A stretch of DNA of 64,000 nt. Source: Escherichia coli (GTDB lineage: Bacteria; Pseudomonadota; Gammaproteobacteria; Enterobacterales; Enterobacteriaceae). The position numbers were made by a program, and so were the translations under genes. The notes under the pieces were generated by a model. The model was not told where the DNA came from and did not search any database. It was given only the letters and a program-made list of their open reading frames with translations. The DNA is taken from assembly GCF_044324785.1 (NCBI RefSeq), contig NZ_CP172127.1; one strand, 5' to 3'. Below, piece by piece: positions 1-64,000 of this stretch; positions within the stretch are counted from its first letter, which is position 1; each line of letters starts with the position of its first letter.

Positions 1-554
1 CCAGCGGGCGGACCGATGGCAATGCTGGGGTGATATTCGACACTGGCCTGGAGAACGATGGTCAGATCAGCGCCAAAATCAACGGGCGGATTTTCCCGCT
101 TAACGGCAAGCGTAACTATCTCCCGCTCTCTCCCTATGGAAGATATGAGGTGGAGTTACAGAACAGCAAAAACTCACTCGACAGTTACGATATCGTCAGC
201 GGTCGCAAAAGCCATCTGACTCTCTATCCAGGCAATGTCGCTGTCATTGAGCCAGAAGTGAAGCAGATGGTTACCGTCTCCGGTCGTATCCGTGCGGAAG
301 ACGGCACACTGCTGGCTAACGCACGGATTAACAACCATATCGGCCGAACCCGAACCGATGAAAACGGCGAGTTTGTCATGGACGTGGATAAGAAATACCC
401 CACTATCGATTTTCGCTACAGTGGCAATAAAACCTGCGAAGTGGCACTGGAACTCAACCAGGCGCGCGGTGCCGTCTGGGTCGGTGATGTGGTCTGCAGC
501 GGCCTCTCATCGTGGGCGGCGGTGACGCAGACAGGAGAAGAGAATGAGAGTTAA
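1..554 (+). CDS. ecpC: Fimbrial usher, C-terminal portion (partial; gene runs off the window start)
   Basis: Open frame from window edge to a stop at 554, overlapping the next gene start by 11 bp; sits directly upstream of a 547-aa and a 236-aa signal-peptide ORF, the gene order I recall for the E. coli common pilus cluster. Assignment is by position and neighbours only. Confidence 0.65.
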
Positions 555-2187
555 CCTACTGATAGCGATGATAATCGTTGCGCTAATCTGGCCTGCAACC
601 GCGCTCAGAGCGGCAGTGAGCAAAACAACCTGGGCGGATGCACCGGCACGCGAGTTTGTGTTTGTCGAAAACAACTCAGACGACAACTTTTTCGTCACTC
701 CTGGCGGGGCGCTGGATCCGCGCCTGACCGGTGCCAACCGCTGGACCGGTTTAAAATACAATGGTTCAGGAACCATCTATCAGCAAAGTCTCGGCTACAT
801 TGATAACGGTTACAACACCGGCCTTTATACCAACTGGAAGTTTGATATGTGGCTGGAAAATTCACCAGTTTCATCTCCTTTAACTGGCTTGCGCTGCATC
901 AACTGGTACGCAGGGTGTAATATGACCACCAGTCTTATCCTGCCGCAAACCACCGACGCCAGTGGATTTTATGGCGCGACGGTGACCAGCGGCGGCGCGA
1001 AGTGGATGCACGGCATGTTGTCAGACGCGTTTTACCAGTATCTGCAACAAATGCCCGTCGGCAGCAGCTTTACAATGACCATCAATGCCTGCCAGACCTC
1101 TGTGAACTATGACGCCAGCAGCGGCGCACGCTGTAAGGATCAGGCCTCCGGCAACTGGTATGTTCGCAACGTCACCCATACGAAAGCAGCAAATCTGCGG
1201 TTGATAAATACCCACTCGCTGGCGGAAGTATTTATCAACAGCGACGGAGTACCGACTCTGGGCGAAGGGAACGCCGACTGCCGGACGCAAACCATCGGCA
1301 GCCGTTCAGGATTAAGTTGTAAGATGGTTAACTATACCCTGCAAACAAACGGACTCAGCAACACCTCAATCCATATATTCCCGGCGATCGCCAACTCGTC
1401 GTTAGCCTCGGCCGTCGGGGCGTACGATATGCAGTTCAGTCTGAATGGCAGTTCATGGAAACCGGTGAGCAATACCGCCTATTACTACACCTTCAACGAG
1501 ATGAAGAGCGCAGACTCGATCTATGTTTTCTTCTCGAGCAACTTCTTTAAGCAGATGGTGAACCTCGGGATCAGCGATATCAACACCAAAGATCTATTCA
1601 ACTTTCGCTTTCAGAACACCACATCACCGGAGTCTGGCTGGTATGAATTTTCTACCTCCAACACGCTGATTATCAAACCCCGTGATTTCAGCATCAGTAT
1701 TATCTCCGATGAATATACTCAGACACCGTCGCGGGAGGGATATGTCGGCAGCGGCGAGTCGGCACTCGATTTCGGCTATATCGTAACCACCAGCGGTAAA
1801 ACAGCTGCCGACGAAGTGCTGATCAAGGTGACCGGACCAGCGCAGGTGATTGGCGGACGCTCCTATTGTGTCTTCAGCTCCGATGACGGTAAGGCGAAAG
1901 TACCGTTCCCGGCGACGCTTTCCTTTATTACCCGCAACGGAGCTACAAAAACCTACGATGCCGGGTGCGATGATAGCTGGCGGGATATGACCGATGCGCT
2001 GTGGCTGACCACACCGTGGACTGATATCTCTGGCGAAGTGGGGCAGATGGATAAGACCACAGTCAAATTTTCGATTCCAATGGATAACGCCATTTCGCTG
2101 CGTACGGTAGATGATAACGGCTGGTTTGGCGAAGTCAGCGCTTCAGGAGAAATTCATGTTCAGGCGACGTGGCGTAACATTAACTAA
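544..2187 (+). CDS. ecpD: E. coli common pilus tip/adhesin subunit EcpD (547 aa)
   Basis: ATG at 544 preceded by AGGAG; N-terminal signal peptide [23 protein letters not shown]; length and neighbourhood match EcpD as I remember it. Confidence 0.8.
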
Positions 2188-2866
2188 GGCCCTGCTGACA
2201 GCGGTCTGTATGCTGGCGGCACCTTTGACACAGGCGATTTCGGTCGGCAATCTGACATTTTCGCTGCCGTCCGAGACTGACTTTGTCAGCAAACGTGTAG
2301 TGAATAACAACAAAAGCGCACGGATATACCGTATTGCCATCAGTGCTATCGATAGCCCGGGCAGCAGTGAATTGCGCACCCGACCGGTGGATGGTGAACT
2401 GCTTTTCGCCCCCCGCCAGCTGGCGTTGCAGGCTGGTGAGAGCGAGTATTTTAAATTTTACTATCATGGTCCACAGGATAACCGCGAGCGCTACTACCGG
2501 GTCTCATTTCGCGAGGTCCCCACTCGCAACCAGACAAGACGCAGCCCAACCGGCGGCGAGGTCAGCACGGAGCCGGTGGTGGTGATGGATACCATTCTGG
2601 TAGTACGACCTCGTCAGGTTCAGTTTAAATGGTCCTTCGACCAGGTGACAGGAACGGTAAGTAACACCGGCAACACGTGGTTTAAGCTACTGATTAAACC
2701 AGGATGTGATTCGACCGAAGAGGAAGGCGACGCCTGGTATCTACGTCCGGGAGACGTAGTTCATCAGCCTGAGTTACGTCAGCCGGGGAATCATTATCTG
2801 GTCTATAACGACAAATTCATTAAGATTAGCGATTCCTGTCCTGCTAAGCCCCCTTCGGCGGACTAA
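2156..2866 (+). CDS. ecpE: Ecp periplasmic chaperone EcpE (236 aa)
   Basis: ATG at 2156 preceded by AGGAG (2144-2148), in frame with the longer ORF that starts at 2111; signal peptide; last gene of the ecp cluster by position. Confidence 0.75.
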
Positions 2867-3179
2867 GACTTATCCATCGGACGAGGGAAGAACTCCACCT
2901 CAGAGACTCAAATAATCGTTTAAATGATGTGGACGCGATCGTCAATGTCACCTGTAATGATGGGCTTTCTCATATGTACACCATAGTGTTCAGGAGACAC
3001 GGAAAGGTGCCAGGCAGCCTGCTAACGAGTGGTTTATTCACGAATTAGTACGTAAAATCGGTAACGGCTGGAAATCATTCAATACTTACACTATCGAAAG
3101 TTCCCCAGCCAACCGTGGTACGTTCTTACATACGATGTACCGCTGTTCTCTTTACGATTTATAGCTGTACTGGTGAATT

Positions 3180-3509
3180 ATGAGCAATCTGAATCCATGC
3201 ATGACGTGTGGTGCCTGTTGTGCATTTTTCCGCGTCTCTTTTTACTGGGCCGAAGCCGACGATGCTGGCGGTACCATTCCCGCCAGGCTCACTGAACAAA
3301 TATCCCCTTTTCACCGATGCATGAGCGGTACCAATCAGAAAAACCCCCGATGTATTGCCCTTGCAGGAACACCGGGCAAAAATGCCTGCTGCACGATATA
3401 TAAAAATCGATCGTCCACGTGCAGAGAATTCGCCATGTCTGGTGAGAACGGAGTCGTCAATGAGGCTTGCAATCGTGCAAGAGCTAAATACGGGCTGACA
3501 CCGTTATAA
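3180..3509 (+). CDS. ykgJ: YkgJ-family cysteine-cluster protein (109 aa)
   Basis: 109-aa ORF rich in Cys motifs ([10 protein letters not shown]...C); length and position beside yagU match ykgJ. Confidence 0.8.
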
Positions 3510-3757
3510 ATATGCAATAATTAATTGCACTGCCCCGCCAGCTATAATCGCGGGGCTTCGTTTTTCAGGGATCACAAAACCCGAAACTTCTTCCATCTGC
3601 CAGCAACAATGCCTCTTCCTTTATAGTGTTCTCCGGATCTACAGCATCCTGAAGTAGCGCGATGTACTCACTGGCTATCTGCATCAGAAAGTTAAAAACA
3701 ATGTTTTTAACCTATAAAAATGGCGCTGTATTTGCGCCATTTTTATCATTCAATGCA

Positions 3758-4372
3758 TTATCTGTTTGAGCCTAAAGGGATCTCAGGGTCTGGCTCATGA
3801 GTAATTCTGTTTCGTAAATCTCTGCGAATAATTTCAATGGACCAGAACCAGACTAAATGTCCAAAAATTTCAGAAACATTCTCATACCACGGGAGATCAA
3901 ACAGAGGTGGCGTCAGTCCCATGAGAGGGAATGAAATCATATGAACAAAAAGTTGGGCTAAAGCACCTGCCAGTAAGCCCTGCCAGAGTTTAATTTTTGG
4001 AAATACTTCAGCGACCACACAATAACCGACAGCAAACACTATCGAAAAGATAATGTGCGTAACACCAACCCAGTTAAAGACATGCCCGGCAAAGGTATAA
4101 ACAGCCGCATTGGGATCTGTCAGCCCCAGCCAGTCTCGAAGAAAAATATACGGAGGATTGAGAAAATTACGGGAGCAATCAATTTGCCCAGCAGCCCTGA
4201 TTAATGATTCCGGGCCACACGCTGCATTAAACATATCCACCGGGCTACGTGGCGGCAATGGAACTTCAGCCCCCCACTTCACAAATGCGGAAACAACGCC
4301 AGCAATCAGCCCAATGAATGCAGCAAGACCATAACGTCTGCGGTTCGGTGGAGTTTGTTCAAATATATTCAT
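3758..4372 (-). CDS. yagU: Inner-membrane protein YagU (DUF1440 family)
   Basis: 204-aa ORF with several hydrophobic segments; recognised as YagU by sequence recall and by position between ykgJ and paoA. Confidence 0.8.
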
Positions 4373-4777
4373 ATCTACCCTGCTTGTACCATTATGTTAT
4401 ACACCTCTTCAGGAGTATTCATAAAACAAGACAAATGTAAAGAACTGTATTGTTTTGTATAATGCAATGGTGACTAATCGCCAATTAATATAAGCATCAT
4501 CATTTCTCCATATTTTTATATTAAAAGTGACAACGATTTACAGGATGATGCTGAGCTGACAATCACAGGTTTCCTTATCGTTTTTTGCATCGCACAACTA
4601 AAGCAATAAACTAGCTCCCGTCATCGGCGAATATGAATTAATTAACCGGGCTCATAGCTGCATTCGCGTTTTAAGAATAATCCTCCTGCTCTCACCGACT
4701 ATGCTTAACGTTTAAAAAAGCATCAGCACTCTCGCAACGCACTCTTATTTTCCCCTTTAGAATACCGGAGGCCTGGT

Positions 4778-5467
4778 ATGAGCAACCAAGGCGAATACCC
4801 CGAAGATAATCGGGTTGGGAAGCACGAGCCGCACGATTTTAGTTTGACCCGGCGCGATCTGATTAAAGTGAGCGCCGCAACGGCGGCGACCGCCGTGGTT
4901 TATCCTCATTCTACACTTGCGGCAAGCGTTCCGGCAGCTACACCCGCGCCAGAGATAATGCCCCTGACACTGAAGGTGAACGGCAAAACCGAGCAGCTTG
5001 AGGTGGATACCCGAACCACGCTACTGGACGCTTTGCGTGAAAATCTGCATCTGATCGGTACCAAGAAAGGTTGCGATCACGGACAGTGCGGAGCCTGTAC
5101 CGTGCTGGTCAATGGTCGCAGGCTTAATGCCTGCCTGACGCTTGCAGTCATGCATCAGGGGGCCGAGATCACCACCATTGAAGGCCTGGGTTCACCAGAT
5201 AATCTTCACCCCATGCAGGCGGCCTTTATCAAGCATGATGGCTTCCAGTGCGGCTACTGCACCTCCGGGCAAATTTGCTCATCAGTAGCGGTGCTAAAAG
5301 AGATTCAGGACGGCATTCCCAGTCACGTCACGGTCGATTTGGTTTCCCCTCCAGAAAGAACGGCCGATGAGATCCGTGAACGTATGAGCGGCAACATCTG
5401 TCGCTGTGGTGCATACGCTAACATCCTTGCCGCCATTGAAGACGCTGCGGGGGAGATAAAATCATGA
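4778..5467 (+). CDS. paoA: Periplasmic aldehyde oxidoreductase, [2Fe-2S] subunit PaoA
   Basis: 229 aa; Tat-type signal ([17 protein letters not shown]); two ferredoxin-like cysteine clusters (C-x-HGQCGAC and QCGYCTSG...CRCGAY). Confidence 0.9.
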
Positions 5468-6420
5468 AGGCGTTTACCTATGAACGAGTGAACACCCCGG
5501 CCGAGGCGGCACTTAGCGCTCAGCGTGTACCCGGCGCAAAATTTATCGCTGGCGGGACCAATCTGCTGGACCTGATGAAGCTGGAAATTGAAACGCCAAC
5601 CCACCTTATCGATGTGAACGGGCTCGGGCTCGATAAGATTGAAGTGACCGACGCGGGTGGGCTGCGCATCGGCGCACTGGTACGGAACACCGACCTGGCG
5701 GCTCACGAGCGCGTGCGTCGTGATTATGCGGTACTCTCCCGCGCCTTGCTCGCGGGCGCGTCTGGTCAGTTACGTAATCAGGCAACCACCGCAGGTAATC
5801 TGCTCCAGCGCACGCGCTGCCCCTATTTTTACGACACCAATCAGCCCTGCAATAAGCGCCTGCCCGGGAGTGGCTGCGCGGCGCTTGAAGGCTTTAGCCG
5901 TCAGCACGCGGTGGTAGGCGTAAGCGAAGCCTGCATTGCCACCCATCCGAGCGATATGGCGGTCGCAATGCGGTTGCTGGATGCGGTGGTGGAAACCATC
6001 ACGCCGGAGGGAAAGACTCGCAGTATCACACTGGCTGATTTTTATCACCCACCGGGGAAAACGCCGCACATTGAAACCGCCCTGCTTCCCGGTGAGCTTA
6101 TCGTTGCGGTGACGTTACCTCCGCCGCTCGGCGGAAAACATATCTACCGTAAGGTGCGCGATCGCGCCTCCTACGCCTTTGCCCTGGTATCGGTCGCGGC
6201 GATTATTCAGCCTGACGGCAGCGGGCGCGTCGCGCTGGGCGGAGTAGCACATAAGCCCTGGCGCATTGAAGCTGCGGATGCTCAGCTATCCCTGGGGGCG
6301 CAGGCCGTATATGACGCGCTGTTCGCCAGCGCCCATCCCACCGCTGAAAACACCTTTAAACTCCTGTTGGCGAAGCGAACGCTTGCCTCCGTACTGGCTG
6401 AAGCGAGGGCACAGGCATGA
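5464..6420 (+). CDS. paoB: Aldehyde oxidoreductase FAD-binding subunit PaoB
   Basis: 318 aa; start overlaps the paoA stop by 4 bp (translational coupling); xanthine-dehydrogenase-family medium subunit by position and sequence recall. Confidence 0.9.
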
Positions 6421-8615
6421 AATTTGATAAACCCGCAGGGGAAAACCCGATCGATCAGCTGAAGGTTGTCGGTCGTCCCCATGACCGCATCGACGGACCG
6501 CTGAAAACTACCGGCACGGCACGCTACGCCTACGAATGGTTTGAAGAAGCTCCCAACGCCGCCTATGGCTATATCGTCGGTTCCGCCATTGCCAAAGGAC
6601 GCCTCACCGCCCTCGATACGGACGCCGCGCAAAAAGCGCCGGGCGTACTGGCTGTCATTACCGCCAGTAACGCCGGGGCACTCGGCAAAGGCGACAAAAA
6701 CACCGCCAGCCTGTTAGGCGGCCCCACTATTGAGCACTATCATCAGGCCATTGCGCTGGTAGTGGCCGAGACCTTCGAACAGGCGCGAGCGGCGGCCTCG
6801 CTGGTGCAGGCGCACTATCGCCGTAATAAAGGAGCTTACTCCCTGGCGGACGAGAAACAGGCCGTCAGTCAGCCGCCGGAAGACACGCCCGATAAAAATG
6901 TTGGTGACTTTGACGGGGCTTTCACCTCCGCTGCGGTGAAGATTGATGCTACCTACACGACCCCGGACCAGAGCCATATGGCGATGGAGCCGCATGCCTC
7001 GATGGCCGTCTGGGATGGAAATAAGCTTACCCTCTGGACCTCAAACCAGATGATTGACTGGTGCCGCACCGATCTGGCAAAAACGCTGAAAGTGCCTGTG
7101 GAGAATGTGCGTATTATCTCCCCGTATATCGGCGGAGGGTTTGGCGGCAAGCTGTTCCTGAGAAGCGATGCACTGCTGGCGGCCCTCGCCGCCCGAGCGG
7201 TGAAACGTCCGGTTAAAGTGATGCTCCCCCGTCCCACTATTCCCAATAACACCACGCACCGCCCCGCCACCCTTCAGCACTTGCGTATCGGTGCCGACCA
7301 GAGCGGGAAAATCACTGCTATCTCACATGAAAGCTGGTCCGGAAACCTGCCCGGTGGCACGCCGGAAACGGCGGTACAGCAAAGCGAATTTCTTTACGCA
7401 GGGGCGAATCGTCATACCGGCCTGCGGCTCGCCACGCTTGATTTGCCGGAAGGGAACGCCATGCGTGCGCCCGGCGAAGCCCCCGGTCTGATGGCGCTCG
7501 AAATCGCGATCGATGAACTGGCGGAAAAAGCGGGCATCGATCCCGTCGAGTTTCGCATCCTGAATGACACTCAGGTTGACCCCGCCGATCCGACGCGCCG
7601 CTTCTCTCGCCGTCAGCTTATCGAGTGCTTGCGCACCGGAGCGGATAAATTTGGCTGGAAGCAGCGCAACGCCACACCCGGACAGGTACGCGACGGGGAG
7701 TGGCTAGTCGGCCACGGTGTTGCGGCGGGCTTTCGCAATAATCTGCTGGAAAAATCGGGTGCGCGGGTTCACCTGGAGCAAAACGGCACCGTTACCGTGG
7801 AAACGGACATGACCGATATTGGCACTGGCAGCTACACCATTCTGGCCCAGACGGCAGCGGAAATGCTTGGCGTACCGCTGGAGCAGGTTGCGGTTCACCT
7901 CGGCGATTCCAGTTTCCCGGTTTCTGCGGGGTCTGGTGGACAATGGGGCGCGAATACCTCCACCTCCGGCGTTTACGCCGCCTGTGTGAAGCTTCGCGAA
8001 ATGATTGCCTCGGCAGTCGGGTTTGATCCTGAGCAGTCGCAGTTTGCCGACGGCAAGATTACCAACGGTACCCGAAGCGCCATGCTACATGAGGCCACCG
8101 CAGGCGGCAGACTGACAGCGGAAGAGAGCATTGAATTCGGAACACTGAGCAAGGAGTACCAGCAGTCGACCTTTGCCGGGCATTATGTGGAGGTCGGCGT
8201 GCATAGCGCGACGGGAGAAGTTCGGGTCCGGCGTATGCTCGCTGTGTGTGCTGCAGGACGCATCCTGAATCCGAAAACTGCACGCAGCCAGGTCATTGGC
8301 GCAATGACTATGGGCATGGGCGCGGCACTGATGGAGGAGCTGGCGGTAGATGACCGTTTGGGCTACTTCGTTAATCACGATATGGCGGGGTATGAGGTGC
8401 CGGTCCATGCGGATATCCCAAAACAGGAGGTGATTTTCCTGGATGATACCGACCCCATCTCCTCCCCGATGAAGGCCAAAGGTGTCGGTGAGCTGGGCCT
8501 GTGCGGCGTGAGCGCGGCTATCGCCAACGCGGTGTATAACGCCACCGGTATTCGGGTACGGGATTATCCCATCACTCTGGATAAGCTGCTCGATAAGCTG
8601 CCGGATGTGGTTTAA
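6417..8615 (+). CDS. paoC: Aldehyde oxidoreductase molybdenum-cofactor subunit PaoC
   Basis: 732 aa; overlaps the paoB stop by 4 bp; large-subunit xanthine dehydrogenase/aldehyde oxidase family by sequence recall and operon context. Confidence 0.9.
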
Positions 8616-8624
8616 GGAGGAACA

Positions 8625-9581
8625 ATGTCATACCCACTTTTTGACAAAGACGAGCACTGGCATAAGCCAGAGCAGGCGTTTCTCACCGATGACCACCGGG
8701 CCATTCTGCGCTTCGCCGTAGAGGCGCTAATGTCCGGTAAAGGAGCGGTGCTGGTGACGCTGGTGGAAATACGCGGCGGCGCGGCGCGCCCGCTCGGTGC
8801 GCAGATGGTGGTGCGCGAAGATGGTCGTTACTGCGGTTTTGTCTCTGGCGGCTGCGTGGAGGCCGCTGCCGCTTTTGAAGCGCTGGAGATGATGGGCTCA
8901 GGCCGCGATCGCGAAATTCGCTATGGCGAAGGTTCGCCGTGGTTTGACATCGTTCTGCCCTGCGGCGGTGGGATCACGCTGACGCTCCATAAACTACGCT
9001 CGGCACAGCCTCTGCTCGCCGTGCTGAACCGCCTGGAACAGAGAAAACCGTCGGGTCTGCGCTACGATCCGCAAGCTCAATCGCTGGTGTGCCTGCCCAC
9101 GCAAACCCGGACGGGCTGGAATCTCAATGGCTTTGAGGTGGGGTTCAGGCCATGCGTCAGGCTGATGATTTACGGACGTTCTCTTGAGGCGCAGGCAACC
9201 GCGAGTCTTGCAGCAGCCACAGGCTATGACAGCCATATCTTCGATCTTTTTCCGGCCTCAGCCAGCGCTCAGATCGATACCGATACGGCGGTCATTTTGC
9301 TGTGCCATGATCTCAACCGGGAGCTGCCAGTGTTGCAGGCCGCGCGAGAAGCAAAACCCTTTTATCTCGGCGCATTGGGCAGCTATCGAACCCACACTTT
9401 ACGTCTGCAAAAGCTCCACGAGCTGGGATGGTCCAGGGAGGAGACAGCGCAAATCCGGGCACCCGTCGGGATATTCCCCAAAGCCCGGGATGCGCATACT
9501 CTGGCACTCTCCGTGCTGGCAGAAGTCGCCTCTGTACGTCTCCATCAGGAGGAGGATTCATGCCTGCCCCCGTCGTCCTGA
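8625..9581 (+). CDS. paoD: Molybdenum cofactor insertion chaperone PaoD (XdhC-like)
   Basis: 318 aa, 9 bp downstream of paoC; length and context match PaoD. Confidence 0.85.
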   Translation: MSYPLFDKDEHWHKPEQAFLTDDHRAILRFAVEALMSGKGAVLVTLVEIRGGAARPLGAQMVVREDGRYCGFVSGGCVEAAAAFEALEMMGSGRDREIRYGEGSPWFDIVLPCGGGITLTLHKLRSAQPLLAVLNRLEQRKPSGLRYDPQAQSLVCLPTQTRTGWNLNGFEVGFRPCVRLMIYGRSLEAQATASLAAATGYDSHIFDLFPASASAQIDTDTAVILLCHDLNRELPVLQAAREAKPFYLGALGSYRTHTLRLQKLHELGWSREETAQIRAPVGIFPKARDAHTLALSVLAEVASVRLHQEEDSCLPPSS

Positions 9582-9760
9582 TCCTTGCGGCCGGGCGTGG
9601 GAAGCGCTTTCTCGCCTCCGGGGGAAATACCCATAAATTAAGAGAAAAATCTGCAGTAGCCGTTTTAGAAAATCACCTAAATCGTTTAAAAGAGCGCCCA
9701 ACCCATAGTGGGCGCTTATCGCCTTGTGTAACTTATTCAGCAACGCGCGCCCTCGCCGGA

Positions 9761-10954
9761 CTAAAGCGCACCGGCCTTCTGGCGTGCGGTAACAAAGGTC
9801 AGTACGCCAGCGCAAAGGAGCAGCACGCTACTCATAGCAAACGTGCTCTGCCAGCCAAGGCGGTCAAATACGATGCCTCCTGCTGTTGATCCAAGGGCGA
9901 TGGCGAGCTGAATCACCGCGACCATGAGCCCGCCTCCGGCTTCGGCGTTGTCAGGCAACGTACGCGCAATCCATGTCCACCATCCGGTTGGCGCGGCGGT
10001 GGCCAGCATGCCCCAGAGTCCTAACAGCAGCGAGACCGTCCAGACGTGATGCCCGGTAAGCATCAGACCGATAGCAATGACGGCCATCAGTCCGGGTATG
10101 GCCATCAGCGTGGGGTAGAATTTTCTGTTGAGAAATGCCGAAACAACCAGCGTGCCAATAAAACCGGCCACGCCGATAATCAGCAAAATCAACGACAAGC
10201 CTAAGGAATTAACCCGTGTCACCGACTCCAGAAACGGGCGCACATAGGTGAATAGCGCAAACTGCCCCATGAAAAACAGGCCACAAGCTATCATGCCGAC
10301 CACAACCATGCGGCGGCTAAATAAGCGGAATACCGCGCCAAGTGACGTGTGGCTTTTATTCGCATCCATACTGGGCAGGCTGATGCACTGCCAGATAAAG
10401 GCGACAACCGCGATGGGCACCAGGCACAAGAAAGCGCCTCGCCATCCGACCGTAGCCCCCAGATAGCTTCCCAGCGGTGCGGCCACGACCGTCGCCAGCG
10501 CATTACCGGCGTTGAAAATTGCCAGCGCACGCGTGACCTGATGCTGCGGCACCAGACGAATCGCCGTTGCCGCTGACATCGACCAGAATCCGCCAATAGC
10601 CACACCAATCATCGCACGACCGACCATATACATCAGATAACTGGAAGCCAGCGCAATAATAAGCCCCGATACGGCCATCAGAACCGTCATCCCCAGCAGC
10701 AGGAACTTACGATTCATCTTTCCAGCTAGCGTTGAAAGCGTCAGGCTGGTCAGAACCGCCAGCGCGCCGGAGATAGCAATCCCCTGCCCTGCCAGCCCCT
10801 CCGTCACGCCTAAATCGCGGGTAATCGGCGTGAGCAGGCTGACGGGCATAAATTCAGAAGCAATCAGCACAAACACGCACAGGGTCATGGCAAAAATACC
10901 GCCCCAGTATGCGTGCTGATGATGAGGTGATGGTGTTTGGCTTAGTGTCGACAT
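9761..10954 (-). CDS. MFS-family transporter (12 predicted TM segments)
   Basis: 397-aa highly hydrophobic ORF with the repeated helix pattern typical of major facilitator superfamily transporters. Confidence 0.75.
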   Translation of the reverse strand: MSTLSQTPSPHHQHAYWGGIFAMTLCVFVLIASEFMPVSLLTPITRDLGVTEGLAGQGIAISGALAVLTSLTLSTLAGKMNRKFLLLGMTVLMAVSGLIIALASSYLMYMVGRAMIGVAIGGFWSMSAATAIRLVPQHQVTRALAIFNAGNALATVVAAPLGSYLGATVGWRGAFLCLVPIAVVAFIWQCISLPSMDANKSHTSLGAVFRLFSRRMVVVGMIACGLFFMGQFALFTYVRPFLESVTRVNSLGLSLILLIIGVAGFIGTLVVSAFLNRKFYPTLMAIPGLMAVIAIGLMLTGHHVWTVSLLLGLWGMLATAAPTGWWTWIARTLPDNAEAGGGLMVAVIQLAIALGSTAGGIVFDRLGWQSTFAMSSVLLLCAGVLTFVTARQKAGAL

Positions 10955-11029
10955 AGTGAAATTTCACAAAGATCAGGATAAAAGCCACCTGCCATAGACC
11001 GGTGGCTTTGCATCAATTCAGGAGAGGTT

Positions 11030-12187
11030 TTATTTCAGTTTGGTCTGGAAAAATTGCTCGAACTTCGCGAAAGGTATTTTTCCGGCCACGTTATCGTACA
11101 GGTCCACGTGATTTGCCCCTGTTACCACCACCAACTCTTTGTCTTTACTGCCAACCGCCTTGTAAGCATCTTCAGCAAAATAGCGTGAATGTGCTTTCTC
11201 ACCGGTCACAATCAGCGTCGGAATGGTGATTTCACTGGCGTAGCTCAACAGCGGCATATTCATAAATGACAGCGGCATCGTTGCCGTCCACGCCCCGGTA
11301 GAGTTAACGGAACGTTCGTGGAAGCCGCGCGGCATGCGATAGTAGTCAAAGAACTCTTTCAGTACCGGATGAGGATTTGCCGGCAGCGTTTCTGGCAGAA
11401 TACGCTCGCCCGCACTGACCTTGCCGTTGCTGTCGACATTAATATCATGACCACCGTGAGCGAACGTTCCGCTCTGCGCATCCTTCCAGCGCTGTTCATT
11501 CAGATATTGCAGAACAGCACGACGGTCGGCGGTAGAATAACGGTCTTTGCCATCCCCCACACCATGGCCCATCGCCCGGCTCATGTCATACATCACGCTG
11601 GTAGCTACCGCTTTAACGCGGGTATCCATCGCCGCGTCGTTCAGCGCCATGCCGCCCCAGCCACAAATACCGAGCAGCCCGATACGGTTGCGATCTACCT
11701 CTTTTTGCAGCCCTAAGAAATCCACCGCCGCGCTGAAATCTTCAGTGTTGATATCCGGTGAGGCGACGTTTCGCGGATAGCCGCCACTTTCCCCGGTGTA
11801 AGAAGGATCGAACGCCAGGGTAACAAACCCTCGTTCCGCCAGCGTCTGCGCATACAAGCCGCTGGATTGCTCTTTCACCGCGCCAAATGGCCCACTGACC
11901 GCAATCGCCGCCAGCTTGCGATCGCCACGGTCTTTAGGCAGGTAAAGATCGCCCACTAAGGTGATGCCATATCGGTTCGGGAACGAGACTTTACGGTGAT
12001 CGACTTTCTGGCTCTCGGCGAACGTTTTATCCCATTTATCTGTCATGGACACAGGGGCATTAGGATTGGTTGAATCAGCATAACTCATTGTCGTGACTCC
12101 ACTTAATGATGCGAAAAGCAGCATGGTCGGCATCGCGGTTTTTAGCGTTCGGGTGAAGGCTTTCATAAAAATCCCCATAAAAAACAA
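11030..12187 (-). CDS. Secreted alpha/beta hydrolase (dienelactone-hydrolase-like)
   Basis: Nucleophile-elbow-like motif GICGWGG; signal peptide MKAFTRTLKTAMPTMLLFASLSGVTTMSYA if translation starts at the internal ATG at 12166; upstream in-frame ATGs at 12178 and 12187 are alternatives. Confidence 0.7.
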   Translation of the reverse strand: MFFMGIFMKAFTRTLKTAMPTMLLFASLSGVTTMSYADSTNPNAPVSMTDKWDKTFAESQKVDHRKVSFPNRYGITLVGDLYLPKDRGDRKLAAIAVSGPFGAVKEQSSGLYAQTLAERGFVTLAFDPSYTGESGGYPRNVASPDINTEDFSAAVDFLGLQKEVDRNRIGLLGICGWGGMALNDAAMDTRVKAVATSVMYDMSRAMGHGVGDGKDRYSTADRRAVLQYLNEQRWKDAQSGTFAHGGHDINVDSNGKVSAGERILPETLPANPHPVLKEFFDYYRMPRGFHERSVNSTGAWTATMPLSFMNMPLLSYASEITIPTLIVTGEKAHSRYFAEDAYKAVGSKDKELVVVTGANHVDLYDNVAGKIPFAKFEQFFQTKLK

Positions 12188-12352
12188 CAGAGAGATACAG
12201 GTTTCCGACGGACAACGCTGCGGTGCTTTACTTTGATGGGGTCATTATAGTGAGCAGAATTAGTGCTGATTAGGGGGCGATTAATGCTAAGATTAATACC
12301 ATATTGTTATAAATTAATGCGGAGATTGCCGGCATGAAGGAGGGATGTTTCA

Positions 12353-13237
12353 ATGGCGAAAAGGGAGAACTATAACGAGCTGTACCTGTTTATGCAGGTG
12401 GTGCGAGAAGGCAGCTTTACCGCAGCGGCTCAGCGGCTGGGTCTTGCTCAGTCAGGAGTCAGCCGTTCTGTTCGCGAGCTTGAAGAAAGGCTGGGCGTCC
12501 AGCTGCTAGTGCGCACCACGCGTAAACTGTCGCTGACACAAGCAGGCGAGCAGCTCTACCAGAAGACGGCATCTGGATTTGAAATGTTAGATCTTGGGCT
12601 TGCCACGCTGGCGCACTATCGAGAGACGCCCTCCGGCACTGTGCGTATCAATGCCAGCCAGCACGCGATTGATAAATGCCTGCTGCCAAAGCTGGCGGTA
12701 TTTAAACAGCGATATCCTGATATCCGGCTTGAACTGATAAATGAGAGCCGGTTCGTCGATATCATCGAGGAAAGATTCGATGCAGGTGTCCGCCTGGGGC
12801 CTGAAGTCGGCCAGGGTATGGTCGCGGTACGCATCACGCCCGATATGGAGATGGCAATTGTGGGGACTCCGGAACATTTTCGTCGCTATGGTTTTCCGCA
12901 AACCCCGGCGGATTTAAAGGCGCATCCCTGTATCGCCTATCAGTTTGCCGACGGCAGCGTATACCAGTGGGAACTCAATCAGGATGATAAAAAAATCACT
13001 CATCGCCCTGAAGGGCAATGGGCCTTATCCGACAGCTATATGGAAGCAGAAGCAGCCCGGCTGGGCCTCGGATTGGCCTATGTTCCTGTTGAACTGGTCG
13101 CGGATGATTTAGAACACGGTAAGCTTATCAGGGTGTTGCAGCGTTACAGCCTGCGAATGGAGGGATTGTTTCTCTATTACCCTCATCGCAACGTCTCCCC
13201 CGCCCTGCGGATGGTCATTGATACATTGAAAATCTGA
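12353..13237 (+). CDS. LysR-family transcriptional regulator
   Basis: 294 aa; N-terminal HTH with the LysR signature (FTAAAQRLGLAQSGVSRSVRELEERLGVQLLVRTTRKLSLTQAG) and a C-terminal substrate-binding domain. Confidence 0.85.
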   Translation: MAKRENYNELYLFMQVVREGSFTAAAQRLGLAQSGVSRSVRELEERLGVQLLVRTTRKLSLTQAGEQLYQKTASGFEMLDLGLATLAHYRETPSGTVRINASQHAIDKCLLPKLAVFKQRYPDIRLELINESRFVDIIEERFDAGVRLGPEVGQGMVAVRITPDMEMAIVGTPEHFRRYGFPQTPADLKAHPCIAYQFADGSVYQWELNQDDKKITHRPEGQWALSDSYMEAEAARLGLGLAYVPVELVADDLEHGKLIRVLQRYSLRMEGLFLYYPHRNVSPALRMVIDTLKI

Positions 13238-13679
13238 ACGTTAACAACGACCGACTCTTCACTGTGCAAAATTGTGTCAGGTAGTCCCTCTGCGTTCAAT
13301 TCCAGGGTCTGTACACCCTGCTTTGAGCGAGAAAGAGGGGACTATCCAGCAATGGAGATCACCCAAAAGAAAAAACCACCAGGCTCCCTCGACAACCTTC
13401 ATCCGGGCATTTAGCCTCAATCAACATTTTTATATCTGTCAGGTTACTTCATTATGAAAACTGATCATCATCGTTGTTTTTGTTGCAATAGTAGAATACG
13501 CGTATTTATTCCTCCATCTCTATTAATAACGGCAATAAACTGTTCACTTCACTGATATTTAAAATATACATCCTTTTCAAGCTGTTCAGCGGCGTAAGAA
13601 AAAGTATTAATTATGAATTCGACGATTTAACCATTTCTGGCTGATTGGTAATCATCTGTGATTAATGCTGGTCTATTGA

Positions 13680-14600
13680 TTACGCCAGCACCCTCTCTAG
13701 CTTATTCACCGCCGCCACATACTTCGCCGGATTTTTATCTTTCAGCACCGCCAGATTACGTTGCTTCCAGCGAATAGCCGGAAGATGCTGAATTTCAGGA
13801 TAGCGATACCGCGACCAGTCAGGGCTGTTTTGCTTAAAACTGAGCAAGAACTCGCGATCCAGATCCGTAAGATGTGACTTCAACGCCTGCGGCAGCAAAG
13901 TCGTTACTGACAGCAGCGATTCCAGCGACGTTTCCTGCTGAGTCATCCCCGAAAATTCCTGAGCATACAGCGTCGTGATCCGCTCTGTATCCCAGTTTGG
14001 GGCCAGCAACTCGGCAATGGGGCGGGGATGGCCTGCCAGATAACAAAGAAAACCGTCAAAGATCTCCCGCATCAGTCCCGGTTTCTCCAGCATATTCAGC
14101 ACATCAAACAGATCGCGCGGGTGCTGACGATCAAGCGCTGCGCAGATTTTACCGCCATAAAGATCCGCCAGCGAGACGACACTCATGGTGGTGAAGCCAT
14201 ACTCCATTTCCACACGTTCGCACACAGGCATTTCTGCCGGAGGCAACAACAGCCCGCGCCAGACCGGGCTAACCTCGATCTTAATCTTTGCATCAGCGGT
14301 ATTCACAATGATGCGCTTTTCATCCGCTTTATTTTCCTGCCGAATCGCGGTGATCCCCGGTCTGCCGTTCAGCGATGCAGTAATCCTCTTCAAAGCGTCG
14401 TTGATAGCCGCCAGATCAGTATCGCGATCCGCAAAGCTCTTATACGCCAGATCAATATCCACCGACAGACGGGGAAAATCCTGCACAAACAAATTGATTG
14501 CCGTGCCGCCTTTCAACGCGAAACAGGACTCCTTCGCCACATGCGGCAGAGCAGCCATCAACAGCTTAACCTGCCGGGCATAACTATCACGCAGATCCAT
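13680..14600 (-). CDS. AbiEii-family nucleotidyltransferase (type IV toxin-antitoxin / abortive-infection toxin)
   Basis: 306 aa; N-terminal nucleotidyltransferase motif LKGGTAINLF...LSVDIDLAY characteristic of AbiEii/DUF1814 proteins; overlaps the upstream gene by 14 bp. Confidence 0.75.
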   Translation of the reverse strand: MDLRDSYARQVKLLMAALPHVAKESCFALKGGTAINLFVQDFPRLSVDIDLAYKSFADRDTDLAAINDALKRITASLNGRPGITAIRQENKADEKRIIVNTADAKIKIEVSPVWRGLLLPPAEMPVCERVEMEYGFTTMSVVSLADLYGGKICAALDRQHPRDLFDVLNMLEKPGLMREIFDGFLCYLAGHPRPIAELLAPNWDTERITTLYAQEFSGMTQQETSLESLLSVTTLLPQALKSHLTDLDREFLLSFKQNSPDWSRYRYPEIQHLPAIRWKQRNLAVLKDKNPAKYVAAVNKLERVLA

Positions 14601-15390
14601 CTTCGACTCCTTCCGGTTTAAATGCGCGTGGAACAGTAATTTGATAATCCGGCTCCAGCCAGCCGCCGGGTATGATTTGCCGCTTTCCCGTACCTGTTTC
14701 TATACCGCTTTGATCAATATACTGAAAATAAGGGTGTCCATTACGCCGGGCAAGGTAAAGCATCACCCGGTTGGTTTTAACCGAATGACTGGCGCAGAGT
14801 AACGCCTGCAATTTACGCGGGCTGAGAAGATTCATCCCCTGAAACAGAGCATCGGCATGTTCGAACGATATCAACGAAGGAACGCCGCAGGCGATCTCAT
14901 ACGCGGCCAGTTCCGGGGCACTGCCTGCTAACTGCCGGTCGCCAATTTTCAGTTCCGTAGTCAATGACGTTACATCTACGGTAAGCCCCGATGTATACAG
15001 CGTGATAAATGTTGCAGATTGTTCGAAGGCAGCAAACCATCCCGGCAGCTTAACGTAAGCCGGAAGCGCGAGCCAGACCTGCGGCTTACCCGGTTCGGTA
15101 TAGTGCGCATGGCCCTGAAACGCAAGGCTGGTTAGCCCCGCCACCCGAACAGGCTTTTCCCACTGTGTTTGAAGGCAGTAAACCGCGTCTACCCAATCCG
15201 GCTCACGGCCCGTCCGGCAGTACACGCCGTGAGCGATGCGCCTGAGCCAGCCATTTTGAACATAGAGATAAGAAAGCTTACGATCTACGCCGTTGCGGGT
15301 AAGCCATGACTGGAGCAGCACCTGACCGGGTAGCGTATTTTGCATCAACCAGTTTAGATAGTTTGGCAAATGTCGCTCCTGAATAGACAT
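14587..15390 (-). CDS. AbiEi-family antitoxin/transcriptional regulator
   Basis: 267 aa, immediately upstream of and overlapping the AbiEii gene; N-terminal segment resembles the AbiEi winged-helix domain (GWLRRIAHGVYCR). Confidence 0.65.
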   Translation of the reverse strand: MSIQERHLPNYLNWLMQNTLPGQVLLQSWLTRNGVDRKLSYLYVQNGWLRRIAHGVYCRTGREPDWVDAVYCLQTQWEKPVRVAGLTSLAFQGHAHYTEPGKPQVWLALPAYVKLPGWFAAFEQSATFITLYTSGLTVDVTSLTTELKIGDRQLAGSAPELAAYEIACGVPSLISFEHADALFQGMNLLSPRKLQALLCASHSVKTNRVMLYLARRNGHPYFQYIDQSGIETGTGKRQIIPGGWLEPDYQITVPRAFKPEGVEDGSA

Positions 15391-15652
15391 TAGTAGAAAT
15401 ATTTAAACCAGTGTAGGTTCAGGGATACGCCACAGCAAGAAATAGTTTACTTATTCCTCATTTTGTCTACTTAAAATTGACATTGAGAAAAAAATACAAA
15501 CTTACCTACATTCAGGCAAAGTGCGACAAATAGACTCGGTCGGTTTAAAGAGAACGTGTAACATAGATGCAAATCGAATAGACATTGTTGCCAGCCGTTC
15601 CAAGGTTGTGGGGCGCTGCATGGCCTGAGACGTGATAAATACAGGGAACACA

Positions 15653-18600
15653 ATGAAATTCACTGAAGATACCCGAGTAAAAATCCCCGTCATCCTCCAC
15701 CTGATACGGCTGGGCTACCACTACCTGTCCCTTAAAGAACAACGCTGGGACAAAGAAACCAATATCTTCCCTGACCTCTTCACCGCTGCGATTGGCAGAA
15801 TAAATCCCGGACTTGTGCCAGACGACATCGGACGCCTGTTAAAAGACCTCACGCTGCTTCTCGACAACGATGATCTGGGCCGCGCCTTCTTCGAAAAACT
15901 CAGTGACCGTTCCGGTATCAAACTGATCGACTTTGATAACTTCAACAACAACAGTTTCCATGTCGTCACCGAACTGACCTGCGAAAACGGTGATGAAGAA
16001 TTCCGCCCGGACATCACGCTGCTGATCAACGGCATGCCGCTAATCTTTATCGAAGTGAAAAAACCCAACAATCGGGAAGGCATCGTCGCAGAACGCAACC
16101 GCATCAACGAACGCTTTAAAAACCCCAAATTCAAACGCTTCGCCAACATCACCCAGTTCATGATCTTCTCCAATAACATGGAGTATGACGACAGCGACCC
16201 GGAGCCGATTCAAGGGGCATTCTACGCCAGCAGCTCTTACAGCAACCCGGTATTCAACTACTTCCGCGAAGAAGAACTCTTCAACCTGACCAACTTACTG
16301 AAACCGCTGTCAGAAGAAACCGAAATCGCCGTCCTGAAAGACAACAACCTGGAAGTGATCCGCACCAACCCGGAATTTCAGACCAACAAAGATCACAACC
16401 GCCCGACAAACCGCCTCTGCACCGCGCTGTTGAGCCGGGATCGGCTGGCATTTATCCTGCGCTATGCGCTGGTGTATGTAGCCGAACCGGGCGGCATCCA
16501 AAAACACATCATGCGCTACCCGCAGCTCTTCGCCACCAAAGCGATTGAGCGCAAACTGAACGCTGGCGTGAAAAAAGGCATTATCTGGCACACCCAGGGC
16601 AGTGGGAAAACCGCATTGGCATACTACAACGTGCGCTTCCTGACAGATTACTTCCAGAATCAGCAGGTGATCCCGAAATTCTACTTTATTGTCGATCGTC
16701 TTGATCTGCTCCAGCAGGCGCAGCGTGAATTCACCGCCCGTGGCTTAATCGTTCACCTTATCGACTCCCGCGAAGCCTTCACCCGCGATATCAAAGCGAC
16801 GCAGGCGCTGCACAACCACCACGGCAAAGCGGAAATCACCGTCGTCAACATCCAGAAATTCCGCGATGACCCGGATGTCGTCACCACCAAAGACTACGAC
16901 ATCAACATCCAACGCGTGTACTTCCTCGATGAAGTCCACCGCAGCTACAACCCCAAAGGGAGCTTCCTGGCGAATTTAAGCCAGTCGGACACCAACGCCA
17001 TCAAAATTGGCCTGACCGGTACGCCTCTGCTGGGCACAGACTACAACTCCCGCGACCTCTTCGGCGACTACATCCACAAATACTACTACAACGCCTCCAT
17101 TGCCGACGGCTACACGCTGCGCCTGATCCGTGAAGAGATCGCCACCAACTACCGGATGATCCTGCAACAGGCGCTAAAAGACGTAGAAGTCAGAATGGGC
17201 GATGTGGATCGCAAAGACATCTACGCCCATCCCAGTTTCGTCAAACCGATGCTGAACTACATCGTCACCGACTTTGCCAAAAGCCGGGGCGCACTGAATG
17301 ATGACACCATCGGCGGCATGGTGATTTGCGACAGCTCAGAACAGGCCAAGCAGATGTTTGAGATATTCAACACTGACTACGCCGAATCGCCCACCGCTGC
17401 CGATGACGTCGCCGAAGAAATGCCGGTATTACAGGCCGCAGAGCCTGCCGCCGTTTACCAGATCCACGCCAAAGAAACGCGGAAAATCAAACGCGCCGCC
17501 CTGATCCTGCACGACGTCGGCAGCAAGCAGGAGCGCAAAGAATGGGTGGATCAATTCAAAGCGGGCGAGATTGACCTGCTGTTCGTCTACAACATGTTGC
17601 TCACGGGCTTTGACGCCAAACGGCTAAAAAAACTCTACCTCGGGCGGGTGATCAGAAAGCACAACCTGCTCCAGGCGCTGACCCGCGTCAACCGAACCTA
17701 CAACCACTTCCGCTACGGCTATGTGGTGGACTTCGCCGACATCCGCCAGGAATTTGACGCCACCAACAAAGCCTACTTCGAAGAGCTACAGGCTGAACTG
17801 GGCGATGAAATGGAGCATTACTCCCGCCTGTTCAAATCAGCGGATGAGATTCGCGAAGAAATCGAACATATCAAAGACGTTCTGTTTAGCTTCGATACCG
17901 AAAACGCGGAAATCTTCACTGACCAGATAAACCAGATCCATGACCGGGAAACCGCGCTGGTACTGAAAAACGCGCTGGCCGACGCCCGCAGCCTGTACAA
18001 CCTGATTCGCCTCCAGGGCAACACTGAGTTTCTCCAGGCGCTGGATTTCAACAAACTCAACATCCTTTACCGCGAAGCCAGCCGCCGCCTCGACTTACTC
18101 AACCTGAAGGCGGATCTGGAACAGGGTGTTGACCTCTCCGGCCTGCTGAACCGGGCGCTGGAAGAGGTGATCTTTGAATTCCACAAAGTGGGCGAAGAAG
18201 AGCTGGTACTGGCCGACGAGCTGAAAGAGACGCTGCGCCGCACCCGCGAAGCGCTGGCCGCCAACTTCGACCAGCAGGACCCGCAGTTCGTCAGCCTGAA
18301 AGACGAACTGGAGCGTCTGTTTAAGAAAAAGAAACTCAGCGAAGTCACCCAGCAAGAAATGGTTGCGAATATCGGCACACTCAATAAAATTCATGGCCGC
18401 ATCAAAGAGCTAAACCGCCAAAATAACCTGCTGCGCCAGAAATACCGTGGCGACGTGAAATACGCGCGTACCCACAAACGCCTGCGCGAGCGCGGCGGCC
18501 TGAGCGAGCCGGAGCGTAAAATCTTCGAAGCACTGCTTGGCGTTAAGCTGGATGCGGATGAAAAAGTGCTGAATAACAGCCAGATACTGAACAACGAAAG

Positions 18601-18751
18601 CTATTTTGAGCGGCAGATTGTGTCATGTGTACTCGATCACTTTGAACAACAGCAGCACATCACCCTGAGTGCGAAAGCGGCTGGCGACATCAACCGCCTG
18701 ATTGTGGCGGAATACCTGAACGAATTTAATACCGGAGCACGTACGTGGTAG
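15653..18751 (+). CDS. hsdR: Type I restriction enzyme, endonuclease/translocase subunit HsdR
   Basis: N-terminal PD-(D/E)xK nuclease motif (IFIEVKK), helicase motif I (HTQGSGKT) and motif II (FLDEVHRS); ATG at 15653 preceded by AGGGA, with an upstream in-frame GTG at 15632. Confidence 0.85.
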   Translation: MKFTEDTRVKIPVILHLIRLGYHYLSLKEQRWDKETNIFPDLFTAAIGRINPGLVPDDIGRLLKDLTLLLDNDDLGRAFFEKLSDRSGIKLIDFDNFNNNSFHVVTELTCENGDEEFRPDITLLINGMPLIFIEVKKPNNREGIVAERNRINERFKNPKFKRFANITQFMIFSNNMEYDDSDPEPIQGAFYASSSYSNPVFNYFREEELFNLTNLLKPLSEETEIAVLKDNNLEVIRTNPEFQTNKDHNRPTNRLCTALLSRDRLAFILRYALVYVAEPGGIQKHIMRYPQLFATKAIERKLNAGVKKGIIWHTQGSGKTALAYYNVRFLTDYFQNQQVIPKFYFIVDRLDLLQQAQREFTARGLIVHLIDSREAFTRDIKATQALHNHHGKAEITVVNIQKFRDDPDVVTTKDYDINIQRVYFLDEVHRSYNPKGSFLANLSQSDTNAIKIGLTGTPLLGTDYNSRDLFGDYIHKYYYNASIADGYTLRLIREEIATNYRMILQQALKDVEVRMGDVDRKDIYAHPSFVKPMLNYIVTDFAKSRGALNDDTIGGMVICDSSEQAKQMFEIFNTDYAESPTAADDVAEEMPVLQAAEPAAVYQIHAKETRKIKRAALILHDVGSKQERKEWVDQFKAGEIDLLFVYNMLLTGFDAKRLKKLYLGRVIRKHNLLQALTRVNRTYNHFRYGYVVDFADIRQEFDATNKAYFEELQAELGDEMEHYSRLFKSADEIREEIEHIKDVLFSFDTENAEIFTDQINQIHDRETALVLKNALADARSLYNLIRLQGNTEFLQALDFNKLNILYREASRRLDLLNLKADLEQGVDLSGLLNRALEEVIFEFHKVGEEELVLADELKETLRRTREALAANFDQQDPQFVSLKDELERLFKKKKLSEVTQQEMVANIGTLNKIHGRIKELNRQNNLLRQKYRGDVKYARTHKRLRERGGLSEPERKIFEALLGVKLDADEKVLNNSQILNNESYFERQIVSCVLDHFEQQQHITLSAKAAGDINRLIVAEYLNEFNTGARTW

Positions 18752-18909
18752 AACTGTAATTTAGAGATAAAACCAAAACCCTGATCGACAGCCTGAAAAG
18801 CATCTGTGCGAACTACGGCCTGGGCAACGACGGTAACGAATTCAAAATTATCACTCAGGCATTCCTGTACAAATTCCTGAACGACAAATTCGCCTTTGAA
18901 GCCAAAAAG

Positions 18910-20382
18910 GTGGATAAAAGCATCGCCAGCGCCGAAAAATGGGAAGTCGCGCTCAATCAGATGAGCGAAGAACAGCGGGATAAACTGCAACTGAAGATGA
19001 GCGCCGACACTGCGCGTCTGAAGCCGCATCACTTCATTCAGTATTTATACAACCGTCAAAATGAGGCCAATTTCGCCACCACCTTTGACGACACCCTGAT
19101 GGACATCGCCGCCACCAACAACGACGTCTTCGCGGTCAAAACTGACGGCGGCGCGAAAGTGGTGCTGTTTGAGCGCCTCAGCCAGTACATCGCCGACGAA
19201 TCAAGGCGCGACGACTTCTGCCGCGCCATTATCAACAAACTGGCCGATTTCAGCTTCGAGCGCATCTTCACGCAGAAATTCGACTTCTACGCCACTATCT
19301 TTGAATACCTGATCAAAGACTACAACAGCAACTCCGGCGGCAAATACGCGGAATACTATACGCCCCACGCCGTGGCGCGCATCATGGCGGAAATCCTGGT
19401 GCCGAAAGCACAACAGGGCGTAGTGCGCAACGTAAGCTGTTACGACCCGTCCGCCGGTTCCGGCACCTTACTGATGAACGTGGCGCACGCCATCGGGGAA
19501 GATCGTTGCAGCATCTTCGCGCAGGACATCTCGCAGAAATCCTCCAGCCTGCTGCGCCTGAACCTGATCCTCAACAATCTGGTGCATTCGATCCCCAACG
19601 TGATTCAGGGCAACACCATTCTGCACCCGTTCCACAAGGACGGCAGCGCGCTGAAACGCTTTGACTATATCGTCTCTAACCCGCCGTTTAAGATGGATTT
19701 CAGCGATTTCCGCGACGATTTGGATAGCAAGGAAAACCAGCAACGTTTCTTTGCCGGGATACCAAAAATCAAAGCCAAAGCCAGGGACAAAATGGAAATT
19801 TACCAGTTGTTCCTGCAACACATCATTTTCTCGCTGAAACCGGATGGTAAGGCGGCGGTCGTGGTGCCGACCGGGTTTATCACCGCGCAGTCGGGCATTG
19901 ATAAAGGGATTCGCGAACATCTGGTGAAAAACAAGATGCTGGCGGGTGTGGTTTCCATGCCGTCGAATATCTTCGCCACCACCGGCACTAACGTATCGAT
20001 CCTGTTTATTGACGCCAGCAACAAAGAGAAAGTGGTGCTGATCGACGCCTCGAATTTAGGTGAAAAGGTCAAAGACGGCAAAAACCAGAAAACGGTGCTG
20101 ACCGAAGAAGAAGAGCAGCGCATCTGCGAAGTGTTCAACAACAAGTGGAGCGAAGAGGATTTCTCGGTGGTGGTCAGCTATGACGAGATCGCCGGGAAAA
20201 ATTACTCGTTCAGCGCCGGGCAGTATTTCGATGTGAAAATTGAATACACCGATATGACGCCGGAACAGTTTGCCGCGAAGATGAACGGGTTTACGGAGAA
20301 TCTGGAGAGTTTGTTTAGCCAGTCGCGCGAGCTGGAGGTGGAGATTAAAAAGCAGATGGCGGGGCTGAATTTCCATGGTTAA
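18910..20382 (+). CDS. hsdM: Type I restriction-modification methyltransferase subunit HsdM (start uncertain)
   Basis: AdoMet motif DPSAGSGTLL, catalytic NPPF, and the conserved EYYTPHAVARIMAEIL segment. The annotated start is a GTG; about 150 bp of in-frame HsdM-like sequence lies upstream without a canonical start (see findings). Confidence 0.8.
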   Translation: MDKSIASAEKWEVALNQMSEEQRDKLQLKMSADTARLKPHHFIQYLYNRQNEANFATTFDDTLMDIAATNNDVFAVKTDGGAKVVLFERLSQYIADESRRDDFCRAIINKLADFSFERIFTQKFDFYATIFEYLIKDYNSNSGGKYAEYYTPHAVARIMAEILVPKAQQGVVRNVSCYDPSAGSGTLLMNVAHAIGEDRCSIFAQDISQKSSSLLRLNLILNNLVHSIPNVIQGNTILHPFHKDGSALKRFDYIVSNPPFKMDFSDFRDDLDSKENQQRFFAGIPKIKAKARDKMEIYQLFLQHIIFSLKPDGKAAVVVPTGFITAQSGIDKGIREHLVKNKMLAGVVSMPSNIFATTGTNVSILFIDASNKEKVVLIDASNLGEKVKDGKNQKTVLTEEEEQRICEVFNNKWSEEDFSVVVSYDEIAGKNYSFSAGQYFDVKIEYTDMTPEQFAAKMNGFTENLESLFSQSRELEVEIKKQMAGLNFHG

Positions 20383-21493
20383 AACTATTGGTGATGCTTG
20401 TAATATTAGTACAGGTAAACTTGATGCAAACCAGGCTGTAAAAGGTGGTGATTATCCGTTTTTTACGTGCGCAGAGTTCCCTGAACAAATCGATCATTAT
20501 GCATTTGACGGCGATGTGGTTCTTATTGCTGGCAATAATGCAAGAGGAAACTTTCACGTAAGCAGGTATCAAGGGAAATTTAATGCTTACCAGCGAACCT
20601 ATGTGCTTACAGCCAAACATGGTTATGATATTGATTATATTTACTATGCCTTAAGACTTGAATTAAAGCGATTGCGAGAAAAATCTCAAGGCTCGCAAAC
20701 AAAGTTTCTGACAATGCCGATTTTGACCAGTATATCGCTAGGAAACCTAGTCGAGACTGAACAATCGACAGTTTCAAGAGTATTAAAAATACTGGATAAA
20801 AAAATCGCTCTCAACAATCGTATCAACGCCGAGCTGGAAGCGATGGCGAAAACACTGTATGACTACTGGTTTGTACAGTTTGATTTCCCTGATGCCAACG
20901 GAAAACCGTATAAAACCTCCGGCGGGAAGATGGTGTACAACGCCACGCTGAAACGGGAAATTCCGGCGGGGTGGAATATTAAAAATCTTGGCGATATAGC
21001 GGAACTATATCAGCCTAAGACCATTTCAGGTAACGATTTTATTGATGATGGTGAATATCTTGTATATGGAGCCAACGGTATTGTAGGAAGATTCAATAAA
21101 TATAACCATGAAGAACCTGTCGTTACAATCACCTGCCGTGGAAATACGTGCGGCAATATAAACGTCACACGACCATATTCATGGATTACAGGGAATGCAA
21201 TGGTGGTTAAGCCAAAGTTTAACTATATTTCACCTTATTATATTTATAATTTATTGTCGATATCGGAAGTTGATAAAGTCATTACTGGCTCTGCTCAACC
21301 TCAAATTACGCGAGCAAACCTAGCTCCACTTAAGGTTGTTGAACCAGCAGAGGACATTACGCAAAAATACTCAAAGTCTGTTGATGCTTTTTTTAAAAAG
21401 CATATCTCAATATTAGATGAAAATGATAATTTATTAAAACTCCGCGACTGGCTCCTCCCCCTGCTTATGAACGGACAGGTCACGGTCAAATAA
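20375..21493 (+). CDS. hsdS: Type I restriction-modification specificity subunit HsdS (two target-recognition domains)
   Basis: 372 aa; overlaps the hsdM stop by 8 bp; two variable AT-rich domains separated by a central conserved spacer (LDKKIALNNRINAELEAMAKTLYDYWFVQFDFPD) and a C-terminal conserved helix (LLKLRDWLLPLLMNGQVTV). Confidence 0.8.
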   Translation: MVKTIGDACNISTGKLDANQAVKGGDYPFFTCAEFPEQIDHYAFDGDVVLIAGNNARGNFHVSRYQGKFNAYQRTYVLTAKHGYDIDYIYYALRLELKRLREKSQGSQTKFLTMPILTSISLGNLVETEQSTVSRVLKILDKKIALNNRINAELEAMAKTLYDYWFVQFDFPDANGKPYKTSGGKMVYNATLKREIPAGWNIKNLGDIAELYQPKTISGNDFIDDGEYLVYGANGIVGRFNKYNHEEPVVTITCRGNTCGNINVTRPYSWITGNAMVVKPKFNYISPYYIYNLLSISEVDKVITGSAQPQITRANLAPLKVVEPAEDITQKYSKSVDAFFKKHISILDENDNLLKLRDWLLPLLMNGQVTVK

Positions 21494-21653
21494 TCCCCGC
21501 CGTGTTTTGCGAGGCGCATTCCAGATCCACATTGCGCCGCGCTCACCGCTGTAAAACCGCTTGCCGTTCATAACCGATCGAAGTATCTTTCTCCCGCGCC
21601 TGCAAAATCAGGCGTCGGGATTAGCCTCCTGAAAACCGTTACAGGCGACACTT

Positions 21654-21673
21654 GACGCACCAGCGTCTTTTTT
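21654..21673 (+). terminator. Weak intrinsic-terminator-like hairpin downstream of hsdS
   Basis: GACGC-ACCA-GCGTC hairpin followed by TTTTTT; the 5-bp stem is marginal. Confidence 0.35.
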
Positions 21674-21835
21674 GTGTCGTGCGTTCGGCTACACCTCAAT
21701 GGCGGGCCGGGCGGGGGCGTCGCAAGACGCGCCGGTTTCCTGTAACGCCGGTAAGGCTAACCCCGTCCGGTTCCGCCACCCATGAGATTAGCCTCTCTAG
21801 TGGCGGACATAATAAACCGTTACAGGAGATGCCCT

Positions 21836-22306
21836 ATGGCTACAATCCTCACCCCTGACTGCGATTTACTCGATCTGTTATCCGTTCCCTTCAATGCCAC
21901 CACGGATTTTACTGTCCTTGCCGATTACTGCACCCGCTTCGCCGAAACCCTGATAGAAACCGACGATCCCGCGCTGCGGCTGGCGCTGAGCGGACGGCTT
22001 CACGCGGCTCTTGCGCTACTGCAACCCACACTGCATGACCCCATCCCGCCGCATCTTACCGAAAGCCTGACCGTTAATACCCTTCCCGCCACACCAGAGC
22101 ACTTTATTTCCGAACCCGATTCCTTGTGCGAATACTGCCTCGCACTGCTCCAGCTTCTGCTGGAACGCCCGGCGGAGCCAAAAATGGAGCAAACCCTGAC
22201 CGGGCTGCTGTGTGAGCTGGTCTGGAATTTCACGGAAGGACTCAAATCCCCGCGCTGGCTGCGTACCGCCGACGGCGTAAAATTTATCAGTGAGGTGGCC
22301 GCATGA
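21836..22306 (+). CDS. Hypothetical protein (157 aa from ATG 21836), unknown function
   Basis: ATG at 21836 preceded by CAGGAG; Leu/Ala-rich, no recognisable motif; its stop overlaps the start of the downstream Ner-like fragment (ATGATG). Confidence 0.5.
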
Positions 22307-22655
22307 TGCAACAGGACTGGCATTCCACCGACATTATCGCCACGCTGAAAAAGCGGGGAACGTCTCTGGCGGCGCAGAGAAAAACTCATTGCGGACGCGC
22401 TGTAAATATCGTCAGAAATCATCTGGCCTTCAAGGTACTTTGATAGCAAAGGCAAGCAGGCTGGTTCAGTCCCGTGTTTCTCTTCTTGCATTTTCAGAAA
22501 TGGGAGGCTGGGAGTCTATCGAAATGGTTCGTCGATATGCTCACCTCGCACCTAATCACCTTACCGAACACGCACGGCAAATAGACTCGATCCTGAACCC
22601 ATCGGTCCCAAATTTGTCCCAGTCAAAAAATAAGGAAGGTACTAATGATGTGTAA
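22303..22655 (+). pseudogene. Fusion remnant: frameshifted Ner/Nlp-like HTH gene fragment joined to the 3' end (~190 bp) of a tyrosine-integrase gene
   Basis: The first 24 codons ([24 protein letters not shown]) match the Ner/Nlp family N-terminus as I recall it, then the frame breaks. From about 22460 the DNA and translation ([36 protein letters not shown]) parallel the C-terminus of the intact int at 62240-62431, and the stop sits at the same offset from the tRNA-derived repeat. Confidence 0.55.
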
Positions 22656-22715
22656 CTTATTGATTTAAATGGTGCCGATAATAGGAGTCGAACCTACGAC
22701 CTTCGCATTACGAAT
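22652..22715. repeat. Prophage attachment-site repeat (attL): 64-bp direct repeat containing the 3'-terminal 46 nt of tRNA-Thr (thrW)
   Basis: Identical 64-mer to 62428-62491 (GTAACTTATTGATTTAAATGGTGCCGATAATAGGAGTCGAACCTACGACCTTCGCATTACGAAT); the sequences diverge on both sides. Confidence 0.85.
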
Positions 22716-23044
22716 CTGTAGAACCAATCATAACTATCTGTTTTAGCAAGCATTAACCGCATTCACCAAGCAATAGTTGATGGCACAAACAGAAAGTTGA
22801 TGCATGATGTTGTCATGTGTATGTCACAAATACGGCACAACGATCTTCAAACATGTAGCCACCCAGCATAGAAGAGCACAAATCCTTGCAATCCAGTGCA
22901 AAGCTTTGTGTACCTTAGTTTTGTCTCATAGGTAATTCTGCTTTAACTGCGATGCAGGAATCTGTCACCAGACGCACGTCTCGTTGTTTTATGGTTTTCC
23001 GTTCATGATTAATATGTTAGCTTGTCAAAGTTTGTGTTTAAGAT

Positions 23045-23716
23045 ATGGTGATTGATGCAATGTTAAGCGTTCAGATGACTCCACAAGCAAAAGTTAGCTT
23101 CGAGGAGCAATGTTTTTTTCATGCTTCATGTCTTGTTGTTGCCCCAATAAATGTTGGAGCATTCTCCTACTTTGGCGCTAATTGTATGCTCGGCGGCTTT
23201 ACGATGGGTAGATTTTGTTCAGTTGCTCCAGGAGTAAAAATTGGCCTTGGCGAGCATGAAACTGGGTATTTTTCTACGCATCCTTTTTTCTTTGGCTCAA
23301 AAAATGGTTTTAAAATCCCTGATGGTATAGGAATGCAACGCGACCTCTCTCAACAGAAGCATGGTATACCAAGAATTGGTCATGACGTATGGATAGGTGC
23401 AAATGCGGTTATCAGGCGAGGTATAACTATTGGTACTGGCGCTGTTATTGCTGCTGGCGCTATTGTCACCAAAAATGTCGATCCATATTCAATCGTAGGT
23501 GGCGTTTCTGCAAAACACCTAGGGTACAGATTTGAGGAATCAATCATCAAAGAGTTACTGGATAGCCAATGGTGGGAATATGATTTAAGCTCATTTATTG
23601 GGATTGATACAAGGACACCGACGACTTTTTTAGAGCAGTTTAATGCTGTAAAAGATAAAAAGAAGGCATCTTATAAGAGATTTACAATTCTTCCATCCGG
23701 TGAAATTGTTGAATAG
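23045..23716 (+). CDS. Hexapeptide-repeat xenobiotic acetyltransferase (XAT; Vat/CatB-like)
   Basis: Left-handed beta-helix repeats plus the C-terminal segment [53 protein letters not shown]...[10 protein letters not shown], which closely parallels streptogramin-A / chloramphenicol-B acetyltransferases as I recall them; AT-rich; lies between attL and the tailspike gene. Confidence 0.7.
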
Positions 23717-23735
23717 CGCATCCCTGCGCTATATT

Positions 23736-26105
23736 TTAAATAAACATAAGAATAAACATCAGAAGTTCTTCGTATCTGATACCATACTGATAGCCAGCAG
23801 GTTTAATAATAACCTGCCTTCCTGTGTAATATTCCTCGTCGTACCACTCTCCTGTTTCATTGTTTTTAACACTCCTAATCAATACCTCTGGAGCATAAAT
23901 ATCATCCCATTCATCATAACACCAGAACGCATAGTTATTAGGGTCAAGACCGTATTTTCTGAGAATATTACCTACAGTTTGTGCACCAACGCCGAAATGA
24001 ATCCGAGCGCCATCACTCTTGATCTTTACTGCATCTTTAAATTTAAACCTCCAGATATTTTCCTTTATTTCAAGCGCAGCAAGACGCTCTGATTCTGTTG
24101 TTTTCTCGTCAGCCTCAATACGCAATTTCAGCTCTTCATTCGACGTGTTGATACTGCCAGTACCAGCGTATACCTGTGACCATCGAAATGCTGATGTTCC
24201 GTTTGAGTTAACATTATCAACAGTTGGTTTTATAAGGCCAGAAAAATGAGTTTCAGGTGTATTAATATATGTATATGCACCTGCTGTACTACGAGTCCTT
24301 AACTCAAAGCTGTCTATATCAACACCAGTCCTACGAATTATAAGGAAGTTATTTCCTGCGGAACCAGTATCGGTTTGAGTGCTAACAGACAATCCGTTTC
24401 GTGTATCAATACGTATATTCTTCCCGTTCTCCAGCGAAGCAGAATTATGTAGATACAGCGAGTTGTCAGTGTAGAGATTGTGTTTACCTACATTGCTAAA
24501 TGTATAAGTATTGCTTGTGTTATCACTGTTCCTATGGAATTGCTGAAGAGTGTAGGCAGAAGATGCTCCGTATCCATCACAATGGAAATTTCTGCACAGC
24601 TGCAAATCGAATAACAATACGGTGTCAGCATTAATGCTCACATTATTAAAGCATGTTGCAAAGTTGGCACCATACTGTGAATTGGAATCGCCAATCTGTG
24701 CGCACACATCAAGCAAACCAAAAGTTACATTGGTAAAGTTATTTGCATCACCGGCGTCAAGAACAATCCCTTTCTTAGTCCCTGAATACCCTCTGGCAGT
24801 GCCGATCTCAACTCCCTGGAATGAACACACGCGAGCACGACTAAGCTTAAGACCAACCCATTCCAGACCATGATCGTAACCTTTTGCTGCGCGGTGAATA
24901 AACATACCATTCATGATGAGAAGGAATCTGTTATCAAGCCGTACTGGTTCAAGTTGGGCATTAATACCAACATTTGTGCATATACATTCACCATAAGCAT
25001 AACGATTCGTTTCAAATATACGATCATCAGCGTCGTAAATGCCTCGTAATGCCTTGGCGGCATCAATATTAAGCAATGTAAAATATGTCTTCTGCTTAAT
25101 TTCAAAAAAATTTGCAACATTATGCGTTGTGATATCACTCACACGCATTGATAAAATCCCCTCTTCTGGAGCGGTGCGAATGAATCCATCAAGGAACTGT
25201 TCATTATAACTTTTGGCTATCTGATAACATCCAACAGCATCAATGCGTTCGATTGTGAACTGCCAACTATCACCACAGTTAAAAGACCATCTCCAGCCGT
25301 ATTTCTGAGCGAATTCATCATATTCAACATTTGCAGGTTCAGAACAGAAAGATAAAAATCTAAATGTTGGTTTTGGCCTTAGATGGTTAATCCCGGAACC
25401 TCTTGGGGTATATATGGCATTATCTCCATTCCCACCTTTTGTTTTAACTGTAAGGTGACTTAAACCAAATTCAATATCATATTTAGTTGGTGCGGCGAAA
25501 ACAAAGCCGTCTTTTGGTGATGTGGTATTGTCAAACACAATAACCGTTTCACCCTGCCCATCACCGCACATATTTACTGGTGGTATATTAACGGGGCCAG
25601 TCAAACTATATGTTCCAGTTGGCACATATAGTTTTCCACCCTCTCCAATAGCATTTGCCGCTGCAATAAATGCCGCCGTATCATCGTTAACACCGTCACC
25701 TTTCGCCCCATAATGCTGTGGCGTAATTAACAGCATACGGTCAGAAAAAATCTCTGTCCTAAGTTGATCAGGATCGTATTTTAATACATTTGGAAAATAA
25801 AACTGCTGAGTGCCATATGCATCATATACAGCCATAGAATGGCCTTGCACGGTAACGAATTTGGCAATCTGTCCGTTATATACCGGATAACCAGCAGCGT
25901 TAATAATGATTGGTTGAGAAACAGGAACGTGAGAACCGTCTTCGTTCTCTACATAAACCGGAATCTGGTTTTCAGGATTTACCGGGTCAGTGTCAATTTT
26001 ACCGATATAAATTTTTCCATTAGCATTTGCTTTAAACGAGCGAGCTAAAGTGAATAACTGACTTGGTTGTGAAACAACAACATTGGCATTTATTGAATCT
26101 GTCAT
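23736..26105 (-). CDS. Phage tailspike protein (P22 gp9-like head-binding domain with a divergent receptor-binding body)
   Basis: N-terminal ~115 aa ([18 protein letters not shown]...[12 protein letters not shown]...[13 protein letters not shown]...VLKYDPDQ) match the P22 tailspike head-binding domain; the remainder is unrelated and AT-rich at the 3' end. Confidence 0.85.
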
Positions 26106-26204
26106 TTAATTTACTCCAGATACAAGGAATCGCCGCAGCATGGCTACGGTGAATTTTGGGCATAAAAAACCCAGCCGAAGCTGGGTCGTTGCGTTGGTTA
26201 TCTG

Positions 26205-27083
26205 TCAGTAGTTATGTACTGAAGGAGGTAATTCTTTATTCTTAAGTCTCATCCATGCGGAAATATTCGTTGGTCCGTCTGGCTCATTAATATCAACATC
26301 TCGTGTGTGATTGATTAAAACGTCTCTCGCCATTCCGATAACATACGAGAATTCATGACCGTAGTCGTAGCATCTGCCGGAATAGTTCGATTGAATTTGT
26401 TTCAGCGCCGGATACAGTTCGCGGAATAATGCCTGTGAGCGGTTGGCATAATCCCATAACCATACAAGGCTGTTTGCTTCTTTTGCAGAAAGCTCGTTGG
26501 TTTTCTTCTCTTGTTTGCCAATGAACTCACCTTCAAGCACTACCCTGTGGATGTACTCTACGGCCAGCGGGATTTGTTCAATTGAAAGTTCATCAATGCT
26601 GTCAATACCAAAACGCTGATGAACCATATTGTATGCATCGTCATAGCGAAGTCCTTTCTTTCCTACCAGCATGTTTACTGCATCGCGTAGCGGTGTTCTT
26701 TCCTCAACAGTGGTTTTCTTTCCTTTTACATACTCGCCATGTTTGCGAATTGAAGGCAGAACTTCTGCTGTTACCCACTTGCGGAATTTGTGCGGGACTG
26801 AACCTTTATTGACTGCATCGCGGCAGCGCAGAACCAATGTATACATACCTGATTCGCTCACAATGCTTAGATTCTGCTCACCACCAAGGGTGTAACTTAA
26901 AGTTACTCCCTTTTCATCGTCATCAAGTGCAGTAAGCGCCTTGCGTGAGTTAGTCAAATCTAAAGCATCACAAACATCTTTAGCTACAAACCACGGCTCA
27001 CCGCACTTGTTGATGACGCGGATTTCACTGTCGCCGAATTTGAAGATGGTGAAATCGTTTTGTGCCTTTGCTATACTTTTCAT
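26205..27083 (-). CDS. ant: Antirepressor Ant (Bro-N/KilAC type) of the immI region
   Basis: 292 aa; N-terminus [25 protein letters not shown] is typical of P22-like Ant; sits downstream of arc. Confidence 0.8.
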
Positions 27084-27151
27084 GTCAATATTTCCTAATC
27101 CGATTTGTTGATGCCGAAGCCCTGACTGTTACAGCAGTTGGGGCTTCAACT

Positions 27152-27313
27152 TTACGCACCAATGCGCCCTTCCTTCTTAAAGCTTTCCATTACTCGCTGA
27201 TAAATCTCAGAATTAACAGACCGACCATTTTCTTCCGCCACCTTGCGTACCAAATCCAATACTTCTTTAGGCCACCGCAAATTGAACTGTGGCATTTTGC
27301 TCATTCCTTTCAT
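27152..27313 (-). CDS. arc: Arc repressor (53 aa)
   Basis: From the internal ATG at 27313: MKGMSKMPQFNLRWPKEVLDLVRKVAEENGRSVNSEIYQRVMESFKKEGRIGA, essentially the P22 Arc sequence as I recall it. Confidence 0.9.
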   Translation of the reverse strand: MKGMSKMPQFNLRWPKEVLDLVRKVAEENGRSVNSEIYQRVMESFKKEGRIGA

Positions 27314-27403
27314 GTTCACCTCACAATATAGGTCCACGGTGGACCTATTGAGAATATAGTAGAGTGCTTCTATCATGTCAATACACTAACTTGGAGTGAT
27401 GGC
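27314..27403. promoter_or_regulatory. Divergent Pant/Pmnt control region with Arc and Mnt operators
   Basis: Perfect palindrome TAGGTCCACGGTGGACCTA (Mnt operator) and ATAGTAGAGTGCTTCTATCAT (Arc operator) between the divergent arc and mnt starts. Confidence 0.85.
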
Positions 27404-27658
27404 ATGGCTAGAGATGATCCGCACTTTAACTTCCGTATGCCTTTGGAAGTAAGAGAAAAATTGAAATTAAGAGCCGAGGCTAACGGAAGGTCAATGAACT
27501 CTGAGTTATTACAAATCGTTCAGGATGCACTATCAAAACCATCACCGATTACAGGATATCGCGACGAAGCTGAACGCTTGGCTGATCAGCAGGCTGAGCA
27601 GTTCAAGGCTATAGTGTTTGAGACACTTAAAAAGATTTATGAAAAGGATTTGAAATGA
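27404..27658 (+). CDS. mnt: Mnt repressor (maintenance of lysogeny)
   Basis: 84 aa, MARDDPHFNFRMPLEVREKLKLRAEANGRSMNSELLQIVQDALSKPSP...; ribbon-helix-helix N-terminus like P22 Mnt. Confidence 0.9.
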   Translation: MARDDPHFNFRMPLEVREKLKLRAEANGRSMNSELLQIVQDALSKPSPITGYRDEAERLADQQAEQFKAIVFETLKKIYEKDLK

Positions 27659-27709
27659 GATTTCTATCACTGTTCTTGTTAGCAGTTGTCTCTTCTTCCA
27701 GTGCTGAGC

Positions 27710-28766
27710 GGCTTTGTTGAATAAATCGAACTTTTGCTGAGTTGAAGGATCAGATCACGTATCTTCCCGACAACGCAGACCGTTCCGTGGCAAAGCAAAA
27801 GTTCAAAATCACCAACTGGCCCACCTACAATAAAGCCCTCATCAACCGTGGCTCCATAACTTTCTGGCTGGATGATGAAGCTATTCAGGCCTGGTATGAG
27901 TCAGCAACACCTTCTTCACGAGGCAGACCTCAGCGCTATTCTGACCTTGCCATCACTACTGTGCTGGTCATTAAACGCGTATTCAGGCTGACCCTGCGGG
28001 CTGCGCAGGGCTTTATTGATTCCATTTTTTCTCTGATGAACGTTCCGCTACGCTGCCCGGATTACAGCTGTGTCAGCAGGCGGGCAAAGTCGGTTAATGT
28101 CAGTTTCAAAACGCCCACCCGGGGTGAAATCGCACACCTGGTAATTGATTCCACCGGGCTGAAGGTCTTCGGTGAAGGCGAGTGGAAAGTCAAAAAGCAT
28201 GGCCAGGAACGCCGCCGTATCTGGCGTAAGCTGCATCTCGCCGTTGACAGTAAAACACATGAAATCATCTGCGCTGACCTGTCGCTGAACAACGTTACGG
28301 ACTCAGAGGCCTTCCCCGGGTTAATCCGGCAAACCCACCGGAAAATCAGGTCAGCCGCCGCCGATGGCGCTTACGATACCCGGCTATGTCACGATGAACT
28401 GCGGCGTAAGAAAATCAGCGCGCTTATCCCTCCCCGAAAAGGTGCGGGTTACTGGCCCGGTGAATATGCAGACCGTAACCGTGCAGTGGCTAATCAGCGA
28501 ATGACCGGGAGTAATGCGCGGTGGAAATGGACAACAGATTACAACCGTCGCTCGATAGCGGAAACGGCGATGTACCGGGTAAAACAGCTGTTCGGGGGTT
28601 CACTGACGCTGCGTGACTACGATGGTCAGGTTGCGGAGGCTATGGCCCTGGTACGAGCGCTGAACAAAATGACGAAAGCAGGTATGCCTGAAAGCGTGCG
28701 TATTGCCTGAAAACACAACCCGCTACGGGGGAGACTTACCCGAAATCTGATTTATTCAACAAAGCC
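27710..28766 (+). mobile_element. IS903-like insertion sequence (IS5 family), 1057 bp, flanked by a 9-bp target-site duplication
   Basis: Terminal inverted repeats GGCTTTGTTGAATAAATC (27710-27727) and GATTTATTCAACAAAGCC (28749-28766); direct 9-bp duplication GTGCTGAGC at 27701-27709 and 28767-28775; 1057 bp matches IS903. Confidence 0.9.
27787..28710 (+). CDS. IS903-type DDE transposase (307 aa from GTG 27787)
   Basis: The VAKQKFKITNWPTYNKALINRGSITFWLDDEAIQAWYE N-terminus matches IS903 transposase as I recall it; the ORF is also open from an upstream ATG at 27742. Confidence 0.85.
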   Translation: MAKQKFKITNWPTYNKALINRGSITFWLDDEAIQAWYESATPSSRGRPQRYSDLAITTVLVIKRVFRLTLRAAQGFIDSIFSLMNVPLRCPDYSCVSRRAKSVNVSFKTPTRGEIAHLVIDSTGLKVFGEGEWKVKKHGQERRRIWRKLHLAVDSKTHEIICADLSLNNVTDSEAFPGLIRQTHRKIRSAAADGAYDTRLCHDELRRKKISALIPPRKGAGYWPGEYADRNRAVANQRMTGSNARWKWTTDYNRRSIAETAMYRVKQLFGGSLTLRDYDGQVAEAMALVRALNKMTKAGMPESVRIA

Positions 28767-29071
28767 GTGCTGAGCTGCGCGAGCTTCAAACGGGTAATGA
28801 CCTTCTTTACAACATTCAACAAGGTAAAAAGGGTGATGATTTTTCATCGCTTTACATTACTGGATATTTGCGCGGAGTAACTGACTCATTGATACTAATT
28901 GGTTCTCTATGTCCTCCTGATGGCGTTGACATGTATCAATACACCGATATCGTTGAGAAATCTCTAAACAAAAACCCAGAATCAAGAAATGAGAGTGCAG
29001 TTATACTAACCGCCCTAGCAGTAGGAAAAACATTTCCGTGCAAAAAGAATCAATAACAATAAGGGCTTAAA

Positions 29072-29461
29072 ATGAAATTGATTATAGCAATGGCTTTCCT
29101 TGTCTTCTCGTTTTCTGTCTCAGCAGAGTGCTGGGTCGTTGGAGATATGCACGGAATAAGCTATTCAGAACGAAATAATTTTCAACCGGAAGAAGATGGT
29201 TTTAGTGGAACATTCATCATTAAGACAAACGGTGAAGATGCCAGTATCACATATTCTGGGACGGATGCGGGCGGCATGGCTTACAAAGCATTGTCTAAAA
29301 ACTCCATCCTAGGAATTGGCGCGAATGGAGAAACTCAACGCGTTATAGACTCATGGGTAATACATCCTACTGGAACAGTTTTAATGTCAAAAACCATTTC
29401 CGGTTATGGAAATATGGATTCAACCAAAGCTTTTGTTGGAAAAGTAAAAAGAAAATGTTAA
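29072..29461 (+). CDS. Hypothetical secreted/periplasmic protein (129 aa)
   Basis: Signal peptide MKLIIAMAFLVFSFSVSAEC; second gene of the mnt-downstream operon; no recognisable domain. Confidence 0.6.
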   Translation: MKLIIAMAFLVFSFSVSAECWVVGDMHGISYSERNNFQPEEDGFSGTFIIKTNGEDASITYSGTDAGGMAYKALSKNSILGIGANGETQRVIDSWVIHPTGTVLMSKTISGYGNMDSTKAFVGKVKRKC

Positions 29462-29482
29462 CGATAGGATTATGGCCCTACA

Positions 29483-29677
29483 TCAACAGCTTCCGCGTCC
29501 CTGAGTAATTCTGTTGCGGATTTGCTTCTTGCGGTGGTTTAAGCTGGAGAGCTTGGCTTCTGCTTCTGATATTTGCGCATCAAGATCTTTAAGCTCAAGA
29601 TCTGAAAGTCGCTGGTCAAGCAGGGTTTGGTTCAACTCAATATTGTTCAGACGTTCTTCTATGGTCATAACTTTCAT
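29483..29677 (-). CDS. Small coiled-coil protein (about 64 aa from ATG 29677)
   Basis: Heptad-rich MKVMTIEERLNNIELNQTLLDQRLSDLELKDLDAQISEAEAKLSSLNHRKKQIRNRI; start codon choice is uncertain. Confidence 0.4.
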   Translation of the reverse strand: MKVMTIEERLNNIELNQTLLDQRLSDLELKDLDAQISEAEAKLSSLNHRKKQIRNRITQGRGSC

Positions 29678-29699
29678 CCTATAACTATTTGGAATCAAA

Positions 29700-29882
29700 A
29701 TGAAAAATATATTAATTGGTTTCGTTTTTGGTGCAGCCTGCGCTGCCAGCATTAGCGTTATCGCCGCCCAGATTGTTGGTGGTAACTCATATCTAATGGG
29801 CTATGACGTCATGATAGATGGAGAGGTTGTTTGCTCAGACCCTTATGTATGGACGTCGACAAAAGAAATAGAATGTGACTAA
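29700..29882 (+). CDS. Small signal-peptide/membrane protein (60 aa)
   Basis: [28 protein letters not shown] hydrophobic N-terminus; AT-rich cargo region. Confidence 0.35.
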
Positions 29883-29977
29883 TACCAGCCTGATGGCTGG
29901 TTAATTTTTGCATTTACCTGGGCCATATTGACTACTTATAAAATGAGATCAATATTTAATCGCCCAATAACGGGTGT

Positions 29978-30172
29978 ATGTTGAGGTATATCATGGCGAA
30001 AAAACCAGGTGAAAATACAGGGAAAAACGGCGGAATATACCAGGAAGTTGGTCCACGCGGTGGTAAGAAGGACAATTTTGCCACCGTCAGGGACAACGAA
30101 AGACTTCCGCCAACAACAAAGCCAGGTCATGGCTGGGTATTGGATAAGCGAACTCCAGACAGCAAAAAGTAA
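29978..30172 (+). CDS. Small basic Gly/Lys-rich protein (64 aa; start may be ATG 29993)
   Basis: ORF only; MAKKPGENTGKNGGIYQEVGPRGGKKDN. Confidence 0.3.
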   Translation: MLRYIMAKKPGENTGKNGGIYQEVGPRGGKKDNFATVRDNERLPPTTKPGHGWVLDKRTPDSKK

Positions 30173-30185
30173 TAATCAAGCCGGG

Positions 30186-30551
30186 TCACTCCGGCTTTTT
30201 GATATGTCGCTCGCAGAACTCAACAAGCCTGCTCATTAAGTAGCAGTAAGTCTCGTTGGCTCTTCCTGGTTCAACATCAACACCTACCCTTGAGCAGATA
30301 TCGAATGCCATGTGAGCGCACTCATGGGCAATAGTAGATAGTTTGCCATTGAACACGCCTATCACATGCAAAACACCATTCTCGCTACTCATTGTATGAG
30401 ACGCTCCGTTGGCGTCCGAGTCATGCACGTCAACGCCAAGTTTTTGATGCAGGCGTTGCCATTCTGGAAAGTCTCTACAAAACACAATGGTACCGCTCTC
30501 AAAGAGCGGTACGAGCATCTTTGGTACGTTTCCAATGTTAACTTTTTTCAT
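30186..30551 (-). CDS. Small HExxH-motif protein (putative Zn-metallopeptidase-like), 121 aa
   Basis: Contains IAHECAHMAF (HExxH) plus downstream E/C residues; no further similarity recognised. Confidence 0.45.
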   Translation of the reverse strand: MKKVNIGNVPKMLVPLFESGTIVFCRDFPEWQRLHQKLGVDVHDSDANGASHTMSSENGVLHVIGVFNGKLSTIAHECAHMAFDICSRVGVDVEPGRANETYCYLMSRLVEFCERHIKKPE

Positions 30552-30582
30552 GGTATCCTGCGCAAAACTAAGGAGGTTGGTG

Positions 30583-30770
30583 TGAAGAAAAAATTTGTAA
30601 ACGTTGCAAAGTGCGCAATTTTTATATTTTTTATGACCTTTTACGGATTTAGTGCCGGAGAAGGTTTCGATCGTGATGCCAATGCATTCAGTTTCTTTTG
30701 TCTGTCTATAGTGGTCATAATTGTATGGGTGGAATTAAAGCAAACATTGTTTCATGTGCTAGGGAAATAA
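30583..30770 (+). CDS. Small two-TM membrane protein (62 aa from GTG 30583)
   Basis: Strong RBS AAGGAGG 6 bp upstream of GTG; VKKKFVNVAKCAIFIFFMTFYGFSAGEGFDRDANAFSFFCLSIVVIIVWVELKQTLFHVLGK. Confidence 0.45.
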
Positions 30771-30787
30771 CCATCCATGGCATTTAG

Positions 30788-42368: not shown

Positions 42369-43781
42369 TTACCAACCGGAGGATGAGGGAACGTATATTT
42401 CTGTTTCTTCGCGGACCAATGCCGGGCAATGCATACACATCATCAGCGCATCAGCCAGGTTAGGAGATGGAATACCGAGCTTCTGCTTCATTTCGACCTT
42501 AGTCATTAGCTCCAGCTTCCCGTTGTTATTGAATTTGCGCTGAATCTGCGTCAGTTCTGCAAACAGCTTCTCCAGCATCTTCTCGCCTATCGCTTCTTTG
42601 TCGAAACTCAGCATGTCGTCTGGGTCTGCATACTCACCGTGAACAACCGCCCGATATGTCAGATACAGCCTGTCAGCCAGCACGTAATAGAATTGCGCTC
42701 GCTTATTGCGGAATACATCGCCAATAGTGCGAACGTTGTCGCCCTGTACGACTTCATCAGCCCAAGCTCCGGACTGATACGGCGCATCTTCATCGAATGG
42801 CGATTCGCTACCCTTGAACATTGTGGCGGTGATTTTCTTGCCGGAGAACGCTTCCGTTGTCTGTCTGCGCAGCCCGGCACCAACACCATCACCATCCCAC
42901 AGGTAATGGTCAGCGCCGTCTTCAATCGCCAGCGAAGTAGCCCAGTCAGCACCCTCGTTGATGTCCATCAGCAGACCTTCGGCAATGCGCTTAACTACCG
43001 AACCGTGACGCGATGCATAACCTTTAGCATCTGGCCCTGTATCTGATGGGTCATGCGCAGAGACAACCGCGCCCTTCGCTTTCCATCCGAGTTTCTTGTG
43101 CGCATCGGTTGCAGCTTCAAGCCATTCACGTTTGATGATTGCCATATCACTTGCGCTTACCGGCTCACCCAGCCAGATGTGACGATACAGTGTCGGATTT
43201 CTGCGTTTGCACTCTTCCATCTCCAGACGGAGAACTTCAGGAAAGTGCGGGTTGTCGGTGTAGTTCACCGTCAGCAGACAAATATCATCAGGAGGATTTA
43301 CGACGAATCGCTGATAGGTATCGTCGAGGATGTTCTTCGGGTTAAAGCTCACCCATATTTCAGAGAACGGCTTACGGATGGTTGGAATCAGGATATCCCA
43401 TGATTCCTTCGTTACCGCTTCCGCTTCTTCCACCCAGCAGATATCAATGCCTTCGAGCGATTTAATCTTCGTCGGGTTGTTTTTGATGCCGTAGAACATG
43501 AATTCAGCATTCGTTCCGAGATGACGAATCATTGAACGCTGAATTTCAAACTCAGCCGAATACCCTTCACGCTCGATGGTATCTTCAAGCAACCGGATTA
43601 CCGAATCGCTGATACTGTTTTGCAGTTCACGAGCGCAGAGAATACGCACAGGCTGCCGACGCGCCGCTTCAACAAGCAGCCTCGCAATTGCCCATGACTT
43701 ACCGCTACCTCGACCGCCTTTGGCAACTTTGTAGCGATGCGCCTCAATGAACGGTTCAAAGATAGGATTAATCGAGGTCAT
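42369..43781 (-). CDS. Terminase large subunit, 470 aa
   Basis: Walker A motif KGGRGSGKS near the N-terminus; 4-bp overlap with the terminase small-subunit gene. Confidence 0.9.
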   Translation of the reverse strand: MTSINPIFEPFIEAHRYKVAKGGRGSGKSWAIARLLVEAARRQPVRILCARELQNSISDSVIRLLEDTIEREGYSAEFEIQRSMIRHLGTNAEFMFYGIKNNPTKIKSLEGIDICWVEEAEAVTKESWDILIPTIRKPFSEIWVSFNPKNILDDTYQRFVVNPPDDICLLTVNYTDNPHFPEVLRLEMEECKRRNPTLYRHIWLGEPVSASDMAIIKREWLEAATDAHKKLGWKAKGAVVSAHDPSDTGPDAKGYASRHGSVVKRIAEGLLMDINEGADWATSLAIEDGADHYLWDGDGVGAGLRRQTTEAFSGKKITATMFKGSESPFDEDAPYQSGAWADEVVQGDNVRTIGDVFRNKRAQFYYVLADRLYLTYRAVVHGEYADPDDMLSFDKEAIGEKMLEKLFAELTQIQRKFNNNGKLELMTKVEMKQKLGIPSPNLADALMMCMHCPALVREETEIYVPSSSGW

Positions 43782-44218
43782 TTTCCGAATAGAGTGCTCA
43801 TCGGTGATGTTTCAATCTGAATTGCGCCGCCGTCTTTGCCTGTTAGCTCGTGATCAACCTTGTCGCGCCATTTATCCTTCTGTCGGTTCTTAAGCCAGAA
43901 GATGGCGGCGGTTGTATCAGGCGGGTAATACTTCTCAAGCGGAGTTTCGACAATTCTGTTTTCAATAACACGAATATCGATGTCTGGAGCCACAAACCCC
44001 ATAGCGCGTTGATAAAGACGGTCACTAACTTCTGCATCAGCGACGGCCTTACCCTTTTTTATGGACTCCGAAAACTTAGGATAATCAAGCTTCCACTTGT
44101 TAATAGTTGACTCACTGACTTCAAAGAAATCAGCAAGTTCTGCATCGGTGTAGCCCAGCAAGCACAGTTTGCGTGCCTGTTCGGCATACGCCTCTTGATA
44201 CTTTGTTGGGCGCGCCAT
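43778..44218 (-). CDS. Terminase small subunit (Sf6-type), 146 aa
   Basis: N-terminal HTH and the C-terminal tail ELTGKDGGAIQIETSPMSTLFGK, as in the Sf6 small terminase as I recall it. Confidence 0.8.
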   Translation of the reverse strand: MARPTKYQEAYAEQARKLCLLGYTDAELADFFEVSESTINKWKLDYPKFSESIKKGKAVADAEVSDRLYQRAMGFVAPDIDIRVIENRIVETPLEKYYPPDTTAAIFWLKNRQKDKWRDKVDHELTGKDGGAIQIETSPMSTLFGK

Positions 44219-44220
44219 GT

Positions 44221-44463
44221 TTATGCTCCGGTAGTGAACAGGTCTAACGCTTCCTTCGATTTACGCACCGCTTCGATTGTGCGGGTCGTGATATCTGAAT
44301 TAGCGCCGCCTGACTGGAAGTGAATTTTGAATAGCTCAAGCTTCAGCTCGTCAGTGCCGATGAACTGAAATGCTTCCTCTGCGGCTGCGTTCTGGTTCAT
44401 TACCAGTTTGTAAATCTCTAACTGGAATTTCTGTTCTTCAGTCATGGGAATAATCTCTGCCAT
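44221..44463 (-). CDS. Hypothetical phage protein, 80 aa
   Basis: ORF directly upstream of the terminase small-subunit gene. Confidence 0.45.
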   Translation of the reverse strand: MAEIIPMTEEQKFQLEIYKLVMNQNAAAEEAFQFIGTDELKLELFKIHFQSGGANSDITTRTIEAVRKSKEALDLFTTGA

Positions 44464-44566
44464 TGTTGGCTCCGTTTATCCGTTAAAAGGGATATCAGTT
44501 AAGTTATCCCGTGTAGGGTATAAGCCATTATCAAAGCCACTCAGTAAGGAATGGCTTTTGTAATAA

Positions 44567-44938
44567 CTACTGTTCGCTTAGCTTCTGCTTCAGCAAGTAA
44601 CCTTCAAGCATCCAGATTTTGTTTACAGCATTCTGCCGGGCAATCTTCCGACCAATTTCTGCATCAAAATTTTCCGGACTTGCACAGGCACTCTCTCCGG
44701 TGACGGTGAAGCCGTTGCGCAGCACCAGGACGCAGAACGTCAGCAGAGAAAGTGATTCGTGCGGCTGGTAGTTTACCTCTCCGCCAGTATGTTTCGCTTT
44801 TATGGCTTTGCCAAAGGCACCATCCTCTGCTGTGAAATATGCCTCCTGAGCAATAATTCCTTCGATATGGTCTGGCGTAACGCGCGGTGCCGTTTTGCCT
44901 TTCTCAACGATTTCTTTTTCGATTTGCTGGTCGTTCAT
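44567..44938 (-). CDS. Hypothetical phage protein, 123 aa
   Basis: ORF with a plausible start; unknown function. Confidence 0.45.
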   Translation of the reverse strand: MNDQQIEKEIVEKGKTAPRVTPDHIEGIIAQEAYFTAEDGAFGKAIKAKHTGGEVNYQPHESLSLLTFCVLVLRNGFTVTGESACASPENFDAEIGRKIARQNAVNKIWMLEGYLLKQKLSEQ

Positions 44939-45117
44939 AATTATGACCCTGTAGAGTGGTTGCTTGATTAGGATGTATTTCCATCAGTCCGCCACCACAA
45001 AGAATCTTTTTTGCCATAAGGCAGGAGGTTCATCTTTCAGTGGCTGCCAGTGTTATTTTTCCCACTTACTGGCTTGGGTTGTTTCGCTGTACTGCCGTTA
45101 ATTGGTGAGTCCGGGGA

Positions 45118-45603
45118 TTATTTCAGTTCGTTACCAGGCATTTCTTTTAGCTCTTTCAAATGACAACGATTGAGACTAAACCACTCCCCGTGCGACCTAT
45201 AGTTGTAATATTTTTGGTGCAATTTGGTTTCAAGCTCTCTATCGGCCGGAATCTTTGCAATTAGACTTAGCTTCCCACCACTCATGCGAGATATCTCTGA
45301 AATTCGTTTATTAACCCTGCGACTAAACCCTATTTTTGTTAGCCCACTATCTTCAGCATGCAGAACGTACACATATGATTTTTGCGAAGCACTGGGTGCG
45401 ACTTTGTTGTAATTAATCATGTCAAACATGAAGCCTTGCTTTAGCAAAGTTTCAAAAAAGATAGAATTAACACACCCATTCCTTCTCAGCTCTGAACTTA
45501 GCTTGTCAATTTCCTCTATGATGTCGCCAGACCCCTTTCCACTTATAAGAAAATCTTGGTACATGCGACCAATTCTTGAGGTAATTTCAACAAAGTTATT
45601 CAT
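45118..45603 (-). CDS. T5orf172 (GIY-YIG-like) domain protein, 161 aa
   Basis: C-terminal half YVYVLHAEDSGLTKIGFS...RISEISRMSGGKLSLIAKIP...ELETKLHQKYYNYRSHGEWFSL fits the T5orf172 pattern; strongly AT-rich relative to its neighbours. Confidence 0.6.
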   Translation of the reverse strand: MNNFVEITSRIGRMYQDFLISGKGSGDIIEEIDKLSSELRRNGCVNSIFFETLLKQGFMFDMINYNKVAPSASQKSYVYVLHAEDSGLTKIGFSRRVNKRISEISRMSGGKLSLIAKIPADRELETKLHQKYYNYRSHGEWFSLNRCHLKELKEMPGNELK

Positions 45604-45943
45604 AGCGTTTACCTTTTAGAAAGTGAGCCTGTCTCACAGAAAAGCCGCCCGAGAGAGGTCGCCACCTATAACGGCATTTCTCAGGCTCGCTTACTGAAAG
45701 GCTCTCGTTAATATGCGCGTGAGATGCGCTGTGAGATTCAGATATAAAAAAGCCCCGCGAATGCGAGGCTAAATCCTGGTGTTTGTGATGACTGGCTCTT
45801 ATCTCAACGCAGCCCCTTACCGCGCGCCAGATGCTCAATATCAAGCATCAGCAATGAGATGTTTAATCTGGATTCACTCCAGAAGTGATCACCACCCTGT
45901 CTACAGAGCCAGATGTGAAGGATGATGAGTAAAATTATCGCTA

Positions 45944-46381
45944 TCATCGAAGGCATTGCATCCTGATGTACTCCTGCAGGTAGTTAACCTGCGCGGTTAT
46001 CTTGTCGATTCCACTTCGGAGACGGTAATAATTGAGTTCAGCATCTGCTGTAAGTCCTGGGCTTTCTCCATCGCCCATGCCGCCGGCTCCGGTCGTTGAC
46101 TTTGCACAGGTGGCGGCGACTTGCAGGCGCTTACGCCCAGCAGAAACATCAGCACGGAGACTTTCGATAGTCGCGTTAGCATCAGCAAGCTCCTTTGTGT
46201 ATCTGGCGTCAAGTTCTGCTACATCACGTTGACGCTTCTGCATGTCAGCGATGATGGATGCGGCCTTATCGCGCTGCTCTTTGTAGGCGATGGCGTTATC
46301 ACGGTAATGATTAACAGCCCATGACAGGCAGACGATGATGCAGATAACCAGAGCGGAGATAATCGCGGTTAACCGACTCAT
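45944..46381 (-). CDS. i-spanin Rz (from ATG 46381)
   Basis: [39 protein letters not shown]... is near-identical to the lambda Rz N-terminus as I recall it. Confidence 0.85.
45997..46212 (-). CDS. o-spanin Rz1 (lipoprotein embedded in the +1 frame of Rz)
   Basis: Lipobox LLGVSAC followed by a Pro-rich region; lies entirely within Rz in another frame; the true start is probably an internal Met. Confidence 0.7.
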
Positions 46382-46469
46382 GACATCAACACCCCAACGG
46401 CCAGAAACCACGGCCACGCATCGTTGCCATTAAATGCGAGCAACGCTGCCATGAAAAAGCAAATCATGC

Positions 46470-46973
46470 TCATTGCTGCCCCCACAAACAGACTTCACGC
46501 TCAATCTCACGACGAGTCATCAGCCCTTTCCATTGCTTACCTCCAGCGTATGTCCAGCGACGTAGCTGGTCACATGCACCTTTGATATCGCCCTGGTTTA
46601 TTTTGCGAAGAAGCGTCGATGTTCTGAAATTGCCTGCACCCACGTTGTAGACGAACGAGTAAAGAGCGCCGCGCGTTGTTTCCGGTATATCGACTTTGAT
46701 GTACGGGTTAATTTGTCTGGCGACAGTGGCAAGGTCTTTATTCAGGAGGGCTTTGCACTCTGCTTCGGTATACGCTTTACCGAGCATGATGTCTTTTCCG
46801 GTGTGTCCGTGACATACAGTCCATACACCAACAATATCTTTGTATGGTATGTAGCTGACACCTTCCAGGCCATCGTTACCACTTGGTCCAGTGATTAACA
46901 CAGATGCTATAGCAATAGCCCCGCCACTTATCGCCGCTATTACGCTATTTCGTAGTGCCGGTGACATTGCCAT
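46470..46973 (-). CDS. SAR endolysin (phage 21 R-type lysozyme)
   Basis: N-terminal Gly/Ala-rich signal-anchor-release domain ([19 protein letters not shown]) followed by a T4-lysozyme-like catalytic triad region ([23 protein letters not shown]). Confidence 0.85.
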
Positions 46974-47148
46974 TCAATCTGTCCTCGCGCTCTTTGCGCT
47001 TGTAGTACCAGTTGATGCCAAATGTGCCGACAGTACAAAGAATACCAATGATGACAGCCCAGTCATTCAGGGAGAGAATGCCACCCATCGCAGTCAGTCC
47101 TCCGAAACTGTAACTGAACCATTCTCTGATTTTGTCCATACGGTACAT
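46945..47148 (-). CDS. Class II holin (pinholin-like) with dual-start motif
   Basis: 67 aa with two TM helices; N-terminus M-Y-R-M gives two in-frame starts separated by a basic residue; overlaps the endolysin start. Confidence 0.7.
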
Positions 47149-47392
47149 GCTCTACCCCTTCATTGAGGGGATTTGCTCTATTTAATTAGGAATAAGGTCG
47201 ATTACTGATAGAACAAATCCAGGCTACTGTGTTTAGTAATCAGATTTGTTCGTGACCGATATGCACGGGCAAAACGGCATGAGGTTGTTAGCGCAGCCTC
47301 TTGCCACCCGCTTTCACGAAGGTCATGTGTAGAAGGCCGCAGCATAACTATCACTGATGAATTCAGGATAGCCAGTGGCTACGGCTCAGTTA

Positions 47393-47468
47393 TGGTGCTG
47401 GTTAACGGACTTGAACCGCTAGCCATTCGCTTACAAGGCGACCGCTCTACCATTGGAGCTAAACCAGC
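47393..47468 (-). tRNA. Prophage-encoded tRNA (76 nt; anticodon read as UGU, Thr)
   Basis: Hand fold of GCTGGTT...AACCAGCACCA: 7-bp acceptor stem, D-arm GCTC/GAGC, T-arm AGCGG-TTCAAGT-CCGTT, CCA encoded; the anticodon stem has one mismatch. Confidence 0.55.
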
Positions 47469-47473
47469 ATGTT

Positions 47474-47548
47474 TGGCGGGACAGCGTGGACTCGAACCAC
47501 GATAAGAAGGTTAACAGCCTTCCGTAATGACCTTTATACGACTGACCC
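47474..47548 (-). tRNA. Prophage-encoded tRNA-like gene (75 nt; anticodon read as GUU, Asn), possibly degenerate
   Basis: T-arm CGTGG-TTCGAGT-CCACG and anticodon arm GAAGG-CTGTTAA-CCTTC are clean; the acceptor and D stems each have one mismatch; CCA encoded. Confidence 0.45.
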
Positions 47549-47611
47549 GAATAAAAAAAGCCACCGTTGCAACTTAAGAGTCACTAACGGCAGCTTACCT
47601 TCTAATTATTG

Positions 47612-48130
47612 CTAAATGGATAATTGCATGTCAAGGCTTTTAACAGCAACATGCTTAACTTTCTCAACACGTTTACGCATTTTGAAAGCATTTTGCATTG
47701 GCTGGTACAAAACAAATAACGATGCTTTCAGGATGTCGTCAATTTCGTTTCTACAGGTTGCCAGTGAAGGTTTTCTCCATCCCTCGCCACCACGTCCACA
47801 CATCTTGCGTGGCTTTGCAGTCGCGTGATAGTAGGATGCAATTGCTCGCTTAGATGAACCATGAGCGTAGTAGCTGAGGAGGATGCCAAAGGCTTTCTTG
47901 TCAATGCACATGACGGAATCGACGACCTGAGAAATCAACATTCCATCATCATCATTGCACATTGGCCTTGTCATAACTCTTCCCGGCTCTACGCTCTCCA
48001 TGAACTTCGCTATTACGCTGCTCATGCGCTTTTCCAGACGACCTGAATAAACCCATGCGCCCCACAGTTCAAGCCAGCCATTCAGCCACTCATGCTGTTC
48101 TTTGGTGAGGTTTAGTTCTCTTATGCCCAC
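47612..48130 (-). CDS. Late-gene antiterminator Q (933W/phage-21 type)
   Basis: Shares the WGAW...RP-C-DDD...LL-YY pattern with 933W Q as I recall it; positioned between the nin region and the tRNA/lysis genes. Confidence 0.7.
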
Positions 48131-48792
48131 TCGCCTTCTCCCTGTACCTGAATCAATGTGAGGTTTCCGCAGAACACTGAGCCGGTATCGATATACATTT
48201 GGTTGGCAAATTTAAGTGGTTTCACTGCTGGCGTATGACCAAAGATAAACGTGTCCGCGCCTTTAATTTCTTTCACGATCCCGTCTTGTGAGTTGCTGAT
48301 TCGTTCGCGGTTCCAGATTACCTGCTGATGATCAACTGGCTTTCCAAATTCGTATTCGTCACAAGGATAATCGGCGTGGCAGATGACATATTTTTTACCT
48401 TTGCTCACCAGTTCGATGATTAACGGAAGTTCTTCTGCTTTATGGGCAAGAGCTTTAGCCAGAATTTCTTTGTCGTAATCGAGATTAAAGAACCAACTAC
48501 CGCCATTAAGCAGCCAGTGATTGACGTTTCCACGCTCTGATAAGCCATCAATCATCATTTGCTCATGGTTTCCACGTACAGCTCGGAACCAGGGGAATGT
48601 GATTAATTCCAGACATTCGACGTTCTCTGTACCGCGATCGACCAAATCGCCAACCGAGATAAGCAGGTCTTTTTTGGTGTCGAATCCTATCGTCTCCAGT
48701 TTTTTCATCAGGTTCGTGTAGCATCCGTGCAGATCGCCAACTACCCAAATATTTCGGTATTTGCTGCCATCAATTCTTTCGTAATAGCGCAT
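48121..48792 (-). CDS. Ser/Thr protein phosphatase NinI (lambda PPase-like), from ATG 48792
   Basis: [29 protein letters not shown]...GDLVDRG...GNHE metallophosphatase motifs; near-identical to lambda NinI as I recall it. Confidence 0.85.
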
Positions 48793-48976
48793 CTCTTTCA
48801 CTCCATCCGCGATGAACCATGAGAACGTCGTTGACGATGGCGTGCATTTTCCCGTCTTTATCATCAACGTATTTTCTGACCGTACCGCGACTACATTTCA
48901 GTCTGCGTGCTACTTCTGTCTGGTTTCCGTATGCTTCAACGAGCATGTCTGGAATGGTTTTTACTGAGAACGTCAT
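48770..48976 (-). CDS. NinH (68 aa)
   Basis: [37 protein letters not shown] matches lambda NinH. Confidence 0.8.
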
Positions 48977-49584
48977 GCGGCCTCACTTCTGCTATTTCGC
49001 AGGTCTTTGAGTTTCTGTTGGTACTCTGCCTTGATCGCCTTGCACTCTTCGACAGTCCAGCGATGGCGGTTATGGTTTGATTCGATTTCGTCTACTGCTT
49101 CCTGCCCGATCCGGTTAATCAGTTCGACGCGATACGGAACGAGATTTCCGCTTTTATGCTGGTTGCACACCACGCATTGCTTGTGAATATTGCGTTCATC
49201 AAATCGGAGTTGAGGTGCCGCAGCAGTTGTCCGGTAATGCCCGGCATCCCACTGAGCAGACGTGAGCGTTCCGCATGAGATACATGGTAAGTCGCGGTCT
49301 CTTTCTCTGATGAAGGCGTTTACGGCTTGTTGGGCTTGTTTAATCCAGTAACTGCGGGGCTTTAAGGCGAGTTTTCGAATCTTAAGTTTATCTTTCTGTT
49401 TCTGCTCCTCTCGTCGTCGTTTCTTCTCTGCTGCTTTTTCCGCTTTTTCGCGTTCTTTGCTTCGTCATTCGAGTGCTATCTTGGTTCCACACTCTGGAGA
49501 GCACCACCACTGATTAGCGAATGCAGGGTGAAACCATTCCCGGCATTCATCGTTTTTACATCGTCTTCGCGCTGGTTTAGCCAT
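48973..49584 (-). pseudogene. ninG (rap) with an in-frame TGA at codon 40
   Basis: [39 protein letters not shown]-[TGA][21 protein letters not shown]... continues in the same frame to 48973 (203 codons in total); the stop is at 49465-49467 on the minus strand. Confidence 0.75.
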
Positions 49585-49853
49585 TATGGTTCGCTCCAGT
49601 AATTCTCAATTGCAGCAGCCATTCTCTGCATCCACTCTGCCAGCTTTAACGCGGCTTCTCTTTCAGAACCACATTTAGGGAAATCCTTCATTTCCATGCT
49701 GGCCTTATATGTTCTGAATGCCAGGTCTCCGGTAATAACCAGCTCCTGATCAAGCACAGAGCGTTTATTCCGGTGTTGAACGTAATAGACAGATTCAGTC
49801 CGCATTTCTTCTCTGTCTTTTTTGAAGGAAATAAGCTCAGAGAAATCACTCAT
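49584..49853 (-). CDS. Hypothetical nin-region protein, 89 aa
   Basis: ORF whose ATG overlaps the stop of the upstream NinF-like gene. Confidence 0.45.
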
Positions 49854-50022
49854 CGTCTTCTTCCTCGTACATTGAGCTATTCGGATCGCTCATCAGTTCT
49901 GCGCAGCAATCGGCGCACACGTGAACTTCCAGCACATGCAGCTTCTGACCGCAGTTAGCGCACGTTAAAGCCCGCTCGACGCTTTCTTTCTGGTATTGAA
50001 GGGATTGGGATGGGCTAAGCAT
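49846..50022 (-). CDS. NinF-like small zinc-ribbon protein (58 aa)
   Basis: Hand translation [58 protein letters not shown]; below the 60-aa cutoff of the ORF track. Confidence 0.6.
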   Translation of the reverse strand: MLSPSQSLQYQKESVERALTCANCGQKLHVLEVHVCADCCAELMSDPNSSMYEEEDDE

Positions 50023-50438
50023 TATTGGATTCTCTGCATCCTGAGAAAGACAATCATGGCTGCGCGGAGAGGGTTGTCATCAAGAGTAATATGCTCACCA
50101 AAGCTATCAGCCTCCCACCATGACACTGCTTTCATGCCAGGGTTTGCTCGCTTGTATGCACATACGCTGATCATGTTTTCCATGATAATCGGCCATGCGT
50201 CTGCTGGGTTTGCGCATGGGTTAAAGGAACCGCGCTCAACTTCTACTTCAACTGCGTCTCCGTTTACAATGTCTCCCTCAAATGAGACAAACACCATATC
50301 GCCATTCTCACCTTCTTTGTAATCCGGTGATCCGTTATGAATGGCTTCGAATACCTCCACGTTAATTTCAAAATCACTTAACTGTGAATAATCCATTGTC
50401 ATTTCCTCGCACGATGTCTTAGCCACCGGATATCCCAC
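50022..50438 (-). CDS. Hypothetical nin-region protein, 138 aa
   Basis: ORF only; acidic. Confidence 0.45.
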
Positions 50439-50541
50439 AGGTGAGCCGTGTAGTTGAAGGTTTTTACGTCAGATTCTTTTGGGATTGGCTTGCGTTTATT
50501 TCTGGAGCGTTTCGTTGGAAGGTATTTGCAGTTTTCGCAGA

Positions 50542-50733
50542 TTATGTCGGTGATACTTCGTCGCTGTCTCGCCATACGTCCTCCTTTTCCTGCGGTAGTG
50601 GTAAAACTCCTGTTGGTGTTCTTTCACACCGGAGACACCATCGATTCCAGTAAGGTTGCCCGGGTCGAAAGCGATCGCCTTCCTTTCGCTCTCCACATCG
50701 ATAACAGTGCTTCATGCGATCACCATTTTGCAT
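50542..50733 (-). CDS. Small zinc-ribbon protein (about 57-63 aa)
   Basis: [32 protein letters not shown]; frame choice between two overlapping ORFs is uncertain. Confidence 0.35.
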
Positions 50734-51302
50734 GGTTTAATCGCCATGCCGGTAGCCAGTTCAAAATCGGAGTCGCACTGATTGCCCCACATATCCCACC
50801 CGGTCACTTTGTCGCGGCTAAATAACTCACAGCGCGGCACGTCGCCAAGCAACTTAGCTAACATGTCTCTTACGATCGGTGGTTTTGCACTGTGCTCCAT
50901 TCTCGGTGCGGTAAAGTGCTGGCATATGGAAGCGTCCATTCTCTCAGGCAACCGCCCTCGAACAGCAAACAAGCAATCCTCGCTATTTGCCCTGGTCATA
51001 TGCCCCATTCCGATCGCACTGTTGCCTTTGTGCTTATTGGTTTTGTGCCAGGTAAAGCCTTTCATAGTCATCAACCTGAATCCCCACGCCTCAACTACCT
51101 TTAGCGCTTCGGCTGGCTGTGTCGGCACCCACCACATCGCTAACAAGCAAGATTCTGGATCCGCTAAATCCCATACTGGCAGTCGGCAAATGTCCTGAAC
51201 ATTCATAACATCGTATTTATGTCCAGCACCGCGATTGCCATCGTTGGCTTTGTCGCGATATTGCCAAGGCGGATCTGCGTAAATAAGTCGGTATTTGTTC
51301 AT
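50712..51302 (-). CDS. Phage DNA N6-adenine methyltransferase (MT-A70-like, DPPW motif)
   Basis: [15 protein letters not shown]... catalytic DPPW near the N-terminus; 196 aa. Confidence 0.8.
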
Positions 51303-51739
51303 GCAGCTTTATCTCCCCATCTCGCTTTCCACTCCAGAGCCAGTCGCGCTTCGTCTGACCACTTAACGCCACGTTCTGTACCGAATGCCTGTATAAGCTC
51401 TAATAGCTCCGCAAATTCGCCTACACGCATCCTGCTGGTTGACTGGCCTATTACCACAAAGCCATTCCCGGCAAGGTTAGGAACAACATCCTGCTGCTTT
51501 AATGCTGCGGTAAACACACACTTCCAGCTTTCTGCATCCAGCCAGCGACCATGCCATTCAACCTGACGAGAGACGTCACCAAGGCAAGCCCAAAGCTTTC
51601 GATTCTGGTCTAAGCTGCGGTTGCGTTCCTGGATGGTCACTACGATTGGTTTGGTTGGGTCTGGAAGAATTTGCTGTATCGCGTGAATAGCGTTTTGCTG
51701 ATGAATGGGGCTTCTTAGTTCAAACGTTAGTTTCCTCAT
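51299..51739 (-). CDS. NinB recombination protein
   Basis: 146 aa matching lambda NinB as I recall it (IVVTIQERNRSLDQNRKLWACLGDVS...). Confidence 0.8.
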   Translation of the reverse strand: MRKLTFELRSPIHQQNAIHAIQQILPDPTKPIVVTIQERNRSLDQNRKLWACLGDVSRQVEWHGRWLDAESWKCVFTAALKQQDVVPNLAGNGFVVIGQSTSRMRVGEFAELLELIQAFGTERGVKWSDEARLALEWKARWGDKAA

Positions 51740-51974
51740 TGCTCACCTTCTGCACGCATGGATTAATTAACGCCAAAATAGCTTCTGGTTTCTCAATAAC
51801 ATCGAACCGCTCACCACTTGCCATTCTTACAATCGTAATCCCGGCCTCAAATATGGTTTCGATGTTGTCAGAGTTAACGTACAAGGGCTCATATGCACTT
51901 CTGGTGCTTTCTATCACGCCTGTGCTTGGTGGCTGATAGATGCTGCATTGCATGGTTAATTTTATAAATGGCAT
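51720..51974 (-). CDS. Hypothetical phage protein, 84 aa
   Basis: ORF only. Confidence 0.4.
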   Translation of the reverse strand: MPFIKLTMQCSIYQPPSTGVIESTRSAYEPLYVNSDNIETIFEAGITIVRMASGERFDVIEKPEAILALINPCVQKVSNEETNV

Positions 51975-51978
51975 ATAC

Positions 51979-52218
51979 TCACTCCTTCACTTTGACTCCA
52001 GCAGCGCGGATGGCGCTCTGCACCTCGCTTACATACAGATATGGGGTTCGCCCACTATGCATGGTAAAGCTTTCAGGAAGCTCAATCTCGATAGCTGCTC
52101 GCGATGCCTGCCATAAAGCCCACCACTCATTTAAGGAGTGACGAATATCCATGCTTGAAAATGCGAAGTACCTATCACCATTTCTTGCCTCGGTTATCAT
52201 CTCGAATGGTAATCTCAA
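51979..52218 (-). CDS. Hypothetical phage protein, 79 aa
   Basis: ORF only. Confidence 0.4.
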   Translation of the reverse strand: MRLPFEMITEARNGDRYFAFSSMDIRHSLNEWWALWQASRAAIEIELPESFTMHSGRTPYLYVSEVQSAIRAAGVKVKE

Positions 52219-52274
52219 TTTTTTGGCAACGTATTCCTAAAACTGCTTTCTTGATTCGCCCATATCAATCCCCG

Positions 52275-52475
52275 TTATGACAGGTTAATTTTCACCCAAC
52301 CCTTCCCACGCACATTTGCAACAAGCCCTTTCTTTCTCAGGTATTGCATACGGCGATCGATGGTTTCGATATACATTCCATTGCTCCGCCATTTAAGCCA
52401 GATATCAAAAACAGGTGTTGGTCTTTCACTCAGCATTGAAAGAATGTTTTGATCTAATTTTTCGTACTTGCTCAC
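52275..52475 (-). CDS. Hypothetical small DNA-binding-like protein, 66 aa
   Basis: Basic C-terminus (RRMQYLRKKGLVANVRGKGW) suggests a winged helix. Confidence 0.4.
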   Translation of the reverse strand: MSKYEKLDQNILSMLSERPTPVFDIWLKWRSNGMYIETIDRRMQYLRKKGLVANVRGKGWVKINLS

Positions 52476-52798
52476 AAATACCCTCTCTCACTTAATCGCG
52501 CCCACGCTTCGTTAAACTCTTCTCGAGTTGCGCCGGATTTTCTTTCTTCGAACATCATGCATTCGCTGATGTCTCCCCATGACTTTGGTCGCTTTTCAGC
52601 GAACAGATCATCCCATTCGAATACCCAGCGGCCTGATTTTCGGTAGTGGTAAATGGTCAGCCATGTTGTGCTGTTCGCTGGATACCCATAGAGAACTTCG
52701 ACTTTTTGATCACGGTCTTTATGCTTTTTCAGCAGGATAAAGCCAGCAACTAGCGAAGCTCCGGCAAGAATGATGATTGGAATTTGCCAGTCAGCCAC
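52472..52798 (-). CDS. Hypothetical membrane-anchored protein, 108 aa
   Basis: N-terminal TM helix IPIIILAGASLVAGFILL. Confidence 0.4.
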   Translation of the reverse strand: MADWQIPIIILAGASLVAGFILLKKHKDRDQKVEVLYGYPANSTTWLTIYHYRKSGRWVFEWDDLFAEKRPKSWGDISECMMFEERKSGATREEFNEAWARLSERGYL

Positions 52799-52870
52799 AC
52801 TTCCCTCTCCCCCAAATAAAAAGGCCTGCGATTACCAGCAGGCCTGTTATTAGGTCAGTTATGTAGATGG

Positions 52871-54247
52871 TCATACGTCAGCCCCTTGTGCATATCGTCT
52901 GCCACGCGCAGCAGGTGCATTTGATGCTGTGCAAATCTGTCTGGCTTCATCCTGGTCACATGCAACAAAGTGTCCGTTACAGAACCGCTGGTAAACCGTA
53001 CCAAGCGAGCCAAAACGGTTTTTCGTCACAATGATTTCAGCAAATGGCGCGGCGCTACTGTTCTCGTCATATACCGCTTCCCGATAGAGCATGATGATTG
53101 AGTCTGCGTCCTGCTCAATGCTTCCTGAATCACGCAAATCTGCGTTTGTCGGGCGTTTGTTTGGTCGCTTCTCAACATCGCGCGAAAGCTGACTCAGGGA
53201 GATAACAGGCGTTTTCAGGTCTTTCGCCATCGCCTTCAGGCTTCCGGAGATGTGAGCAATTGCGAGGTCGTTGCGGTCTGCTTTCGGCTTCTCAATCAGG
53301 CCAAGATAATCCGCCATGATGAGTGACAGGTTTGGATTTTCCTGTTTGTGCCGCTCTGCGATTGAGCGAATTTCTTCTACCGATAACCGCGAGGCATCGA
53401 CTACCCATACATCCAAATCTGCAAGCTGACTCATGCCGTTAGCAACACGTGCCCAGCCTTCGTCATCCATCGATGCAGGATTTCGTAGCACGCTAACCGA
53501 CATCCTCCCGGCGTTGGCAATGCTTCGCTCTGCAATCTGCAATGCGCTCATTTCCATCGAGAAAATCAACACTCCGCGCCGGACGTCAGAACCAGGAATA
53601 ACACGACTTGCAACGCCTTCGGCAATCTTCAGCGCCAGTTCGGTTTTCCCCATACCAGGACGAGCAGCGATTATCACCAGGTCTTCCGCGTTCATCCCTC
53701 CGGTGATGGCATCAAGTTCTTCGATTCCGGTCTTCAGGGTATCTGACTCTTCTCCGTTCCTCAGACGCCTGTCAAGCGTGTCAGTGTAGTCAGTGATGAT
53801 TTCACCTAACCGTACAGGTTTAACCTCGTCACGGGGCTTTCTGATGGCTGAGAGACGCTTTACAAGCTCATCCATCGCTTGACTCGATGCGTCGATGGTT
53901 CCGCTCTGAATTGGTTCACGCATTTCATCCATGATTTCCAGCACCAGACGGCGGTGATAGTTATCCGCGACCATTCCGGCATATCCCTTCAGGTTTGCGG
54001 CACTCGGGCAGTTTTTGCTGGTCATCAGGATTGACGTGAAATGCTCCTCTCCGCACGCCTCGGCAACCATCAGCGCATCGATTAGGTTTCTGTTTCTCGC
54101 CTGCTTGCGGATAACCTCGAAGGCTTTCCGGTAGAGCGGAATTGAAAACGCTTCCGGCTCCAGCGTTGCCAGAACGTCGCTGGCGGTTGGTGTTAATCCA
54201 CCAATCAGCAGGCCACCGATAACGCTCGCTTCGATATCCTGTCTCAT
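52871..54247 (-). CDS. Replicative DNA helicase (DnaB-like; P22 gene 12 analogue)
   Basis: Walker A ARPGMGKT plus DnaB-type N- and C-terminal domains; 458 aa. Confidence 0.9.
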
Positions 54248-55065
54248 GCAATCCCCCTGTCTGCAAACTTCCCTTCCCGTACTCCAGTTAACGAATCTTC
54301 CCTCAGCAGGTAATCAAAATCAGCTGTCCAGCCCGTGTCGTTGTCTCCGAAGTAAAACGGCTTGGCCTGATGCACAAACGCCCTGACATACGCTCTGAAA
54401 CCGTCCACGTTTGGCGTTTTCAGTTGCGGGATGATTTTCTTCAGGCGGCGTTTGCGTTTCTCGTTGACCGCAACAGCGTGTGGCAGTCTGTCACCGACTT
54501 CGGTGTTGTAGGCGTTCAGGAAGGATTCGTAGTCGATTCGTTCTGCCTTGCGACGTTCAGGTTTAACCTGCCCATCGCCACCCCCGTTAGGGGGTAAGGG
54601 GGTATTTGTATTTATTGTCTTTTGTATATTGTCTTTTGTGTTTAGCTGACTTGGCTTATACCCATTAGCCGACTTGGCTAATGTTTTATTAGCTGTTTTA
54701 GCTAATGTTAAGCTGTCCTGGCTAATCCACTGAGAAACAACCTTGTTCACTCCGATTTTCACGCCATCAGCAATGAGGAATTTACGCTCGATAAGCTGGC
54801 GCTTGGCAGCGCAAACATGAGTGTGATGAATACCTGTCATGGCTGCTATCTGCGTGTTTGTGAGTCGATCCATCGGCTTATTGAATCCGTATGTCTTGCG
54901 CATGATAGCGAGCATCACCTTCAACTGCCGGACGGTTAAATCAGCCATCAGCAGACTGTCGGTAATCTCGTTAGCAACGCGCATGAAACCATCTTCGGTA
55001 TCTGCCACGCGATGCTCCACGACCTCAAGTTGAGGCCTGTAATCAGCTAACTTAACGACGCCCAT
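54244..55065 (-). CDS. Replication initiation protein (lambda O / P22 gp18-like)
   Basis: 273 aa; N-terminal HTH; the gene contains an iteron-rich AT segment (see repeat feature). Confidence 0.75.
54580..54730. repeat. Putative phage origin of replication (iterons inside the O-like gene)
   Basis: CCCCCGTTAGGGGG palindrome followed by direct repeats TTGTCTTTTGT (x2), GACTTGGCT (x2) and TAGCTAATGTT (x2) in an AT-rich stretch. Confidence 0.5.
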
Positions 55066-55247
55066 GTTTCACTCCTGCTTTGGCTAGTCTGTAAACACCA
55101 ACAAGGCGCTCTGCGAACGCCCTGTTATTTGCTGCGGCTACCACTAATCCCTCAGGTGAATCAGGGTGTCGAATCTCTTCTTTTTCCTGGTATTTCTTAC
55201 GACGTTTTGTCATAATGACTCCTGTGGATTGATCCAGTCTTTCTACA

Positions 55248-55529
55248 TCAGGCCTCGAAGAATTCGCCGTTCTTCGGGGCTTTTTCTTTTGTCAGGTAAT
55301 TGGCAAGCCGCTTAGTCAGCTCAGCCATTTCATCGTCTTCGATTCCGTATTCCAGAACAGCCAGCATCATGCTTACCTGCGAGAAGAAACCATTCTTCCA
55401 TCGGCTTACCTGATATTCAGGAACCCCCATTGCTCGAGCGAATGTCTTCTGCCCCATCAGTGCCAGTTTGTTCAGCAAGGCTGACTCGATGCGAGCCGCT
55501 TTCTTGCTTTTAGTTGCAATAGTACCCAT
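55248..55529 (-). CDS. CII-like transcriptional activator
   Basis: ARIESALLNKLALMGQKTFARAMGVPEYQVSRWK...MLAVLEYGIEDDEMAEL parallels lambda CII. Confidence 0.8.
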   Translation of the reverse strand: MGTIATKSKKAARIESALLNKLALMGQKTFARAMGVPEYQVSRWKNGFFSQVSMMLAVLEYGIEDDEMAELTKRLANYLTKEKAPKNGEFFEA

Positions 55530-55605
55530 AGATAATTTCCTTAATGATTAGATAGAGTTGGCTTCGCAAAGAAACGCAAAACCATAGAGATTTGTTTCTG
55601 GTAAT

Positions 55606-55637
55606 GCCCTTTTTCAGGGCGGGGATGTGTAAGAGCG
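55606..55637 (-). promoter_or_regulatory. nutR (boxA + boxB)
   Basis: Minus-strand boxA CGCTCTTAC and boxB GCCCTGAAAAAGGGC, between cro and cII. Confidence 0.8.
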
Positions 55638-55645
55638 TTAATAAC

Positions 55646-55876
55646 TTAAGCGGCCATTAATTCAGGCCAGATGCTTTCCCAATCAACCGGATGAAGGTCT
55701 TTGCGAGTCACTTCACCATTGCTGAACTTCTCAATCAGAACACAAAGTGCTGCGCCCAATTCATGATTACGGCTAAGTGCTTTCCTCAAATAGCCGATAG
55801 AAGTTCCGCACTTGGTGGCAAATTCTCTCTGCTCTTCCAGTGAAAGGGAGTTCAGATACAAGCGGAGTTCTTCCAT
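55646..55876 (-). CDS. Cro-like repressor (HTH)
   Basis: 76 aa, divergent from cI across the operator region; HTH segment REFATKCGTSIGYLRKALS. Confidence 0.7.
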   Translation of the reverse strand: MEELRLYLNSLSLEEQREFATKCGTSIGYLRKALSRNHELGAALCVLIEKFSNGEVTRKDLHPVDWESIWPELMAA

Positions 55877-55910
55877 TTGCTATCTCCTTCCCGTTGTTGA
55901 ATAAGATGAG

Positions 55911-55965
55911 TTTACCTGTAGGTAAAAAGCAAATCAATACCCATAGGTTATTTACCGGCAGGTAA
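55911..55965. promoter_or_regulatory. Right operator region (OR) with PR/PRM
   Basis: Palindromic sites TTTACCTGTAGGTAAA (55911-55926) and TTTACCGGCAGGTAA (55951-55965), consensus TTACC-N4-GGTAA. Confidence 0.7.
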
Positions 55966-55984
55966 TCAAAGATAGAATTAAATC

Positions 55985-56671
55985 ATGGATAAATACGAAC
56001 AAAGACGACTAAGGCTGATAGAGATAAGAGACCGATTCTGTAATGGAAAGGCCTCAGAGTTGGCTCGTCGAATAGAAAGGGAACCATCATACGTTTCCAG
56101 AATGCTGTATCCGGAAGGAAAAAGCGGAAAAAAACGCATTGCTGACGATATGATGGAACTAATTGAAAAATCTTTTAATCTCCCACGCGGATGGATGGAC
56201 ATGCTTGCAGATGGTAAAGCTGGAGCTACAGACCATCTTGAGTTTGCGGGTAACGTTCGTGCGGGTTTTGTTCCGGTAATTGGTGAAGCCGTTTTGGGAG
56301 TTGATGGCTCAGTGGATATGATTGAATTCAGATCCGGTTGGTTAAGCATCTACAGCGGCGATAAAGATGCTTACGGTCTGAAGGTTAAGGGTGACAGCAT
56401 GTGGCCAAGGATTCAGTCAGGAGAATATGTTGTTATTGAACCAAATACGCCAGTACATCCAGGTGATGAAGTCTTTGTAAGGACCAAAGACGGTCACAAC
56501 ATGATAAAGATCATGAACAAAACAAGAGACGGTGATTATCAGTTTAGTAGCATAAACAGTGATCACCGCCCAATCACTCTTCCTGTTGAAGAAGTTGATA
56601 AAATGCATTTTGTTTCAGCTATTGTGAAACACACCAGGTACGTAGACCAGGACGATCTGCCAAAAGTTTGA
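55985..56671 (+). CDS. CI-type prophage repressor (HTH + LexA-like S24 peptidase domain)
   Basis: N-terminal HTH and C-terminal autocleavage domain with GDSMWP (Ser nucleophile); 228 aa. Confidence 0.85.
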   Translation: MDKYEQRRLRLIEIRDRFCNGKASELARRIEREPSYVSRMLYPEGKSGKKRIADDMMELIEKSFNLPRGWMDMLADGKAGATDHLEFAGNVRAGFVPVIGEAVLGVDGSVDMIEFRSGWLSIYSGDKDAYGLKVKGDSMWPRIQSGEYVVIEPNTPVHPGDEVFVRTKDGHNMIKIMNKTRDGDYQFSSINSDHRPITLPVEEVDKMHFVSAIVKHTRYVDQDDLPKV

Positions 56672-56685
56672 GGATAAAGCAGCAA

Positions 56686-56982
56686 GTGTTTATACCCGGC
56701 ATAGTAGTCGCTGTTGTAATCATCTGCTTCATATGGGCAAAGTTATCTCCTGTAAGCTCTAAGCATACAGCTGAACTCATGAAGAAGAAGCATCTTATAC
56801 ATGAGGCAGAATCGATAATTAAAAAGTTCAAAGGCATGTCATACGACGACATGTCATCAGAGCAGATTGCTATGTATAAATGCGCCATTGAGCGTCTTGA
56901 CTACTTAAACGGACTCAAACCCAAACACACCCCAGTAGAATCAAAATTGCCGCAATGGCCAAGCAATCCAAATAGCTTCTGA
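56686..56982 (+). CDS. Small single-pass membrane protein downstream of cI (rex-locus position), about 98 aa
   Basis: GTG at 56686 with GAGG upstream (or TTG 56668); TM helix VFIPGIVVAVVIICFIWA then a soluble domain; followed by an intrinsic terminator. Confidence 0.5.
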   Translation: MFIPGIVVAVVIICFIWAKLSPVSSKHTAELMKKKHLIHEAESIIKKFKGMSYDDMSSEQIAMYKCAIERLDYLNGLKPKHTPVESKLPQWPSNPNSF

Positions 56983-56993
56983 CATCTCCTTTC

Positions 56994-57016
56994 AGCCCGC
57001 AAAGCGGGCTTTTTTA
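56994..57016 (+). terminator. Intrinsic terminator ending the cI operon
   Basis: AGCCCGC-AAA-GCGGGCT hairpin followed by TTTTTT. Confidence 0.8.
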
Positions 57017-57035
57017 TATCAATCCAAAAAATTAA

Positions 57036-57116
57036 TTACCTGAAAATTCAAGCAGGTAAACTCTTACATCAATTTTATTTACCTGCAGGTATAGACAACT
57101 GTTTTACCTGTAGGTA
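57036..57116. promoter_or_regulatory. Left operator region (OL) with PL
   Basis: Sites TTACCTG-N10-CAGGTAA (57036-57059), TTACCTGCAGGTA (57079-57091) and TTACCTGTAGGTA (57104-57116), the same consensus as OR. Confidence 0.7.
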
Positions 57117-57160
57117 TATTTTAGGCCATCAGCAGGACGCACTGACCACCATGAAGGTGA

Positions 57161-57191
57161 TGCTCTTAAAAATTAAGCCCTGAAGAAGGGC
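57161..57191 (+). promoter_or_regulatory. nutL (boxA + boxB)
   Basis: TGCTCTTAAAAATTAAGCCCTGAAGAAGGGC; boxB hairpin GCCCTGAAGAAGGGC as in lambda nutL. Confidence 0.85.
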
Positions 57192-57348
57192 AGCATTCAA
57201 AGCAGAAGGCTTTGGTGTGTGTGATACGAAACGAAGCATTGGCCGGAAGTGCGAATCCGGATTAGCTGCCAATGTGCCATTGCGTGGTGTTTTCGTTCAG
57301 GACTACGACTCCCACACACAACCAAAGCTAACTGACAGGAGAATCCAG

Positions 57349-58246
<898 letters not shown>

Positions 58247-58369
58247 TTAAAAGACAGGCATACTAATAAACACTGCACTGTGTATTCATTCCAACGAGTG
58301 AATACACGGAGCAATGTCGCTCGTAACTAAACAGGAGCCGACTTGTTCTGATTATTGGAAATCTTCTTT

Positions 58370-58396
58370 GCCCTCCAATGTGAGGGCAGTTTTTTT
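58370..58396 (+). terminator. Intrinsic terminator (tL-like) within the early-left operon
   Basis: GCCCTC-CAATGT-GAGGGC hairpin followed by AGTTTTTTT. Confidence 0.7.
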
Positions 58397-58409
58397 GACG
58401 GAGTAAACG

Positions 58410-58658
58410 ATGATAAAAACTGATTACCCTGCAGAGCTTAAACAAAAAGTAATAACAGCAATTAAATGCTCTTTTATCTCATGTCGTACAGATGAAGAAC
58501 GATATGTCGTTGAGTGTACAATTGTCGAGTTTCTCACAGCGATGGAATTTACCGCTGCAGAATCAATAGATGTATTAAAGCAATCAGACGGAAATGATAT
58601 TGAAACGGATGATGTTATTGACCGACTAATAAAATCATTCGAAGAAGAAATAGAGTAG
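58410..58658 (+). CDS. Hypothetical acidic early protein, 82 aa
   Basis: RBS GGAG upstream of ATG; unknown function. Confidence 0.45.
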   Translation: MIKTDYPAELKQKVITAIKCSFISCRTDEERYVVECTIVEFLTAMEFTAAESIDVLKQSDGNDIETDDVIDRLIKSFEEEIE

Positions 58659-58741
58659 CCGCCTGAGCGCGGCTTTACCGCATACCAATAACGCTTCACT
58701 TGAGGCGTTTTCGTTATGCAATCAAACAGAAGGAGCATCCT

Positions 58742-58912
58742 ATGCAACAGTTCGCTATTGCAGGGGCGGCATCGGTTCGCCCTTTCAACCCGATTTTATC
58801 GGTGCAGCATTCACGAAAAAATATTTTAACCGGAGCAGACTTTAAACAACCAAGAATGAAAAGTTTGCTCGAAAAGCTTTGGGATATTTTGAAACAACAA
58901 GGCCGTCCATGA
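58742..58912 (+). CDS. CIII-like protein (56 aa from ATG 58742)
   Basis: RBS AGGAG; MQQFAIAGA... resembles the lambda CIII N-terminus (MQYAIAGW...). Confidence 0.55.
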   Translation: MQQFAIAGAASVRPFNPILSVQHSRKNILTGADFKQPRMKSLLEKLWDILKQQGRP

Positions 58913-59166
58913 GTTTTACAGATAACTGGTCAGACGAAGAATTCATTCGTCAGATGAAAGAATTAATCGGTAACGAAGGAGATATTCATGTCACTTGCAA
59001 CCACAGTGAAGGAGAGCAAGTTACAGAGACGCATGCACACGCAGAAAGCTCTCTGGTATCGCCATAATGGCGACCGCGAAGGAATGCGGGTATGCCTTAA
59101 TTTGTCCCGAGTCGAAGTATTAAATCAGCGTTATTTCCTTGGGCCTTGTCCATTCTGAGGTGAATT

Positions 59167-59874
59167 ATGGATTTGAACAAATTCGATGAGCCATTCAGCC
59201 CTGAAGATATCGAATGGCGAATACAGCAAAGCGGTAAAACACGCGATGGCAAGGTGTGGGCTATGGTGCTGGCTTATGTCACGAACCGGGCAATCATGAA
59301 ACGCCTGGACGATGTTTGCGGCAAAGCAGGATGGCGCAATGAATACCGCGATATTCCCAACAACGGCGGCGTTGAATGCGGCATATCAATAAAGATTGAT
59401 TCCGAATGGGTAACCAAATGGGATGCTGCTGAAAACACGCAGGTAGAAGCCGTCAAAGGTGGTCGTTCCGGTGCAATGAAGCGCGCTGCCGTTCAGTGGG
59501 GAATCGGTCGGTATCTGTATAACCTTGAGGAAGGTTTCGCACAAACATCTCTCGATAAAAAGCAGGGGTGGCACAGGGCAAAACTGAAGGATGGAACAGG
59601 ATTTTACTGGATCCCTCCATCGCTTCCGGGATGGGCAATCCCAGCATCAGATAACAAACCATCACCAGAAAATACCAACCAGAAATCTCCATCGGTTGAC
59701 TGCGAACAAATCCTGAAAGACTTCAGCGATTATGCATCGAAAGAAACTGATAAGAAAAAACTCATCGAGCGTTATCAGCGTGACTGGCAATTAATGGCTG
59801 GAAACGAGGAGGCGCAGGCTAAATGCGTTCAGGTAATGAACATCAGAGTTAACGAGCTAAAACAGGCGGCATAA
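59167..59874 (+). CDS. ssDNA-annealing recombinase with Erf-type C-terminal domain
   Basis: C-terminal ...DYASKETDKKKLIERYQRDWQLMAGNEEAQAKCVQVMNIRVNELKQAA parallels the P22 Erf C-terminus; the N-terminal domain differs. Confidence 0.7.
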   Translation: MDLNKFDEPFSPEDIEWRIQQSGKTRDGKVWAMVLAYVTNRAIMKRLDDVCGKAGWRNEYRDIPNNGGVECGISIKIDSEWVTKWDAAENTQVEAVKGGRSGAMKRAAVQWGIGRYLYNLEEGFAQTSLDKKQGWHRAKLKDGTGFYWIPPSLPGWAIPASDNKPSPENTNQKSPSVDCEQILKDFSDYASKETDKKKLIERYQRDWQLMAGNEEAQAKCVQVMNIRVNELKQAA

Positions 59875-60390
59875 ATGGCAAGCAGAGGCGTAAATAAGGT
59901 GATCATTATTGGTCGCCTTGGGCATGATCCAGAAATCAGATATTCACCATCAGGAACGGCATTTGCAAACCTTACAGTTGCTACGTCAGAACAATGGCGT
60001 GATAAGCAAACTGGAGAGCAAAAGGAGCAGACGGAGTGGCACCGCGTGGTAATGAGCGGAAAACTGGCAGAAATTGCCAGCGAATATCTGCGAAAAGGCT
60101 CTGAGGTTTATCTTGAAGGAAAATTGCGGACAAGAAAATGGCAGGATCAAAGCGGACAGGATCGGTTCACTACCGAAGTCATCGTGGGCGTTGGTGGAAC
60201 CATGCAAATGCTTGGTGGCAAGCAAGGAGGCAATGAACAGTCTTCACCTCAGCGAAATGACGGTCAGCAACAAAGACAGCAACCTCAGCAGCAAGGGAAT
60301 CACAGCGAACCACCTATGGATTTTGACGACGATATACCCTTTGCACCAGTAACTCTCCCCTTCCCTCGTCACGCTATTCACGCAATTTAA
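59875..60390 (+). CDS. ssb: Single-stranded DNA-binding protein (SSB)
   Basis: OB-fold N-terminus ([34 protein letters not shown]...), Gly/Gln-rich linker and acidic tail DFDDDIPF. Confidence 0.9.
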
Positions 60391-60403
60391 TCAGGAGAAA
60401 ATC

Positions 60404-60700
60404 ATGCCAGCGCCTCAGTATGGTGCGGATGACCCGCGCCGCTGTTCCAGCAATTCCGTATCGGAGGTGCTGGATAAATTCAGAAAAAACTACGATCGGA
60501 TAATGTCGCTACCGCAGGAAACGAAAGAGGAAAAGGAATTTCGCCACTGTATATGGCTTGCAGAGAAAGAAGAACGCGATCGAATTTACCAGACATCAAT
60601 CCGACCATTCCGCAAAGCCACATATACCCACTTCCCTGAATATATCGACCCGCGCCTGCGTAATTACCGCTCACGCTATGGCGCTATCAGTAATGACTGA
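60404..60700 (+). CDS. Hypothetical early protein, 98 aa
   Basis: ORF only. Confidence 0.4.
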
Positions 60701-61046
60701 GGAATTTACCATGAGAGGACTTGCATACAATCCCGGCATTCTTCCGGCAGAAATGATTATTCGCCAACGCGTAAAGCCAATGCCATCGAGAGAGGAATTA
60801 CTTAAGAGAAATAGTTTCGGTTCTGTTAATGACAACAAATATCTGAATGCGATGTGGCGCAAAGGAGGCAAGCAGTGAACAAGATTGACTATCAGGCACT
60901 GCGTGAGATAGCAAAGCACCAGAGACTTACAGAATAATCAGCGAGCTACGCAATGACTAACGCCTCACACTCGATGAGGCTTGTTCATTGCTCAATGATA
61001 TCCAGACCTACCGCAATAATACCAATCCAATAAATGGAGATTCCAG

Positions 61047-61394
61047 GTGGAAGAAGAAATCTTCACTCGTGAAGAGGCAGCGTCGTATCTGAAGGTAGAC
61101 AAAGGCACTATCACGCAGTGGATACGAAGTGGACGACTTCAGGCCGCAAAGATAAATCCAGATAAACCTAAAAGCCCATATCGCATTTGCAAGTCAGACT
61201 GCATTGCGGCGCTTAAGTCTGTGAGACACAATAGCGCGGTGAATGCGGTTGATGTGCAGGAGGTTAAAGCATGTCAATCAAACTACGCGGTGGCACGTGG
61301 CACTGTGATTTCGTCGCGCCAGATGGATCAAGAGTTAGACGCTCTCTTGAAACATCGGACAAAAGGCAAGCGCAAGAACTTCACGATCGTCTAA
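61047..61394 (+). CDS. xis: Excisionase (Xis-like HTH)
   Basis: 115 aa; N-terminal REEAASYLKVDKGTITQWIRSGRL HTH; immediately upstream of and overlapping int. Confidence 0.65.
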   Translation: MEEEIFTREEAASYLKVDKGTITQWIRSGRLQAAKINPDKPKSPYRICKSDCIAALKSVRHNSAVNAVDVQEVKACQSNYAVARGTVISSRQMDQELDALLKHRTKGKRKNFTIV

Positions 61395-62431
61395 AAGCAG
61401 AAGCGTGGAGAGTAAAAAATCTCGGGGAATCACCGAAAAAGCTATTCAAGGAAGCCTGCATACGGTGGCTGCGTGAGAAATCGGATAAGAAGTCCATTGA
61501 TGATGACAAGAGCATTATATCGTTCTGGATGTTGCACTTCAGAGAAACCATTCTCTCAGACATAACAACAGAAAAAATAATGGAGGCGGTAGACGGGATG
61601 GAAAACCGCCGCCATCGCCTGAACTGGGAAATGAGCCGGGACAGGTGTTTGCGGCTTGGCAAGCCAGTGCCGGAGTATAAACCAAAGCTGGCAAGCAAAG
61701 GAACGAAGACGCGGCATCTGGCAATACTTCGCGCTATTCTCAATATGGCTGTTGAATGGGGATGGCTTGACAGGGCGCCCAAAATATCAACACCACGCGT
61801 TAAGAATGGACGAATCAGATGGCTTACAGAGGAGGAATCGAAGCGCCTGTTTGCAGAAATTGCTCCTCATTTCTTCCCTGTGGTCATGTTTGCAATCACG
61901 ACAGGCCTTCGCCGTTCCAACGTTACAGACCTTGAGTGGTCACAGGTCGATCTGGATAAGAAAATGGCATGGATGCACCCTGATGAAACAAAAGCTGGCA
62001 ATGCGATCGGAGTTCCTCTTAACGAAACCGCATGCCAGATATTAAGAAAACAGCAGGGTCTCCATAAGAGATGGGTGTTTGTCCACACCAAACCTGCCTA
62101 CCGAAGCGACGGAACAAAAACAGCAGCGGTAAGGAAGATGAGAACCGACAGCAACAAGGCATGGAAGGGAGCGTTAAAGCGGGCAGGCATTAGCAACTTC
62201 CGCTTCCATGACCTGAGGCATACCTGGGCAAGCTGGCTGGTTCAGTCCGGTGTCTCTCTTCTTGCACTTAAAGAGATGGGAGGATGGGAAACTCTCGAAA
62301 TGGTTCAAAGATACGCCCACCTTTCAGCCGGGCATCTCACCGAGCACGCGAGCAAAATCGATGCGATTATAAGTCGCAATGGCACAAATACGGCACAAGA
62401 GGAGAACGTGGTTTACTTAAATGCGAGGTAA
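61271..62431 (+). CDS. int: Tyrosine integrase (P22-like)
   Basis: 386 aa; catalytic-domain residues (...RFHDLRHTWASWLVQSGVSLLALKEMGGWETLEMVQRYAHL) and N-terminus like P22 Int; its stop lies inside the att repeat next to thrW. Confidence 0.9.
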   Translation: MSIKLRGGTWHCDFVAPDGSRVRRSLETSDKRQAQELHDRLKAEAWRVKNLGESPKKLFKEACIRWLREKSDKKSIDDDKSIISFWMLHFRETILSDITTEKIMEAVDGMENRRHRLNWEMSRDRCLRLGKPVPEYKPKLASKGTKTRHLAILRAILNMAVEWGWLDRAPKISTPRVKNGRIRWLTEEESKRLFAEIAPHFFPVVMFAITTGLRRSNVTDLEWSQVDLDKKMAWMHPDETKAGNAIGVPLNETACQILRKQQGLHKRWVFVHTKPAYRSDGTKTAAVRKMRTDSNKAWKGALKRAGISNFRFHDLRHTWASWLVQSGVSLLALKEMGGWETLEMVQRYAHLSAGHLTEHASKIDAIISRNGTNTAQEENVVYLNAR

Positions 62432-62491
62432 CTTATTGATTTAAATGGTGCCGATAATAGGAGTCGAACCTACGACCTTCGCATTACGAAT
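62428..62491. repeat. Prophage attachment-site repeat (attR): 64 bp overlapping the thrW 3' end
   Basis: Identical to 22652-22715. Confidence 0.85.
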
Positions 62492-62521
62492 GCGCTGCTC
62501 TACCAACTGAGCTATATCGGC
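62446..62521 (-). tRNA. thrW: tRNA-Thr (anticodon CGU)
   Basis: Reverse complement reads GCCGATATAGCTCAGTTGGTAGAGCAGCGCATTCGTAATGCGAAGGTCGTAGGTTCGACTCCTATTATCGGCACCA; canonical cloverleaf; sits beside proA. Confidence 0.9.
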
Positions 62522-62635
62522 CCTGAAAGGACATGTTCACGAACGTGAATCACGGTGGACAAGGTTAAAACTAACCGGGCGATGCGTCAATGGCCTTGTG
62601 AATCAAATGGCTACTTTTGCATCACCCGGTTTTAT

Positions 62636-63889
62636 TTACGCACGAATGGTGTAATCACCGATGCCGATCCACTTGTAAGTGGTCAGCGCTTCCAGCCCCA
62701 TTGGGCCACGCGCGTGGAGTTTTTGTGTGCTTACCGCCACTTCCGCACCCAGACCAAACTGGCCGCCGTCGGTAAAACGCGTAGAGGCGTTAACGTAAAC
62801 AGCGGAAGAATCCACTTCGTTAACAAAACGCTGGGCGTTGCGCATATCGCGGGTCAGGATCGCATCGGAGTGTTGTGTGCCGTGTTCACGAATATGGGCG
62901 ATGGCATCGTCAAGATCGCTGACGATTTTGACGTTCAAATCTAAGGACAGAAACTCATCGTCATACTCTTCAGCTTTAACAGCAACCACCTTCGCGGGAC
63001 CTGCCTGCAATTGCGTCAGTGCGGTAGCATCGGCGTGTAACGTCACACCGCTTTCAGCCATCTGTTTGCTTAACACAGGCAGGAAGCTATCTGCGATGTT
63101 TTTATTCACCAGCAACGTTTCTACCGTATTACACGTGCTCGGGCGCTGAGTTTTCGCGTTGACGATTACTTTCAAGGCTTCAGCGATCTCTGCACTTTCA
63201 TCAACGTAAATATGGCATACGCCTATACCACCTGTGATCACCGGGATCGTTGACTGCTCACGGCACAGCTTATGCAGGCCAGCGCCTCCACGCGGGATCA
63301 GCATGTCGATGTGTTTATCCATACGCAGCATTTCACTTACCAGTGCGCGATCCGGATTATCAATCGCCTGCACGGCACCTGCCGGTAAACCGCAGGATTT
63401 CAGGGCGTCCTGAATCACCGCCACCGTTGCCGCGTTAGTGCGACAGGTTTCTTTGCCACCACGCAGGATCACTGCGTTACCGGTTTTCAGGCACAGCGAA
63501 GCGACATCAACCGTCACGTTCGGGCGAGCTTCATAAATCACGCCAATCACCCCCAGCGGTACGCGACGACGCTCCAGACGCAGGCCACTGTCCAGCACGC
63601 CACCATCGATTACCTGCCCCACCGGATCGGCGAGGTTACACACCTGGCGCACATCATCGGCAATGCCTTTCAGCCGTGCGGGCGTCAGTGCCAGACGGTC
63701 AAGCATCGCTTCGCTAAGGCCATTGGCACGCGCGTCAGCAACATCCTGGGCGTTAGCGTTGAGGATGATTTCGCTTTGTGCTTCCAGTTCATCGGCGATT
63801 TTTTCCAGCACACGATTTTTTTCGCGGCTGGAGAGTTGCGCTAATTTATACGAGGCTTGCTTTGCGGCAATGCCCATTTGTTCCAGCAT
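62636..63889 (-). CDS. proA: Gamma-glutamyl phosphate reductase
   Basis: 417 aa, [38 protein letters not shown]...; matches E. coli ProA as I recall it. Confidence 0.95.
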
Positions 63890-63900
63890 CGGCCAGCTCC

Positions 63901-64000
63901 TTAACGGGTAATCATGTCATCACGGTGAACGGCAACCGGGCCATATTCATATCCCAGTATTGCATCAATTTCTTGCGAGTGGTGTCCGGCAATGCGGCGT
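63901..64000 (-). CDS. proB: Glutamate 5-kinase, C-terminal end (partial; runs off the window end)
   Basis: Minus-strand translation ends ...HRDDMITR-stop, with the stop 12 bp upstream of the proA start, as in proBA. Confidence 0.8.

Follow-up and report, generated by a model that had tools for sequence, protein, structure and literature searches.

A probable immobilised remnant of GI-thrW beside an HK620-like prophage at the thrW locus of Escherichia coli

Results

A worn-down copy of GI-thrW

Positions 13685-22653 of the window (the whole 64,000-nucleotide stretch of Escherichia coli DNA analysed here, from NZ_CP172127.1) are very probably an immobilised remnant of GI-thrW, the island of ST131 and SE15, with the history proposed below. 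The island is this known element and not a new one, and the copy is an ordinary, worn-down one. GI-thrW is a 10.8-kb island at thrW in ST131 strain EC958 and in the commensal SE15, and it encodes EcoMIII (PMC3203889, PMC4659465). The window presents the same tRNA site and the same order: AbiEii, AbiEi, hsdR, hsdM, hsdS, isrK/C4, orf157, ner' and int'. The SE15-type locus of strain 1380 (L001), whose AbiEii, AbiEi, HsdR, HsdM and HsdS accessions are those found in SE15, is 95.5% identical over 6.7 kb (window 13679-20360) and 90.6% identical over 21429-22715. While GI-thrW retains a distal thrW att copy with an IntL pseudogene just inside it, both are absent from the window. The left junction of GI-thrW adjoins yagU, whereas that of the window lies in LysR-ykgR backbone. 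The window differs further by other hsdS target-recognition domains (TRDs), a nonsense codon in hsdM and a 39.7-kb prophage between the island and thrW.

The thrW site and the present prophage

The thrW gene for tRNA-Thr(CGT) is intact (62446-62521, minus strand). A 62-bp exact repeat derived from it, AACTTATTGATTTAAATGGTGCCGATAATAGGAGTCGAACCTACGACCTTCGCATTACGAAT, occurs in two copies in the window, at 22654-22715 and 62430-62491; a shuffled-sequence control gave 0 matches. The first copy is attL of the present prophage, composed of 46 nt of the thrW 3' end and 16 nt downstream, and the second is its exact partner attR; attR and thrW together span 62430-62521 (minus strand). The two copies bracket a 39.7-kb HK620/Sf6/P22-like prophage (22716-62429), with its int called as an ORF at 61271-62431 (plus strand). 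Within the first 25 kb of this prophage, HK620 and vB_EcoP-611R6 match about 50% of the sequence at 96.5% identity, in matches that span the portal, terminase, tailspike and DNA-transfer proteins.

The features listed in the sequence-only reading of this locus (the AbiE pair, hsdRMS, orf157, a ner-like gene, an integrase fragment and the repeat) are all present. Its observation that the fragment and the prophage int stop at the same offset from the repeat is also correct, as the last two bases of a TAA codon open the repeat in both. That reading further proposed that the prophage is a later, tandem insertion, and the comparison that it suggested with prophage-free genomes bears this out. In N3, Nord58, 222, SE15 and 1380, all free of the prophage, the same ner'-int' junction directly adjoins thrW, and the block lies against thrW and proA; the block is therefore older than the prophage. 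The elements that sit between island and thrW vary by strain, so the prophage came in later and in tandem. Besides the island and the present prophage, an earlier phage has left its trace at thrW, which makes at least three elements. CP4-6 at thrW in K-12 and the tandem arrays at tRNA hot spots likewise show reuse of one site with a copy of the thrW 3' end at each junction. The distal place and inward orientation of intF in CP4-6 agree with those of IntL, the P4-type integrase of the thrW island, although IntL shares only 22% identity with IntF and CP4-6 carries unrelated cargo.

The left end is a deletion junction

The island had been proposed to begin at 13238. Its boundary is instead at 13685-13690, and 13238-13684 is chromosomal backbone, in which collinearity with O145 RM12522, a strain with an empty site, extends to 13688-13690. 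The LysR-family regulator gene (12353-13237, plus strand; NCBIfam LysR matches) belongs to this backbone and lies outside the island; as WP_001119037.1 it flanks the locus in island-bearing and island-free strains alike. A C-terminal remnant of ykgR (13449-13526, plus strand), annotated as "incomplete YkgR" in collinear strains, is also part of the conserved backbone. In BLAST comparisons backbone homology stops at 13688-13690 and island homology begins at 13679-13685, which defines a deletion junction with an overlap of a few bases and no att site.

As had been noted, no distal repeat is present on the left: in 13.0-13.8 kb the best local alignment of the 62-bp repeat is 9 of 62, which is at chance level. 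A tblastn search of the whole window with IntL gave no match. The far boundary has eroded, as comparison with strain RM9088 shows: 2.8 kb present there and missing from the window hold genes for a hypothetical protein, an SDR protein and a second LysR regulator, as well as the 3' fragment of a P4-type integrase gene. Left-end deletions are nested across the strains compared. Salmonella has an intact IntL, SE15 a pseudogene and RM9088 a 3' stub; in the window a deletion took away the distal att/IntL end of the island.

Relatives of the island in Salmonella and other genera

The most complete copy found is the Salmonella enterica thrW island (L021, L022). It is 91.4% identical to window 13685-20382 (AbiE, hsdR and hsdM) and 87% identical over isrK, C4 and orf157. 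It retains both att copies, an intact 439-aa IntL of the P4 type at the distal end, an intact Ner, the EFASI RNA and a frameshifted Integrase_1 gene, and no phage int scar is found in it. Its order is thrW att, IntL, AbiEii, AbiEi, a cargo slot (hsdRMS), an immunity cassette of the P4/P1 type, EFASI, Integrase_1 and thrW, in which the cassette is made of an isrK/seqA leader, a C4/CI RNA, orf153-157 and a Ner-like repressor. The backbone of AbiE, cargo, isrK/C4 and orf153 recurs at other tRNA genes in Klebsiella, where a 17-bp tRNA-Phe direct repeat bounds the relative, and in E. albertii; Dickeya has the part from cargo through isrK/C4 to orf153, without AbiE.

These relatives raise the question of which end held the integrase of the island. 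The original P4-type integrase might have stood beside thrW and been lost in the deletion that made the ner'-int' junction, with the distal IntL belonging to another, tandem element. The P4-type integrase of the backbone does adjoin the tRNA gene in Klebsiella, E. albertii and Dickeya; at tRNA-Phe and tRNA-Asn the order runs isrK, C4, orf153, ner, usually EFASI and Integrase_1, then the P4-type int and the tRNA. In strain TST3, moreover, an IntL-like integrase heads a different set of cargo. The ~100 bp to the left of the AbiEii stop are common to SE15 and Klebsiella, whereas IntL is not. This last comparison and the following two are those that we weigh against the proposal. In Salmonella, 550 bp separate Integrase_1 from thrW with no integrase between them, and IntL lies inside the bounding att copies. 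One 40-nt sequence is found on the inner side of each att copy, upstream of IntL of the SE15 type and, in Salmonella, at the end of the island next to thrW; the integrase arm sites of a single element would look like this. We consider an original integrase beside thrW unlikely, and favor GI-thrW as one element with IntL at its distal end.

The ner'-int' junction and a phage scar

On the right, the GI-thrW remnant ends in two broken genes. The first (22303-22453, plus strand) is a dead Ner-like helix-turn-helix gene. Aligned with its intact 84-aa counterpart in EC17GD31, it has lost 65 bp internally after ~22360, contains a stop in frame and is cut short at the 3' end, lesions that it has in common with strains 1380 and Nord58. 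The intact relative falls in PHROG 769 (transcriptional repressor) and has a Pfam HTH_35 match. The second, at 22452-22655 (plus strand), is the 3' fragment of a lambdoid/P22-type integrase gene and comprises its last 67 codons. Alignment confirms the proposed kinship with tyrosine recombinases: the 67 residues keep the RYAHL motif with the catalytic tyrosine and are 88% identical to residues 306-372 of the intact Int (372 aa) of PCN061. The HxLRH box and everything upstream are gone, and the catalytic set R-K-H-R-H/W-Y is incomplete. The two remnants meet at a short shared sequence, GGCAAGC, and this junction is common to the strains examined, as is the 65-bp ner deletion.

The sequence-only reading took the fragment for the integrase of the island itself, in a single old element (AbiE, hsdRMS, orf157 and ner) whose int abutted thrW and of which these 200 bp are the rest. 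The fragment does follow ner directly and does meet the att repeat at the offset of a functional int; the ner'-int' junction is identical in all strains examined, and the related islands at tRNA-Phe and tRNA-Asn do carry an integrase against the tRNA. Those proximal integrases, however, are of the P4 type and on the opposite strand, a type other than that of the fragment. The closest intact relative of the fragment is the PCN061 Int, from a lambdoid prophage at thrW, and the last 219 bp of int are 99.5% identical in nucleotide sequence to strains with an intact lambdoid int, such as PCN061. The att-bounded thrW island of Salmonella has its P4-type integrase at the distal end and lacks the fragment; island homology with Salmonella stops at 22453, the end of ner'. 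A similar fragment adjoins a thrW/att copy in the island-free strains E2348/69 and O145, the latter with a shorter P22-type allele. Ownership of the fragment by the island is already largely refuted, and we regard it as quite improbable. The evidence argues instead that the fragment is the scar of a third element, a lambdoid or P22-type phage.

Distribution and exchange of the defence cargo

The block is accessory rather than core, as had been predicted: among 5426 complete E. coli genomes, 832 have AbiE, 584 the island hsdR and 1074 the C4-orf157 module. The cargo slot holds two alleles, hsdR (584 genomes) and DRT UG5-nitrilase (261), against the 832 genomes with AbiE, and the defence cargo is exchanged in this one slot of the backbone. 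All intact genes have dN/dS of 0.03-0.22. Among E. coli copies with the same junction dS is high (0.18-0.33), which points to recombination with outside copies over simple vertical descent. It is highly improbable that the block was never a discrete element and is a chromosomal defence hot spot built by homologous recombination alone, acting between conserved flanks, for while the two cargo alleles between identical flanks, the shuffled hsdS TRDs, the mosaic int-scar alleles and the uneven divergence along the island speak for it, there are att-bounded Salmonella copies with an intact integrase, a Klebsiella relative with its 17-bp tRNA-Phe repeat, and the same backbone beside three tRNA genes across four genera, so that recombination accounts for present upkeep and variation and not for origin.

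The AbiE pair

At the left end of the GI-thrW remnant, AbiEii (13680-14600, minus strand), the nucleotidyltransferase toxin, is intact with 306 aa and matches its PADLOC profile over residues 5-305 (E=3.4e-116). The AbiEi antitoxin/regulator gene (14587-15390, minus strand; PADLOC E=3.9e-78) is also intact; relatives are annotated from a start equivalent to 15369. AbiE is a type IV toxin-antitoxin and abortive-infection pair. Here too, the profile matches are strong and the pair is bicistronic and overlapping, with AbiEi upstream in a single operon and 14 bp (14587-14600) common to both genes. The homologous pairs of the Salmonella and Klebsiella islands carry Pfam AbiEi_3_N/AbiEi_3 and AbiEii domains, and AbiEii is 88% identical in nucleotide sequence to the Klebsiella copy. 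Comparison with relatives gives dN/dS of 0.03-0.08 for AbiEii and 0.05-0.13 for AbiEi. Intact frames and purifying selection predict that the pair is still functional.

The Type I restriction-modification genes

The identification of a Type I system holds as far as the hsdR, hsdM and hsdS matches go; it does not hold for an intact hsdM. The frame of hsdR (15632-18751, plus strand; PADLOC REase_I) is intact; relatives are annotated from a start equivalent to 15653. HsdR scores 259 bits against TIGR00348 (E=7e-77), under the cut-off of 284.55 bits. The gene is 99.0% identical to hsdR of RM9088, and its counterpart in the 91%-identical Salmonella island (L021) has the Pfam domains HSDR_N, ResIII and T1R_D3.

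In hsdM (18745-20382, plus strand), a probable pseudogene, codon 5 is TAA (18757-18759), and the gene reads VVEL*FRDK where strain 1380 has VVELEFRDK. The codon is GAA in four relatives, so that among the five sequences compared the stop occurs only in the window. The PADLOC MTase_I match to the hsdM of the window covers only profile positions 57-540 of 541. The next candidate start is GTG 18910, from which ~55 N-terminal residues are lost; translation from this GTG, or through read-through of the stop, might occur. The stop could also be a sequencing error. The nonsense codon and the isrK/C4 RNAs had been overlooked in the earlier reading.

Type I restriction requires an M2S core. Because of this requirement and the nonsense codon at position 5 of hsdM, the system is probably inactive. 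The hsdS specificity subunit gene (20375-21493, plus strand) is full length (PADLOC Specificity_I, residues 5-372), with two variable blocks and conserved regions between them. It aligns to other strains only centrally (20780-20977) and C-terminally (from 21429); TRD1 is matched only by RM9088, and TRD2 by none of the five strains compared. This hsdS has its own combination of TRDs. EcoMIII, the ST131 copy of the island system, methylates RTACN4GTG (PMC4659465). The TRDs of the window differ from those of EcoMIII, and its specificity is therefore not RTACN4GTG.

An antisense-RNA cassette and orf157

Downstream of hsdS lies a probable isrK/seqA-type leader (21583-21673, plus strand; Rfam) with putative a1 and b1 targets and an intrinsic terminator. 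It scores 68.0 bits for isrK (RF01394; gathering 50) and, just under the threshold, 43.8 bits for c4-a1b1 (RF03163; gathering 46.7), and the terminator-like site at 21654-21667 is followed by a T-run. A C4/CI-type antisense RNA (21695-21783, plus strand) follows, with 79.9 bits for Rfam RF01695 (gathering 45) in a full-length match to model positions 1-87. Words complementary to the C4 loops make up the a2 and b2 targets (21788-21827, plus strand). The exact complements are TTAGCCT at 21788 and CGTTACAGGA at 21818-21827, both repeated upstream at 21621 and 21637. The b2 word overlaps the Shine-Dalgarno sequence of orf157, whose ATG is at 21836. By pairing with a2/b2, C4 RNA should mask the ribosome-binding site of orf157, and the cassette is predicted to be an intact antisense-RNA unit of the P4/P1 type.

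In P4, CI RNA pairs with seqA and seqC, and isrK is structurally homologous to P4 seqA (PMC4825925). The immunity regions of P4 (seqA, CI RNA, seqC) and P1/P7 (immI: C4, a1b1/a2b2) and the isrK-orf45-anrP region of Gifsy-1 resemble the island in the full-length C4 match, in a probable isrK/seqA-like leader with a terminator upstream, and in duplicated target words of which the downstream pair lies over the ribosome-binding site of the next ORF (PMC4825925). The product of orf157 (21836-22306, plus strand), an intact, conserved protein of 156 aa, takes this position, predicted to be under C4 control; no similarity to Icd, Ant, AnrP or the P4 genes is detectable. It has 409 homologues across Enterobacterales, among which no Pfam domain of its own is found; the few PF10554/PF13693 calls sit on longer, fused gene models. 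The homologues have no match in PHROG or PADLOC. Among E. coli relic copies dN/dS of orf157 is 0.11-0.12. AlphaFold2 models the protein as a helical bundle (pLDDT 84) without a PDB match at E below 0.03.

We also considered a P4 satellite. The supported ORFs of at least 110 aa in the block are all AbiE, HsdRMS or orf157, and none is a P4 satellite gene (alpha primase-helicase, sid, delta or psu); the remaining ORFs of this length are unsupported and lie inside those genes or across ner'/int'. This identity was rejected, as replication and capsid-redirection genes are lacking.

Discussion

The order of events that we propose for the GI-thrW remnant is a parsimony order drawn from a handful of loci rather than from a tree of all 832 genomes. 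The first event in the E. coli lineage would have been the integration, between the island and thrW, of a phage of the lambdoid or P22 type. The right arm of the island and the middle att would then have been lost, together with almost the whole of this phage, in a deletion at GGCAAGC that joined ner, at its 3' end, to the final 200 bp of the phage int; ner would have decayed further. On the left, IntL may have passed from a pseudogene (SE15 type) to a 3' stub (RM9088 type), and finally, in this window, N3 and Nord58, have been lost along with 2.8 kb of backbone. The HK620-like phage would have entered thrW last, shifting the relic 39.7 kb from the tRNA gene.

The island can no longer excise, because both of its integration ends are gone. 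It would now spread, and swap cargo, by homologous recombination within its conserved flanks. Together, int scar and att would give any new prophage at thrW a ~265-bp direct repeat. Int-scar alleles are mosaic between strains, and this repeat could drive RecA-mediated loss of the prophage, which would explain the mosaic alleles.

The thrW site and its prophage

The tRNA-Thr(CGT) gene thrW lies on the minus strand at 62446–62521 (ARAGORN). A 62-bp repeat, made of the 3' 46 nt of thrW and 16 nt downstream, is present as two exact copies, at 22654–22715 and 62430–62491, and shuffled sequence gave 0 matches to it. The DNA between the two copies is prophage, with its int gene at 61271–62431; within the first 25 kb, roughly 50% of the sequence aligns with HK620 and closely related phages at 96.5% identity, including portal, terminase, tailspike and DNA-transfer proteins. 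The prophage also carries genes for tRNA-Thr(TGT) and tRNA-Asn(GTT) on the minus strand (47393–47548). All features named in a sequence-only reading of this DNA (the att repeat, an integrase fragment, the AbiE pair, hsdRMS and orf157) were found in the window.

An accessory island older than the prophage

The block to the left of the prophage (13685–22653) is an island already described, GI-thrW, and every part of it is of a known kind. Its supposed absence from the core genome is borne out by the counts: of 5426 complete E. coli genomes, 832 have the AbiE pair, 584 the island hsdR and 1074 the isrK/C4–orf157 segment (at least 80% of the segment being covered in 813). The O145 strain RM12522 has an essentially empty site, with a second LysR gene 128 bp from thrW. 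Strains N3, Nord58, 222, SE15 and 1380 carry the same block and no prophage, and in each the int fragment directly adjoins thrW, as the check on prophage-free strains had anticipated. Other strains have other elements between the block and thrW, namely a different phage in RM9088 and an element with a P4-type integrase in O139:H1 P15-25. These arrangements, together with the identity of the prophage att copies (62/62), show that the island is older than the prophage and that tandem insertion beside it has been repeated. The proposal of an older accessory island displaced by a later, tandem prophage is upheld.

The ner'–int' junction and a 65-bp deletion in ner are identical in the window, strain 1380 and Nord58, and so stem from a single event. 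The locus of strain 1380 (L001), whose gene order is that of SE15 and whose gene products are identical to those of SE15, shares 95.5% identity with window 13679–20360. The main text of an E. coli defence-island survey with numbered hot spots does not name thrW (PMC10121019).

The eroded left boundary

The stretch from 12353 to 13688–13690 is backbone, collinear with RM9088 as well as with the empty-site strain; island homology begins at 13679–13685. The start first proposed, 13238, is about 450 bp too far left and falls in backbone with the ykgR remnant. SE15-type strains have a distal att copy followed by the gene for IntL, a P4-type integrase of 439 codons with one internal stop. The left end holds either this full IntL pseudogene (SE15 type), a 3' stub of IntL (RM9088 type) or neither (window, N3, Nord58, 222 and P15-25), and these differences form a nested series. 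Compared with RM9088, the window lacks 2.8 kb comprising a hypothetical gene, an SDR gene, a second LysR gene and the 3' integrase stub. A search of 13.0–13.8 kb for a partial att repeat as the distal copy returned chance-level matches only; with the loss of 2.8 kb relative to RM9088, this agrees with the earlier view that there is no distal repeat and that the far boundary has eroded.

Origin of the integrase fragment

The C-terminal 67 residues of a tyrosine recombinase are encoded at window 22452–22655, the RYAHL motif with the catalytic Tyr among them. The fragment is 88% identical to residues 306–372 of an intact 372-aa Int, and its TAA overlaps the att repeat with an offset equal to that of the functional prophage int. 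The sequence-only reading had recognized the integrase 3' end and its geometry correctly; its assignment of the fragment to the old element as that element's own integrase is not sustained. The best intact match comes from PCN061, where a complete lambdoid prophage at thrW has an Int with 99.5% nucleotide identity in the final 219 bp. Similar fragments are also present beside thrW or an att copy in the island-free strains E2348/69, where the allele is the same as in the window, and O145, where a ~60-bp stub of the P22-type allele is present.

The Salmonella enterica island (L021, L022), located at thrW beside proA and 91.4% identical to window 13685–20382, provides the decisive comparison. Its order is att copy, intact 439-aa IntL, AbiEii, AbiEi, HsdR, HsdM, HsdS, isrK, C4, orf156, an intact 84-aa Ner-like protein, EFASI RNA, a frameshifted Integrase_1-family gene and thrW, and the phage int fragment is absent from it. 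A 40-nt sequence just inside the distal att copy of the SE15-type locus, upstream of IntL, recurs just inside the thrW-proximal att copy in Salmonella; the integrase arm sites of a single element would be expected to look like this. The intact distal IntL, the absence of the int fragment and the shared 40-nt sequence argue that the integrase of the island is the distal IntL and that the fragment at 22452–22655 is the scar of an earlier phage. The position and orientation of IntL are those of intF in CP4-6 of K-12; equating the two integrases was rejected, as the proteins are 22% identical.

Homology to the Salmonella island stops at window 22453, int homology starts at ~22449 and GGCAAGC is common to both, which points to a microhomology deletion. 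Such an event at GGCAAGC would have taken out the right arm of the island, one att copy and nearly the whole of a tandem prophage. The int-scar alleles are mosaic between strains, the strain 1380 copy being P22-type-like and the window copy PCN061-type-like (window 22452–22655 compared with L001:14801–15004 and L001:4001–4192), which suggests repeated recombination with the int genes of incoming prophages. For the int fragments on either side of the SE15 island we claim no common truncation point, which would mean a 255-bp duplication, since the yagU-side copy seems to extend further upstream. Separately, in the thrW region of E. coli TST3 (L018, L019) a large tandem defence array begins with an intact IntL-like integrase (75% nucleotide identity); the array contains a UvrD-like helicase, a Type I R-M system, type I Zorya and retron Ec67, with at least two internal att copies.

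Defence genes of the island

AbiEii (13680–14600, E=3e-116) and AbiEi (14587–15390, E=4e-78) match their PADLOC profiles and overlap by 14 bp; HsdR, HsdM and HsdS are matched by PADLOC profiles as Type I. The reading frames of AbiEi, AbiEii, hsdR, hsdS and orf157 are intact, with dN/dS of 0.03–0.22 against relatives, and the AbiE system of the strain is probably functional. Codon 5 of hsdM (18757–18759) is TAA in the window and GAA in four related islands. The next ATG, GTG or TTG after this stop is at 18910, and the PADLOC family profile is matched only from position 57. Type I restriction requires an M2S core. Given the nonsense codon, the R-M system has therefore probably lost its activity in this genome alone, the four related islands compared being free of the stop.

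Set against five related strains, hsdS (20375–21493) has matching central and C-terminal conserved regions and divergent variable domains, TRD1 being common only to RM9088. This combination of its own argues that the specificity is not that of EcoMIII; M.EcoMIII, the methyltransferase of the published GI-thrW, methylates RTACN4GTG, as established by knockout and SMRT sequencing (PMC4659465). The ner gene is dead: besides carrying the 65-bp deletion, it is interrupted by an in-frame stop and cut short at its 3' end. Among E. coli copies with the same deletion junction (13680–22306 against L001, L004 and L020), dS is high and uneven, at 0.04–0.09 in hsdR, 0.25–0.33 in hsdM and ~0.2 in orf157, which suggests recombination with outside copies.

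A shared backbone with a swappable cargo slot

In every case seen, the isrK/C4–orf153–157 unit directly follows variable defence cargo, which may be Type I R-M, DRT UG5-nitrilase, DUF4747 with an unknown gene, or R-M with DarTG. In E. coli the slot lies between AbiEi and isrK and has two alternative occupants, hsdRMS and a DRT UG5-nitrilase reverse transcriptase that is present in 261 genomes; in Nord58 (L004:6324–9533), and also in strain 222, the reverse transcriptase is a 1069-aa protein (PADLOC RT_UG5-nitrilase) with unchanged flanks. At tRNA-Phe of Klebsiella pneumoniae the order is AbiEii, AbiEi, cargo, isrK, C4, orf153, ner, EFASI, Integrase_1 and P4-type int, the whole bounded by a 17-bp direct repeat. 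The slot there (L016:7854–9412) encodes a DUF4747 protein and an unannotated 185-aa protein, which could be an uncharacterised defence pair. E. albertii has the same backbone at tRNA-Asn with a 1070-aa cargo protein, and Dickeya has, at tRNA-Phe, Type I R-M cargo with DarT and Macro-domain genes adjoining isrK, C4, orf153 and ner. In Dickeya dianthicola (L025:3220–5518) the DarT and Macro-domain (DarG-like) genes lie inside the Type I R-M operon. Fuller island copies have EFASI RNA (Rfam RF02957) between ner and the Integrase_1-family (PF12835) gene (L021:11345–11478, L016:11300–11429 and L023:11536–11664); both are absent from the window. Taken together, this arrangement is a pattern usual for defence islands.

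The isrK/C4 cassette and orf157

Just upstream of orf157, at 21583–21827, is an intact antisense-RNA cassette of the P4/P1 type that the first reading had missed. It comprises isrK (21596–21673; Rfam 68 bits, gathering 50) and the C4 antisense RNA (21695–21783; 79.9 bits, gathering 45), with a c4-a1b1 match just below the Rfam threshold at 21583–21635. The C4 loops contain CCTGTAACG and AGGCTAA, and the words complementary to them, TTAGCCT and CGTTACAGG, are each present twice: the upstream pair lies in the isrK leader at 21621 and 21637, and the downstream pair at 21788 and 21818–21827. The orf157 gene occupies 21836–22306, starting with ATG, and the second of the downstream words overlaps its AGGAG Shine-Dalgarno sequence. 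Folding of C4 duplexes against both leaders was non-discriminating and the a1b1 energy was no better than with shuffled targets; the target assignment rests on the exact complementary words and not on duplex energy. The layout is that of the P1 C4 and P4 CI immunity systems, and isrK has been described as structurally homologous to P4 seqA (PMC4825925). If the analogy holds, translation of orf157 would be blocked by the C4 RNA. The block as a whole was rejected as a P4 satellite, the alpha, sid, delta and psu genes being absent.

The orf157 family consists of proteins of 153–156 aa in Escherichia, Salmonella, Klebsiella, Enterobacter, Dickeya and Pectobacterium. The protein has no match of its own in Pfam, NCBIfam, PHROGs or PADLOC, and the only tblastn hit among 50,697 phage records was an unannotated 1.5-kb fragment. 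For its AlphaFold2 model, a helical bundle (pLDDT 84), the PDB offered no matches other than generic four-helix bundles (E 0.036 or worse). Although the island has lost both integration ends and Ner, hundreds of E. coli genomes retain the isrK/C4 and orf157 unit in intact form, with purifying selection acting on it. We consider it improbable that the isrK/C4 and orf153–157 unit is, instead of inert debris, a working control or immunity device maintained next to exchangeable defence cargo across a family of tRNA islands that spans genera. In such a role the unit might confer trans-immunity through its RNA on cells invaded by P4-like satellites or P1-like phages whose seqA/seqC targets match; or the product of orf157 might be an effector or anti-repressor of an uncharacterised kind, set free when infection titrates C4.

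This conserved unit, found beside the swappable slot in several genera of Enterobacterales, is the sole part of the locus that possibly deserves more work. The HK620-like prophage arrived recently at a site that has been used many times. The locus is a clear case of the layered scars that accumulate at tRNA hot spots, and it also illustrates how a defence island that was once integrative can settle permanently in the chromosome when both its ends are lost.

Follow-up and report, generated by a model that had tools for sequence, protein, structure and literature searches.

A known AbiE toxin-antitoxin pair of Escherichia coli and its probable place in a decayed thrW island

An overlapping gene pair next to hsdRMS

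The window analysed here is a 64,000-nucleotide stretch of Escherichia coli DNA in which two overlapping minus-strand genes, abiEi and abiEii, stand between a LysR-family gene (12353-13237, plus strand) and a type I restriction-modification locus (Table 1). The open reading frames lie where an earlier note on this DNA had placed them, one of 306 aa at 13680..14600 and one of 267 aa upstream of it at 14587..15390, and they do have 14 bp in common. The antitoxin gene is directly 5' of the toxin gene on the same strand, an order kept in the orthologues; the 14-bp overlap recurs in the annotated genes of E. coli N3 and in the Pectobacterium and E. lignolyticus orthologues, while in Buttiauxella it measures 8 bp. 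The surroundings need some correction. The pair had been described as convergent on nothing, but it converges on the LysR-family gene; and although the reported adjacency to hsdRMS is borne out by Pfam and PADLOC, abiE is not co-directional with this operon: it diverges from hsdR across an intergenic region of about 260-280 bp.

Table 1. Features of the abiE locus and its flank, in window coordinates
Feature	Coordinates	Strand	Description	Basis
abiEii	13680..14600	-	306-aa DUF1814 nucleotidyltransferase toxin (predicted)	Pfam, PADLOC, motifs, AF2 fold
abiEi stop/abiEii start overlap	14587..14600	-	14 bp; bicistronic operon, probable translational coupling	
abiEi	14587..15369	-	260 aa from TTG; predicted antitoxin and putative autorepressor	Pfam, PADLOC, AF2 fold
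Dyad AATGTC-N11-GACATT	15369..15391	-	Surrounds abiEi Shine-Dalgarno and TTG; putative function	Orthologue alignment
Non-coding region	15370..15596	.	Probable abiE promoter/operator, possibly a divergent promoter	Cross-locus homology
Palindrome TGTCTAC-N5-ATTGACA	15464..15482	.	Candidate operator, degenerate here; putative function	Orthologue alignment
hsdR	15653..18751	+	Type I restriction subunit	Pfam HSDR_N, SWI2_SNF2, ResIII, T1R_D3-like; PADLOC REase_I; RefSeq N3 orthologue
hsdM	18745..20382	+	TAA at codon 5 (18757-18759)	Translation; alignment with N3
hsdS	20375..21493	+	Specificity subunit	Pfam Methylase_S, two stretches; PADLOC Specificity_I E 4.9e-93
Right end of the old island	22290..22715	+	Integrase C-terminal remnant and displaced thrW 3' fragment	Pfam, RefSeq N3, repeat

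Both abiE frames are real genes rather than chance open reading frames, given the strength of their profile matches (E values of 6e-36, 6e-35 and 1e-28 in Pfam, 3e-116 and 4e-78 in PADLOC) and at least 8000 homologues of the toxin. Family names agree across Pfam, PADLOC and RefSeq; NCBIfam holds no model matching either protein. The pair is thus already known, an ordinary annotated AbiE toxin-antitoxin (abortive-infection) pair, and as a discovery it matters little: it is annotated in RefSeq, recognised end to end by PADLOC, and has an AbiEi_3-type relative validated in Serratia.

The earlier note was right to call the upstream gene AbiEi-like, but the length of 267 aa it gave, counted from the ATG at 15390 that opens the longest frame, probably does not hold. 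The true start is most likely the TTG at 15369, which gives 260 aa: this codon is kept in all six aligned orthologous loci, as is an AGGAG/AGAGG Shine-Dalgarno element lying 6 nt 5' of it, and the ATG is found in three of the six. The RefSeq gene measures 783 bp, the homologue clusters have 260 aa, and residues 1-10 of the model have a pLDDT of 54.

The predicted toxin and antitoxin

Profile searches confirm the proposed identity of the 306-aa protein as AbiEii. It matches Pfam PF08843 (AbiEii/DUF1814) over residues 14-221 with E 6.3e-36 and 124.9 bits (cut-off 22.5), and PADLOC PDLC02290 over residues 5-305, nearly its full length, with E 3.4e-116. The GG...SVDIDL motif quoted earlier is present in residues 29-53, LKGGTAINLFVQDFPRLSVDIDLAY. 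With motif definitions taken from Dy et al., 2014, all four DUF1814 nucleotidyltransferase motifs, I to IV (hG[GS]-x15-DhD with an Arg in motif II; K...R, of the KLxAaxxR kind; +DxxD), can be recognised, and the residues that form them do not vary across 25 aligned homologues: K30-G31-G32, x15, D48-I-D50; R44; S46; K151-ICAALD-R158; and R162-DLF-D166. The nucleotidyltransferase residues, on whose presence the earlier assignment depended, are therefore all in place; mutating the equivalent motifs abolished the toxicity of Streptococcus agalactiae AbiEii (Dy et al., 2014). The AF2 model (pLDDT 92.7) has MenT4 as its best PDB match (6Y56, E 1e-7, TM 0.61-0.63) and also matches JHP933 (E 1e-6), and the fold it predicts is of the Pol-beta nucleotidyltransferase type. 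Other nucleotidyltransferase identities, namely cGAS/CD-NTase, OAS, TUTase and ANT(2''), were ruled out: their matches stay under TM 0.35 with E over 1e-3, where MenT4 and JHP933 reach 1e-7 and 1e-6.

Ser46 lies two residues N-terminal of the first catalytic Asp (S46-V-D48) and is itself invariant among the 25 homologues. The spacing is that of T65/D67 in S. agalactiae AbiEii and of T39/D41 in MenT1, and S78 of MenT3 may be compared. The model places S46 in a loop that joins helix 31-39 to strand 48-53, a topological position like that of T65 in the apo model of S. agalactiae AbiEii. Sequence and model together make Ser46 a candidate phosphoacceptor.

The upstream protein matches Pfam AbiEi_3_N (E 1.3e-28) and AbiEi_3 (E 5.8e-35), both far over the cut-off, and PADLOC PDLC02227 nearly full length (E 3.9e-78); an AbiEi_4 match falls under the Pfam threshold. 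Its AF2 model (pLDDT 90.6) is closest in the PDB to Rv2827c (1ZEL, E 2.5e-9, TM 0.54-0.58), with S. agalactiae AbiEi (6Y8Q) following at E 7.7e-7, and the protein consists of an N-terminal winged-helix domain and a COG5340-type C-terminal domain. Its family, AbiEi_3, is one that we take to be the present-day Pfam name of DUF2893. DUF2893 genes are listed among the COG5340 members (Dy et al., 2014). A loop at residues 92-103, the internal stretch modelled with least confidence, carries a near-invariant Q92-G93-x-x-H96-Y97. In type VII systems a conserved antitoxin loop enters the active site of the toxin, and loop 92-103 may be equivalent to the D85-I87 loop of S. agalactiae AbiEi.

Searches of PDB sequences with both proteins, by single sequence and by profile, returned no relatives and chance matches only (RNase I, a sugar-binding protein, a diterpene synthase), so that the link to characterised proteins rests on the Pfam and PADLOC profiles and on predicted folds whose TM is near 0.6.

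By extension from its relatives, AbiEii would add nucleotides to tRNA 3' ends, as the MenT toxins do; aminoacylation would be blocked and translation halted, and cell growth would therefore stop. AbiEi would silence the toxin, most likely by binding AbiEii and inducing auto-phosphorylation of Ser46, the type VII mechanism demonstrated in S. agalactiae AbiE, MenAT1 and MenAT3, and it would also repress the operon via inverted repeats 5' of abiEi. Should antitoxin control lapse upon phage infection or loss of the island, the toxin would halt growth of the cell, which would abort the infection and/or stabilise the island. For the E. coli pair, this scheme extrapolates all of its properties (toxicity, target, nucleotide specificity, phage phenotype) from the related systems.

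The auto-phosphorylation step in particular may not apply, because the closest solved structures are MenT4 and MenA4, the one MenAT pair in which neither a complex nor phosphorylation is detected. We thus consider, as a tentative alternative to type VII, that neutralisation here follows MenAT4, with no stable complex and no toxin phosphorylation, through a type IV or some other mechanism. Each of the two proteins independently finds its MenAT4 counterpart (6Y56 for the toxin, 1ZEL for the antitoxin) as the best match, with S. agalactiae AbiEi ranking lower, and MenT4 itself is found unphosphorylated and elutes separately from MenA4. A specific relationship to MenAT4 does not, however, follow from a TM near 0.6 and 15-17% identity, the S. 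agalactiae AbiEi:AbiEii complex is absent among the PDB matches, and a serine stands at the phosphoacceptor position in 25 of 25 homologues and is also conserved in the AbiEi_3-type system of Serratia. We find the MenAT4-type reading rather unlikely on these grounds and keep phosphorylation of Ser46 as the working mechanism. A subtype that is structurally closest to MenAT4 and yet carries the candidate phosphoacceptor serine could help to settle whether auto-phosphorylation occurs in MenAT4-like pairs.

A decayed island at thrW with exchangeable cargo

Beyond abiE, hsdR, hsdM and hsdS can all be recognised, the hsdR frame reaching 5' to a GTG at 15632, but hsdM is broken and the type I set is not intact in the window. 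A premature stop, which the earlier note had missed, interrupts hsdM at codon 5; this codon is GAA in E. coli N3, whose HsdM has 545 aa, and the gene is full length (1638 bp) in N3 and XJ23PTE1. What remains is a frame at 18910-20382 without some 55 N-terminal residues, to which PADLOC MTase_I aligns from profile position 57 onward. With such a stop in hsdM, restriction-modification next to abiE may no longer function. The possibility that other strains share the stop was rejected: not one of 576 genomes matches exactly over the 151 bp concerned, and both inspected genomes have the intact gene. It may also be a sequencing error.

The right end of the island preserves an integrase remnant with a weak Phage_integrase match, confined to the last 35 profile positions; in RefSeq, E. 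coli N3 has here an 'integrase, missing N-terminus' adjoining tRNA-Thr. A 64-bp repeat (22652-22715 is the same as 62428-62491) marks the displaced thrW fragment.

Among 5426 complete E. coli genomes, 832 (about 15%) carry the AbiE pair, at 95-99% identity and with coverage of at least 80% in every case, and RefSeq names the proteins AbiEii and AbiEi in every record inspected. Orthologues at 73-92% identity occur across the Enterobacterales among the matches listed. This bears on the idea that the pair is itself an inactive relic of the mobile element, like the integrase fragment and the interrupted hsdM. The decay around it speaks for a relic, but both frames are full length when compared with orthologues of other genera, every catalytic and family-invariant residue is kept, the start codon, the Shine-Dalgarno sequence and the overlap are conserved, and identity stays high across all 832 genomes; we regard a relic as very improbable. 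In our judgement the two genes very probably form an intact AbiE module of the AbiEi_3/DUF1814 subtype, a cassette lodged in the decayed integrative island at thrW.

The place beside this cassette is occupied by hsdRMS in 548 of the 832 genomes, by a DRT reverse transcriptase in 259 and by DUF4747 in one, and orthologues in other genera adjoin a type II restriction-modification system or Lamassu. The defence-island setting suggested earlier holds, since the same slot takes up a DRT in so many genomes. Our literature search found nothing specific that links thrW to AbiE; a study of E. coli hotspots reports AbiE at three of them, and thrW is not named in the portion of its text that was searched.

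What the pair does for its host may be less a matter of phage than of inheritance: it could serve chiefly as an addiction module, stabilising the thrW island and its adjoining cargo by post-segregational killing, rather than as a stand-alone defence against phage. AbiE conferred stability on an unstable plasmid (Dy et al., 2014) and reportedly helps to stabilise a streptococcal ICE (PMC11062541); at thrW the integrase has been lost but for its remnant, yet AbiE is kept in all 832 genomes while the cargo varies. S. agalactiae AbiE expressed in E. coli, moreover, gave no protection against 32 coliphages, so that a defence phenotype cannot be assumed for the E. coli pair. On the other hand, phage phenotypes are produced by AbiE of L. 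lactis and by further DUF1814 pairs (RlegTA, SanaTA), and deletion of a CFT073 AbiE pair, of uncertain kinship to the present one, altered susceptibility to several phages. Orthologues also occur as solo cassettes with no obvious mobile element, and stabilising and anti-phage roles are not exclusive. A predominantly addictive role is therefore possible but in our view doubtful. The thrW island, whose second slot alternates between type I restriction-modification and DRT, is a natural test case for AbiE as a stabiliser or a regulator of the cargo next to it.

The DNA between the two divergent units is of interest for the second of these roles. Homology between hsdR-type and reverse transcriptase-type loci runs as far as window position 15596, about 230 bp 5' of abiEi, and parts of this region are kept in Pectobacterium and E. 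lignolyticus. AATGTCWAT occurs three times in the 64 kb, on the minus strand and always within 15370..15596, the region from which the motif was defined post hoc. At -113 to -95 from the TTG, four of six orthologous loci have the palindrome TGTCGAT-N5-ATCGACA, perfect in Pectobacterium and degenerate in the window; the TGTC...GACA arms of the dyad around the start codon are kept in six of six. A generic repeat search of the intergenic region gave short two-copy families only, which became readable after cross-species alignment. The promoter and terminator scan yielded nothing above shuffle expectation, with no sigma-70-like promoter on the minus strand of abiE. Its sole promoter-like match, at 15483-15512, is on the plus strand in the hsdR direction, and the palindrome abuts it. 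Terminator-like sites from the same scan are not meaningful.

That this non-coding DNA stays with AbiE whether the cargo is hsdR or DRT, together with the three AATGTCWAT copies and a palindrome beside the promoter-like site, suggests that AbiEi might repress or co-ordinate the neighbouring defence operon in addition to its own. If true, such control would tie release of the toxin to de-repression of the adjoining system. In its full form, in which the AbiE cassette is a conserved anchor that both stabilises swappable defence cargo and couples to it transcriptionally, the proposal strikes us as improbable.

Relation to characterised AbiE and MenAT systems

Abortive infection by AbiE was founded on the pNP40 system of L. 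lactis. With the AbiEi-AbiEii pair of S. agalactiae, the window pair shares an antitoxin-first operon, the four nucleotidyltransferase motifs, a Ser or Thr two residues before the first catalytic Asp, an antitoxin made of a winged-helix and a C-terminal domain, and residence on a mobile or integrative element. The antitoxins differ in Pfam family (AbiEi_3 in the window, DUF4095 in S. agalactiae) and in length (260 against about 195 aa), and the operator sequences are unrelated.

MenAT4 of M. tuberculosis (toxin MenT4, Rv2826c; antitoxin MenA4, Rv2827c), the best solved structural match for both proteins, likewise joins a DUF1814 toxin to a winged-helix/COG5340 antitoxin, and the sizes are similar (292 and 293 aa, where the window has 306 and 260). 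Identity is 15-17% only, with no match at the level of sequence. MenT4 is specific for GTP and is neither phosphorylated by nor bound to its antitoxin.

Other AbiEi_3-type lineages of E. coli (the P0155 and P0168 clusters; CFT073 c3681-c3682) have the same domain architecture, but their antitoxins are 45-46% identical to the window's, their toxins have 305 aa, and they occupy other loci: the P0155 pair lies in a BREX/PLD island adjoining an integrase, and c3681-c3682, possibly a member of P0155 or P0168, adjoins capsule genes.

The last comparison is with AbiE-2 of Serratia sp. ATCC 39006 (AbiE-A2/AbiE-T2). It differs from the window pair in genomic location, and the study that describes it shows no phage-defence phenotype; its toxin probably belongs to the 305-aa lineage, about 54-56% identical to the window toxin. 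Like the window pair it is enterobacterial and bicistronic with an AbiEi_3-family antitoxin, and AbiE-T2 is a DUF1814 toxin whose Ser46, aligned to S78 of MenT3, has the same number as the serine of the window toxin. In E. coli, AbiE-2 lowers viable counts 10^6-fold, rescue comes from the cognate antitoxin only, and tRNA levels are altered on induction.

Identity and extent of the gene pair

The AbiE pair is real, was correctly read in the earlier note and is already known. Both ORFs placed there by that note are found in the window with their 14-bp overlap (14587-14600), and the motif it quoted, LKGGTAINLFVQDFPRLSVDIDLAY, is present in the 306-aa protein; the remaining ORFs listed in the interval overlap abiEi or abiEii, on either strand or in another frame, and are regarded as by-products of the abiE coding sequence. 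The family assignment is borne out by profiles, RefSeq names, catalytic motifs and predicted folds. In Pfam, the toxin matches AbiEii/DUF1814 (PF08843, E 6.3e-36, 124.9 bits, cut-off 22.5) and the upstream protein matches AbiEi_3_N (E 1.3e-28) and AbiEi_3 (E 5.8e-35). The PADLOC models for AbiEii (E 3.4e-116) and AbiEi (E 3.9e-78) align over almost their entire length; NCBIfam gave no model for either protein. Every RefSeq record inspected carries the names 'nucleotidyl transferase AbiEii/AbiGii toxin family protein' and 'type IV toxin-antitoxin system AbiEi family antitoxin'. It is this public annotation, together with recognition by defence-finding tools and a subtype with a validated relative, that makes the pair a known one.

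The window DNA is E. coli chromosome, and 832 of 5426 complete genomes carry the 1711-bp pair, each with at least 80% of it covered and almost all at 95-99% identity. Among the matches listed, orthologues 73-92% identical are found in Salmonella, Klebsiella, Citrobacter, Pectobacterium, Brenneria, Photorhabdus and Buttiauxella, and a second tier (toxin ~55%, antitoxin 45-50% identity) in Serratia, Yersinia, Erwinia, Vibrio and others.

The antitoxin length of 267 aa in the earlier note stands for the longest ORF but probably not for the protein, which is most likely 260 aa from a TTG start at 15369. This is because homologue clusters are 260 aa long, the RefSeq gene measures 783 bp, the TTG and an AGGAG/AGAGG 6 nt before it are kept in 6/6 aligned orthologous upstream regions (the ATG at 15390 in only 3/6), and residues 1-10 of the AF2 antitoxin model have a pLDDT of 54. 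The overlap with abiEii is unchanged by this choice.

Features of the abiE locus and its surroundings (window coordinates unless a locus is named)
Feature	Position	Strand	Remark
abiEii ORF	13680..14600	-	306 aa
abiEi, longest ORF	14587..15390	-	267 aa
Dyad AATGTC-N11-GACATT	15369-15391		surrounds Shine-Dalgarno sequence, 6/6 loci
Candidate operator palindrome TGTCGAT-N5-ATCGACA	15464-15482		-113 to -95 from TTG; degenerate in window
Prophage-bounding direct repeat, 64 bp	22652-22715 and 62428-62491
Prophage integrase	61271-62431
Intact thrW	62446-62521
Reverse transcriptase in hsdR slot, divergent from abiEi	L002 (E. coli AR_0067) 9986-13195		replaces hsdRMS
DUF4747 protein and 165-aa protein without family, in hsdR slot	L003 (E. 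coli TB06052) 9993-11491

An island at thrW with an exchangeable neighbour

The pair lies in an integrative island at tRNA-Thr(CGT) that has since decayed. In the annotation of E. coli N3, matched in the window, paoABCD, an MFS transporter, a hydrolase, a LysR-family gene and a ykgR fragment precede abiEii and abiEi, and hsdR, divergent from abiEi, is followed by hsdM, hsdS, a hypothetical gene, an HTH fragment, an integrase remnant and thrW. The ykgR fragment, a partial 'small membrane protein YkgR' pseudogene in RefSeq (~13458-13526, offset from N3), falls in the 440 AT-rich bp that separate abiEii from the LysR-family gene; on this side the AbiE cassette has its edge somewhere between the fragment and 13680. 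Neither Pfam nor PADLOC recognises the 174-aa ORF that follows hsdS and precedes the integrase remnant (21782-22306); since N3 and AR_0067 both have a hypothetical protein annotated at the equivalent position, the ORF is a conserved component of the island. A P22-like prophage of ~40 kb was later inserted at thrW, setting the old AbiE/hsd island apart from the intact tRNA; it encodes a tailspike with P22 head-binding, pectate-lyase-like and endosialidase-like parts (23736-26105) and two tRNA genes, Thr(TGT) and Asn(GTT), at 47393-47548.

The gene facing abiEi varies. The abiEi-hsdR junction is found in 548 of the 832 pair-carrying E. coli genomes, whereas 259 have a 1069-aa reverse transcriptase there (PADLOC RT_UG5-nitrilase, a DRT, E 0; no Pfam match at E <= 0.01) and one has the DUF4747 pair, neither member of which is in PADLOC and which may be an uncharacterised defence candidate. 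Orthologous cassettes adjoin a type II R-M system in Pectobacterium and Lamassu LmuACB in Buttiauxella, and an E. coli AbiE paralogue adjoins BREX and a PLD protein; no recognisable defence genes stand alongside the E. lignolyticus cassette. This comparative context across genomes and genera supports the earlier reading of stacked defence genes, and a survey of E. coli hotspots already lists AbiE at three of them. In the slot held by hsdR in the window, small divergent genes without family match lie upstream of orthologous abiEi: a 67-aa gene in E. lignolyticus and Pectobacterium and a 146-aa gene in E. lignolyticus only (L008/L009 7175-7815; L007 6765-6968).

In this strain the type I R-M system beside AbiE may be inactive, or the sequence in error: hsdM codon 5 is TAA (18757-18759) where N3 has GAA, and the next in-frame start, at 18910, would cost ~55 N-terminal residues. 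The full 1638-bp hsdM is present in N3 and XJ23PTE1, and the 151-bp region around the stop is identical in 0/576 genomes.

Candidate operators upstream of abiEi

Homology between hsdR-type and reverse transcriptase-type loci runs through the intergenic region up to 15596, so the non-coding stretch to that point is part of the AbiE cassette. It holds a candidate operator palindrome, found in 4/6 orthologous loci with a perfect copy in Pectobacterium. The promoter scan found no sigma-70-like site on the abiE strand; its sole promoter-like site (15483-15512, + strand) directly adjoins the palindrome and faces hsdR. The 64 kb contain three copies of AATGTCWAT, all of them minus-strand and ~100 bp apart within the abiEi-hsdR intergenic region (15383-15586), against an expectation of ~1.1 for the whole window; because the motif was picked after viewing the region, this clustering is a lead rather than proof. 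AbiEi might act through these putative operators on the exchangeable neighbour too.

Catalytic residues, predicted folds and mechanism by analogy

Dy et al. (2014) defined four DUF1814 motifs, hG[G/S]-x15-DhD with an Arg in motif II (I/II), Lys...Arg (III) and +DxxD (IV), mutation of each of which kills the toxicity of S. agalactiae AbiEii. The window protein has all of these, as G31-G32, fifteen residues, D48-I-D50, with R44, K151...R158 and R162-D-L-F-D166, invariant in 25 homologues down to 52% identity. Equally invariant in these is S46, two residues before D48, spaced like T65/D67 of S. agalactiae AbiEii and T39/D41 of MenT1, in which the phosphoacceptor precedes the first catalytic Asp; MenT3 S78 has been aligned with S46 of Serratia AbiE-T2, whose antitoxin is of the AbiEi_3 type (Serratia paper).

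PDB sequence searches with both proteins, single-sequence and profile, returned nothing meaningful. The AF2 toxin model (pLDDT 92.7, pTM 0.90) best matches M. tuberculosis MenT4/Rv2826c (6Y56, E 1e-7, TM 0.61/0.63), with H. pylori JHP933 also among its best matches; cGAS, OAS and TUTase folds fall far behind these two. The antitoxin model (pLDDT 90.6, pTM 0.85) best matches Rv2827c (1ZEL, E 2.5e-9) and also S. agalactiae AbiEi (6Y8Q, E 7.7e-7). As Rv2827c (MenA4) and Rv2826c (MenT4) are neighbouring partners, the two window proteins independently indicate one known pair.

MenT toxins extend the tRNA 3'-CCA with nucleotides, blocking aminoacylation, and S. agalactiae AbiEii uses UTP. S. agalactiae AbiEi represses its operon via inverted repeats and binds AbiEii, inducing auto-phosphorylation at T65, for which reason AbiE has been reclassified as type VII. 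Serratia AbiE-2, with an AbiEi_3 antitoxin, kills E. coli 10^6-fold (Serratia paper), alters tRNA abundance and is rescued by its own antitoxin only. From this literature on relatives we infer that the window AbiEii would be a nucleotidyltransferase toxin acting on tRNA, and AbiEi a DNA-binding antitoxin that would also neutralise it, with S46 phosphorylation as the favoured route. The pair may serve phage defence or stabilisation of the island. The main alternative is neutralisation as in MenAT4, to which the fold matches point, and where MenT4 is the exception in that it neither forms a complex with its antitoxin nor is phosphorylated. The window pair resembles MenAT4 in fold, but its subtype retains the serine at the phosphoacceptor position.

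Follow-up and report, generated by a model that had tools for sequence, protein, structure and literature searches.

The analysed window, a stretch of 64,000 nucleotides of Escherichia coli DNA, carries an hsdRMS operon in which hsdM appears at first sight to lack a start codon. The question is how translation of this gene begins, and whether the restriction-modification (R-M) system to which it belongs can be active. Our answer is that hsdM very probably retains its normal start and has recently acquired a nonsense mutation at codon 5, so that practically no functional HsdM would be made and the system would be r-m-.

The start region of hsdM

An earlier note on this DNA had drawn attention to a TAA in the hsdM frame at 18757-18759 and to the 150 nucleotides behind it. 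Both observations are correct. The segment 18760-18909 translates exactly to FRDKTKTLIDSLKSICANYGLGNDGNEFKIITQAFLYKFLNDKFAFEAKK, starting with FRDKTKTL and ending with FEAKK, and its 50 codons include no in-frame ATG, GTG or TTG; downstream of the TAA, no canonical start occurs in frame before GTG 18910-18912. Under uniform codon use, the chance of a 50-codon run without a stop is ~0.09, as is that of a run without a start, which is unremarkable by itself. The case for 18760-18909 as coding sequence rests on homology rather than on statistics.

That hsdM has no canonical start upstream of its conserved region, as the note went on to claim, is wrong. A GTG at 18745-18747 lies in the hsdM frame, 12 nt (four codons) 5' of the TAA, and is preceded by the Shine-Dalgarno sequence GGAG (18734-18737, 7 nt ahead of the GTG). 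No other canonical start occurs from the preceding in-frame stop (18727-18729) up to the conserved region. In the junction GTGGTAG this start overlaps the stop of hsdR (TAG 18749-18751), and its equivalent is the annotated RefSeq start in homologues. RefSeq starts, homologue N-termini and the PADLOC profile all identify this codon as the ancestral hsdM start, which is still in place. The frame reads GTG (18745) GTA GAA CTG TAA (18757) TTT AGA GAT AAA and is then open up to TAA 20380-20382. Counted from GTG 18745, hsdM measures 1638 nt (545 codons plus the stop) and is colinear with its homologues, with a single internal stop, the ochre codon TAA at codon 5. What remains in front of this stop is a mini-ORF, GTG GTA GAA CTG TAA (18745-18759; fMet-Val-Glu-Leu-stop). 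Behind it follows the stop-free body of the gene (codons 6-545 and the stop; 18760-20382), which is colinear with intact homologues and in which 18760-18909 corresponds to codons 6-55 and GTG 18910 to codon 56, a valine in the intact protein. The base after the TAA is a T, and the resulting TAAT is a strong stop among E. coli termination contexts. All these features lie on the plus strand.

Homologues and the position of the true start

A megablast search with 18500-19300 as the query found the hsd system in 587 of 5,426 complete E. coli genomes, with a best identity of 96.3%. In the five E. coli genomes that were opened, RefSeq has hsdM begin seven bases inside hsdR, at the counterpart of position 18745, and the protein counts 544-545 amino acids. 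The alignment of the hsdR-hsdM junction (A1) is gap-free, and codon 5 alone separates the window (TAA) from all three aligned homologues (GAA). The same start emerges from a broader comparison with the nearest 120 representatives of 90% identity clusters, which span Enterobacterales genera including Escherichia, Salmonella, Klebsiella, Enterobacter, Serratia, Pantoea and Yersinia. These proteins have 541-545 residues; the N-terminus M/VVELEFR (M/VVELEFRDKTK) occurs in 118 of them and MEFRDK in the other two, and all 120 have a Glu at the position of codon 5. A 30-nt probe across the TAA had zero matches in the 5,426 complete E. coli RefSeq genomes, a set that evidently does not include the genome of the window.

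More distant relatives agree. Positions 1-540 of the PADLOC MTase_I profile (541 positions) match HsdM residues 1-543 with 1015 bits. Representatives of 50% identity clusters were searched exhaustively, and the full-length relatives among them, with identities as low as 39%, align their own residue 2-11 with query residue 2-10. Across an alignment of 26 sequences (A2), the mean identity to the query is 0.50 for residues 6-55, compared to 0.51 for the catalytic domain and 0.28 for residues 56-118. Judged by these alignments, 18760-18909 is genuine HsdM coding sequence, present in every homologue. The resemblance of this segment to an HsdM N-terminus, which the note had allowed might be coincidental, is thus not so, as homologues begin upstream of the 18910 equivalent.

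The explanations that the note had offered can be judged against the same comparison. Native initiation at a non-canonical codon is rejected, as the orthologues use the canonical GTG equivalent to 18745, with its GGAG. Full-length homologues, 120 of them close and about 20 distant, contradict a true start at 18910. The suggestion that the start was lost through a point mutation or a frameshift at the hsdR-hsdM junction was right about the point mutation, but the start itself is kept, the lesion being a nonsense codon at position 5. A frameshift is contradicted by the gap-free alignment and by the homologue-colinear gene of 1638 nt.

A single recent substitution

At position 18757 the window has a T where four relatives, independent public assemblies (L007, L008, L010 and L011), have a G, and this is the sole difference across 15745-22715 (~7 kb). 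Compared in this way, the lesion is a single G-to-T transversion that converted GAA (Glu5) into TAA, and we infer that it is recent because no further change has accumulated in these ~7 kb. A stop that the orthologues do not have, within a gene otherwise colinear with them and near-identical to a common intact allele, is the signature of a pseudogene by nonsense mutation. The intact allele is indeed common: exact copies of the repaired 545-residue HsdM (with Glu5) occur in at least 252 public contigs (493 index blocks), while the 490-residue product of the ORF from GTG 18910 has exact copies in 3 contigs, and these TAA-bearing contigs may all derive from one isolate.

A one-base departure from otherwise identical sequences, seen on only 3 contigs against hundreds with G, is also what a sequencing or assembly error in an intact hsdM would look like. 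Such an error is nonetheless highly unlikely. The same T is found in an independent assembly of raw reads (Logan, L006; SRR31073010), which agrees with the window at 100% identity along 5714 bp, as well as in the NCBI genome record, and a G-to-T substitution outside a homopolymer is an atypical consensus error.

The hsdRMS operon and its classification

The genes on either side of hsdM are intact. Upstream, hsdR (15653-18751, plus strand) encodes 1032 amino acids, with an ATG start and a length that match RefSeq homologues and with Pfam matches to HSDR_N, ResIII, SWI2_SNF2 and T1R_D3-like; its part from 15745 to 18751 is identical in the four relatives mentioned above. Downstream, hsdS (20375-21493, plus strand) encodes 372 amino acids with two Methylase_S stretches and is recognized by PADLOC as Specificity_I. 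Its ATG at 20375 overlaps the hsdM stop (ATGGTTAA), and the same 372-residue hsdS, with identical DNA, is called in the relatives. The adjacent R, M and S genes, together with their Pfam matches and the PADLOC calls REase_I, MTase_I and Specificity_I, identify a type I system. HsdM itself contains DPSAGSGTLL and SNPPF, and the residues of its SAM-binding and NPPF motifs (D234, G238, G240, N312, P313 and P314) are invariant in A2. From start to stop, hsdR and hsdS are open and only hsdM is interrupted, by the TAA at codon 5.

The system fits neither of two described type I families. Membership of the type IA (EcoKI) family was rejected, as the match to EcoKI HsdM is confined to residues 182-423 (E about 2e-7). 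EcoR124I HsdM is the best sequence match in the PDB (E = 2.6e-33), but this match covers only residues 166-501 and the identity in the structural alignment is ~21%, far under the similarity seen within a family, which likewise rules out type IC. Other readings of the locus were also discarded. A phase-variable type I switch does not agree with a lesion that is a base substitution in GAACTGGAATTT, without a repeat tract or a change in length. An Rfam scan of 18000-19600 yielded nothing notable, its sole match being an archaeal snoRNA model with E = 0.76, and a structured RNA or small RNA at the junction was dropped accordingly. Consensus scans for an internal promoter or terminator, which could give hsdM a separate transcript, found no more sites than occur in shuffled sequences.

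The hsd alleles appear to be mosaic. Single-nucleotide differences from L009, L012 and L013 are clustered in a 100-bp patch (18396-18493) at the 3' end of hsdR, and blocks of amino-acid differences from L004 and L005 occur only in the C-terminus of HsdR (codons 963-1011) and in HsdM residues 55-112. This pattern suggests recombination between alleles of this hsd family.

[quoted passage not shown]

An AlphaFold2 model of the repaired HsdM, built on the 26-sequence alignment, adopts the HsdM fold (pLDDT 88, pTM 0.82) and starts with two long confident helices, residues 2-23 and 30-56; GTG 18910 lies just past both. In a Foldseek comparison of the model with solved HsdM structures, 3LKD ranks highest (TMq 0.71), followed by PacII and EcoR124I. 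The statement that the N-terminus follows the usual HsdM pattern holds in part. From residue 29 onward, phmmer aligns the protein to the Streptococcus thermophilus HsdM 3LKD; the Pfam HsdM_N profile (PF12161), on the other hand, has no match on residues 1-193 even at E ≤ 10. The N6_Mtase domain is recognized by Pfam at residues 180-498. PF12161 thus misses the N-terminal domain (residues 1-179; 18745-19281) of a widespread Enterobacterales HsdM family, which is a gap in the coverage of the profile. [quoted passage not shown]

Possible residual production of HsdM

Several routes could in principle restore HsdM despite the stop. The most direct one is that a functional, truncated HsdM of 490 residues is made from GTG 18910 and that the R-M system is still active, as the note had considered. 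The intact ORF 18910-20382 still encodes the complete N6_Mtase domain and the C-terminal helix, and NCBI names its product a methyltransferase. However, GTG 18910 has no Shine-Dalgarno sequence: the duplex energy with the anti-Shine-Dalgarno is -0.2 kcal/mol, compared to -5.8 kcal/mol for GTG 18745 with its GGAG. Neither does any homologue start at the equivalent position, as the nearest 120 out of 120 and the full-length distant ones use that of 18745. The 55 residues that would be missing make up the two long helices, are conserved to the same degree as the catalytic core, and belong to the domain that mediates the HsdM-HsdM contact and influences restriction in EcoKI (PMC2647291). We consider an active truncated protein very improbable; the 490-residue ORF is the longest ORF left past the stop, not the native product.

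Leaky re-initiation at a near-cognate codon behind TAA 18757 would instead yield a little near-full-length HsdM, and the system would be weakened rather than null. The region is already a site of coupled re-initiation (GTGGTAG), in-frame CTG 18781 and ATC 18784 sit 22-25 nt past the stop, an SD-like AAAGGUGGA (-7.2 kcal/mol) is found 7 nt before the in-frame ATC 18922, and near-cognate codons initiate at 1-2% of the level of AUG in reporter constructs (10.1101/063800). Yet CTG 18781 and ATC 18784 lack a properly spaced Shine-Dalgarno sequence (-2.9 and -2.7 kcal/mol at 13-16 nt), and a product from ATC 18922 would be without residues 1-59 and hence without both conserved helices. Since type I promoters are weak (PMC12707154), leaky starts would deliver 1-2% of an already low expression level and therefore very little HsdM, so that the chance of a merely weakened system is slim. 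A more elaborate variant, to which we give hardly any credence, holds that the ochre codon re-tunes the system, with the mini-ORF feeding ribosomes to CTG 18781 or ATC 18784 and an HsdM that lacks about 12 residues as the product. If so, there might be enough HsdM for maintenance methylation but not for restriction (r-m+ or strongly attenuated), and entry of the HK620-like prophage 1.2 kb downstream could have been eased. It is barely conceivable, finally, that the stop is bypassed by an ochre suppressor tRNA or by readthrough, or compensated by an HsdM from a second type I system of the same family, encoded elsewhere in the genome, that would assemble with this HsdS and HsdR. Against bypass stand the strong termination context of the TAA and the tRNAs in the window, Thr(CGT), Thr(TGT) and Asn(GTT), none of which is a suppressor. 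Compensation is favoured by the exchangeability of subunits within a type I family, the property that defines these families (PMC12707154), but no second type I system is seen within the 64-kb window.

Predicted consequences for restriction-modification

A retained start followed by an early nonsense codon is thus the preferred reading. Translation of hsdM would begin at GTG 18745, guided by GGAG and coupled to the hsdR stop, and the G-to-T change at 18757, turning codon 5 from GAA (Glu) into TAA, would end it almost at once: ribosomes from this GTG meet a stop after four codons (Met-Val-Glu-Leu), the remaining 540 codons being unchanged. Practically no functional HsdM would then be made. HsdM is required in both the M2S1 methyltransferase and the R2M2S1 endonuclease. 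As both complexes need it, we infer from the sequence that this system is r-m-, with neither modification nor restriction; the note's remark that the start region bears on R-M activity was therefore well placed. The output of HsdS may drop as well, because translational coupling links the hsdS start to the end of hsdM. The loss is expected to be harmless to the cell, since restriction disappears together with modification. Loss of hsdM would hence be a non-lethal route to losing a type I system: such systems can be lost safely via hsdM because restriction itself requires HsdM.

The annotation of the locus conceals this. In NCBI, the post-stop ORF 18910-20382 is a protein of 490 amino acids named 'class I SAM-dependent DNA methyltransferase' (WP_395765665.1 / XJR03832.1), without a pseudogene flag. 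WP_395765665.1 is better regarded as an annotation artefact, left behind by a pseudogene. This type I R-M activity should be recorded as absent from the strain, which is predicted to show no corresponding m6A motif and to pose no restriction barrier from this system. The case illustrates neatly that a nonsense codon close to the start can mimic a gene without a start codon. Its main value lies in annotation and phenotype prediction, and no new biology is implied.

Defence island and prophage

The hsdRMS operon is part of a small defence island. Immediately upstream of hsdR, on the minus strand, lie genes for an AbiEii toxin (13680-14600) and an AbiEi antitoxin (14587-15390), a type IV toxin-antitoxin or abortive-infection pair. 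About 20 complete E. coli genomes show the same AbiE-hsdRMS arrangement.

Downstream, a HK620/P22-like prophage of ~39.8 kb (22652-62491) has tRNA-Thr(CGT) as its integration site and an exact direct repeat of 64 nt at its ends (att; 22652-22715 and 62428-62491), with thrW at 62446-62521 and proA at 62636-63889. A 15-kb probe matches HK620 over 76% of its length, with 96.7% identity. The prophage genes include one for a tailspike (23736-26105, minus strand) that carries a P22 head-binding domain, one for an Ant/Bro protein (26205-27083) and an ejection-protein region (30788-34788) with Pfam matches to Inj_translocase (32698-34083) and P22_gp7 (34093-34788). Two tRNA genes, Thr(TGT) and Asn(GTT), are located within the prophage at 47393-47548 on the minus strand. 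Next to the tailspike, at the attL end, a hexapeptide-repeat acyltransferase gene (23045-23716) is possibly a lysogenic-conversion gene that modifies the O-antigen. Between the ant region and the ejection genes lies an ORF for an IS-type DDE transposase (27742-28710; DDE_Tnp_1_5 / DDE_Tnp_1), which may represent an IS insertion that disabled the prophage. Relatives with an intact hsdM part from the window exactly at 22716, and in some of them proA follows the hsd island directly. That the r-m- state is connected with the acquisition of the prophage is speculation only.

A second, 141-nt direct repeat (22451-22591 and 62227-62367) has 77% identity between its copies. The right copy falls within the 3' end of the ORF (61271-62431) for the candidate prophage integrase, and the left copy lies where relatives have an annotated integrase remnant beside thrW. 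This repeat probably marks an older integrated element that brought the hsd/AbiE island.

Comparison with known systems

Solved HsdM proteins (S. thermophilus 3LKD, PacII M1/M2 7VRU, EcoR124I 7BST and EcoKI 2AR0/2Y7C) share a three-part architecture with the HsdM of the window, consisting of a helical N-terminal domain, an N6-adenine methyltransferase core with NPPF and a C-terminal helix. The identity to them is only ~20-30%, and EcoKI matches the catalytic core alone. Much closer is the intact E. coli hsdRMS allele (P0016, e.g., EEU9147414.1; carried by L007, L008, L010 and L011), with which the window shares the DNA across 15745-22715 and thereby hsdR, the 372-residue hsdS and the GTG start that overlaps the hsdR stop. 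The two differ in the G instead of T at 18757, which gives the intact allele a Glu5 and not a stop.

Genuine AUU starts are known from infC and pcnB, and hsdM in the window resembles these genes in the apparent absence of ATG, GTG or TTG ahead of conserved coding sequence. In infC and pcnB, however, the non-canonical codon is conserved and has a Shine-Dalgarno sequence ahead of it, whereas the orthologues of hsdM have a canonical GTG and the gap is made by a strain-specific stop.

The event itself is ordinary and of a kind that is already known: an hsdM allele common in Enterobacterales has very recently become a pseudogene. Natural alleles that disrupt hsdM have been described in Salmonella Enteritidis, where they are annotated as 'late start CDS' (PMC7046640). 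Lineage E1 of that serovar and the window have in common an early hsdM lesion, a chromosomal type I system and an annotated late-start or truncated CDS. They differ in that the lineage E1 lesions are frameshifts at a T-run near codon 60 of a different hsdM, while the lesion in the window is a base substitution at codon 5, without a repeat tract.

Follow-up and report, generated by a model that had tools for sequence, protein, structure and literature searches.

Positions 21561-22306 of the window, the 64,000-nucleotide stretch of Escherichia coli DNA analysed here (contig NZ_CP172127.1), probably represent the head and the first gene of a P4/P1-type antisense-RNA "immunity" operon from a small, decayed thrW island, and we put the probability of this reading at about 0.8. 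The part from 21561 to 21835 is a complete RNA immunity cassette of that type, with a promoter, an IsrK/seqA-like leader, a C4/CI-type RNA and two downstream boxes. An open reading frame (ORF) for a protein of 156 amino acids follows it. The regulatory mechanism is already known from P4 and P1, and the content of the operon is new. The features are collected in Table 1.

Table 1. Features of the cassette, the ORF behind it and the adjoining thrW region (window coordinates)
Feature	Position	Strand	Details and basis
Promoter	21561..21589	+	-35 TTGCCG 21561-66, 17-nt spacer, -10 TATCTT 21584-89
IsrK/seqA-like leader RNA	21596..21673	+	Two hairpins and an intrinsic terminator; isrK and c4-a1b1 scores, fold
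Upstream target box b1	21616-27	+	GGGATTAGCCT
Upstream target box a1	21637-45	+	CGTTACAGG
C4/CI-type antisense RNA gene	21695..21783	+	Rfam C4 79.9 bits, full length; fold
Antisense segment in hairpin loop	21738-47	+	UCCUGUAACG
Antisense segment in adjacent single-stranded stretch	21754-65	+	AGGCUAACCCCG
Downstream target region, boxes b2 and a2	21786..21828	+	Inverted repeats I1 and I2; covariation
Downstream target box b2	21786-95	+	GATTAGCCTC
Downstream target box a2	21818-27	+	CGTTACAGGA; overlaps the Shine-Dalgarno AGGAG (21824-28) of the 156-aa gene
156-aa protein gene	21836..22306	+	Putative first gene under control of the antisense RNA; family, dN/dS, AlphaFold2
Ner/SfsB-like (HTH_35) pseudogene	22303..22457	+	Pfam HTH_35; alignment to the intact L013 copy and the L001 remnant
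Tyrosine integrase 3' remnant	22455..22655	+	Last 66 codons (22455-22652) plus stop; phrog_1 integrase, PF00589 end
thrW 3'-end duplicate, 46 nt	22670..22715	-	Exact 46-nt identity
Intact thrW, tRNA-Thr(cgt)	62446-62521		Other end of the resident prophage

The RNA cassette and its antisense pairs

The sequence downstream of hsdS (stop 21493) has a G+C content of ~59%, against 40% within hsdS. It carries two direct repeats, GATTAGCCTC at 21619-28 and 21786-95 and AAACCGTTACAGG(C/A)GA at 21633-48 and 21814-29, together with inverted copies, TCCTGTAACG at 21738-47 and AGGCTAACCCCG at 21754-65. The initial annotation had described a GC-rich, repeat-bearing leader after hsdS that ends in a strong ribosome-binding site for the next ORF, and this description holds (AGGAG at 21824-28, ATG at 21836): every element it listed was found in the sequence, with small corrections only, and the repeats are present at homologous loci. 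What it overlooked is that the leader is a known set of RNA families, namely C4, IsrK and c4-a1b1. The Rfam model C4 (RF01695) matches with 79.9 bits (gathering score 45, E 2e-15) over model positions 1-87 of 87, and isrK (RF01394) matches with 68 bits (gathering score 50). The third model, c4-a1b1 (RF03163), reaches 43.8 bits in the window, slightly below its gathering score of 46.7, and exceeds that score in two relatives (50.0 bits in L009 and 53.6 bits in L126). Overall, the fold of the leader region beats 200 of 200 shuffles (z = -5.2). Since three Rfam models match and the fold beats all shuffles, the leader signal is not due to chance. What had been read as "repeats" are the boxes targeted by the antisense RNA and the complementary stretches in the C4 loops.

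Folded alone, the C4 RNA has an energy of -51.7 kcal/mol (z = -4.0) and leaves both antisense segments unpaired. Pairing between these segments and the target boxes was quantified over 69 distinct cassettes, phage P4 among them. Between the C4 loops and the upstream boxes, 94.0% of the positions pair, with 227 double-change cells; 0 of 500 shuffles equalled this pairing, and slid controls were 29-48% paired. Between the loops and the downstream boxes, 89.7% of the positions pair, with 218 double-change cells and 28-43% in the slid controls. In these alignments, the loops and the target boxes covary as antisense pairs at the RNA level. Such an arrangement has precedents: IsrK is a structural homolog of P4 seqA, P4 CI pairs with seqA and seqC and causes premature termination (PMC4825925), and an "IsrK-C4 immunity system" has been reported from P4-like prophages (PMC3632133). 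The C4 RNA has been lost and the ORF retained in about eight loci, so control by the C4 RNA is not indispensable. Indirectly, C4-less loci with an open ORF speak against strong toxicity of the 156-aa protein.

The promoter corresponds in position to P_LE of P4 and aligns with P4 8730-8700; transcription is expected to start near 21596. Across 67 loci, identity is at least 0.94 at the TTG and 0.8-0.94 at the -10 element, and it is low in the spacer. Upstream of -8 it falls to ~0.25, the random level, the flanks being unrelated between loci. A generic promoter scan missed this site because it scored 8/12, under the threshold of 9/12. The conserved backbone starts at the promoter, whose edge is the exact boundary of hypervariable defence cargo, in the window the hsdS 3' flank (21494-21560).

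The 156-aa gene, its coupled partner and their relatives

The ORF comprises 157 codons including the stop (22304-06) and thus encodes 156 amino acids; the initial annotation was right about the ORF and gave the length of the protein as 157. Its family consists of 409 proteins (231 clusters at 50% identity). The family is a narrow one, Enterobacterales-wide and always tied to C4-type cassettes, with cassette sequence directly upstream of the family gene in ~86 of 91 loci. Because the family has a median dN/dS of 0.26, the ORF is a real gene, and the initial reservation that it might be unconserved or lack a coding signal no longer applies. Compared with the L001 copy, a remnant with the same lesion, the window ORF shows 21 synonymous and 8 non-synonymous changes (dN/dS 0.12).

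The 156-aa protein has no match in Pfam, PHROGs, NCBIfam, PADLOC or PDB sequences; it had been said to have no recognisable motif, and profile and structure searches found none. The AlphaFold2 model is a four-helix bundle (pLDDT 75), predicted to be soluble and to have no membrane segment, and its structure matches are generic only. Because the fold is generic, a role can be read from the context alone. On that basis, it is most probably a helical factor of small size that binds other proteins and belongs to the early operon of the element, and probably neither an enzyme nor a toxin. A defence-system protein was also considered and rejected, PADLOC having no match for the 156-aa protein, HTH_35 or Integrase_1. 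The long members of the family pointed to satellite-type contexts. As domain fusions they were rejected, being ORF calls that read through a second C4 region. The operons in which distant relatives occur are under C4 control and belong to satellite-type elements that encode AlpA, AntA and a Toprim/DUF927 primase-helicase. A plasmid context was rejected as well, the Pantoea match being a P2-like prophage contig without the cassette.

The stop of the 156-aa ORF overlaps the start of the Ner-like gene (ATGATG at 22303), and the overlap (ATGA) is kept wherever the HTH_35 gene is intact. Pfam HTH_35/Ner matches residues 5-24 of the downstream ORF with 26.8 bits (cut-off 25) at profile positions 1-20 only, a partial match in a broken frame, against 114 bits over the full length in intact relatives. 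The first 24 codons are undamaged. Behind 22375, 65 bp are deleted within the gene and with them the HTH core, a TAA stands at 22402-04 in the original frame, and the C-terminal part is recognisable up to about 22457. The Ner-like gene in the window is dead. The overlap, the Ner/Nlp resemblance of the first 24 codons, the frameshift and the fusion to an integrase remnant had all been recognised initially; the detail of the lesion has to be amended to a 65-bp deletion plus the TAA. Intact Ner-like partners, which the initial annotation had suggested looking for in related genomes, are present there, for example in L013. The integrase remnant comes from an earlier thrW-targeting integrase and lies outside the island backbone; it shares 61% identity with the C-terminal end of the integrase of the resident prophage (61271-62431), and in prophage-free E. 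coli it adjoins intact thrW-proA-proB. The 46-nt thrW duplicate is the att duplication left by the resident prophage.

In intact relatives, the order is cassette, 153-aa-family gene, HTH_35 gene, EFASI RNA, Xer-like recombinase (Integrase_1), P4-type integrase and tRNA, and defence cargo adjoins the promoter. Thirty-six loci have the P4-type integrase. In the window, the regulator and everything downstream are dead or deleted, and the cassette and the ORF are all that remains of a decayed mobile island beside thrW. This unit occurs in 814 of 5,426 complete E. coli genomes (~15%), and about 800 E. coli genomes carry the same dead Ner-like partner as the window. The cassette and the ORF also survive together at many orphan sites. 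The ORF lacks any HTH partner in 40 of 89 loci, the window counted; these HTH-less ORFs are open and 144-165 aa long, save one truncated to 111 aa.

Genes of P4 itself were sought in the same loci. In the window and the 91 loci, P4 alpha, cnr, orf151, epsilon, sid, delta and psu gave no tblastn match with at least 50% coverage, nor do the 91 loci have sid, delta, psu, alpha or cos anywhere within 10 kb; P4 AlpA matched in one locus only (L049). From a P4-like satellite core (SatelliteFinder-type: alpha primase, sid, delta, psu, epsilon, integrase), only the integrase was found. Packaging of the P2/P4 type was rejected, with no cos sequence in any of the 91 loci. Decoy immunity against known viruses was rejected too: no IMG/VR contig carries the window's two target boxes, and a looser target-box pattern gave 32 matches in IMG/VR with 0 cassettes.

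Known systems and competing readings

The immunity region of P4 (P_LE - seqA - CI RNA - seqC - kil - epsilon - orf151 - cnr - alpha) has its promoter at the same aligned position, and an IsrK-like seqA leader and a C4-family CI RNA lie at the homologous place in both. Both have two RNA-complementary boxes upstream as well as downstream, with a downstream box at the Shine-Dalgarno. The cassettes can be aligned through the start codon, the start region GGAGGCTGCC..ATGGCTAC is conserved, and both proteins begin with MAT. The first ~310 nt of the 156-aa ORF are C-rich and G-poor, at the position where P4 has the Rho-dependent terminator t_imm (X51522 8365-8209; PMC3177188). The t_imm interval makes up the first 157 nt of the P4 ORF that opens at the conserved ATG. 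Moreover, intact relatives of the window unit have a P4-type integrase beside a tRNA. On the other hand, the first gene here encodes a 153-156-aa helical protein and that of P4 is a 65-aa ORF, and a Ner/SfsB-like gene, EFASI RNA and a Xer-like recombinase replace epsilon, orf151, cnr and alpha. An hhalign alignment of the 65-aa P4 ORF with the 153-aa family covers only the 18 first residues (MAT..T.(S/T)HP is shared), with a probability of 6.8%. Homology to the P4 left-operon proteins epsilon and orf151 was rejected, at an hhalign probability of about 0.1%. We take the 65-aa P4 ORF in the homologous slot to be kil; to place the 156-aa gene in the kil slot is a statement of position, not of homology.

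The C4 RNA family is also common to the window and to immI of P1/P7 (c4 RNA - icd - ant) and the lambdoid C4-antirepressor modules (SfV, Stx phages, 2H10). The RNA region of the window is ~72% identical at the DNA level to P1/P7 and the lambdoid C4 phages. In P1, a translation block on the first small gene silences the coupled downstream gene, the logic proposed for the window too. In those phages, icd/ant antirepressors follow; here, the genes code for a 156-aa protein unrelated to them and for a Ner-like regulator. A terminator-bearing leader of the IsrK family is likewise found in the Salmonella Gifsy-1 locus IsrK - orf45 - anrP - isrJ, where the upstream ORF and the gene behind it overlap by stop and start (AUGA) and the second depends on translation of the first (PMC4825925). 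In Gifsy-1, however, the short IsrK is a trans activator and orf45 overlaps the C4-like region; in the window, a long conserved ORF follows the cassette, and covariation points to repression by a C4-type RNA. As for the regulator, intact partners resemble Mu Ner and E. coli SfsB (Nlp), with a full-length HTH_35 match (114 bits) and 115 bits to NCBIfam SfsB, below the equivalog cut-off of 150, and the window copy is a pseudogene.

Several other explanations of the unit have to be weighed. The cassette and the ORF could be functionless, not-yet-eroded leftovers of a dead island. The decay downstream (a Ner pseudogene, with EFASI, Integrase_1 and the P4-type integrase gone) agrees with this, orphans are common and some are truncated, and there is neither a viral contig with the same target specificity nor a known trans target. 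Nevertheless, the cassette is intact by every measure, the ORF is open with a dN/dS of 0.12 against the remnant copy that has the same lesion, and 814 of the 5,426 complete genomes retain the unit. We therefore consider an inert leftover unlikely.

The joint survival at orphan sites could instead reflect addiction, the 156-aa protein being a Kil-like toxin and the C4 RNA its antidote. The gene occupies the presumed kil slot, and P4 Kil (65 aa) is said, in work by Forti et al. from 1999, to kill on overexpression. IsrK-like elements of P4-like prophages were scored as required in S. Typhi TraDIS (PMC3632133), and the persistence of cassette and ORF together at many orphan sites is what such a pair would give. 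But variants without C4 keep an open ORF, including the HTH-less orphans L049, L070, L074 and L082, and the only other copy found in the genome of L018 has a C4 of different specificity. Purifying selection in the orphans (dN/dS 0.31; 0.12 between two remnant copies) is unlike what addiction predicts. In addition, the protein is predicted to be a soluble helical bundle with no membrane segment, and its similarity to the putative Kil is confined to the first residues. On balance, addiction seems distinctly improbable.

The initial annotation had conjectured a type II toxin-antitoxin pair of the HigBA/MqsRA type, with the 156-aa protein as toxin and the product of the overlapping HTH gene as antitoxin and autorepressor. 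The layout is indeed alike, two small genes with the stop of one overlapping the start of the other and the HTH protein encoded second, and toxin-antitoxin and defence genes are frequent in the neighbouring cargo. The predicted four-helix bundle, however, is the wrong fold, with no RelE/HigB/MqsR similarity in Pfam, NCBIfam, PADLOC or PDB, and the partner belongs to HTH_35 (Ner/SfsB) and not to Xre/HigA/MqsA. The first gene is also independent of the second, since it stays open in the 40 of 89 loci that lack the HTH partner; the window and ~800 E. coli genomes have the same dead partner. Together with well-supported, separate RNA control over both genes, this leaves the toxin-antitoxin conjecture very little room.

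Finally, that the AACCGTTACAGG and GATTAGCCTC motifs are operators bound by a protein such as a Ner-like regulator, as had been suggested for the repeats, is barely credible in spite of the two direct copies of each motif around the regulatory region and the DNA-binding gene downstream, because the motifs covary with complementary C4 segments (more than 200 compensatory cells per interaction in the 69 cassettes), as expected of RNA-RNA pairing and not of a protein site, and the same motifs are found in P4, a phage that lacks a Ner-like gene.

Proposed control and what it would mean

Under the antisense-RNA reading that we prefer, the constitutive promoter would transcribe the IsrK/seqA-like leader, and some transcripts would end at the terminator at 21654-73, where a stem (21654-67) is followed by a T-run. 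Transcripts that read through would contain the C4/CI-type RNA, which is presumably released by processing. Its two exposed segments would pair with the upstream and the downstream boxes, and pairing downstream would mask the Shine-Dalgarno of the 156-aa gene and so prevent its translation. As in P4, Rho would probably terminate in the untranslated, C-rich start of the ORF, leaving the whole operon silent. The 156-aa gene would thus be the gate gene, translationally coupled to the Ner/SfsB-like regulator.

The leader is explained by textbook P4/P1 biology. Absent from the libraries searched are the gated family, which comes without a name, domain or structural relative, the operon with a Ner-like regulator, EFASI RNA and a second tyrosine recombinase, which is unlike those of P1, P4 and Gifsy-1, and a promoter edge that coincides with the boundary of defence cargo. 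For work on defence islands, a C4 RNA match followed by an ORF of the 156-aa type may serve as a cheap landmark of cargo boundaries. For P4 biology, the gene offers a testable second gene type in the presumed kil slot, the window copy being a decayed remnant.

More speculatively, and with rather long odds, small islands with a P4 integrase may form a so far undescribed family, recognisable by the C4 cassette and the 153-aa gene, whose orphan units act as a sensor. The backbone of such islands would run promoter - IsrK/C4 - 153-aa gene - Ner-like gene - EFASI - Xer-like recombinase - integrase - tRNA, and defence cargo such as AbiE, type I R-M, DarTG, TacAT and Rhs would preferentially insert at the edge just before the promoter. 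If the sensor idea is true, transcripts with target boxes from an incoming related element would titrate the C4 RNA away and so allow the 156-aa protein to be made, and the orphan RNA and ORF units in ~15% of E. coli genomes would not be junk.

The leader RNA cassette and its antisense targets

The leader ahead of the 156-aa gene is a known RNA cassette whose regulatory mechanism is already known. Its G+C content is about 59%, against 40% in hsdS, and it holds isrK and C4 matches (see the table). The homologous place of phage P4 holds the same pair, an isrK-like element at 8615-8692 and C4 at 8420-8507, and the window cassette can be aligned with P4 over its full extent, from the promoter through the initial codons of the first gene. 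When folded by itself, the C4-type RNA takes the shape typical of its family (-51.7 kcal/mol, z = -4.0) and leaves the two antisense segments unpaired. IsrK is a structural homolog of P4 seqA; the CI RNA is processed out of the leader transcript and pairs both with seqA, upstream of it, and with seqC, downstream of it, causing premature termination (PMC4825925). P4-like prophages carry an "IsrK-C4 immunity system", and in S. Typhi TraDIS their IsrK-like elements are scored as required (PMC3632133).

The repeats described in the initial annotation are the antisense targets of this cassette. Both direct pairs are present, GATTAGCCTC at 21619 and 21786 and AAACCGTTACAGG at 21633 and 21814, and so are inverted copies of both, at 21738-47 and 21754-65. 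In an alignment of 69 distinct cassettes, P4 included, the two exposed segments of C4 paired with the upstream boxes (b1 and a1) in 94.0% of cells. There were 227 double-change cells; none of 500 shuffles was as high, and slid controls gave 29-48%. Against the downstream boxes (b2 and a2), 89.7% of cells paired and the double-change cells numbered 218; slid controls gave 28-43%. At least 12 loop variants were found, including CCUGUAACG, CCAGUAAGG, CCAGUAUGG and CCGAUGAGG, every one matching its own targets; in P1/P7 and P4, loops that match their own targets are the known pattern of immunity specificity. Box a2 (21818-27) enters the Shine-Dalgarno sequence of the 156-aa gene.

For the promoter, loci were compared with the conserved CTTGC as the anchor. 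Between-locus identity is about 0.25, the random level, upstream of -8, and the variable cargo therefore stops exactly at the promoter. Identity reaches 0.94 or more at TTG, is low over the 17-nt spacer and lies at 0.8-0.94 at TATCxT, a profile that is the signature of what would be a working sigma-70 promoter.

ORFs called "ash family protein" (Pfam Phage_ASH, PF10554), at 21652-21858 (+) in the window and at 12207-12365 in the E. coli remnant L001, are the translated C4/CI RNA gene itself. Longer proteins in databases (199-494 aa) are read-through calls over that RNA gene, and Phage_ASH looks spurious as a protein family. The immI region of the resident prophage is a second antisense-RNA immunity system, 5 kb away from the C4 cassette and unrelated to it.

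The 156-aa gene and its family

The ORF behind the cassette is a real gene. It was correctly recognized at the outset but has 156 codons plus a stop, not 157, and its strong ribosome-binding site is there, with AGGAG 7 nt ahead of the ATG at 21836. A large protein collection contained 409 relatives, and when 1.84 billion representatives were searched exhaustively with a profile, 231 clusters at 50% identity were found; all placeable members belong to Enterobacterales. The median pairwise dN/dS was 0.26 (1,384 pairs). A comparison of the window with another remnant copy that shares its downstream lesion gave 0.12, and orphan copies compared among themselves gave 0.31. The protein had zero matches in Pfam, PHROGs, NCBIfam, PADLOC and PDB sequences, in agreement with the earlier remark that it has no recognisable motif.

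The gene starts at the conserved ATG at which the 65-codon ORF of P4 begins, an ORF which we take to be kil (Forti et al. 1999). The N-termini read MATTLTPSHPE... in P4 and MATILTQxHPLL in the family; similarity is absent beyond the first residues, and P4 epsilon and orf151 show none to the 156-aa protein. The Rho-dependent terminator t_imm of P4 has been mapped at X51522 8365-8209 (PMC3177188), which is the first 157 nt of the 65-codon ORF. Over the corresponding stretch, the window ORF is rich in C (0.33-0.41) and poor in G (0.14-0.27), a composition that would be consistent with Rho-dependent termination as in P4.

Intact modules and the remnant at thrW

Our sample comprised 79 further loci from one-genome-per-species contigs, together with loci found by exact-protein look-up. 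Of the 91 loci, about 86 have cassette sequence immediately before the gene and 50 have an HTH_35 gene right behind it, overlapping it by ATGA; 36 loci have an Integrase_1/Phage_int_SAM_2 gene and then an opposite-strand P4-type integrase adjoining a tRNA. The intact HTH_35 protein is SfsB/Ner-like (115 bits), and the Integrase_1 recombinase is a distant relative of XerC/D. The EFASI RNA region found in intact modules is deleted in the window. In the asn-tRNA version of the module in E. coli (L002), the Ner-like gene is separated from the EFASI RNA by an antitoxin gene of the HigA family (10779-11135; TIGR02607, 90.8 bits) that has no HigB beside it. The 91 loci contain none of P4 alpha, sid, delta, psu and epsilon and no P2/P4 cos site, and thus fall outside the definition of a P4-like satellite. 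Defence or toxin genes lie directly upstream of the cassette promoter in every context examined; L001 carries AbiE and hsdRMS, as the window does.

The window instance is a remnant, and its cassette and 156-aa gene sit between the end of hsdS and a tRNA fragment. The reported ATGATG overlap is present, and residues 5-24 of the next ORF match Pfam HTH_35. The proposed frameshift and fusion to an integrase remnant were likewise confirmed: compared with the intact gene of Escherichia whittamii (L013), 65 bp are missing after 22375, so that the HTH core is gone and the frame is shifted, and the original frame also contains a TAA stop at 22402-04. L001 shares this lesion. The integrase remnant shares 61% identity with the C-terminus of the resident prophage integrase, the end of which adjoins intact thrW (62446-62521), and 46 nt at 22670-22715 duplicate the thrW 3' end. 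In prophage-free E. coli, thrW-proA-proB directly adjoins the remnant. The likely history is that the island entered thrW, that a lambdoid phage later occupied the same site and a deletion joined the 3' end of the phage's integrase gene to the Ner-like one, and that the present prophage (~22.7-62.4 kb) integrated anew at thrW.

Overall, among 5,426 complete E. coli genomes, 814 have the cassette and ORF, and the best identity to the window version (21561-22306) is 95.7%; the nearest proteins in databases reach 94-96% identity. About 800 genomes share the exact remnant junction, and 69 have an intact module of the L002 type. A search with the wider region 21494-22700 returned 1,333 records with a best match of at least 99%, which we suspect to be the integrase/tRNA flank. 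Neither the gated operon nor the protein family is described in the literature and databases searched.

Features of the window and of related loci (positions without a locus label are those of the window)
Feature	Location	Strand	Remarks
IS009 RNA family (RF02111)	3552-3752	-	189.5 bits
Cargo, window	13680-21493		AbiEii/AbiEi + type I R-M (hsdRMS)
Type I restriction-modification operon	hsdR 15632-18751, hsdM 18910-20382, hsdS 20375-21493		
Promoter	-35 21561-66, -10 21584-89		aligned with P4 P_LE
c4-a1b1	21583-21635	+	Rfam 43.8 bits, slightly under gathering score 46.7
isrK	21596-21673	+	Rfam 68 bits, gathering score 50
C4 antisense RNA	21695-21783	+	Rfam 79.9 bits, gathering score 45, full length
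Tyrosine integrase remnant	from ~22455		last 66 codons
Prophage integrated in thrW	22716-62445		integrase 61271-62431
223-aa ORF	23045-23716		beside att site
Tailspike-like ORF	23736-26105	-	
P22-type immI region	26205-27658		resident prophage
ant-like gene	26205-27083	-	
sar antisense RNA (RF00262)	27085-27151		in prophage immI region
Two small Arc/Mnt-like ORFs	27152-27658		
Two phage tRNAs	47393-47548		Thr-tgt + Asn-gtt
EFASI RNA (RF02957)	L002 11733-11861; L006 11300-11429		99-119 bits; between Ner-like gene and Integrase_1 recombinase
Cargo, other E. coli	L002 1-9388		Rhs modules
Cargo, Klebsiella	L006 4852-9412		TacAT + AbiE + DUF4747
Cargo, Dickeya	L009 1-9601		type I R-M (hsd) with embedded DarTG, + HTH_73
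sRNA-Xcc1 (RF02221)	L016 9841-9925		87 nt, 69.5 bits; in C4 slot
Satellite-type elements	L125 1950-10032; L126 177-7990		P4-type integrase, int-alpA RNA, AlpA, AntA, C4 cassette

Toxin-antitoxin readings and distant relatives

The C4 RNA could instead be the antitoxin against a Kil-like toxin. This explanation is weakened by about eight loci that retain an open ORF without C4 RNA, four of them also without the HTH partner, and by the fact that in orphans the ORF is under purifying selection. The HigBA or MqsRA layout conjectured at first was rejected: the predicted fold and the HTH family are both unsuitable, and the ORF is retained without the HTH gene in 40 of 89 loci.

In one C4-less locus (L018, ~9920-9970), a precise deletion has removed C4 from between direct repeats b1 and b2; other C4-less variants include L082, L070, L049, L074 and L067. 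L074 keeps a C4-loop fragment fused beside its own a2 target, where CCGATAAAG...CTTTATCGGAGG form a hairpin in cis that covers the Shine-Dalgarno sequence. The C4/IsrK cassette is absent from two canonical loci, L016 and L026. The sRNA-Xcc1 loop of L016, UUCGUGA, is by eye complementary to UCACGGA at the Shine-Dalgarno sequence, suggesting that the antisense regulator may have been swapped and the logic retained.

At L092 14923-15453 (Pantoea pJZ2-04), ogr and a HicB gene flank a homolog of 36% identity. The contig, deposited as a plasmid, has the look of a P2-like prophage, and upstream of this homolog no cassette was found.

Distant members of the family (E ~1e-16) lie in compact satellite-type elements, within C4-controlled operons. 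Such elements also hold a kil-like 65-aa ORF, a 153-like gene and a Toprim/DUF927 primase-helicase. In L125, inserted between yicC and a LysR gene, the family member is the second gene, after the kil-like ORF; in L126 it is positioned just upstream of the cassette. Since the placement in C4 operons extends to these satellite-type elements too, the family is an early-operon component of P4-integrase elements generally.

Follow-up and report, generated by a model that had tools for sequence, protein, structure and literature searches.

The lambdoid phages of enterobacteria are well described, and several of them have to be considered here together. HK620 and Sf6 (Lederbergvirus) use an IntS-type integrase and lambda-type holin and endolysin. 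Their conversion genes are oac in Sf6 and an oligosaccharide repeat unit polymerase gene in HK620, and a complete immI region is absent from both, with only remnants in HK620. P22 of Salmonella has c2 immunity, the gene 24 antiterminator, a lambda-type gene 23 (Q) and the gtrABC genes. HK446 is an HK97-like siphovirus with an HK97/HK022-type head, a long tail and lambda-type Q and lysis genes. Here we analyze a 64,000-nucleotide stretch of the Escherichia coli contig NZ_CP172127.1 (the window), which very probably contains the genome of a P22-like temperate phage of 39,776 bp, inserted by its integrase at the 3' end of thrW, with a life cycle that we infer from its modules. The element, apparently complete and of the short-tailed type, combines well-known phage modules in a new way and is otherwise ordinary; it is no new kind of element. 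The preliminary description had called it a mosaic lambdoid prophage with modules from different lineages, and each module was found at its place. It had also asked for a comparison with P22, Sf6, phage 21 and 933W; the result is again a mosaic whose module types can be assigned, with a Q gene of the phage 21 type and not of the 933W type.

From gp20/gp7 to the large terminase the prophage is 96-97% identical to HK620 and Sf6 in nucleotides and 98-100% in amino acids, with the same gene order. Sf6 further shares the Q21 gene, pR', tRNA-Asn/Thr, erf-ssb-abc2 and part of the nin region. Both phages, however, integrate elsewhere and differ in the immunity region, the tailspike, the conversion genes and the lysis genes described above. 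With HK446 the prophage shares the integrase (100% amino acid identity), Xis (99%), an attP annotated as thrW/ptwF-like, O and P (99.6-99.8%), a lambda-type N, an hkaP-like gene and an anti-restriction gene, whereas the virion, late control, lysis and repressor genes of HK446 are of other types. The segment cro, OR, cI, orf104 and OL is 99.4% identical to mEp043 over 1,551 bp and therefore the immunity specificity is the same; mEp043 was compared over this module only, and its remainder is absent from the best overall matches. P22 resembles the prophage in overall architecture, thrW target, xis-int overlap and immI (mnt, arc, sar, the C-terminal part of ant, Omnt and Oarc; 85-98% identical), but its structural genes are about 80% identical in nucleotides or unmatched, and its immunity, antitermination, lysis, gtrABC and tailspike genes differ. 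The late region of phage 21/DLP12 shares the Q21-type Q and the RrrD/R21-type endolysin, but the holin is not S21/EssD-like by sequence. In Salmonella phage BTP1 the block from Q over the tRNA genes, holin and endolysin to Rz is 94.5% identical.

The closest overall relative is phage_14408_1 (NZ_LT599830.1), a separate replicon in the assembly of E. coli NRZ14408, to which 53% of the prophage aligns at 96%. The two have int-attP, the acetyltransferase gene, the tailspike and the virion module in common and differ in the genes for replication and lysis, in the immunity and N regions and in details of immI. Among 5,426 complete E. coli genomes and 50,697 phage records none covers 80% of either half of the prophage, which is thus not a known named phage. 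Since an exact copy is also absent from these genomes and records, a direct record of it as a virion is lacking.

The combination of podovirus virion genes, siphovirus integration and replication genes and the immunity region of a third phage is textbook lambdoid mosaicism, and nothing here is unexpected for E. coli. The main value of the analysis lies in the annotation, that is, exact boundaries, an in-silico empty site, a donor lineage for each module and only two visible lesions.

Virion genes, tailspike and acetyltransferase

23045-23716, plus strand: CatB/Vat-related hexapeptide acetyltransferase ('XAT'), 223 aa, in a moron position beside att
23736-26105, minus strand: tailspike, 789 aa
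30788-34788, minus strand: ejection proteins gp16 (636 aa), gp20 (461 aa) and gp7 (231 aa)
34791-37856, minus strand: gp14, tail needle gp26 (233 aa, P22/HK620 type), gp10 and gp4
38059-44218, minus strand: coat, scaffold, portal, terminase large and small subunits
44221-45603, minus strand: orf80 (DUF2560), gp66-like protein and a 161-aa moron with a MUG113/T5orf172 domain

The P22/Sf6-type morphogenesis module that had been proposed is complete. All twelve genes are present in the P22-like order TerS, TerL, portal, scaffold, coat, gp4, gp10, gp26, gp14, gp7, gp20, gp16, with PHROG matches near full length (partial for the large terminase). They are of the HK620/Sf6 type, full length and 97-100% identical in amino acids, and their lengths equal those in Sf6, HK620, phage_14408_1 and 611R6; coat, scaffold, portal and both terminase subunits each have the length of the Sf6/HK620/611R6 counterpart at the same 97-100% identity.

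The tailspike begins with the head-binding domain of P22 gp9 (residues 4-114, Pfam Head_binding, E = 1.4e-64), followed by a pectate-lyase-like beta-helix. Its PDB matches include the N-terminal domains of the P22 and Sf6 tailspikes, and its C-terminal region matches that of phage tail fibres and of endo-N-acetylneuraminidase. The neighbouring acetyltransferase is related to CatB and Vat but is not a bona fide member of either, as it reaches 96-100 bits against NCBIfam equivalog cut-offs of 300-350. An assignment as NeuO was likewise rejected, the match to the NeuO structure being weak (E = 1e-4).

The acetyltransferase and tailspike genes form a low-GC pair beside att, which co-occurs in at least seven E. 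coli genomes. A comparable pairing of modifier and tailspike is that of neuO and endosialidase in phage CUS-3. We tentatively consider, although we regard it as rather doubtful, that the pair is a matched module in which XAT would modify the polysaccharide that the tailspike recognises and degrades. If so, the lysogen would alter its surface polysaccharide (capsule or O-antigen) by a cytoplasmic XAT-type enzyme; we know of no case in which such an enzyme takes part in serotype conversion.

Immunity, replication and late control

26205-27083, minus strand: ant (antirepressor), 292 aa
27085-27151, plus strand: sar antisense RNA (Rfam RF00262, 65.6 bits)
27152-27313, minus strand: arc, 53 aa, 98% identical to P22 Arc
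27328-27378, no strand: Omnt (AGGTCCACGGTGGACCT) and Oarc (ATGATAGAAGCACTCTACTAT) in the divergent Pant/Pmnt region
27404-27658, plus strand: mnt, 84 aa
27655-29056, plus strand: 111-aa ORF (phrog_3870), overlapping the mnt stop and split by IS903B
27710-28766, plus strand: IS903B, 1,057 bp, inverted ends GGCTTTGTTGAATAAATC
29072-30770, no strand: accessory ORFs orf129, orf61, orf64, orf121 and orf134, between immI and gene 16
45944-47148, minus strand: lysis cassette of Rz with embedded Rz1, SAR endolysin and 67-aa class II holin
47393-47548, minus strand: tRNA-Thr(TGT) and tRNA-Asn(GTT)
47555-47634, minus strand: pR'-qut-tR' late control region
47612-48130, minus strand: Q antiterminator, phage-21 type
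48121-52798, minus strand: nin region with ninI, ninH, ninG pseudogene, orf89, ninF, ninX, ninE, N6-adenine methyltransferase, ninB and small ORFs
48973-49584, minus strand: ninG (rap) pseudogene, TGA at codon 40 (49467-49465)
52871-55529, minus strand: DnaB-type helicase P (458 aa), O (273 aa), orf53 and cII
55606-55637, minus strand: nutR, boxA CGCTCTTA, boxB GCCCTGAAAAAGGGC
55646-56982, mixed strands: immunity region with cro (minus), OR, cI (plus, 228 aa, S24 peptidase domain) and orf104
57037-57191, plus strand: OL/PL (operator sites 57079-57092 and 57104-57117) and nutL
57349-57672, plus strand: N antiterminator, 107 aa, 95% identical to lambda N
57665-58168, minus strand: hkaP-like gene, 167 aa, antisense within the PL operon
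58410-60878, plus strand: PL-operon genes for an anti-restriction protein, small ORFs, erf, ssb, abc2 and a DUF2737-like ORF
61047-62431, plus strand: xis (115 aa) overlapping int (386 aa, ORF 61271-62431)

The order int-xis, N, OL/PL, cI, OR, cro, cII, O, P, nin, Q and lysis genes, with antitermination by N/nut and by Q, is that of a lambdoid phage. For this part of the genome the preliminary description had named a P22 immI (mnt-arc-ant) with intact operators, an IS903 copy in the mnt operon, a distinct cI/operator specificity (TTACC-N4-GGTAA), a lambda-like N with nutL and nutR, and a nonsense codon in ninG, and all of these assignments hold.

In immI the genes, the sar RNA and both operators match P22 in their P22 arrangement; the Omnt/Oarc region aligns with P22 over 131 columns at a mean column identity of 97%. 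The C-terminal part of ant is P22-like and its N-terminal third is of another type. Directly after mnt lies IS903B, an IS903 element of the IS5 family with 18-bp inverted repeats, a single transposase gene and a 9-bp target duplication (GTGCTGAGC, 27701-27709 and 28767-28775), 100% identical to E. coli copies annotated as IS903B. The insertion adds its full length to the prophage and may affect genes downstream of mnt. The small ORF that it splits looks in its N-terminal part like a signal peptide. Among the accessory ORFs that follow, orf121 matches an unannotated P22 ORF at 99% in amino acids and has the length of HK620 hkcC.

In the main immunity region the OR sites lie at 55912-55925 and 55952-55965, and four of the five matches to TTACC-N4-GGTAA in the window fall inside the region. 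A third OR operator and a TTACC-N14-GGTAA motif at 57037-57060 are candidates only. orf104 occupies the rex position. In nutL, boxA (TGCTCTTA) lies at 57161-57168 and boxB at 57177-57191. The homologue of the hkaP-like gene is annotated in the HK620 record as a putative superinfection exclusion protein. The ninG lesion is a change of CGA to TGA; in the Sf6 genome record ninG is likewise disrupted, by IS911, which suggests that its loss is tolerated. PADLOC gave no match for the hkaP-like gene, orf104, orf129, orf121, orf134, the anti-restriction gene and XAT, weak matches for the 161-aa MUG113 protein and a small ORF, and matches to type II methyltransferase models for the nin-region methyltransferase.

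The late control genes had been assigned to a 933W/21 type with tRNAs. The tRNAs are present and the phage 21 part stands, as Q matches the Q21 of PDB 6JNX/6P18 (E = 2.6e-91). The 933W part does not, since identity to 933W Q is 32% over 79 aa and the late tRNAs are Asn/Thr as in Sf6 (similar to phage 21 according to its record) and BTP1, and not Ile/Arg/Arg (ileZ/argN/argO) as in 933W. The pR'-qut-tR' region is near-identical to that of Sf6, annotated there as phage-21-like; the pR' -10 reads AATAAT here and CATAAT in Sf6 and BTP1.

Of the phage-21-type pinholin/SAR-endolysin cassette only the endolysin half is of the phage 21 type by sequence. The endolysin, a GH24 lysozyme, is 95% identical to RrrD and also matches PDB 3HDE, the structure of R21. 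The identity to RrrD extends to the N-terminal signal-anchor-release segment, which is weakly hydrophobic and rich in Gly and Ala. The holin passes Pfam PF16080 (Phage_holin_2_3, HP1 family) and stays below the cut-off of the S21 family PF04971 (19.5 bits against 26). It is 100% identical to the BTP1 holin and weakly similar to 933W holin S (32% over 62 aa, E = 4e-4), and BLASTP with K-12 EssD gives E = 0.024. Its layout is S21-like, with a MxxMDKI double start and two hydrophobic segments. Given the pairing with a SAR endolysin, this holin would presumably form small membrane-depolarising 'pinholes' that release the endolysin.

Proposed life cycle and inducibility

The tyrosine integrase very probably recombined the attP core with the identical tRNA 3' sequence of thrW. 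Thereby an intact thrW was regenerated at the int-proximal end and a displaced 64-bp copy left at the other end. As thrW already held a decayed island of a related integrase family, the two elements now lie in tandem. For the prophage itself we suggest the following life cycle, in which each step is read from the identity of its module. Lysogeny would be maintained by the mEp043-type CI with its LexA-like S24 domain on the TTACC-N4-GGTAA operators, and a second circuit, the P22-type immI with Mnt, Arc and sar, would silence the antirepressor Ant. Upon induction the lambda-type N could act at nutL and nutR, and O and the DnaB-type helicase would replicate the DNA. Q21 at pR'-qut would then allow read-through of tR', the tRNA genes and the late operon. 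TerS and TerL would package the DNA, presumably by the headful as in P22, into a Sf6/HK620-type capsid, and the virion would be completed by gp4, gp10 and gp26, the ejection proteins gp7, gp20 and gp16 and a polysaccharide-degrading tailspike. Finally, the class II holin, the SAR endolysin and Rz/Rz1 would lyse the cell.

We observe directly where the element begins and ends, to which type each module belongs and that the reading frames are intact. That the prophage still excises and forms particles we consider somewhat probable. The morphogenesis, replication, regulation and lysis proteins have PHROG matches near full length and the lengths found in Sf6, HK620, HK446, BTP1 and lambda. The earlier impression that all essential genes are intact is borne out: none is visibly broken, and the ninG nonsense codon and the small ORF split by IS903B are the only visible defects. 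Missense or small regulatory changes, such as that in the pR' -10, are not judgeable from sequence.

It is a serious possibility, though not what we expect, that the prophage is complete but cryptic, locked by regulatory or missense mutations or by polar effects of IS903B. The two lesions show that decay has set in, one base of the pR' -10 is changed relative to Sf6 and BTP1, and the neighbouring element at thrW is already a decayed remnant. Both lesions, however, lie in seemingly dispensable genes, one of them disrupted in the Sf6 record as well, and the remaining genes are as long as their homologues and 90-100% identical to them in amino acids. Moreover, the att cores are perfect and the integrase is identical to that of HK446, a working, plaque-forming phage. 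If the prophage is inducible as we propose, it could transduce by headful packaging, and it might change the host surface via the acetyltransferase.

Integration at thrW beside an older island

22652-22715, no strand: left copy of the att core, displaced thrW 3' fragment plus 18 nt, at the junction with the older island
22716-23044, no strand: P' arm of attP, non-coding, containing CACAAATACGGCACAA
62428-62491, no strand: right copy of the att core, making the 3' end of intact thrW
62446-62521, minus strand: thrW, tRNA-Thr(CGT), the integration target (placed by ARAGORN and Rfam)
62636-63889, minus strand: proA, beyond thrW

The two att cores are perfect 64-bp direct repeats, and the bases flanking each copy differ. 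In 100 shuffles no instance with two matches to the 59-nt inner part of the repeat occurred. From the position of the tRNA it follows that the repeat consists of the 3' 46 nt of thrW and 18 nt beyond. The TAA stop of int (62429-62431) lies within the right copy. In the prophage-free E. coli ETEC4070 the left flank, one core and the right flank are contiguous; the insert is therefore exactly 39,776 bp. Over 2,306 bp the predicted attP, which runs from int through the core to the acetyltransferase gene, aligns collinearly and gap-free at 98.7% with NZ_LT599830.1, the record of an excised phage. A recombinase gene beside att, a core equal to a tRNA 3' end and an empty site are thus all found, as for tyrosine-integrase elements that target tRNA genes. 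The preliminary description had given direct repeats that include the tRNA 3' end, an int stop inside the repeat and a prophage of about 39.8 kb at thrW, in agreement with these results.

It is the left flank that had to be reinterpreted. The left repeat does not abut native chromosome but the decayed integrase of an older thrW island (13.3-22.65 kb) with AbiE, a type I restriction-modification system and this integrase remnant. For this reason the identity reaches 18 nt past the tRNA and includes an int stop codon on both sides. The prophage is therefore a tandem insertion, and thrW, a hot spot beside a defence island, has been occupied serially. Prophage and island are adjacent, have the att core in common and end in related integrase sequences (3' ends 77% identical in nucleotides and in register), so that one might think of a single composite element moving as a unit. 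This is very improbable. The island integrase is only a C-terminal fragment, a third att copy to the left of the island was not found within the window, and the prophage ends by themselves join into the attP of the excised relative. In addition, when the island and the left att core were used together as a query, 20 E. coli genomes covered at least 80% of it; ETEC4070, the one of these that was examined, has the island next to thrW and no prophage. That the repeat is instead a local duplication or an assembly artefact is practically out of the question, as nothing beyond its bare existence speaks for it. The repeat is the exact 3' part of a tRNA gene, lies beside a tyrosine integrase gene and encloses an entire phage genome; a related chromosome lacks precisely this insert, and the ends of the insert occur joined in an excised phage record.

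CACAAATACGGCACAA of the P' arm has a second copy at 62379-62398, in the P arm, and is a candidate arm-type Int site. The junction of att core and P' arm had two matches, E. albertii and a divergent 'E. coli', in a scan of one genome per species in GTDB. Because proA is only 97.4% identical to its best match among about 5,400 E. coli genomes, a host outside E. coli was considered; the left flank, however, is 98.8% identical, so the host belongs to E. coli in the broad sense and its proA is a divergent allele. The GC content is 46.6% in the prophage and 54% in the flanks.

Boundaries of the prophage at thrW

A 64-bp sequence is present in two exact copies, at 22652-22715 and at 62428-62491, with a spacing of 39,776 bp and with flanking bases that are unlike each other. 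In shuffled sequences the 59-nt inner part of the repeat was never matched twice. The right copy comprises the last 46 nt of thrW and 18 nt beyond; according to ARAGORN and Rfam this tRNA-Thr(CGT) gene lies on the minus strand at 62446-62521 and is followed by proA. The TAA stop of a tyrosine integrase gene (61271-62431, 386 aa) falls inside the right repeat. In E. coli ETEC4070, a genome without the prophage, the sequence left of 22652, a single core and the sequence right of 62491 form one contiguous stretch. This genome thus offers the empty site, and the insert measures exactly 39,776 bp. Integration at thrW, perfect direct repeats and an int stop within the repeat were already claimed in the preliminary description, and all three hold. 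The prophage carries the tested defining features of a tRNA-targeting integrase element.

When the two prophage ends are joined (int, core, acetyltransferase gene; 2,306 bp), they align gaplessly and with 98.7% identity to NZ_LT599830.1. This is phage_14408_1, a separate replicon of 41.3 kb in the assembly of E. coli NRZ14408, where one unbroken stretch carries int, attP, the acetyltransferase gene and the tailspike gene. The replicon is consistent with a close relative in an excised or replicating state. Both ends of its record are inside a terminase gene, beside assembly gaps. The plaque-forming phage HK446 has an attP, annotated as thrW/ptwF-like, which is nearly the same as that predicted for the prophage. 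At the level of sequence the prophage ends are fixed by two independent comparisons, the empty site and the joined-end attP. We also note a 16-nt motif, CACAAATACGGCACAA, on both sides of the att core (P arm 62379-62398, P' arm 22821-22840). It is kept in phage_14408_1 and HK446 and may be an arm-type integrase binding site.

The left repeat adjoins not ordinary chromosome but the last ~120 codons of another integrase. The stop of this remnant is also in the repeat, and the remnant aligns in register with the prophage int at 77% nucleotide identity.

Features of the island left of the prophage
13300-22651: older decayed thrW island, directly left of the prophage
13680-15390: AbiEii/AbiEi pair
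15632-21493: type I restriction-modification genes hsdR/hsdM/hsdS
21596-21673: isrK RNA
21695-21783: C4 antisense RNA
22290-22655: integrase C-terminal remnant

An ash-family ORF region is also found within the island. In ETEC4070 the same island directly adjoins thrW, and most of it is also matched in 19 further E. coli genomes. The phage therefore entered a thrW which already held the decayed remains of an element whose int/att module was related to its own. This accounts for the extension of the identity 18 nt beyond the tRNA. A third att copy was not found to the left within the window. On the other side of the prophage, the best match to proA (62636-63889) and its flank among about 5,400 complete E. 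coli genomes is 97.4% identical, and the ecp-pao flank (1-9600) reaches up to 98.8% among complete E. coli genomes. This points to a divergent or recombinant allele of the host proA.

Mosaic structure and control regions

We compared the prophage in 500-bp bins with eight reference phage genomes.

Best matches along the prophage (window coordinates)
22.65-26.2 kb: only phage_14408_1
26.2-27.6 kb: P22 (immI)
33.4-44 kb: HK620, Sf6, 611R6 and phage_14408_1, 96-97%
46.2-47.6 kb: BTP1, 94%
47.2-49.6 kb: Sf6, HK446 and lambda, 97-98%
52.7-55.2 kb: HK446 and 611R6, 97%
55.65-57.1 kb: none of the eight references; mEp043 by separate search
57.15-58.6 kb: HK446, 99%
59.1-60.6 kb: Sf6, 98%
60.65-62.5 kb: HK446, 98-99%

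In no complete E. coli genome or phage record does the match to either prophage half reach 80% coverage. Thus, judged by these records, the combination of modules is new and every part of it is known. By the features tested, the element qualifies as a P22-like lambdoid prophage with a P22 immI; its Q fails as a 933W-type Q, and its holin fails as a member of the S21 family.

The immI region comprises ant, the sar RNA (Rfam, 65.6 bits), arc (98% identity to P22 Arc) and mnt. Its operator/promoter segment, which spans Oarc and the palindromic Omnt, has 97% mean column identity to P22. The N protein is of the lambda type (95% identity), and the nut sites have boxA TGCTCTTA and boxB GCCCTGAAGAAGGGC in nutL and boxA CGCTCTTA and boxB GCCCTGAAAAAGGGC in nutR. 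The immunity genes are cro, a cI whose product contains an S24 peptidase domain and, at the rex position, a gene for a 104-aa protein. Two perfect copies of the motif TTACC-N4-GGTAA lie in OR and two copies with a single mismatch in OL, so that four of the five hits in the window are in the immunity region, with 0.94 expected by chance across the window. Phage mEp043 matches the 1.55-kb immunity block at 99.4% identity, and no other close match was found among phage records. The initial reading of intact immI operators, a lambda-like N with nutL/nutR and a different cI/operator specificity is borne out.

Two small genes lie in this part of the prophage. The 104-aa protein (56668-56982, plus strand), encoded directly after cI at the position of lambda rexAB, has a hydrophobic N-terminus; it is common to mEp043, and its only family assignment is phrog_10450. 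The sieB position of the PL operon, with N on one side and the anti-restriction gene on the other, is taken by a 167-aa gene in antisense orientation (57665-58168, minus strand). Its product shares 99% identity with that of an HK446 gene; the homologue in HK620, hkaP, carries the annotation of a putative superinfection exclusion protein. Near the C-terminus of the 167-aa protein are paired CxxC motifs, and the protein has no match in Pfam, NCBIfam or PADLOC.

Replication, lysis and virion genes

The O protein and the DnaB-type helicase are 99.6-99.8% identical to their HK446 counterparts, and the nin region behind them encodes an N6-adenine methyltransferase. The prophage ssb (59875-60390) is intact, and its 171-aa product ends in an acidic tail containing DDDIPF. 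In Sf6, by contrast, the homologue is shorter, at 157 aa, and an endonuclease gene comes next; according to the record, this endonuclease has 14 contiguous residues in common with E. coli SSB.

A 933W/21-type Q with tRNAs had been proposed. The Q protein matches the solved Q21 protein (E=2.6e-91, PDB sequence search) and has the tested defining features of this family, but its identity to the Q of 933W is only 32% over 79 aa. The pR'-qut-tR' segment and the tRNA-Asn/tRNA-Thr pair are arranged as in Sf6, whose record annotates them as phage-21-like. For the suggested phage-21-type pinholin/SAR-endolysin cassette, the sequence supports the phage-21 type of the endolysin but not that of the holin. 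The endolysin, with its Gly/Ala-rich N-terminal anchor, shows 95% identity to RrrD of DLP12 and matches the R21 structure, and it has the tested features of R21-type SAR endolysins. Salmonella phage BTP1 has the same 67-aa holin (100% identity). This protein passes the HP1-family model of Pfam, but not the P21-holin model, and its similarity to EssD is not significant. It resembles the S21 type in layout only, with a double start (MxxMDKI) and two hydrophobic segments.

Gene content was analyzed by PHROG, Pfam and PDB sequence searches and by BLASTP against open reading frames from the eight references. TerS, TerL, portal, scaffold, coat, gp4, gp10, gp26, gp14, gp7, gp20 and gp16 are all present. 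Except for gp7, gp20 and gp16 they have the lengths of their Sf6, HK620 or 611R6 counterparts and 97-100% amino acid identity; the tail needle gp26 (233 aa) is of the P22/HK620 type. Gp7 is 92% identical across most of its length, and divergence is greater in the C-terminal part of gp20 and in most of gp16.

The ninG nonsense codon noticed earlier is a TGA at codon 40 (49467-49465), in place of the CGA (Arg) of lambda ninG, within an otherwise full-length NinG/Rap homologue (PHROG). As IS911 disrupts ninG in the Sf6 genome record, this loss is probably tolerated. The IS903 copy assigned to the mnt operon is an IS903B (27710-28766; 1,057 bp; 100% identity to E. coli genome copies) with a target duplication of 9 bp, GTGCTGAGC. 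The insertion interrupts a 111-aa ORF (phrog_3870), the ATG of which overlaps the mnt stop and the N-terminal part of which resembles a signal peptide, but mnt itself is undamaged. BLASTP against the eight reference genomes revealed no shortening or frameshift in other genes relative to their homologues.

Proposed life cycle and a possible surface module

Boundaries, module identities and intact frames are direct observations of this work. We have little doubt that this is the genome of a temperate P22-like phage, placed at thrW by Int-mediated recombination; that it is inducible today we consider more likely than not. At thrW it would be repressed by the mEp043-type CI, backed by Mnt/Arc/sar control of Ant. 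SOS induction is expected via the S24 domain of CI, and the lytic cascade would proceed through N and then Q21. Excision, particle formation and the mode of action of the holin are likewise predictions.

Between the lysis genes and the terminase region we found a 161-aa MUG113/T5orf172-domain protein (45118-45603, minus strand) with no counterpart in any of the eight reference phages; PADLOC gave one weak match (PDC-S57, E=4e-4) and no other.

The acetyltransferase-tailspike pair beside att (23045-26105) is low in GC (40%), and at least seven E. coli genomes carry the two genes together. The acetyltransferase is related to CatB/Vat but did not pass as a bona fide enzyme of this kind. The tailspike (789 aa) combines a P22 head-binding domain with a pectate-lyase-like segment, and its C-terminal region matches C-terminal parts of phage tail fibres and endo-N-acetylneuraminidase. 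The pair may be a matched module for modification and recognition of a surface polysaccharide, and it is the sole lead with some novelty. Without its head-binding domain, the tailspike is also found, at 97% and under the name 'GH28-related protein', in other genomic contexts, among them the chromosome of the strain which carries phage_14408_1.

Follow-up and report, generated by a model that had tools for sequence, protein, structure and literature searches.

A prophage-borne XAT-like acetyltransferase as a probable O-acetylation determinant of the Escherichia coli K107 capsule

Introduction

In several temperate phages, the slot between the tailspike gene and attP, on the side opposite the integrase, is occupied by genes that modify the receptor of the very phage that carries them, namely oac in Sf6 and gtrABC in P22 and SfX. 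The products of Sf6 oac and of gtrABC are membrane proteins and act on the O-antigen outside the cytoplasm. As to capsules, the phage CUS-3 carries a capsule-specific tailspike. CUS-3 also encodes NeuO, and only the lysogens can modify their group-2 capsule (PMC3046976).

The genetic basis of capsule acetylation in E. coli has been addressed by the 2026 kTYPr study, according to which genes for O-acetylation type differences may sit outside the capsule locus (PMC13171606). The serological difference between K13 and K23 is O-acetylation (PMC13171606). In the case of K18 and K22 the loci are identical, K18 is the acetylated form and the acetyltransferase lies outside the locus (kTYPr paper, PMC13171606). 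[quoted passage not shown] K107 is a newly defined type with a positive association with invasiveness (PMC13171606).

We describe here an XAT-like hexapeptide O-acetyltransferase gene located in a stretch of 64,000 nucleotides of E. coli DNA (assembly GCF_044324785.1, contig NZ_CP172127.1), the whole of which is referred to below as the window. A literature search found no paper on this prophage acetyltransferase gene. It carries a generic annotation in RefSeq. Among prophage-borne polysaccharide O-acetyltransferases of lysogenic conversion, it would differ from the type example, NeuO, in its XAT-like branch, in the newly defined capsule, K107, that it would serve and in its possible switch.

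Results

The acetyltransferase gene at the attachment-site end of a P22-like prophage

An exact direct pair of 64-nt att repeats, with a spacing of 39,776 bases, delimits a 39.8-kb P22-like prophage integrated in thrW. Positions 22700-22929 of the window share 92-93% identity with the thrW-type attP regions annotated in HK542, mEp213 and other phages, and the att region is homologous to those of SfX and HK542-type phages. The features of the locus are as follows.

22652..22715, left copy of the 64-nt att repeat, a duplicated 3' part of tRNA-Thr thrW and the left prophage boundary (exact direct repeat)
22868..23044, + strand, non-coding stretch upstream of the acetyltransferase gene, with which it moves; presumed promoter region (similarity boundary in other prophages)
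23045..23716, + strand, XAT-like hexapeptide O-acetyltransferase gene (ORF of 223 aa; 218 aa, equal to WP_252148847.1, from the probable start at 23060)
23113..23119, + strand, T7 homopolymer at codons 23-25 of the acetyltransferase (alignment of seven alleles)
23713..23732, terminator-like hairpin between the convergent stop codons (8-bp stem with four G-C pairs, then a T-rich tail)
23736..26105, - strand, tailspike of 789 aa, P22-type, presumed capsule depolymerase (Pfam and PDB matches)
61271..62431, + strand, prophage integrase, abutting thrW at the other prophage end (386-aa ORF, tyrosine-recombinase matches)
62428..62491, right copy of the att repeat, inside thrW (overlapping tRNA-Thr(CGT) at 62446-62521)

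The 223-aa ORF on which an earlier note on this DNA had drawn attention is present, and the residues quoted in that note are found in its translation. We propose a correction of the start to M6 at 23060, which is likelier: RefSeq uses M6 in near-identical copies, which are begun at the sixth codon and labelled 'CatB-related O-acetyltransferase', and the N-termini of the homologues align there. The resulting 218-aa product of the window is an exact match to WP_252148847.1; one source labels the acetyltransferase 'chloramphenicol acetyltransferase'. Counted inwards from the prophage end that lies away from the integrase, the gene is the first, and the left att repeat is 330 bp from it, in agreement with the earlier view that it sits beside the attachment site in a slot typical of lysogenic-conversion cargo. 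This is the same attP-proximal slot as that of Sf6 oac and of gtrABC in P22 and SfX. Whether this prophage end is called attL or attR depends on convention only. The convergence with the tailspike, also claimed in the earlier note, is borne out by the position of the latter on the opposite strand, the two stop codons being 20 bp apart and the terminator-like hairpin common to both genes. The acetyltransferase gene and the tailspike have GC contents of 0.41 and 0.40, lower than those of the prophage (0.47) and the window (0.49). A consensus promoter scan yielded one weak sigma-70-like match at 23022-23049, and shuffled sequence gave more. Independent expression of the acetyltransferase in the lysogen is presumed. 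Neither the acetyltransferase nor the tailspike matched the defence models of PADLOC.

In LT599830, the record of such a phage from isolate NRZ14408 that was assembled separately in its excised form, the elements run int - attP - acetyltransferase - tailspike, and this isolate appears to release the phage. Among deposited phage genomes, none with the acetyltransferase gene was found, the DNA search matching the att region only, and a protein search of the phage collection returned only distant Vat-like genes of Gram-positive phages.

The closest described arrangement is that of NeuO, an acetyl-CoA-dependent left-handed beta-helix enzyme encoded by a P22-like prophage outside the capsule cluster (PMC3046976), and the present acetyltransferase gene likewise belongs to a temperate phage and not to the capsule locus, and lies beside the gene of a receptor-binding protein. 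The likeness to CUS-3 extends to the tailspike of the window, which has an endosialidase-type C-terminal chaperone domain, and to a repeat tract near the 5' end of the coding sequence that could switch expression. The differences are nonetheless clear. The present enzyme belongs to another branch of the family, NeuO (3jqy_B) matching only residues 113-157 with an E-value of 9.9e-5; the target of NeuO is polysialic acid, whereas the predicted target here is a ribose-Kdo type K107 capsule; and NeuO has a heptanucleotide VNTR, whereas the putative switch here is a T7 tract, no NeuO-like phase-variable tandem repeat being present in or before the acetyltransferase gene. Membership of the NeuO/OatWY sequence family was considered and rejected, as there is no full-length homology to NeuO.

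Fold and catalytic residues

Pfam places hexapeptide repeats at residues 110-143 of the acetyltransferase, and sequence searches matched the CatB-like structure 6pu9 (E 4e-26), VatA (4e-24) and the NCBIfam models of Vat (1e-28) and CatB (1.5e-27). The canonical XAT architecture consists of a beta-helix, a central insert and three C-terminal helices (PMC7885111). The AlphaFold model of the acetyltransferase, built on 65 homologues (pLDDT 94.9), displays this XAT-class architecture (CDD cd03349 LbH_XAT): the strands of the beta-helix are broken by a loop at about 66-108, which contains a helix at 80-83, and are followed by three C-terminal helices at 165-174, 181-184 and 192-201. In Foldseek, the top ranks were taken by CatB, Vat and PaXAT, with TM-scores of only 0.50-0.56. 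The fold model and the sequence matches together support the earlier description of the protein as a soluble left-handed beta-helix acetyltransferase of the XAT type.

Five residues (H71, D114, V115, W116 and R162) are invariant in the 65 homologues, and Y42, W176 and W177 are conserved in at least 90% of them. The earlier note had suggested looking for the catalytic His of XAT enzymes in an alignment; it is present as the invariant H71, at the alignment position of the catalytic His in CatB and VatA. The counterparts in VatD are Y37 for Y42, H82 for H71 and W121 for W116. The acetyltransferase thus holds the XAT catalytic set, with a His in a projecting loop, a Trp opposite and an oxyanion Tyr. 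The roles assigned to these residues are those of a general-base His, a Trp opposite it that is contributed by the neighbouring subunit, and an oxyanion-stabilising Tyr (PMC3046976, PMC7885111). Because the fold is XAT-type and Y42, H71 and W116 correspond to VatD residues, the protein is, as judged from alignment and model, very probably an active acetyl-CoA-dependent O-acetyltransferase.

Comparison with the Vat and CatB resistance enzymes

The protein resembles CatB, PaXAT, VatA and VatD in its architecture, in its catalytic Tyr, His and Trp and in a C-terminal WW motif. It differs from CatB and Vat in its context, which is that of capsules and phages and not of resistance elements. The scores against the curated families are low: the Vat model NF000311 gave 100.3 bits against a cut-off of 300, with profile positions 59-184 of 201 matched, and the CatB model NF000490 gave 96.3 bits against a cut-off of 350, with positions 58-184 of 210 matched. 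The similarity to XAT enzymes detected by HMMER is confined to residues 52-182 of the acetyltransferase, and the identity to CatB, PaXAT, VatA and VatD is 29-41% across approximately 135-190 aligned positions. The kinship to Vat and CatB put forward in the earlier note consequently holds for the XAT fold and the catalytic residues, but not for family membership, for which the scores reach about one third of the cut-offs. The top NCBIfam match was TIGR03308, a phosphonate-metabolism hexapeptide transferase, at 120.1 bits; membership of this family was rejected, the score being under the cut-off of 201.65 and no phn genes lying nearby.

When the acetyltransferase clade is aligned by MAFFT to VatD, VatA and a Vat of phage origin, neither the 16-residue Vat segment S40-P55 nor the N14 region has a counterpart in the acetyltransferase; the insert loop exceeds that of Vat by six residues, and a conserved stretch of about 25 aa extends the C-terminus. 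The Vat pocket residues are named in bioRxiv 10.1101/2025.01.31.635826, and the list used here (N14, Y37, L93, L108, P109; S40-P55) is partial, so that the comparison, in which L93 of VatD stands opposite F, P109 stands opposite S and only Y37 and L108 are identical, is indicative only. The earlier note had also proposed to look for the substrate-binding residues, and, as far as the partial list of Vat pocket residues indicates, this part of the kinship did not hold, the N14 region and S40-P55 being absent and L93 and P109 replaced. At the sequence level, the catalytic core is common with Vat and CatB and the acceptor side is built otherwise.

Relatives in capsule loci

The nearest full-length relatives outside the E. 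coli cluster show 44-66% identity, and when the GTDB representatives were scanned, at one genome per species, the identity was at most 47% among the matches listed. Seven close full-length homologues were traced to their contigs for genomic context. Six of them (47-58% identity) are found within ABC-transporter capsule loci with homologues of kpsM, kpsT, kpsE, kpsD, kpsC and kpsS, where they directly adjoin a protein of 1,141-1,210 aa that is a homologue of the K107-type E. coli polymerase (22-70% identity). The seventh (62%) occupies one end of a myovirus prophage, where tail-fibre and tail-fibre-assembly genes adjoin it, and none of the seven lies in an O-antigen cluster. The phosphatase/ribofuranosyltransferase part of the large polymerase neighbour matches Bcs3 of H. 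influenzae type b. In one of these loci, L003, the polymerase is 70% identical to that of E. coli and the acetyltransferase homologue is situated between the polymerase and kpsS. In another, L009, the homologue adjoins a 741-aa pectate-lyase/S74 protein, which aligns with residues 127-784 of the window's tailspike at 27% identity (E 6e-50).

The in-locus LbH_XAT acetyltransferases, that is, the four E. coli candidates listed in the Introduction and those of loci L003-L013, share with the present enzyme the cd03349 domain and a partner of the same polymerase family, the likeness being one of domain. They differ from it in lying within the capsule locus, whereas the acetyltransferase described here is prophage-borne and would serve a locus that has none of its own. 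In contrast to the oac and gtr products, it is a soluble enzyme and is kin to capsule-locus acetyltransferases. A 'CatB-related' ORF has been described for ST131 KL112, in the capsule region and not in a prophage.

Link to the K107 capsule locus

Across 5,426 complete E. coli genomes, the K107-type polymerase gene is present in 21, always at 99% identity or more, and the acetyltransferase gene in nine, all nine of which are among the 21. Its presence is thus restricted to one capsule type, every carrier having the K107-type polymerase. ST131 strain 2822 is a K107 strain that naturally lacks the acetyltransferase gene. By the hypergeometric distribution, such an overlap would arise by chance with a probability of 3e-23; counting no more than four independent acquisitions raises this to about 2e-10. 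In the lysogens, the capsule locus has the order kpsF-E-D-U-C-S, a 329-aa gene, a 1,169-aa gene, kpsT and kpsM, and its 14,253 bp contain no acetyltransferase gene. This locus matches kTYPr K107 by gene lengths, domain positions and locus size, the reference comprising K107_9 of 329 aa and K107_10 of 1,169 aa, whose HAD domain spans 450-661, in a locus of 14,255 bp.

The polymerase neighbour matched Bcs3, the ribosyl-ribitol-phosphate polymerase of Hib, and the enzyme that separates K18 from K22 is extra-locus; for this reason, we considered whether the gene could be the missing K18 acetyltransferase. This idea was rejected, since the K18_K22 and K100 loci encode a CDP-ribitol synthase of 485 aa and a TagF-like polymerase of 1,107 aa. 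The lysogens have instead only the 1,169-aa and 329-aa genes, which fits K107.

The tailspike and the mobile cassette

The tailspike comprises, according to Pfam, a P22 Head_binding domain at 4-114, a Pect-lyase beta-helix at 131-200 and, at 655-719, the Peptidase_S74 domain that constitutes the endosialidase-type C-terminal chaperone. The acetyltransferase and tailspike form a cassette that is found at the attP-proximal prophage end on P22-like backbones, at thrW in the window, at torT in GF4, A10 and 2018-10-1CC, in the bioA-ybhB region in AH21A060 and at dacD in LSC52; in TUM9803 it is next to a further integrase. The occurrence of the cassette on prophages at five different places points to independent acquisitions. 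Where the prophage lies at another site, sequence resembling the window starts only at about 22868-22871, approximately 177 bp upstream of the acetyltransferase gene. The lysogens span at least two kps sequence variants and at least four integration sites. In strain 2018-10-1CC, the tailspike beside the acetyltransferase is disrupted by IS1.

A depolymerase domain that is 97% identical also occurs, without the acetyltransferase, in a second and unrelated prophage near yfgI, and three genomes with this yfgI-region prophage lack the K107 polymerase. Br_112_kylling, EC17CM13 and AR_0085 are among the carriers of this tailspike paralogue. The K107 specificity of the tailspike is for this reason presumed, as is its depolymerase role; most probably, the tailspike binds and cleaves the same K107 capsule as that to which the acetyltransferase is linked.

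The T7/T6 tract

The alignment of seven alleles revealed a T7 tract in five and a T6 tract in the other two (GF4 and A10). T6 frameshifts the long ORF and brings into frame the ATG at 23110, which is preceded by a Shine-Dalgarno sequence, GAGGAG at 23102-23107, to give a 201-aa form. RefSeq annotates this 201-aa product in both GF4 and A10. The 201-aa form is found on 15 contigs and the long forms on hundreds; WP_000953884.1, WP_252148847.1 and their cluster-mates are together encoded on hundreds of contigs. From the sequence of the alleles, the T7/T6 polymorphism may switch the expression or the isoform of the enzyme, the alternative being simple decay.

Discussion

We propose that the prophage acetyltransferase is probably a lysogenic-conversion O-acetyltransferase of the host's K107 group-2 capsule, which is predicted to be of the ribose-Kdo type. 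In the proposed mechanism, the lysogen would express from the prophage a cytoplasmic, trimeric, acetyl-CoA-dependent O-acetyltransferase, and hydroxyls of the capsule would be acetylated in the cytoplasm, prior to export by the Kps machinery. H71, in the loop projecting from the helix, would act as the general base on the acceptor hydroxyl, Y42 would stabilise the oxyanion, and W116 of the neighbouring subunit would pack on the acetyl-CoA thioester, this chemistry being modelled on other XAT/LbH enzymes. We infer the acceptor, the acetylation site, the timing of the reaction and the effects on phage infection and immunity. As the K107 locus encodes no acetyltransferase, the prophage would give rise to an O-acetylated serovariant of K107. 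Because the gene travels with a tailspike that probably cleaves the same capsule, the modification is likely to alter the susceptibility to the carrying and related phages, as well as the antigenicity.

The earlier note had left the choice between an antibiotic and a cell-surface sugar as the substrate; of these, the sugar is favoured by the context of the homologues and by the co-occurrence with one capsule locus. That the enzyme should be an antibiotic-modifying XAT, acting on chloramphenicol as a type B enzyme, on streptogramin A or on another xenobiotic, and hence a phage-delivered resistance gene, would agree with the best structural and curated-family matches, which are CatB, Vat and PaXAT, the nearest solved structures being all antibiotic acetyltransferases, with the retention of the catalytic Tyr, His and Trp, and with the database names 'CatB-related' and 'chloramphenicol acetyltransferase'. 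We nevertheless consider this highly improbable in view of the scores of 100 against 300 bits for Vat and 96 against 350 for CatB, with a similarity that covers residues 52-182 only, the TM-scores of just 0.50-0.56, the missing S40-P55 segment and N14 region, the longer insert loop and the C-terminal extension of about 25 aa. Moreover, the closest relatives come from capsule loci and not from integrons or resistance islands, and streptogramin A is hardly relevant to E. coli. If a surface sugar is accepted as the substrate, the enzyme could instead acetylate another host glycan (LPS O-antigen, core, ECA or colanic acid), the link to K107 reflecting phage host range only. The slot next to attP is classically that of O-antigen modification genes in P22-like and Shigella phages, and the same depolymerase domain is present in three genomes without the K107 polymerase. 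Part of the co-occurrence could reflect the host range of the phage and not the substrate of the enzyme. We regard acetylation of another glycan as unlikely, as six of the seven homologues stand beside K107-type polymerases in capsule loci and none in an O-antigen cluster, as a soluble cytoplasmic enzyme suits a group-2 capsule assembled in the cytoplasm better than a periplasmic modification of the O-antigen, and as the lysogens comprise at least two kps variants and at least four integration sites. The LPS envisaged as a target in the earlier note is accordingly less well placed, the evidence favouring the group-2 capsule over the LPS O-antigen.

It may also be asked whether the gene has any conversion role, or is inert or decaying cargo, or an unrelated acetyltransferase of small metabolites. 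The long ORF is frameshifted in two of the seven alleles, the consensus scan recognised no promoter, and the tailspike is broken by IS1 in 2018-10-1CC, all of which would be compatible with decay. The frameshifted alleles, however, regain an in-frame start with a Shine-Dalgarno sequence, the catalytic residues are all intact, and the gene is retained with the tailspike on several phage backbones and is present on hundreds of E. coli contigs; we hold these readings to be improbable. The explanation that we retain is the acetylation of the K107 capsule by the lysogen.

A broader and more speculative hypothesis, which we put forward tentatively and hold to be doubtful as it stands, is that K107 exists in two chemical forms, set by P22-like phages that carry the cassette of depolymerase-tailspike and acetyltransferase, with exchange of genes with capsule loci, as in L009, and with toggling by the T7 tract between the long form and an off or short form. 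Were this true, E. coli would have, besides K1/CUS-3, a second and independent example of capsule form variation under phage control, and 'CatB-related' proteins across bacteria would be largely polysaccharide-modifying and not resistance determinants.

Capsule types that differ by O-acetylation alone are at present indistinguishable from the E. coli genome sequence. The prophage acetyltransferase is a concrete candidate for an extra-locus determinant of this kind, acting on K107. Caution is also warranted in annotation, since 'CatB-related' or XAT-like labels on mobile elements do not amount to antibiotic resistance. If this is confirmed, NeuO of CUS-3 would be joined by a second known example of a prophage that determines how an E. 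coli capsule is acetylated, and the finding would bear on serotyping, on the design of glycoconjugate vaccines and on the choice of therapeutic phages or depolymerases.

Integration site and mobility of the prophage

Three features of the window describe the surroundings and content of the P22-like prophage at thrW:

15632-21493 (+), type I restriction-modification operon in the island remnant adjoining the prophage
22290-22655 (+), C-terminal piece of another tyrosine integrase, immediately beyond the left att copy and outside the prophage
47393-47548 (-), tRNA genes Thr(TGT) and Asn(GTT), within the prophage

The integrase fragment looks like the remnant of an earlier element at thrW, in which case elements would have inserted there on two or more occasions. 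Part of it (22451-22591) matches the 3'-terminal part of the integrase gene that the prophage itself carries (62227-62367) at 77% DNA identity. The restriction-modification operon encodes, in order, an HsdR-like protein of 1,039 aa, an HsdM-like protein of 490 aa and a 372-aa product that is probably the specificity subunit; the HsdR and HsdM matches are under curated cut-offs. In one assembly of strain NRZ14408, the P22-like phage bearing the cassette of acetyltransferase and tailspike genes is a separate record of 41.3 kb in vegetative gene order (NZ_LT599830.1), in which the Thr(TGT)/Asn(GTT) tRNA pair is also annotated. The acetyltransferase copy is absent from a later assembly of the same strain (NZ_CP158426.1), and these two records together suggest that the phage of NRZ14408 is readily excised or lost. 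In strain 2018-10-1CC (comparison locus L102, 5869-7531), an IS1 cuts the tailspike adjoining the acetyltransferase gene down to an 801-nt remnant, the acetyltransferase gene being intact despite the broken tailspike. The remaining tailspike portion is found roughly 1 Mb from there, a separation indicating that this prophage was rearranged via IS1.

Relatives and variation of the cassette genes

Relatives of the window's tailspike were observed in two other settings:

L009 (metagenome contig SRR23095621_134577), 3896-6121, 741-aa pectate-lyase and S74-chaperone protein within a kps-type capsule locus
L020 (TUM9803) and L021 (EC17CM13), 6034-8616 in both, 860-aa 'glycosyl hydrolase family 28-related' protein in a second prophage near yfgI-pdeF

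The 741-aa protein is a phage-type depolymerase homologous to the tailspike, without its head-binding domain, and its gene is flanked by kpsF and an acetyltransferase homologue. The 860-aa protein shares 97% DNA identity with the tailspike over the catalytic and C-terminal part; its gene has no adjoining acetyltransferase, and its prophage is found both in genomes carrying the K107 capsule locus and in genomes without it. A relative of the acetyltransferase itself, a 'CatB-related O-acetyltransferase' with 34% identity to the window protein, is encoded on the E. coli plasmid NZ_AP027513.1 (97486-98085), where it falls within the plasmid locus (89240..113546) that serves as the kTYPr reference for type K160.

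Upstream of the acetyltransferase gene, a conserved stretch contains the short palindrome AGACG-CA-CGTCT (22970-22981), which could be an operator or could have arisen by chance. Codons 23-25 of the gene hold a T7 homopolymer (23113-23119), which is one T shorter (T6) in the E. coli strains GF4 and A10 (L104 and L105 compared). In the T6 allele an alternative start, ATG at 23110, comes in frame, with GAGGAG at 23102-23107, giving a 201-aa product. The difference between T7 and T6 may constitute a slipped-strand switch in the acetyltransferase gene.
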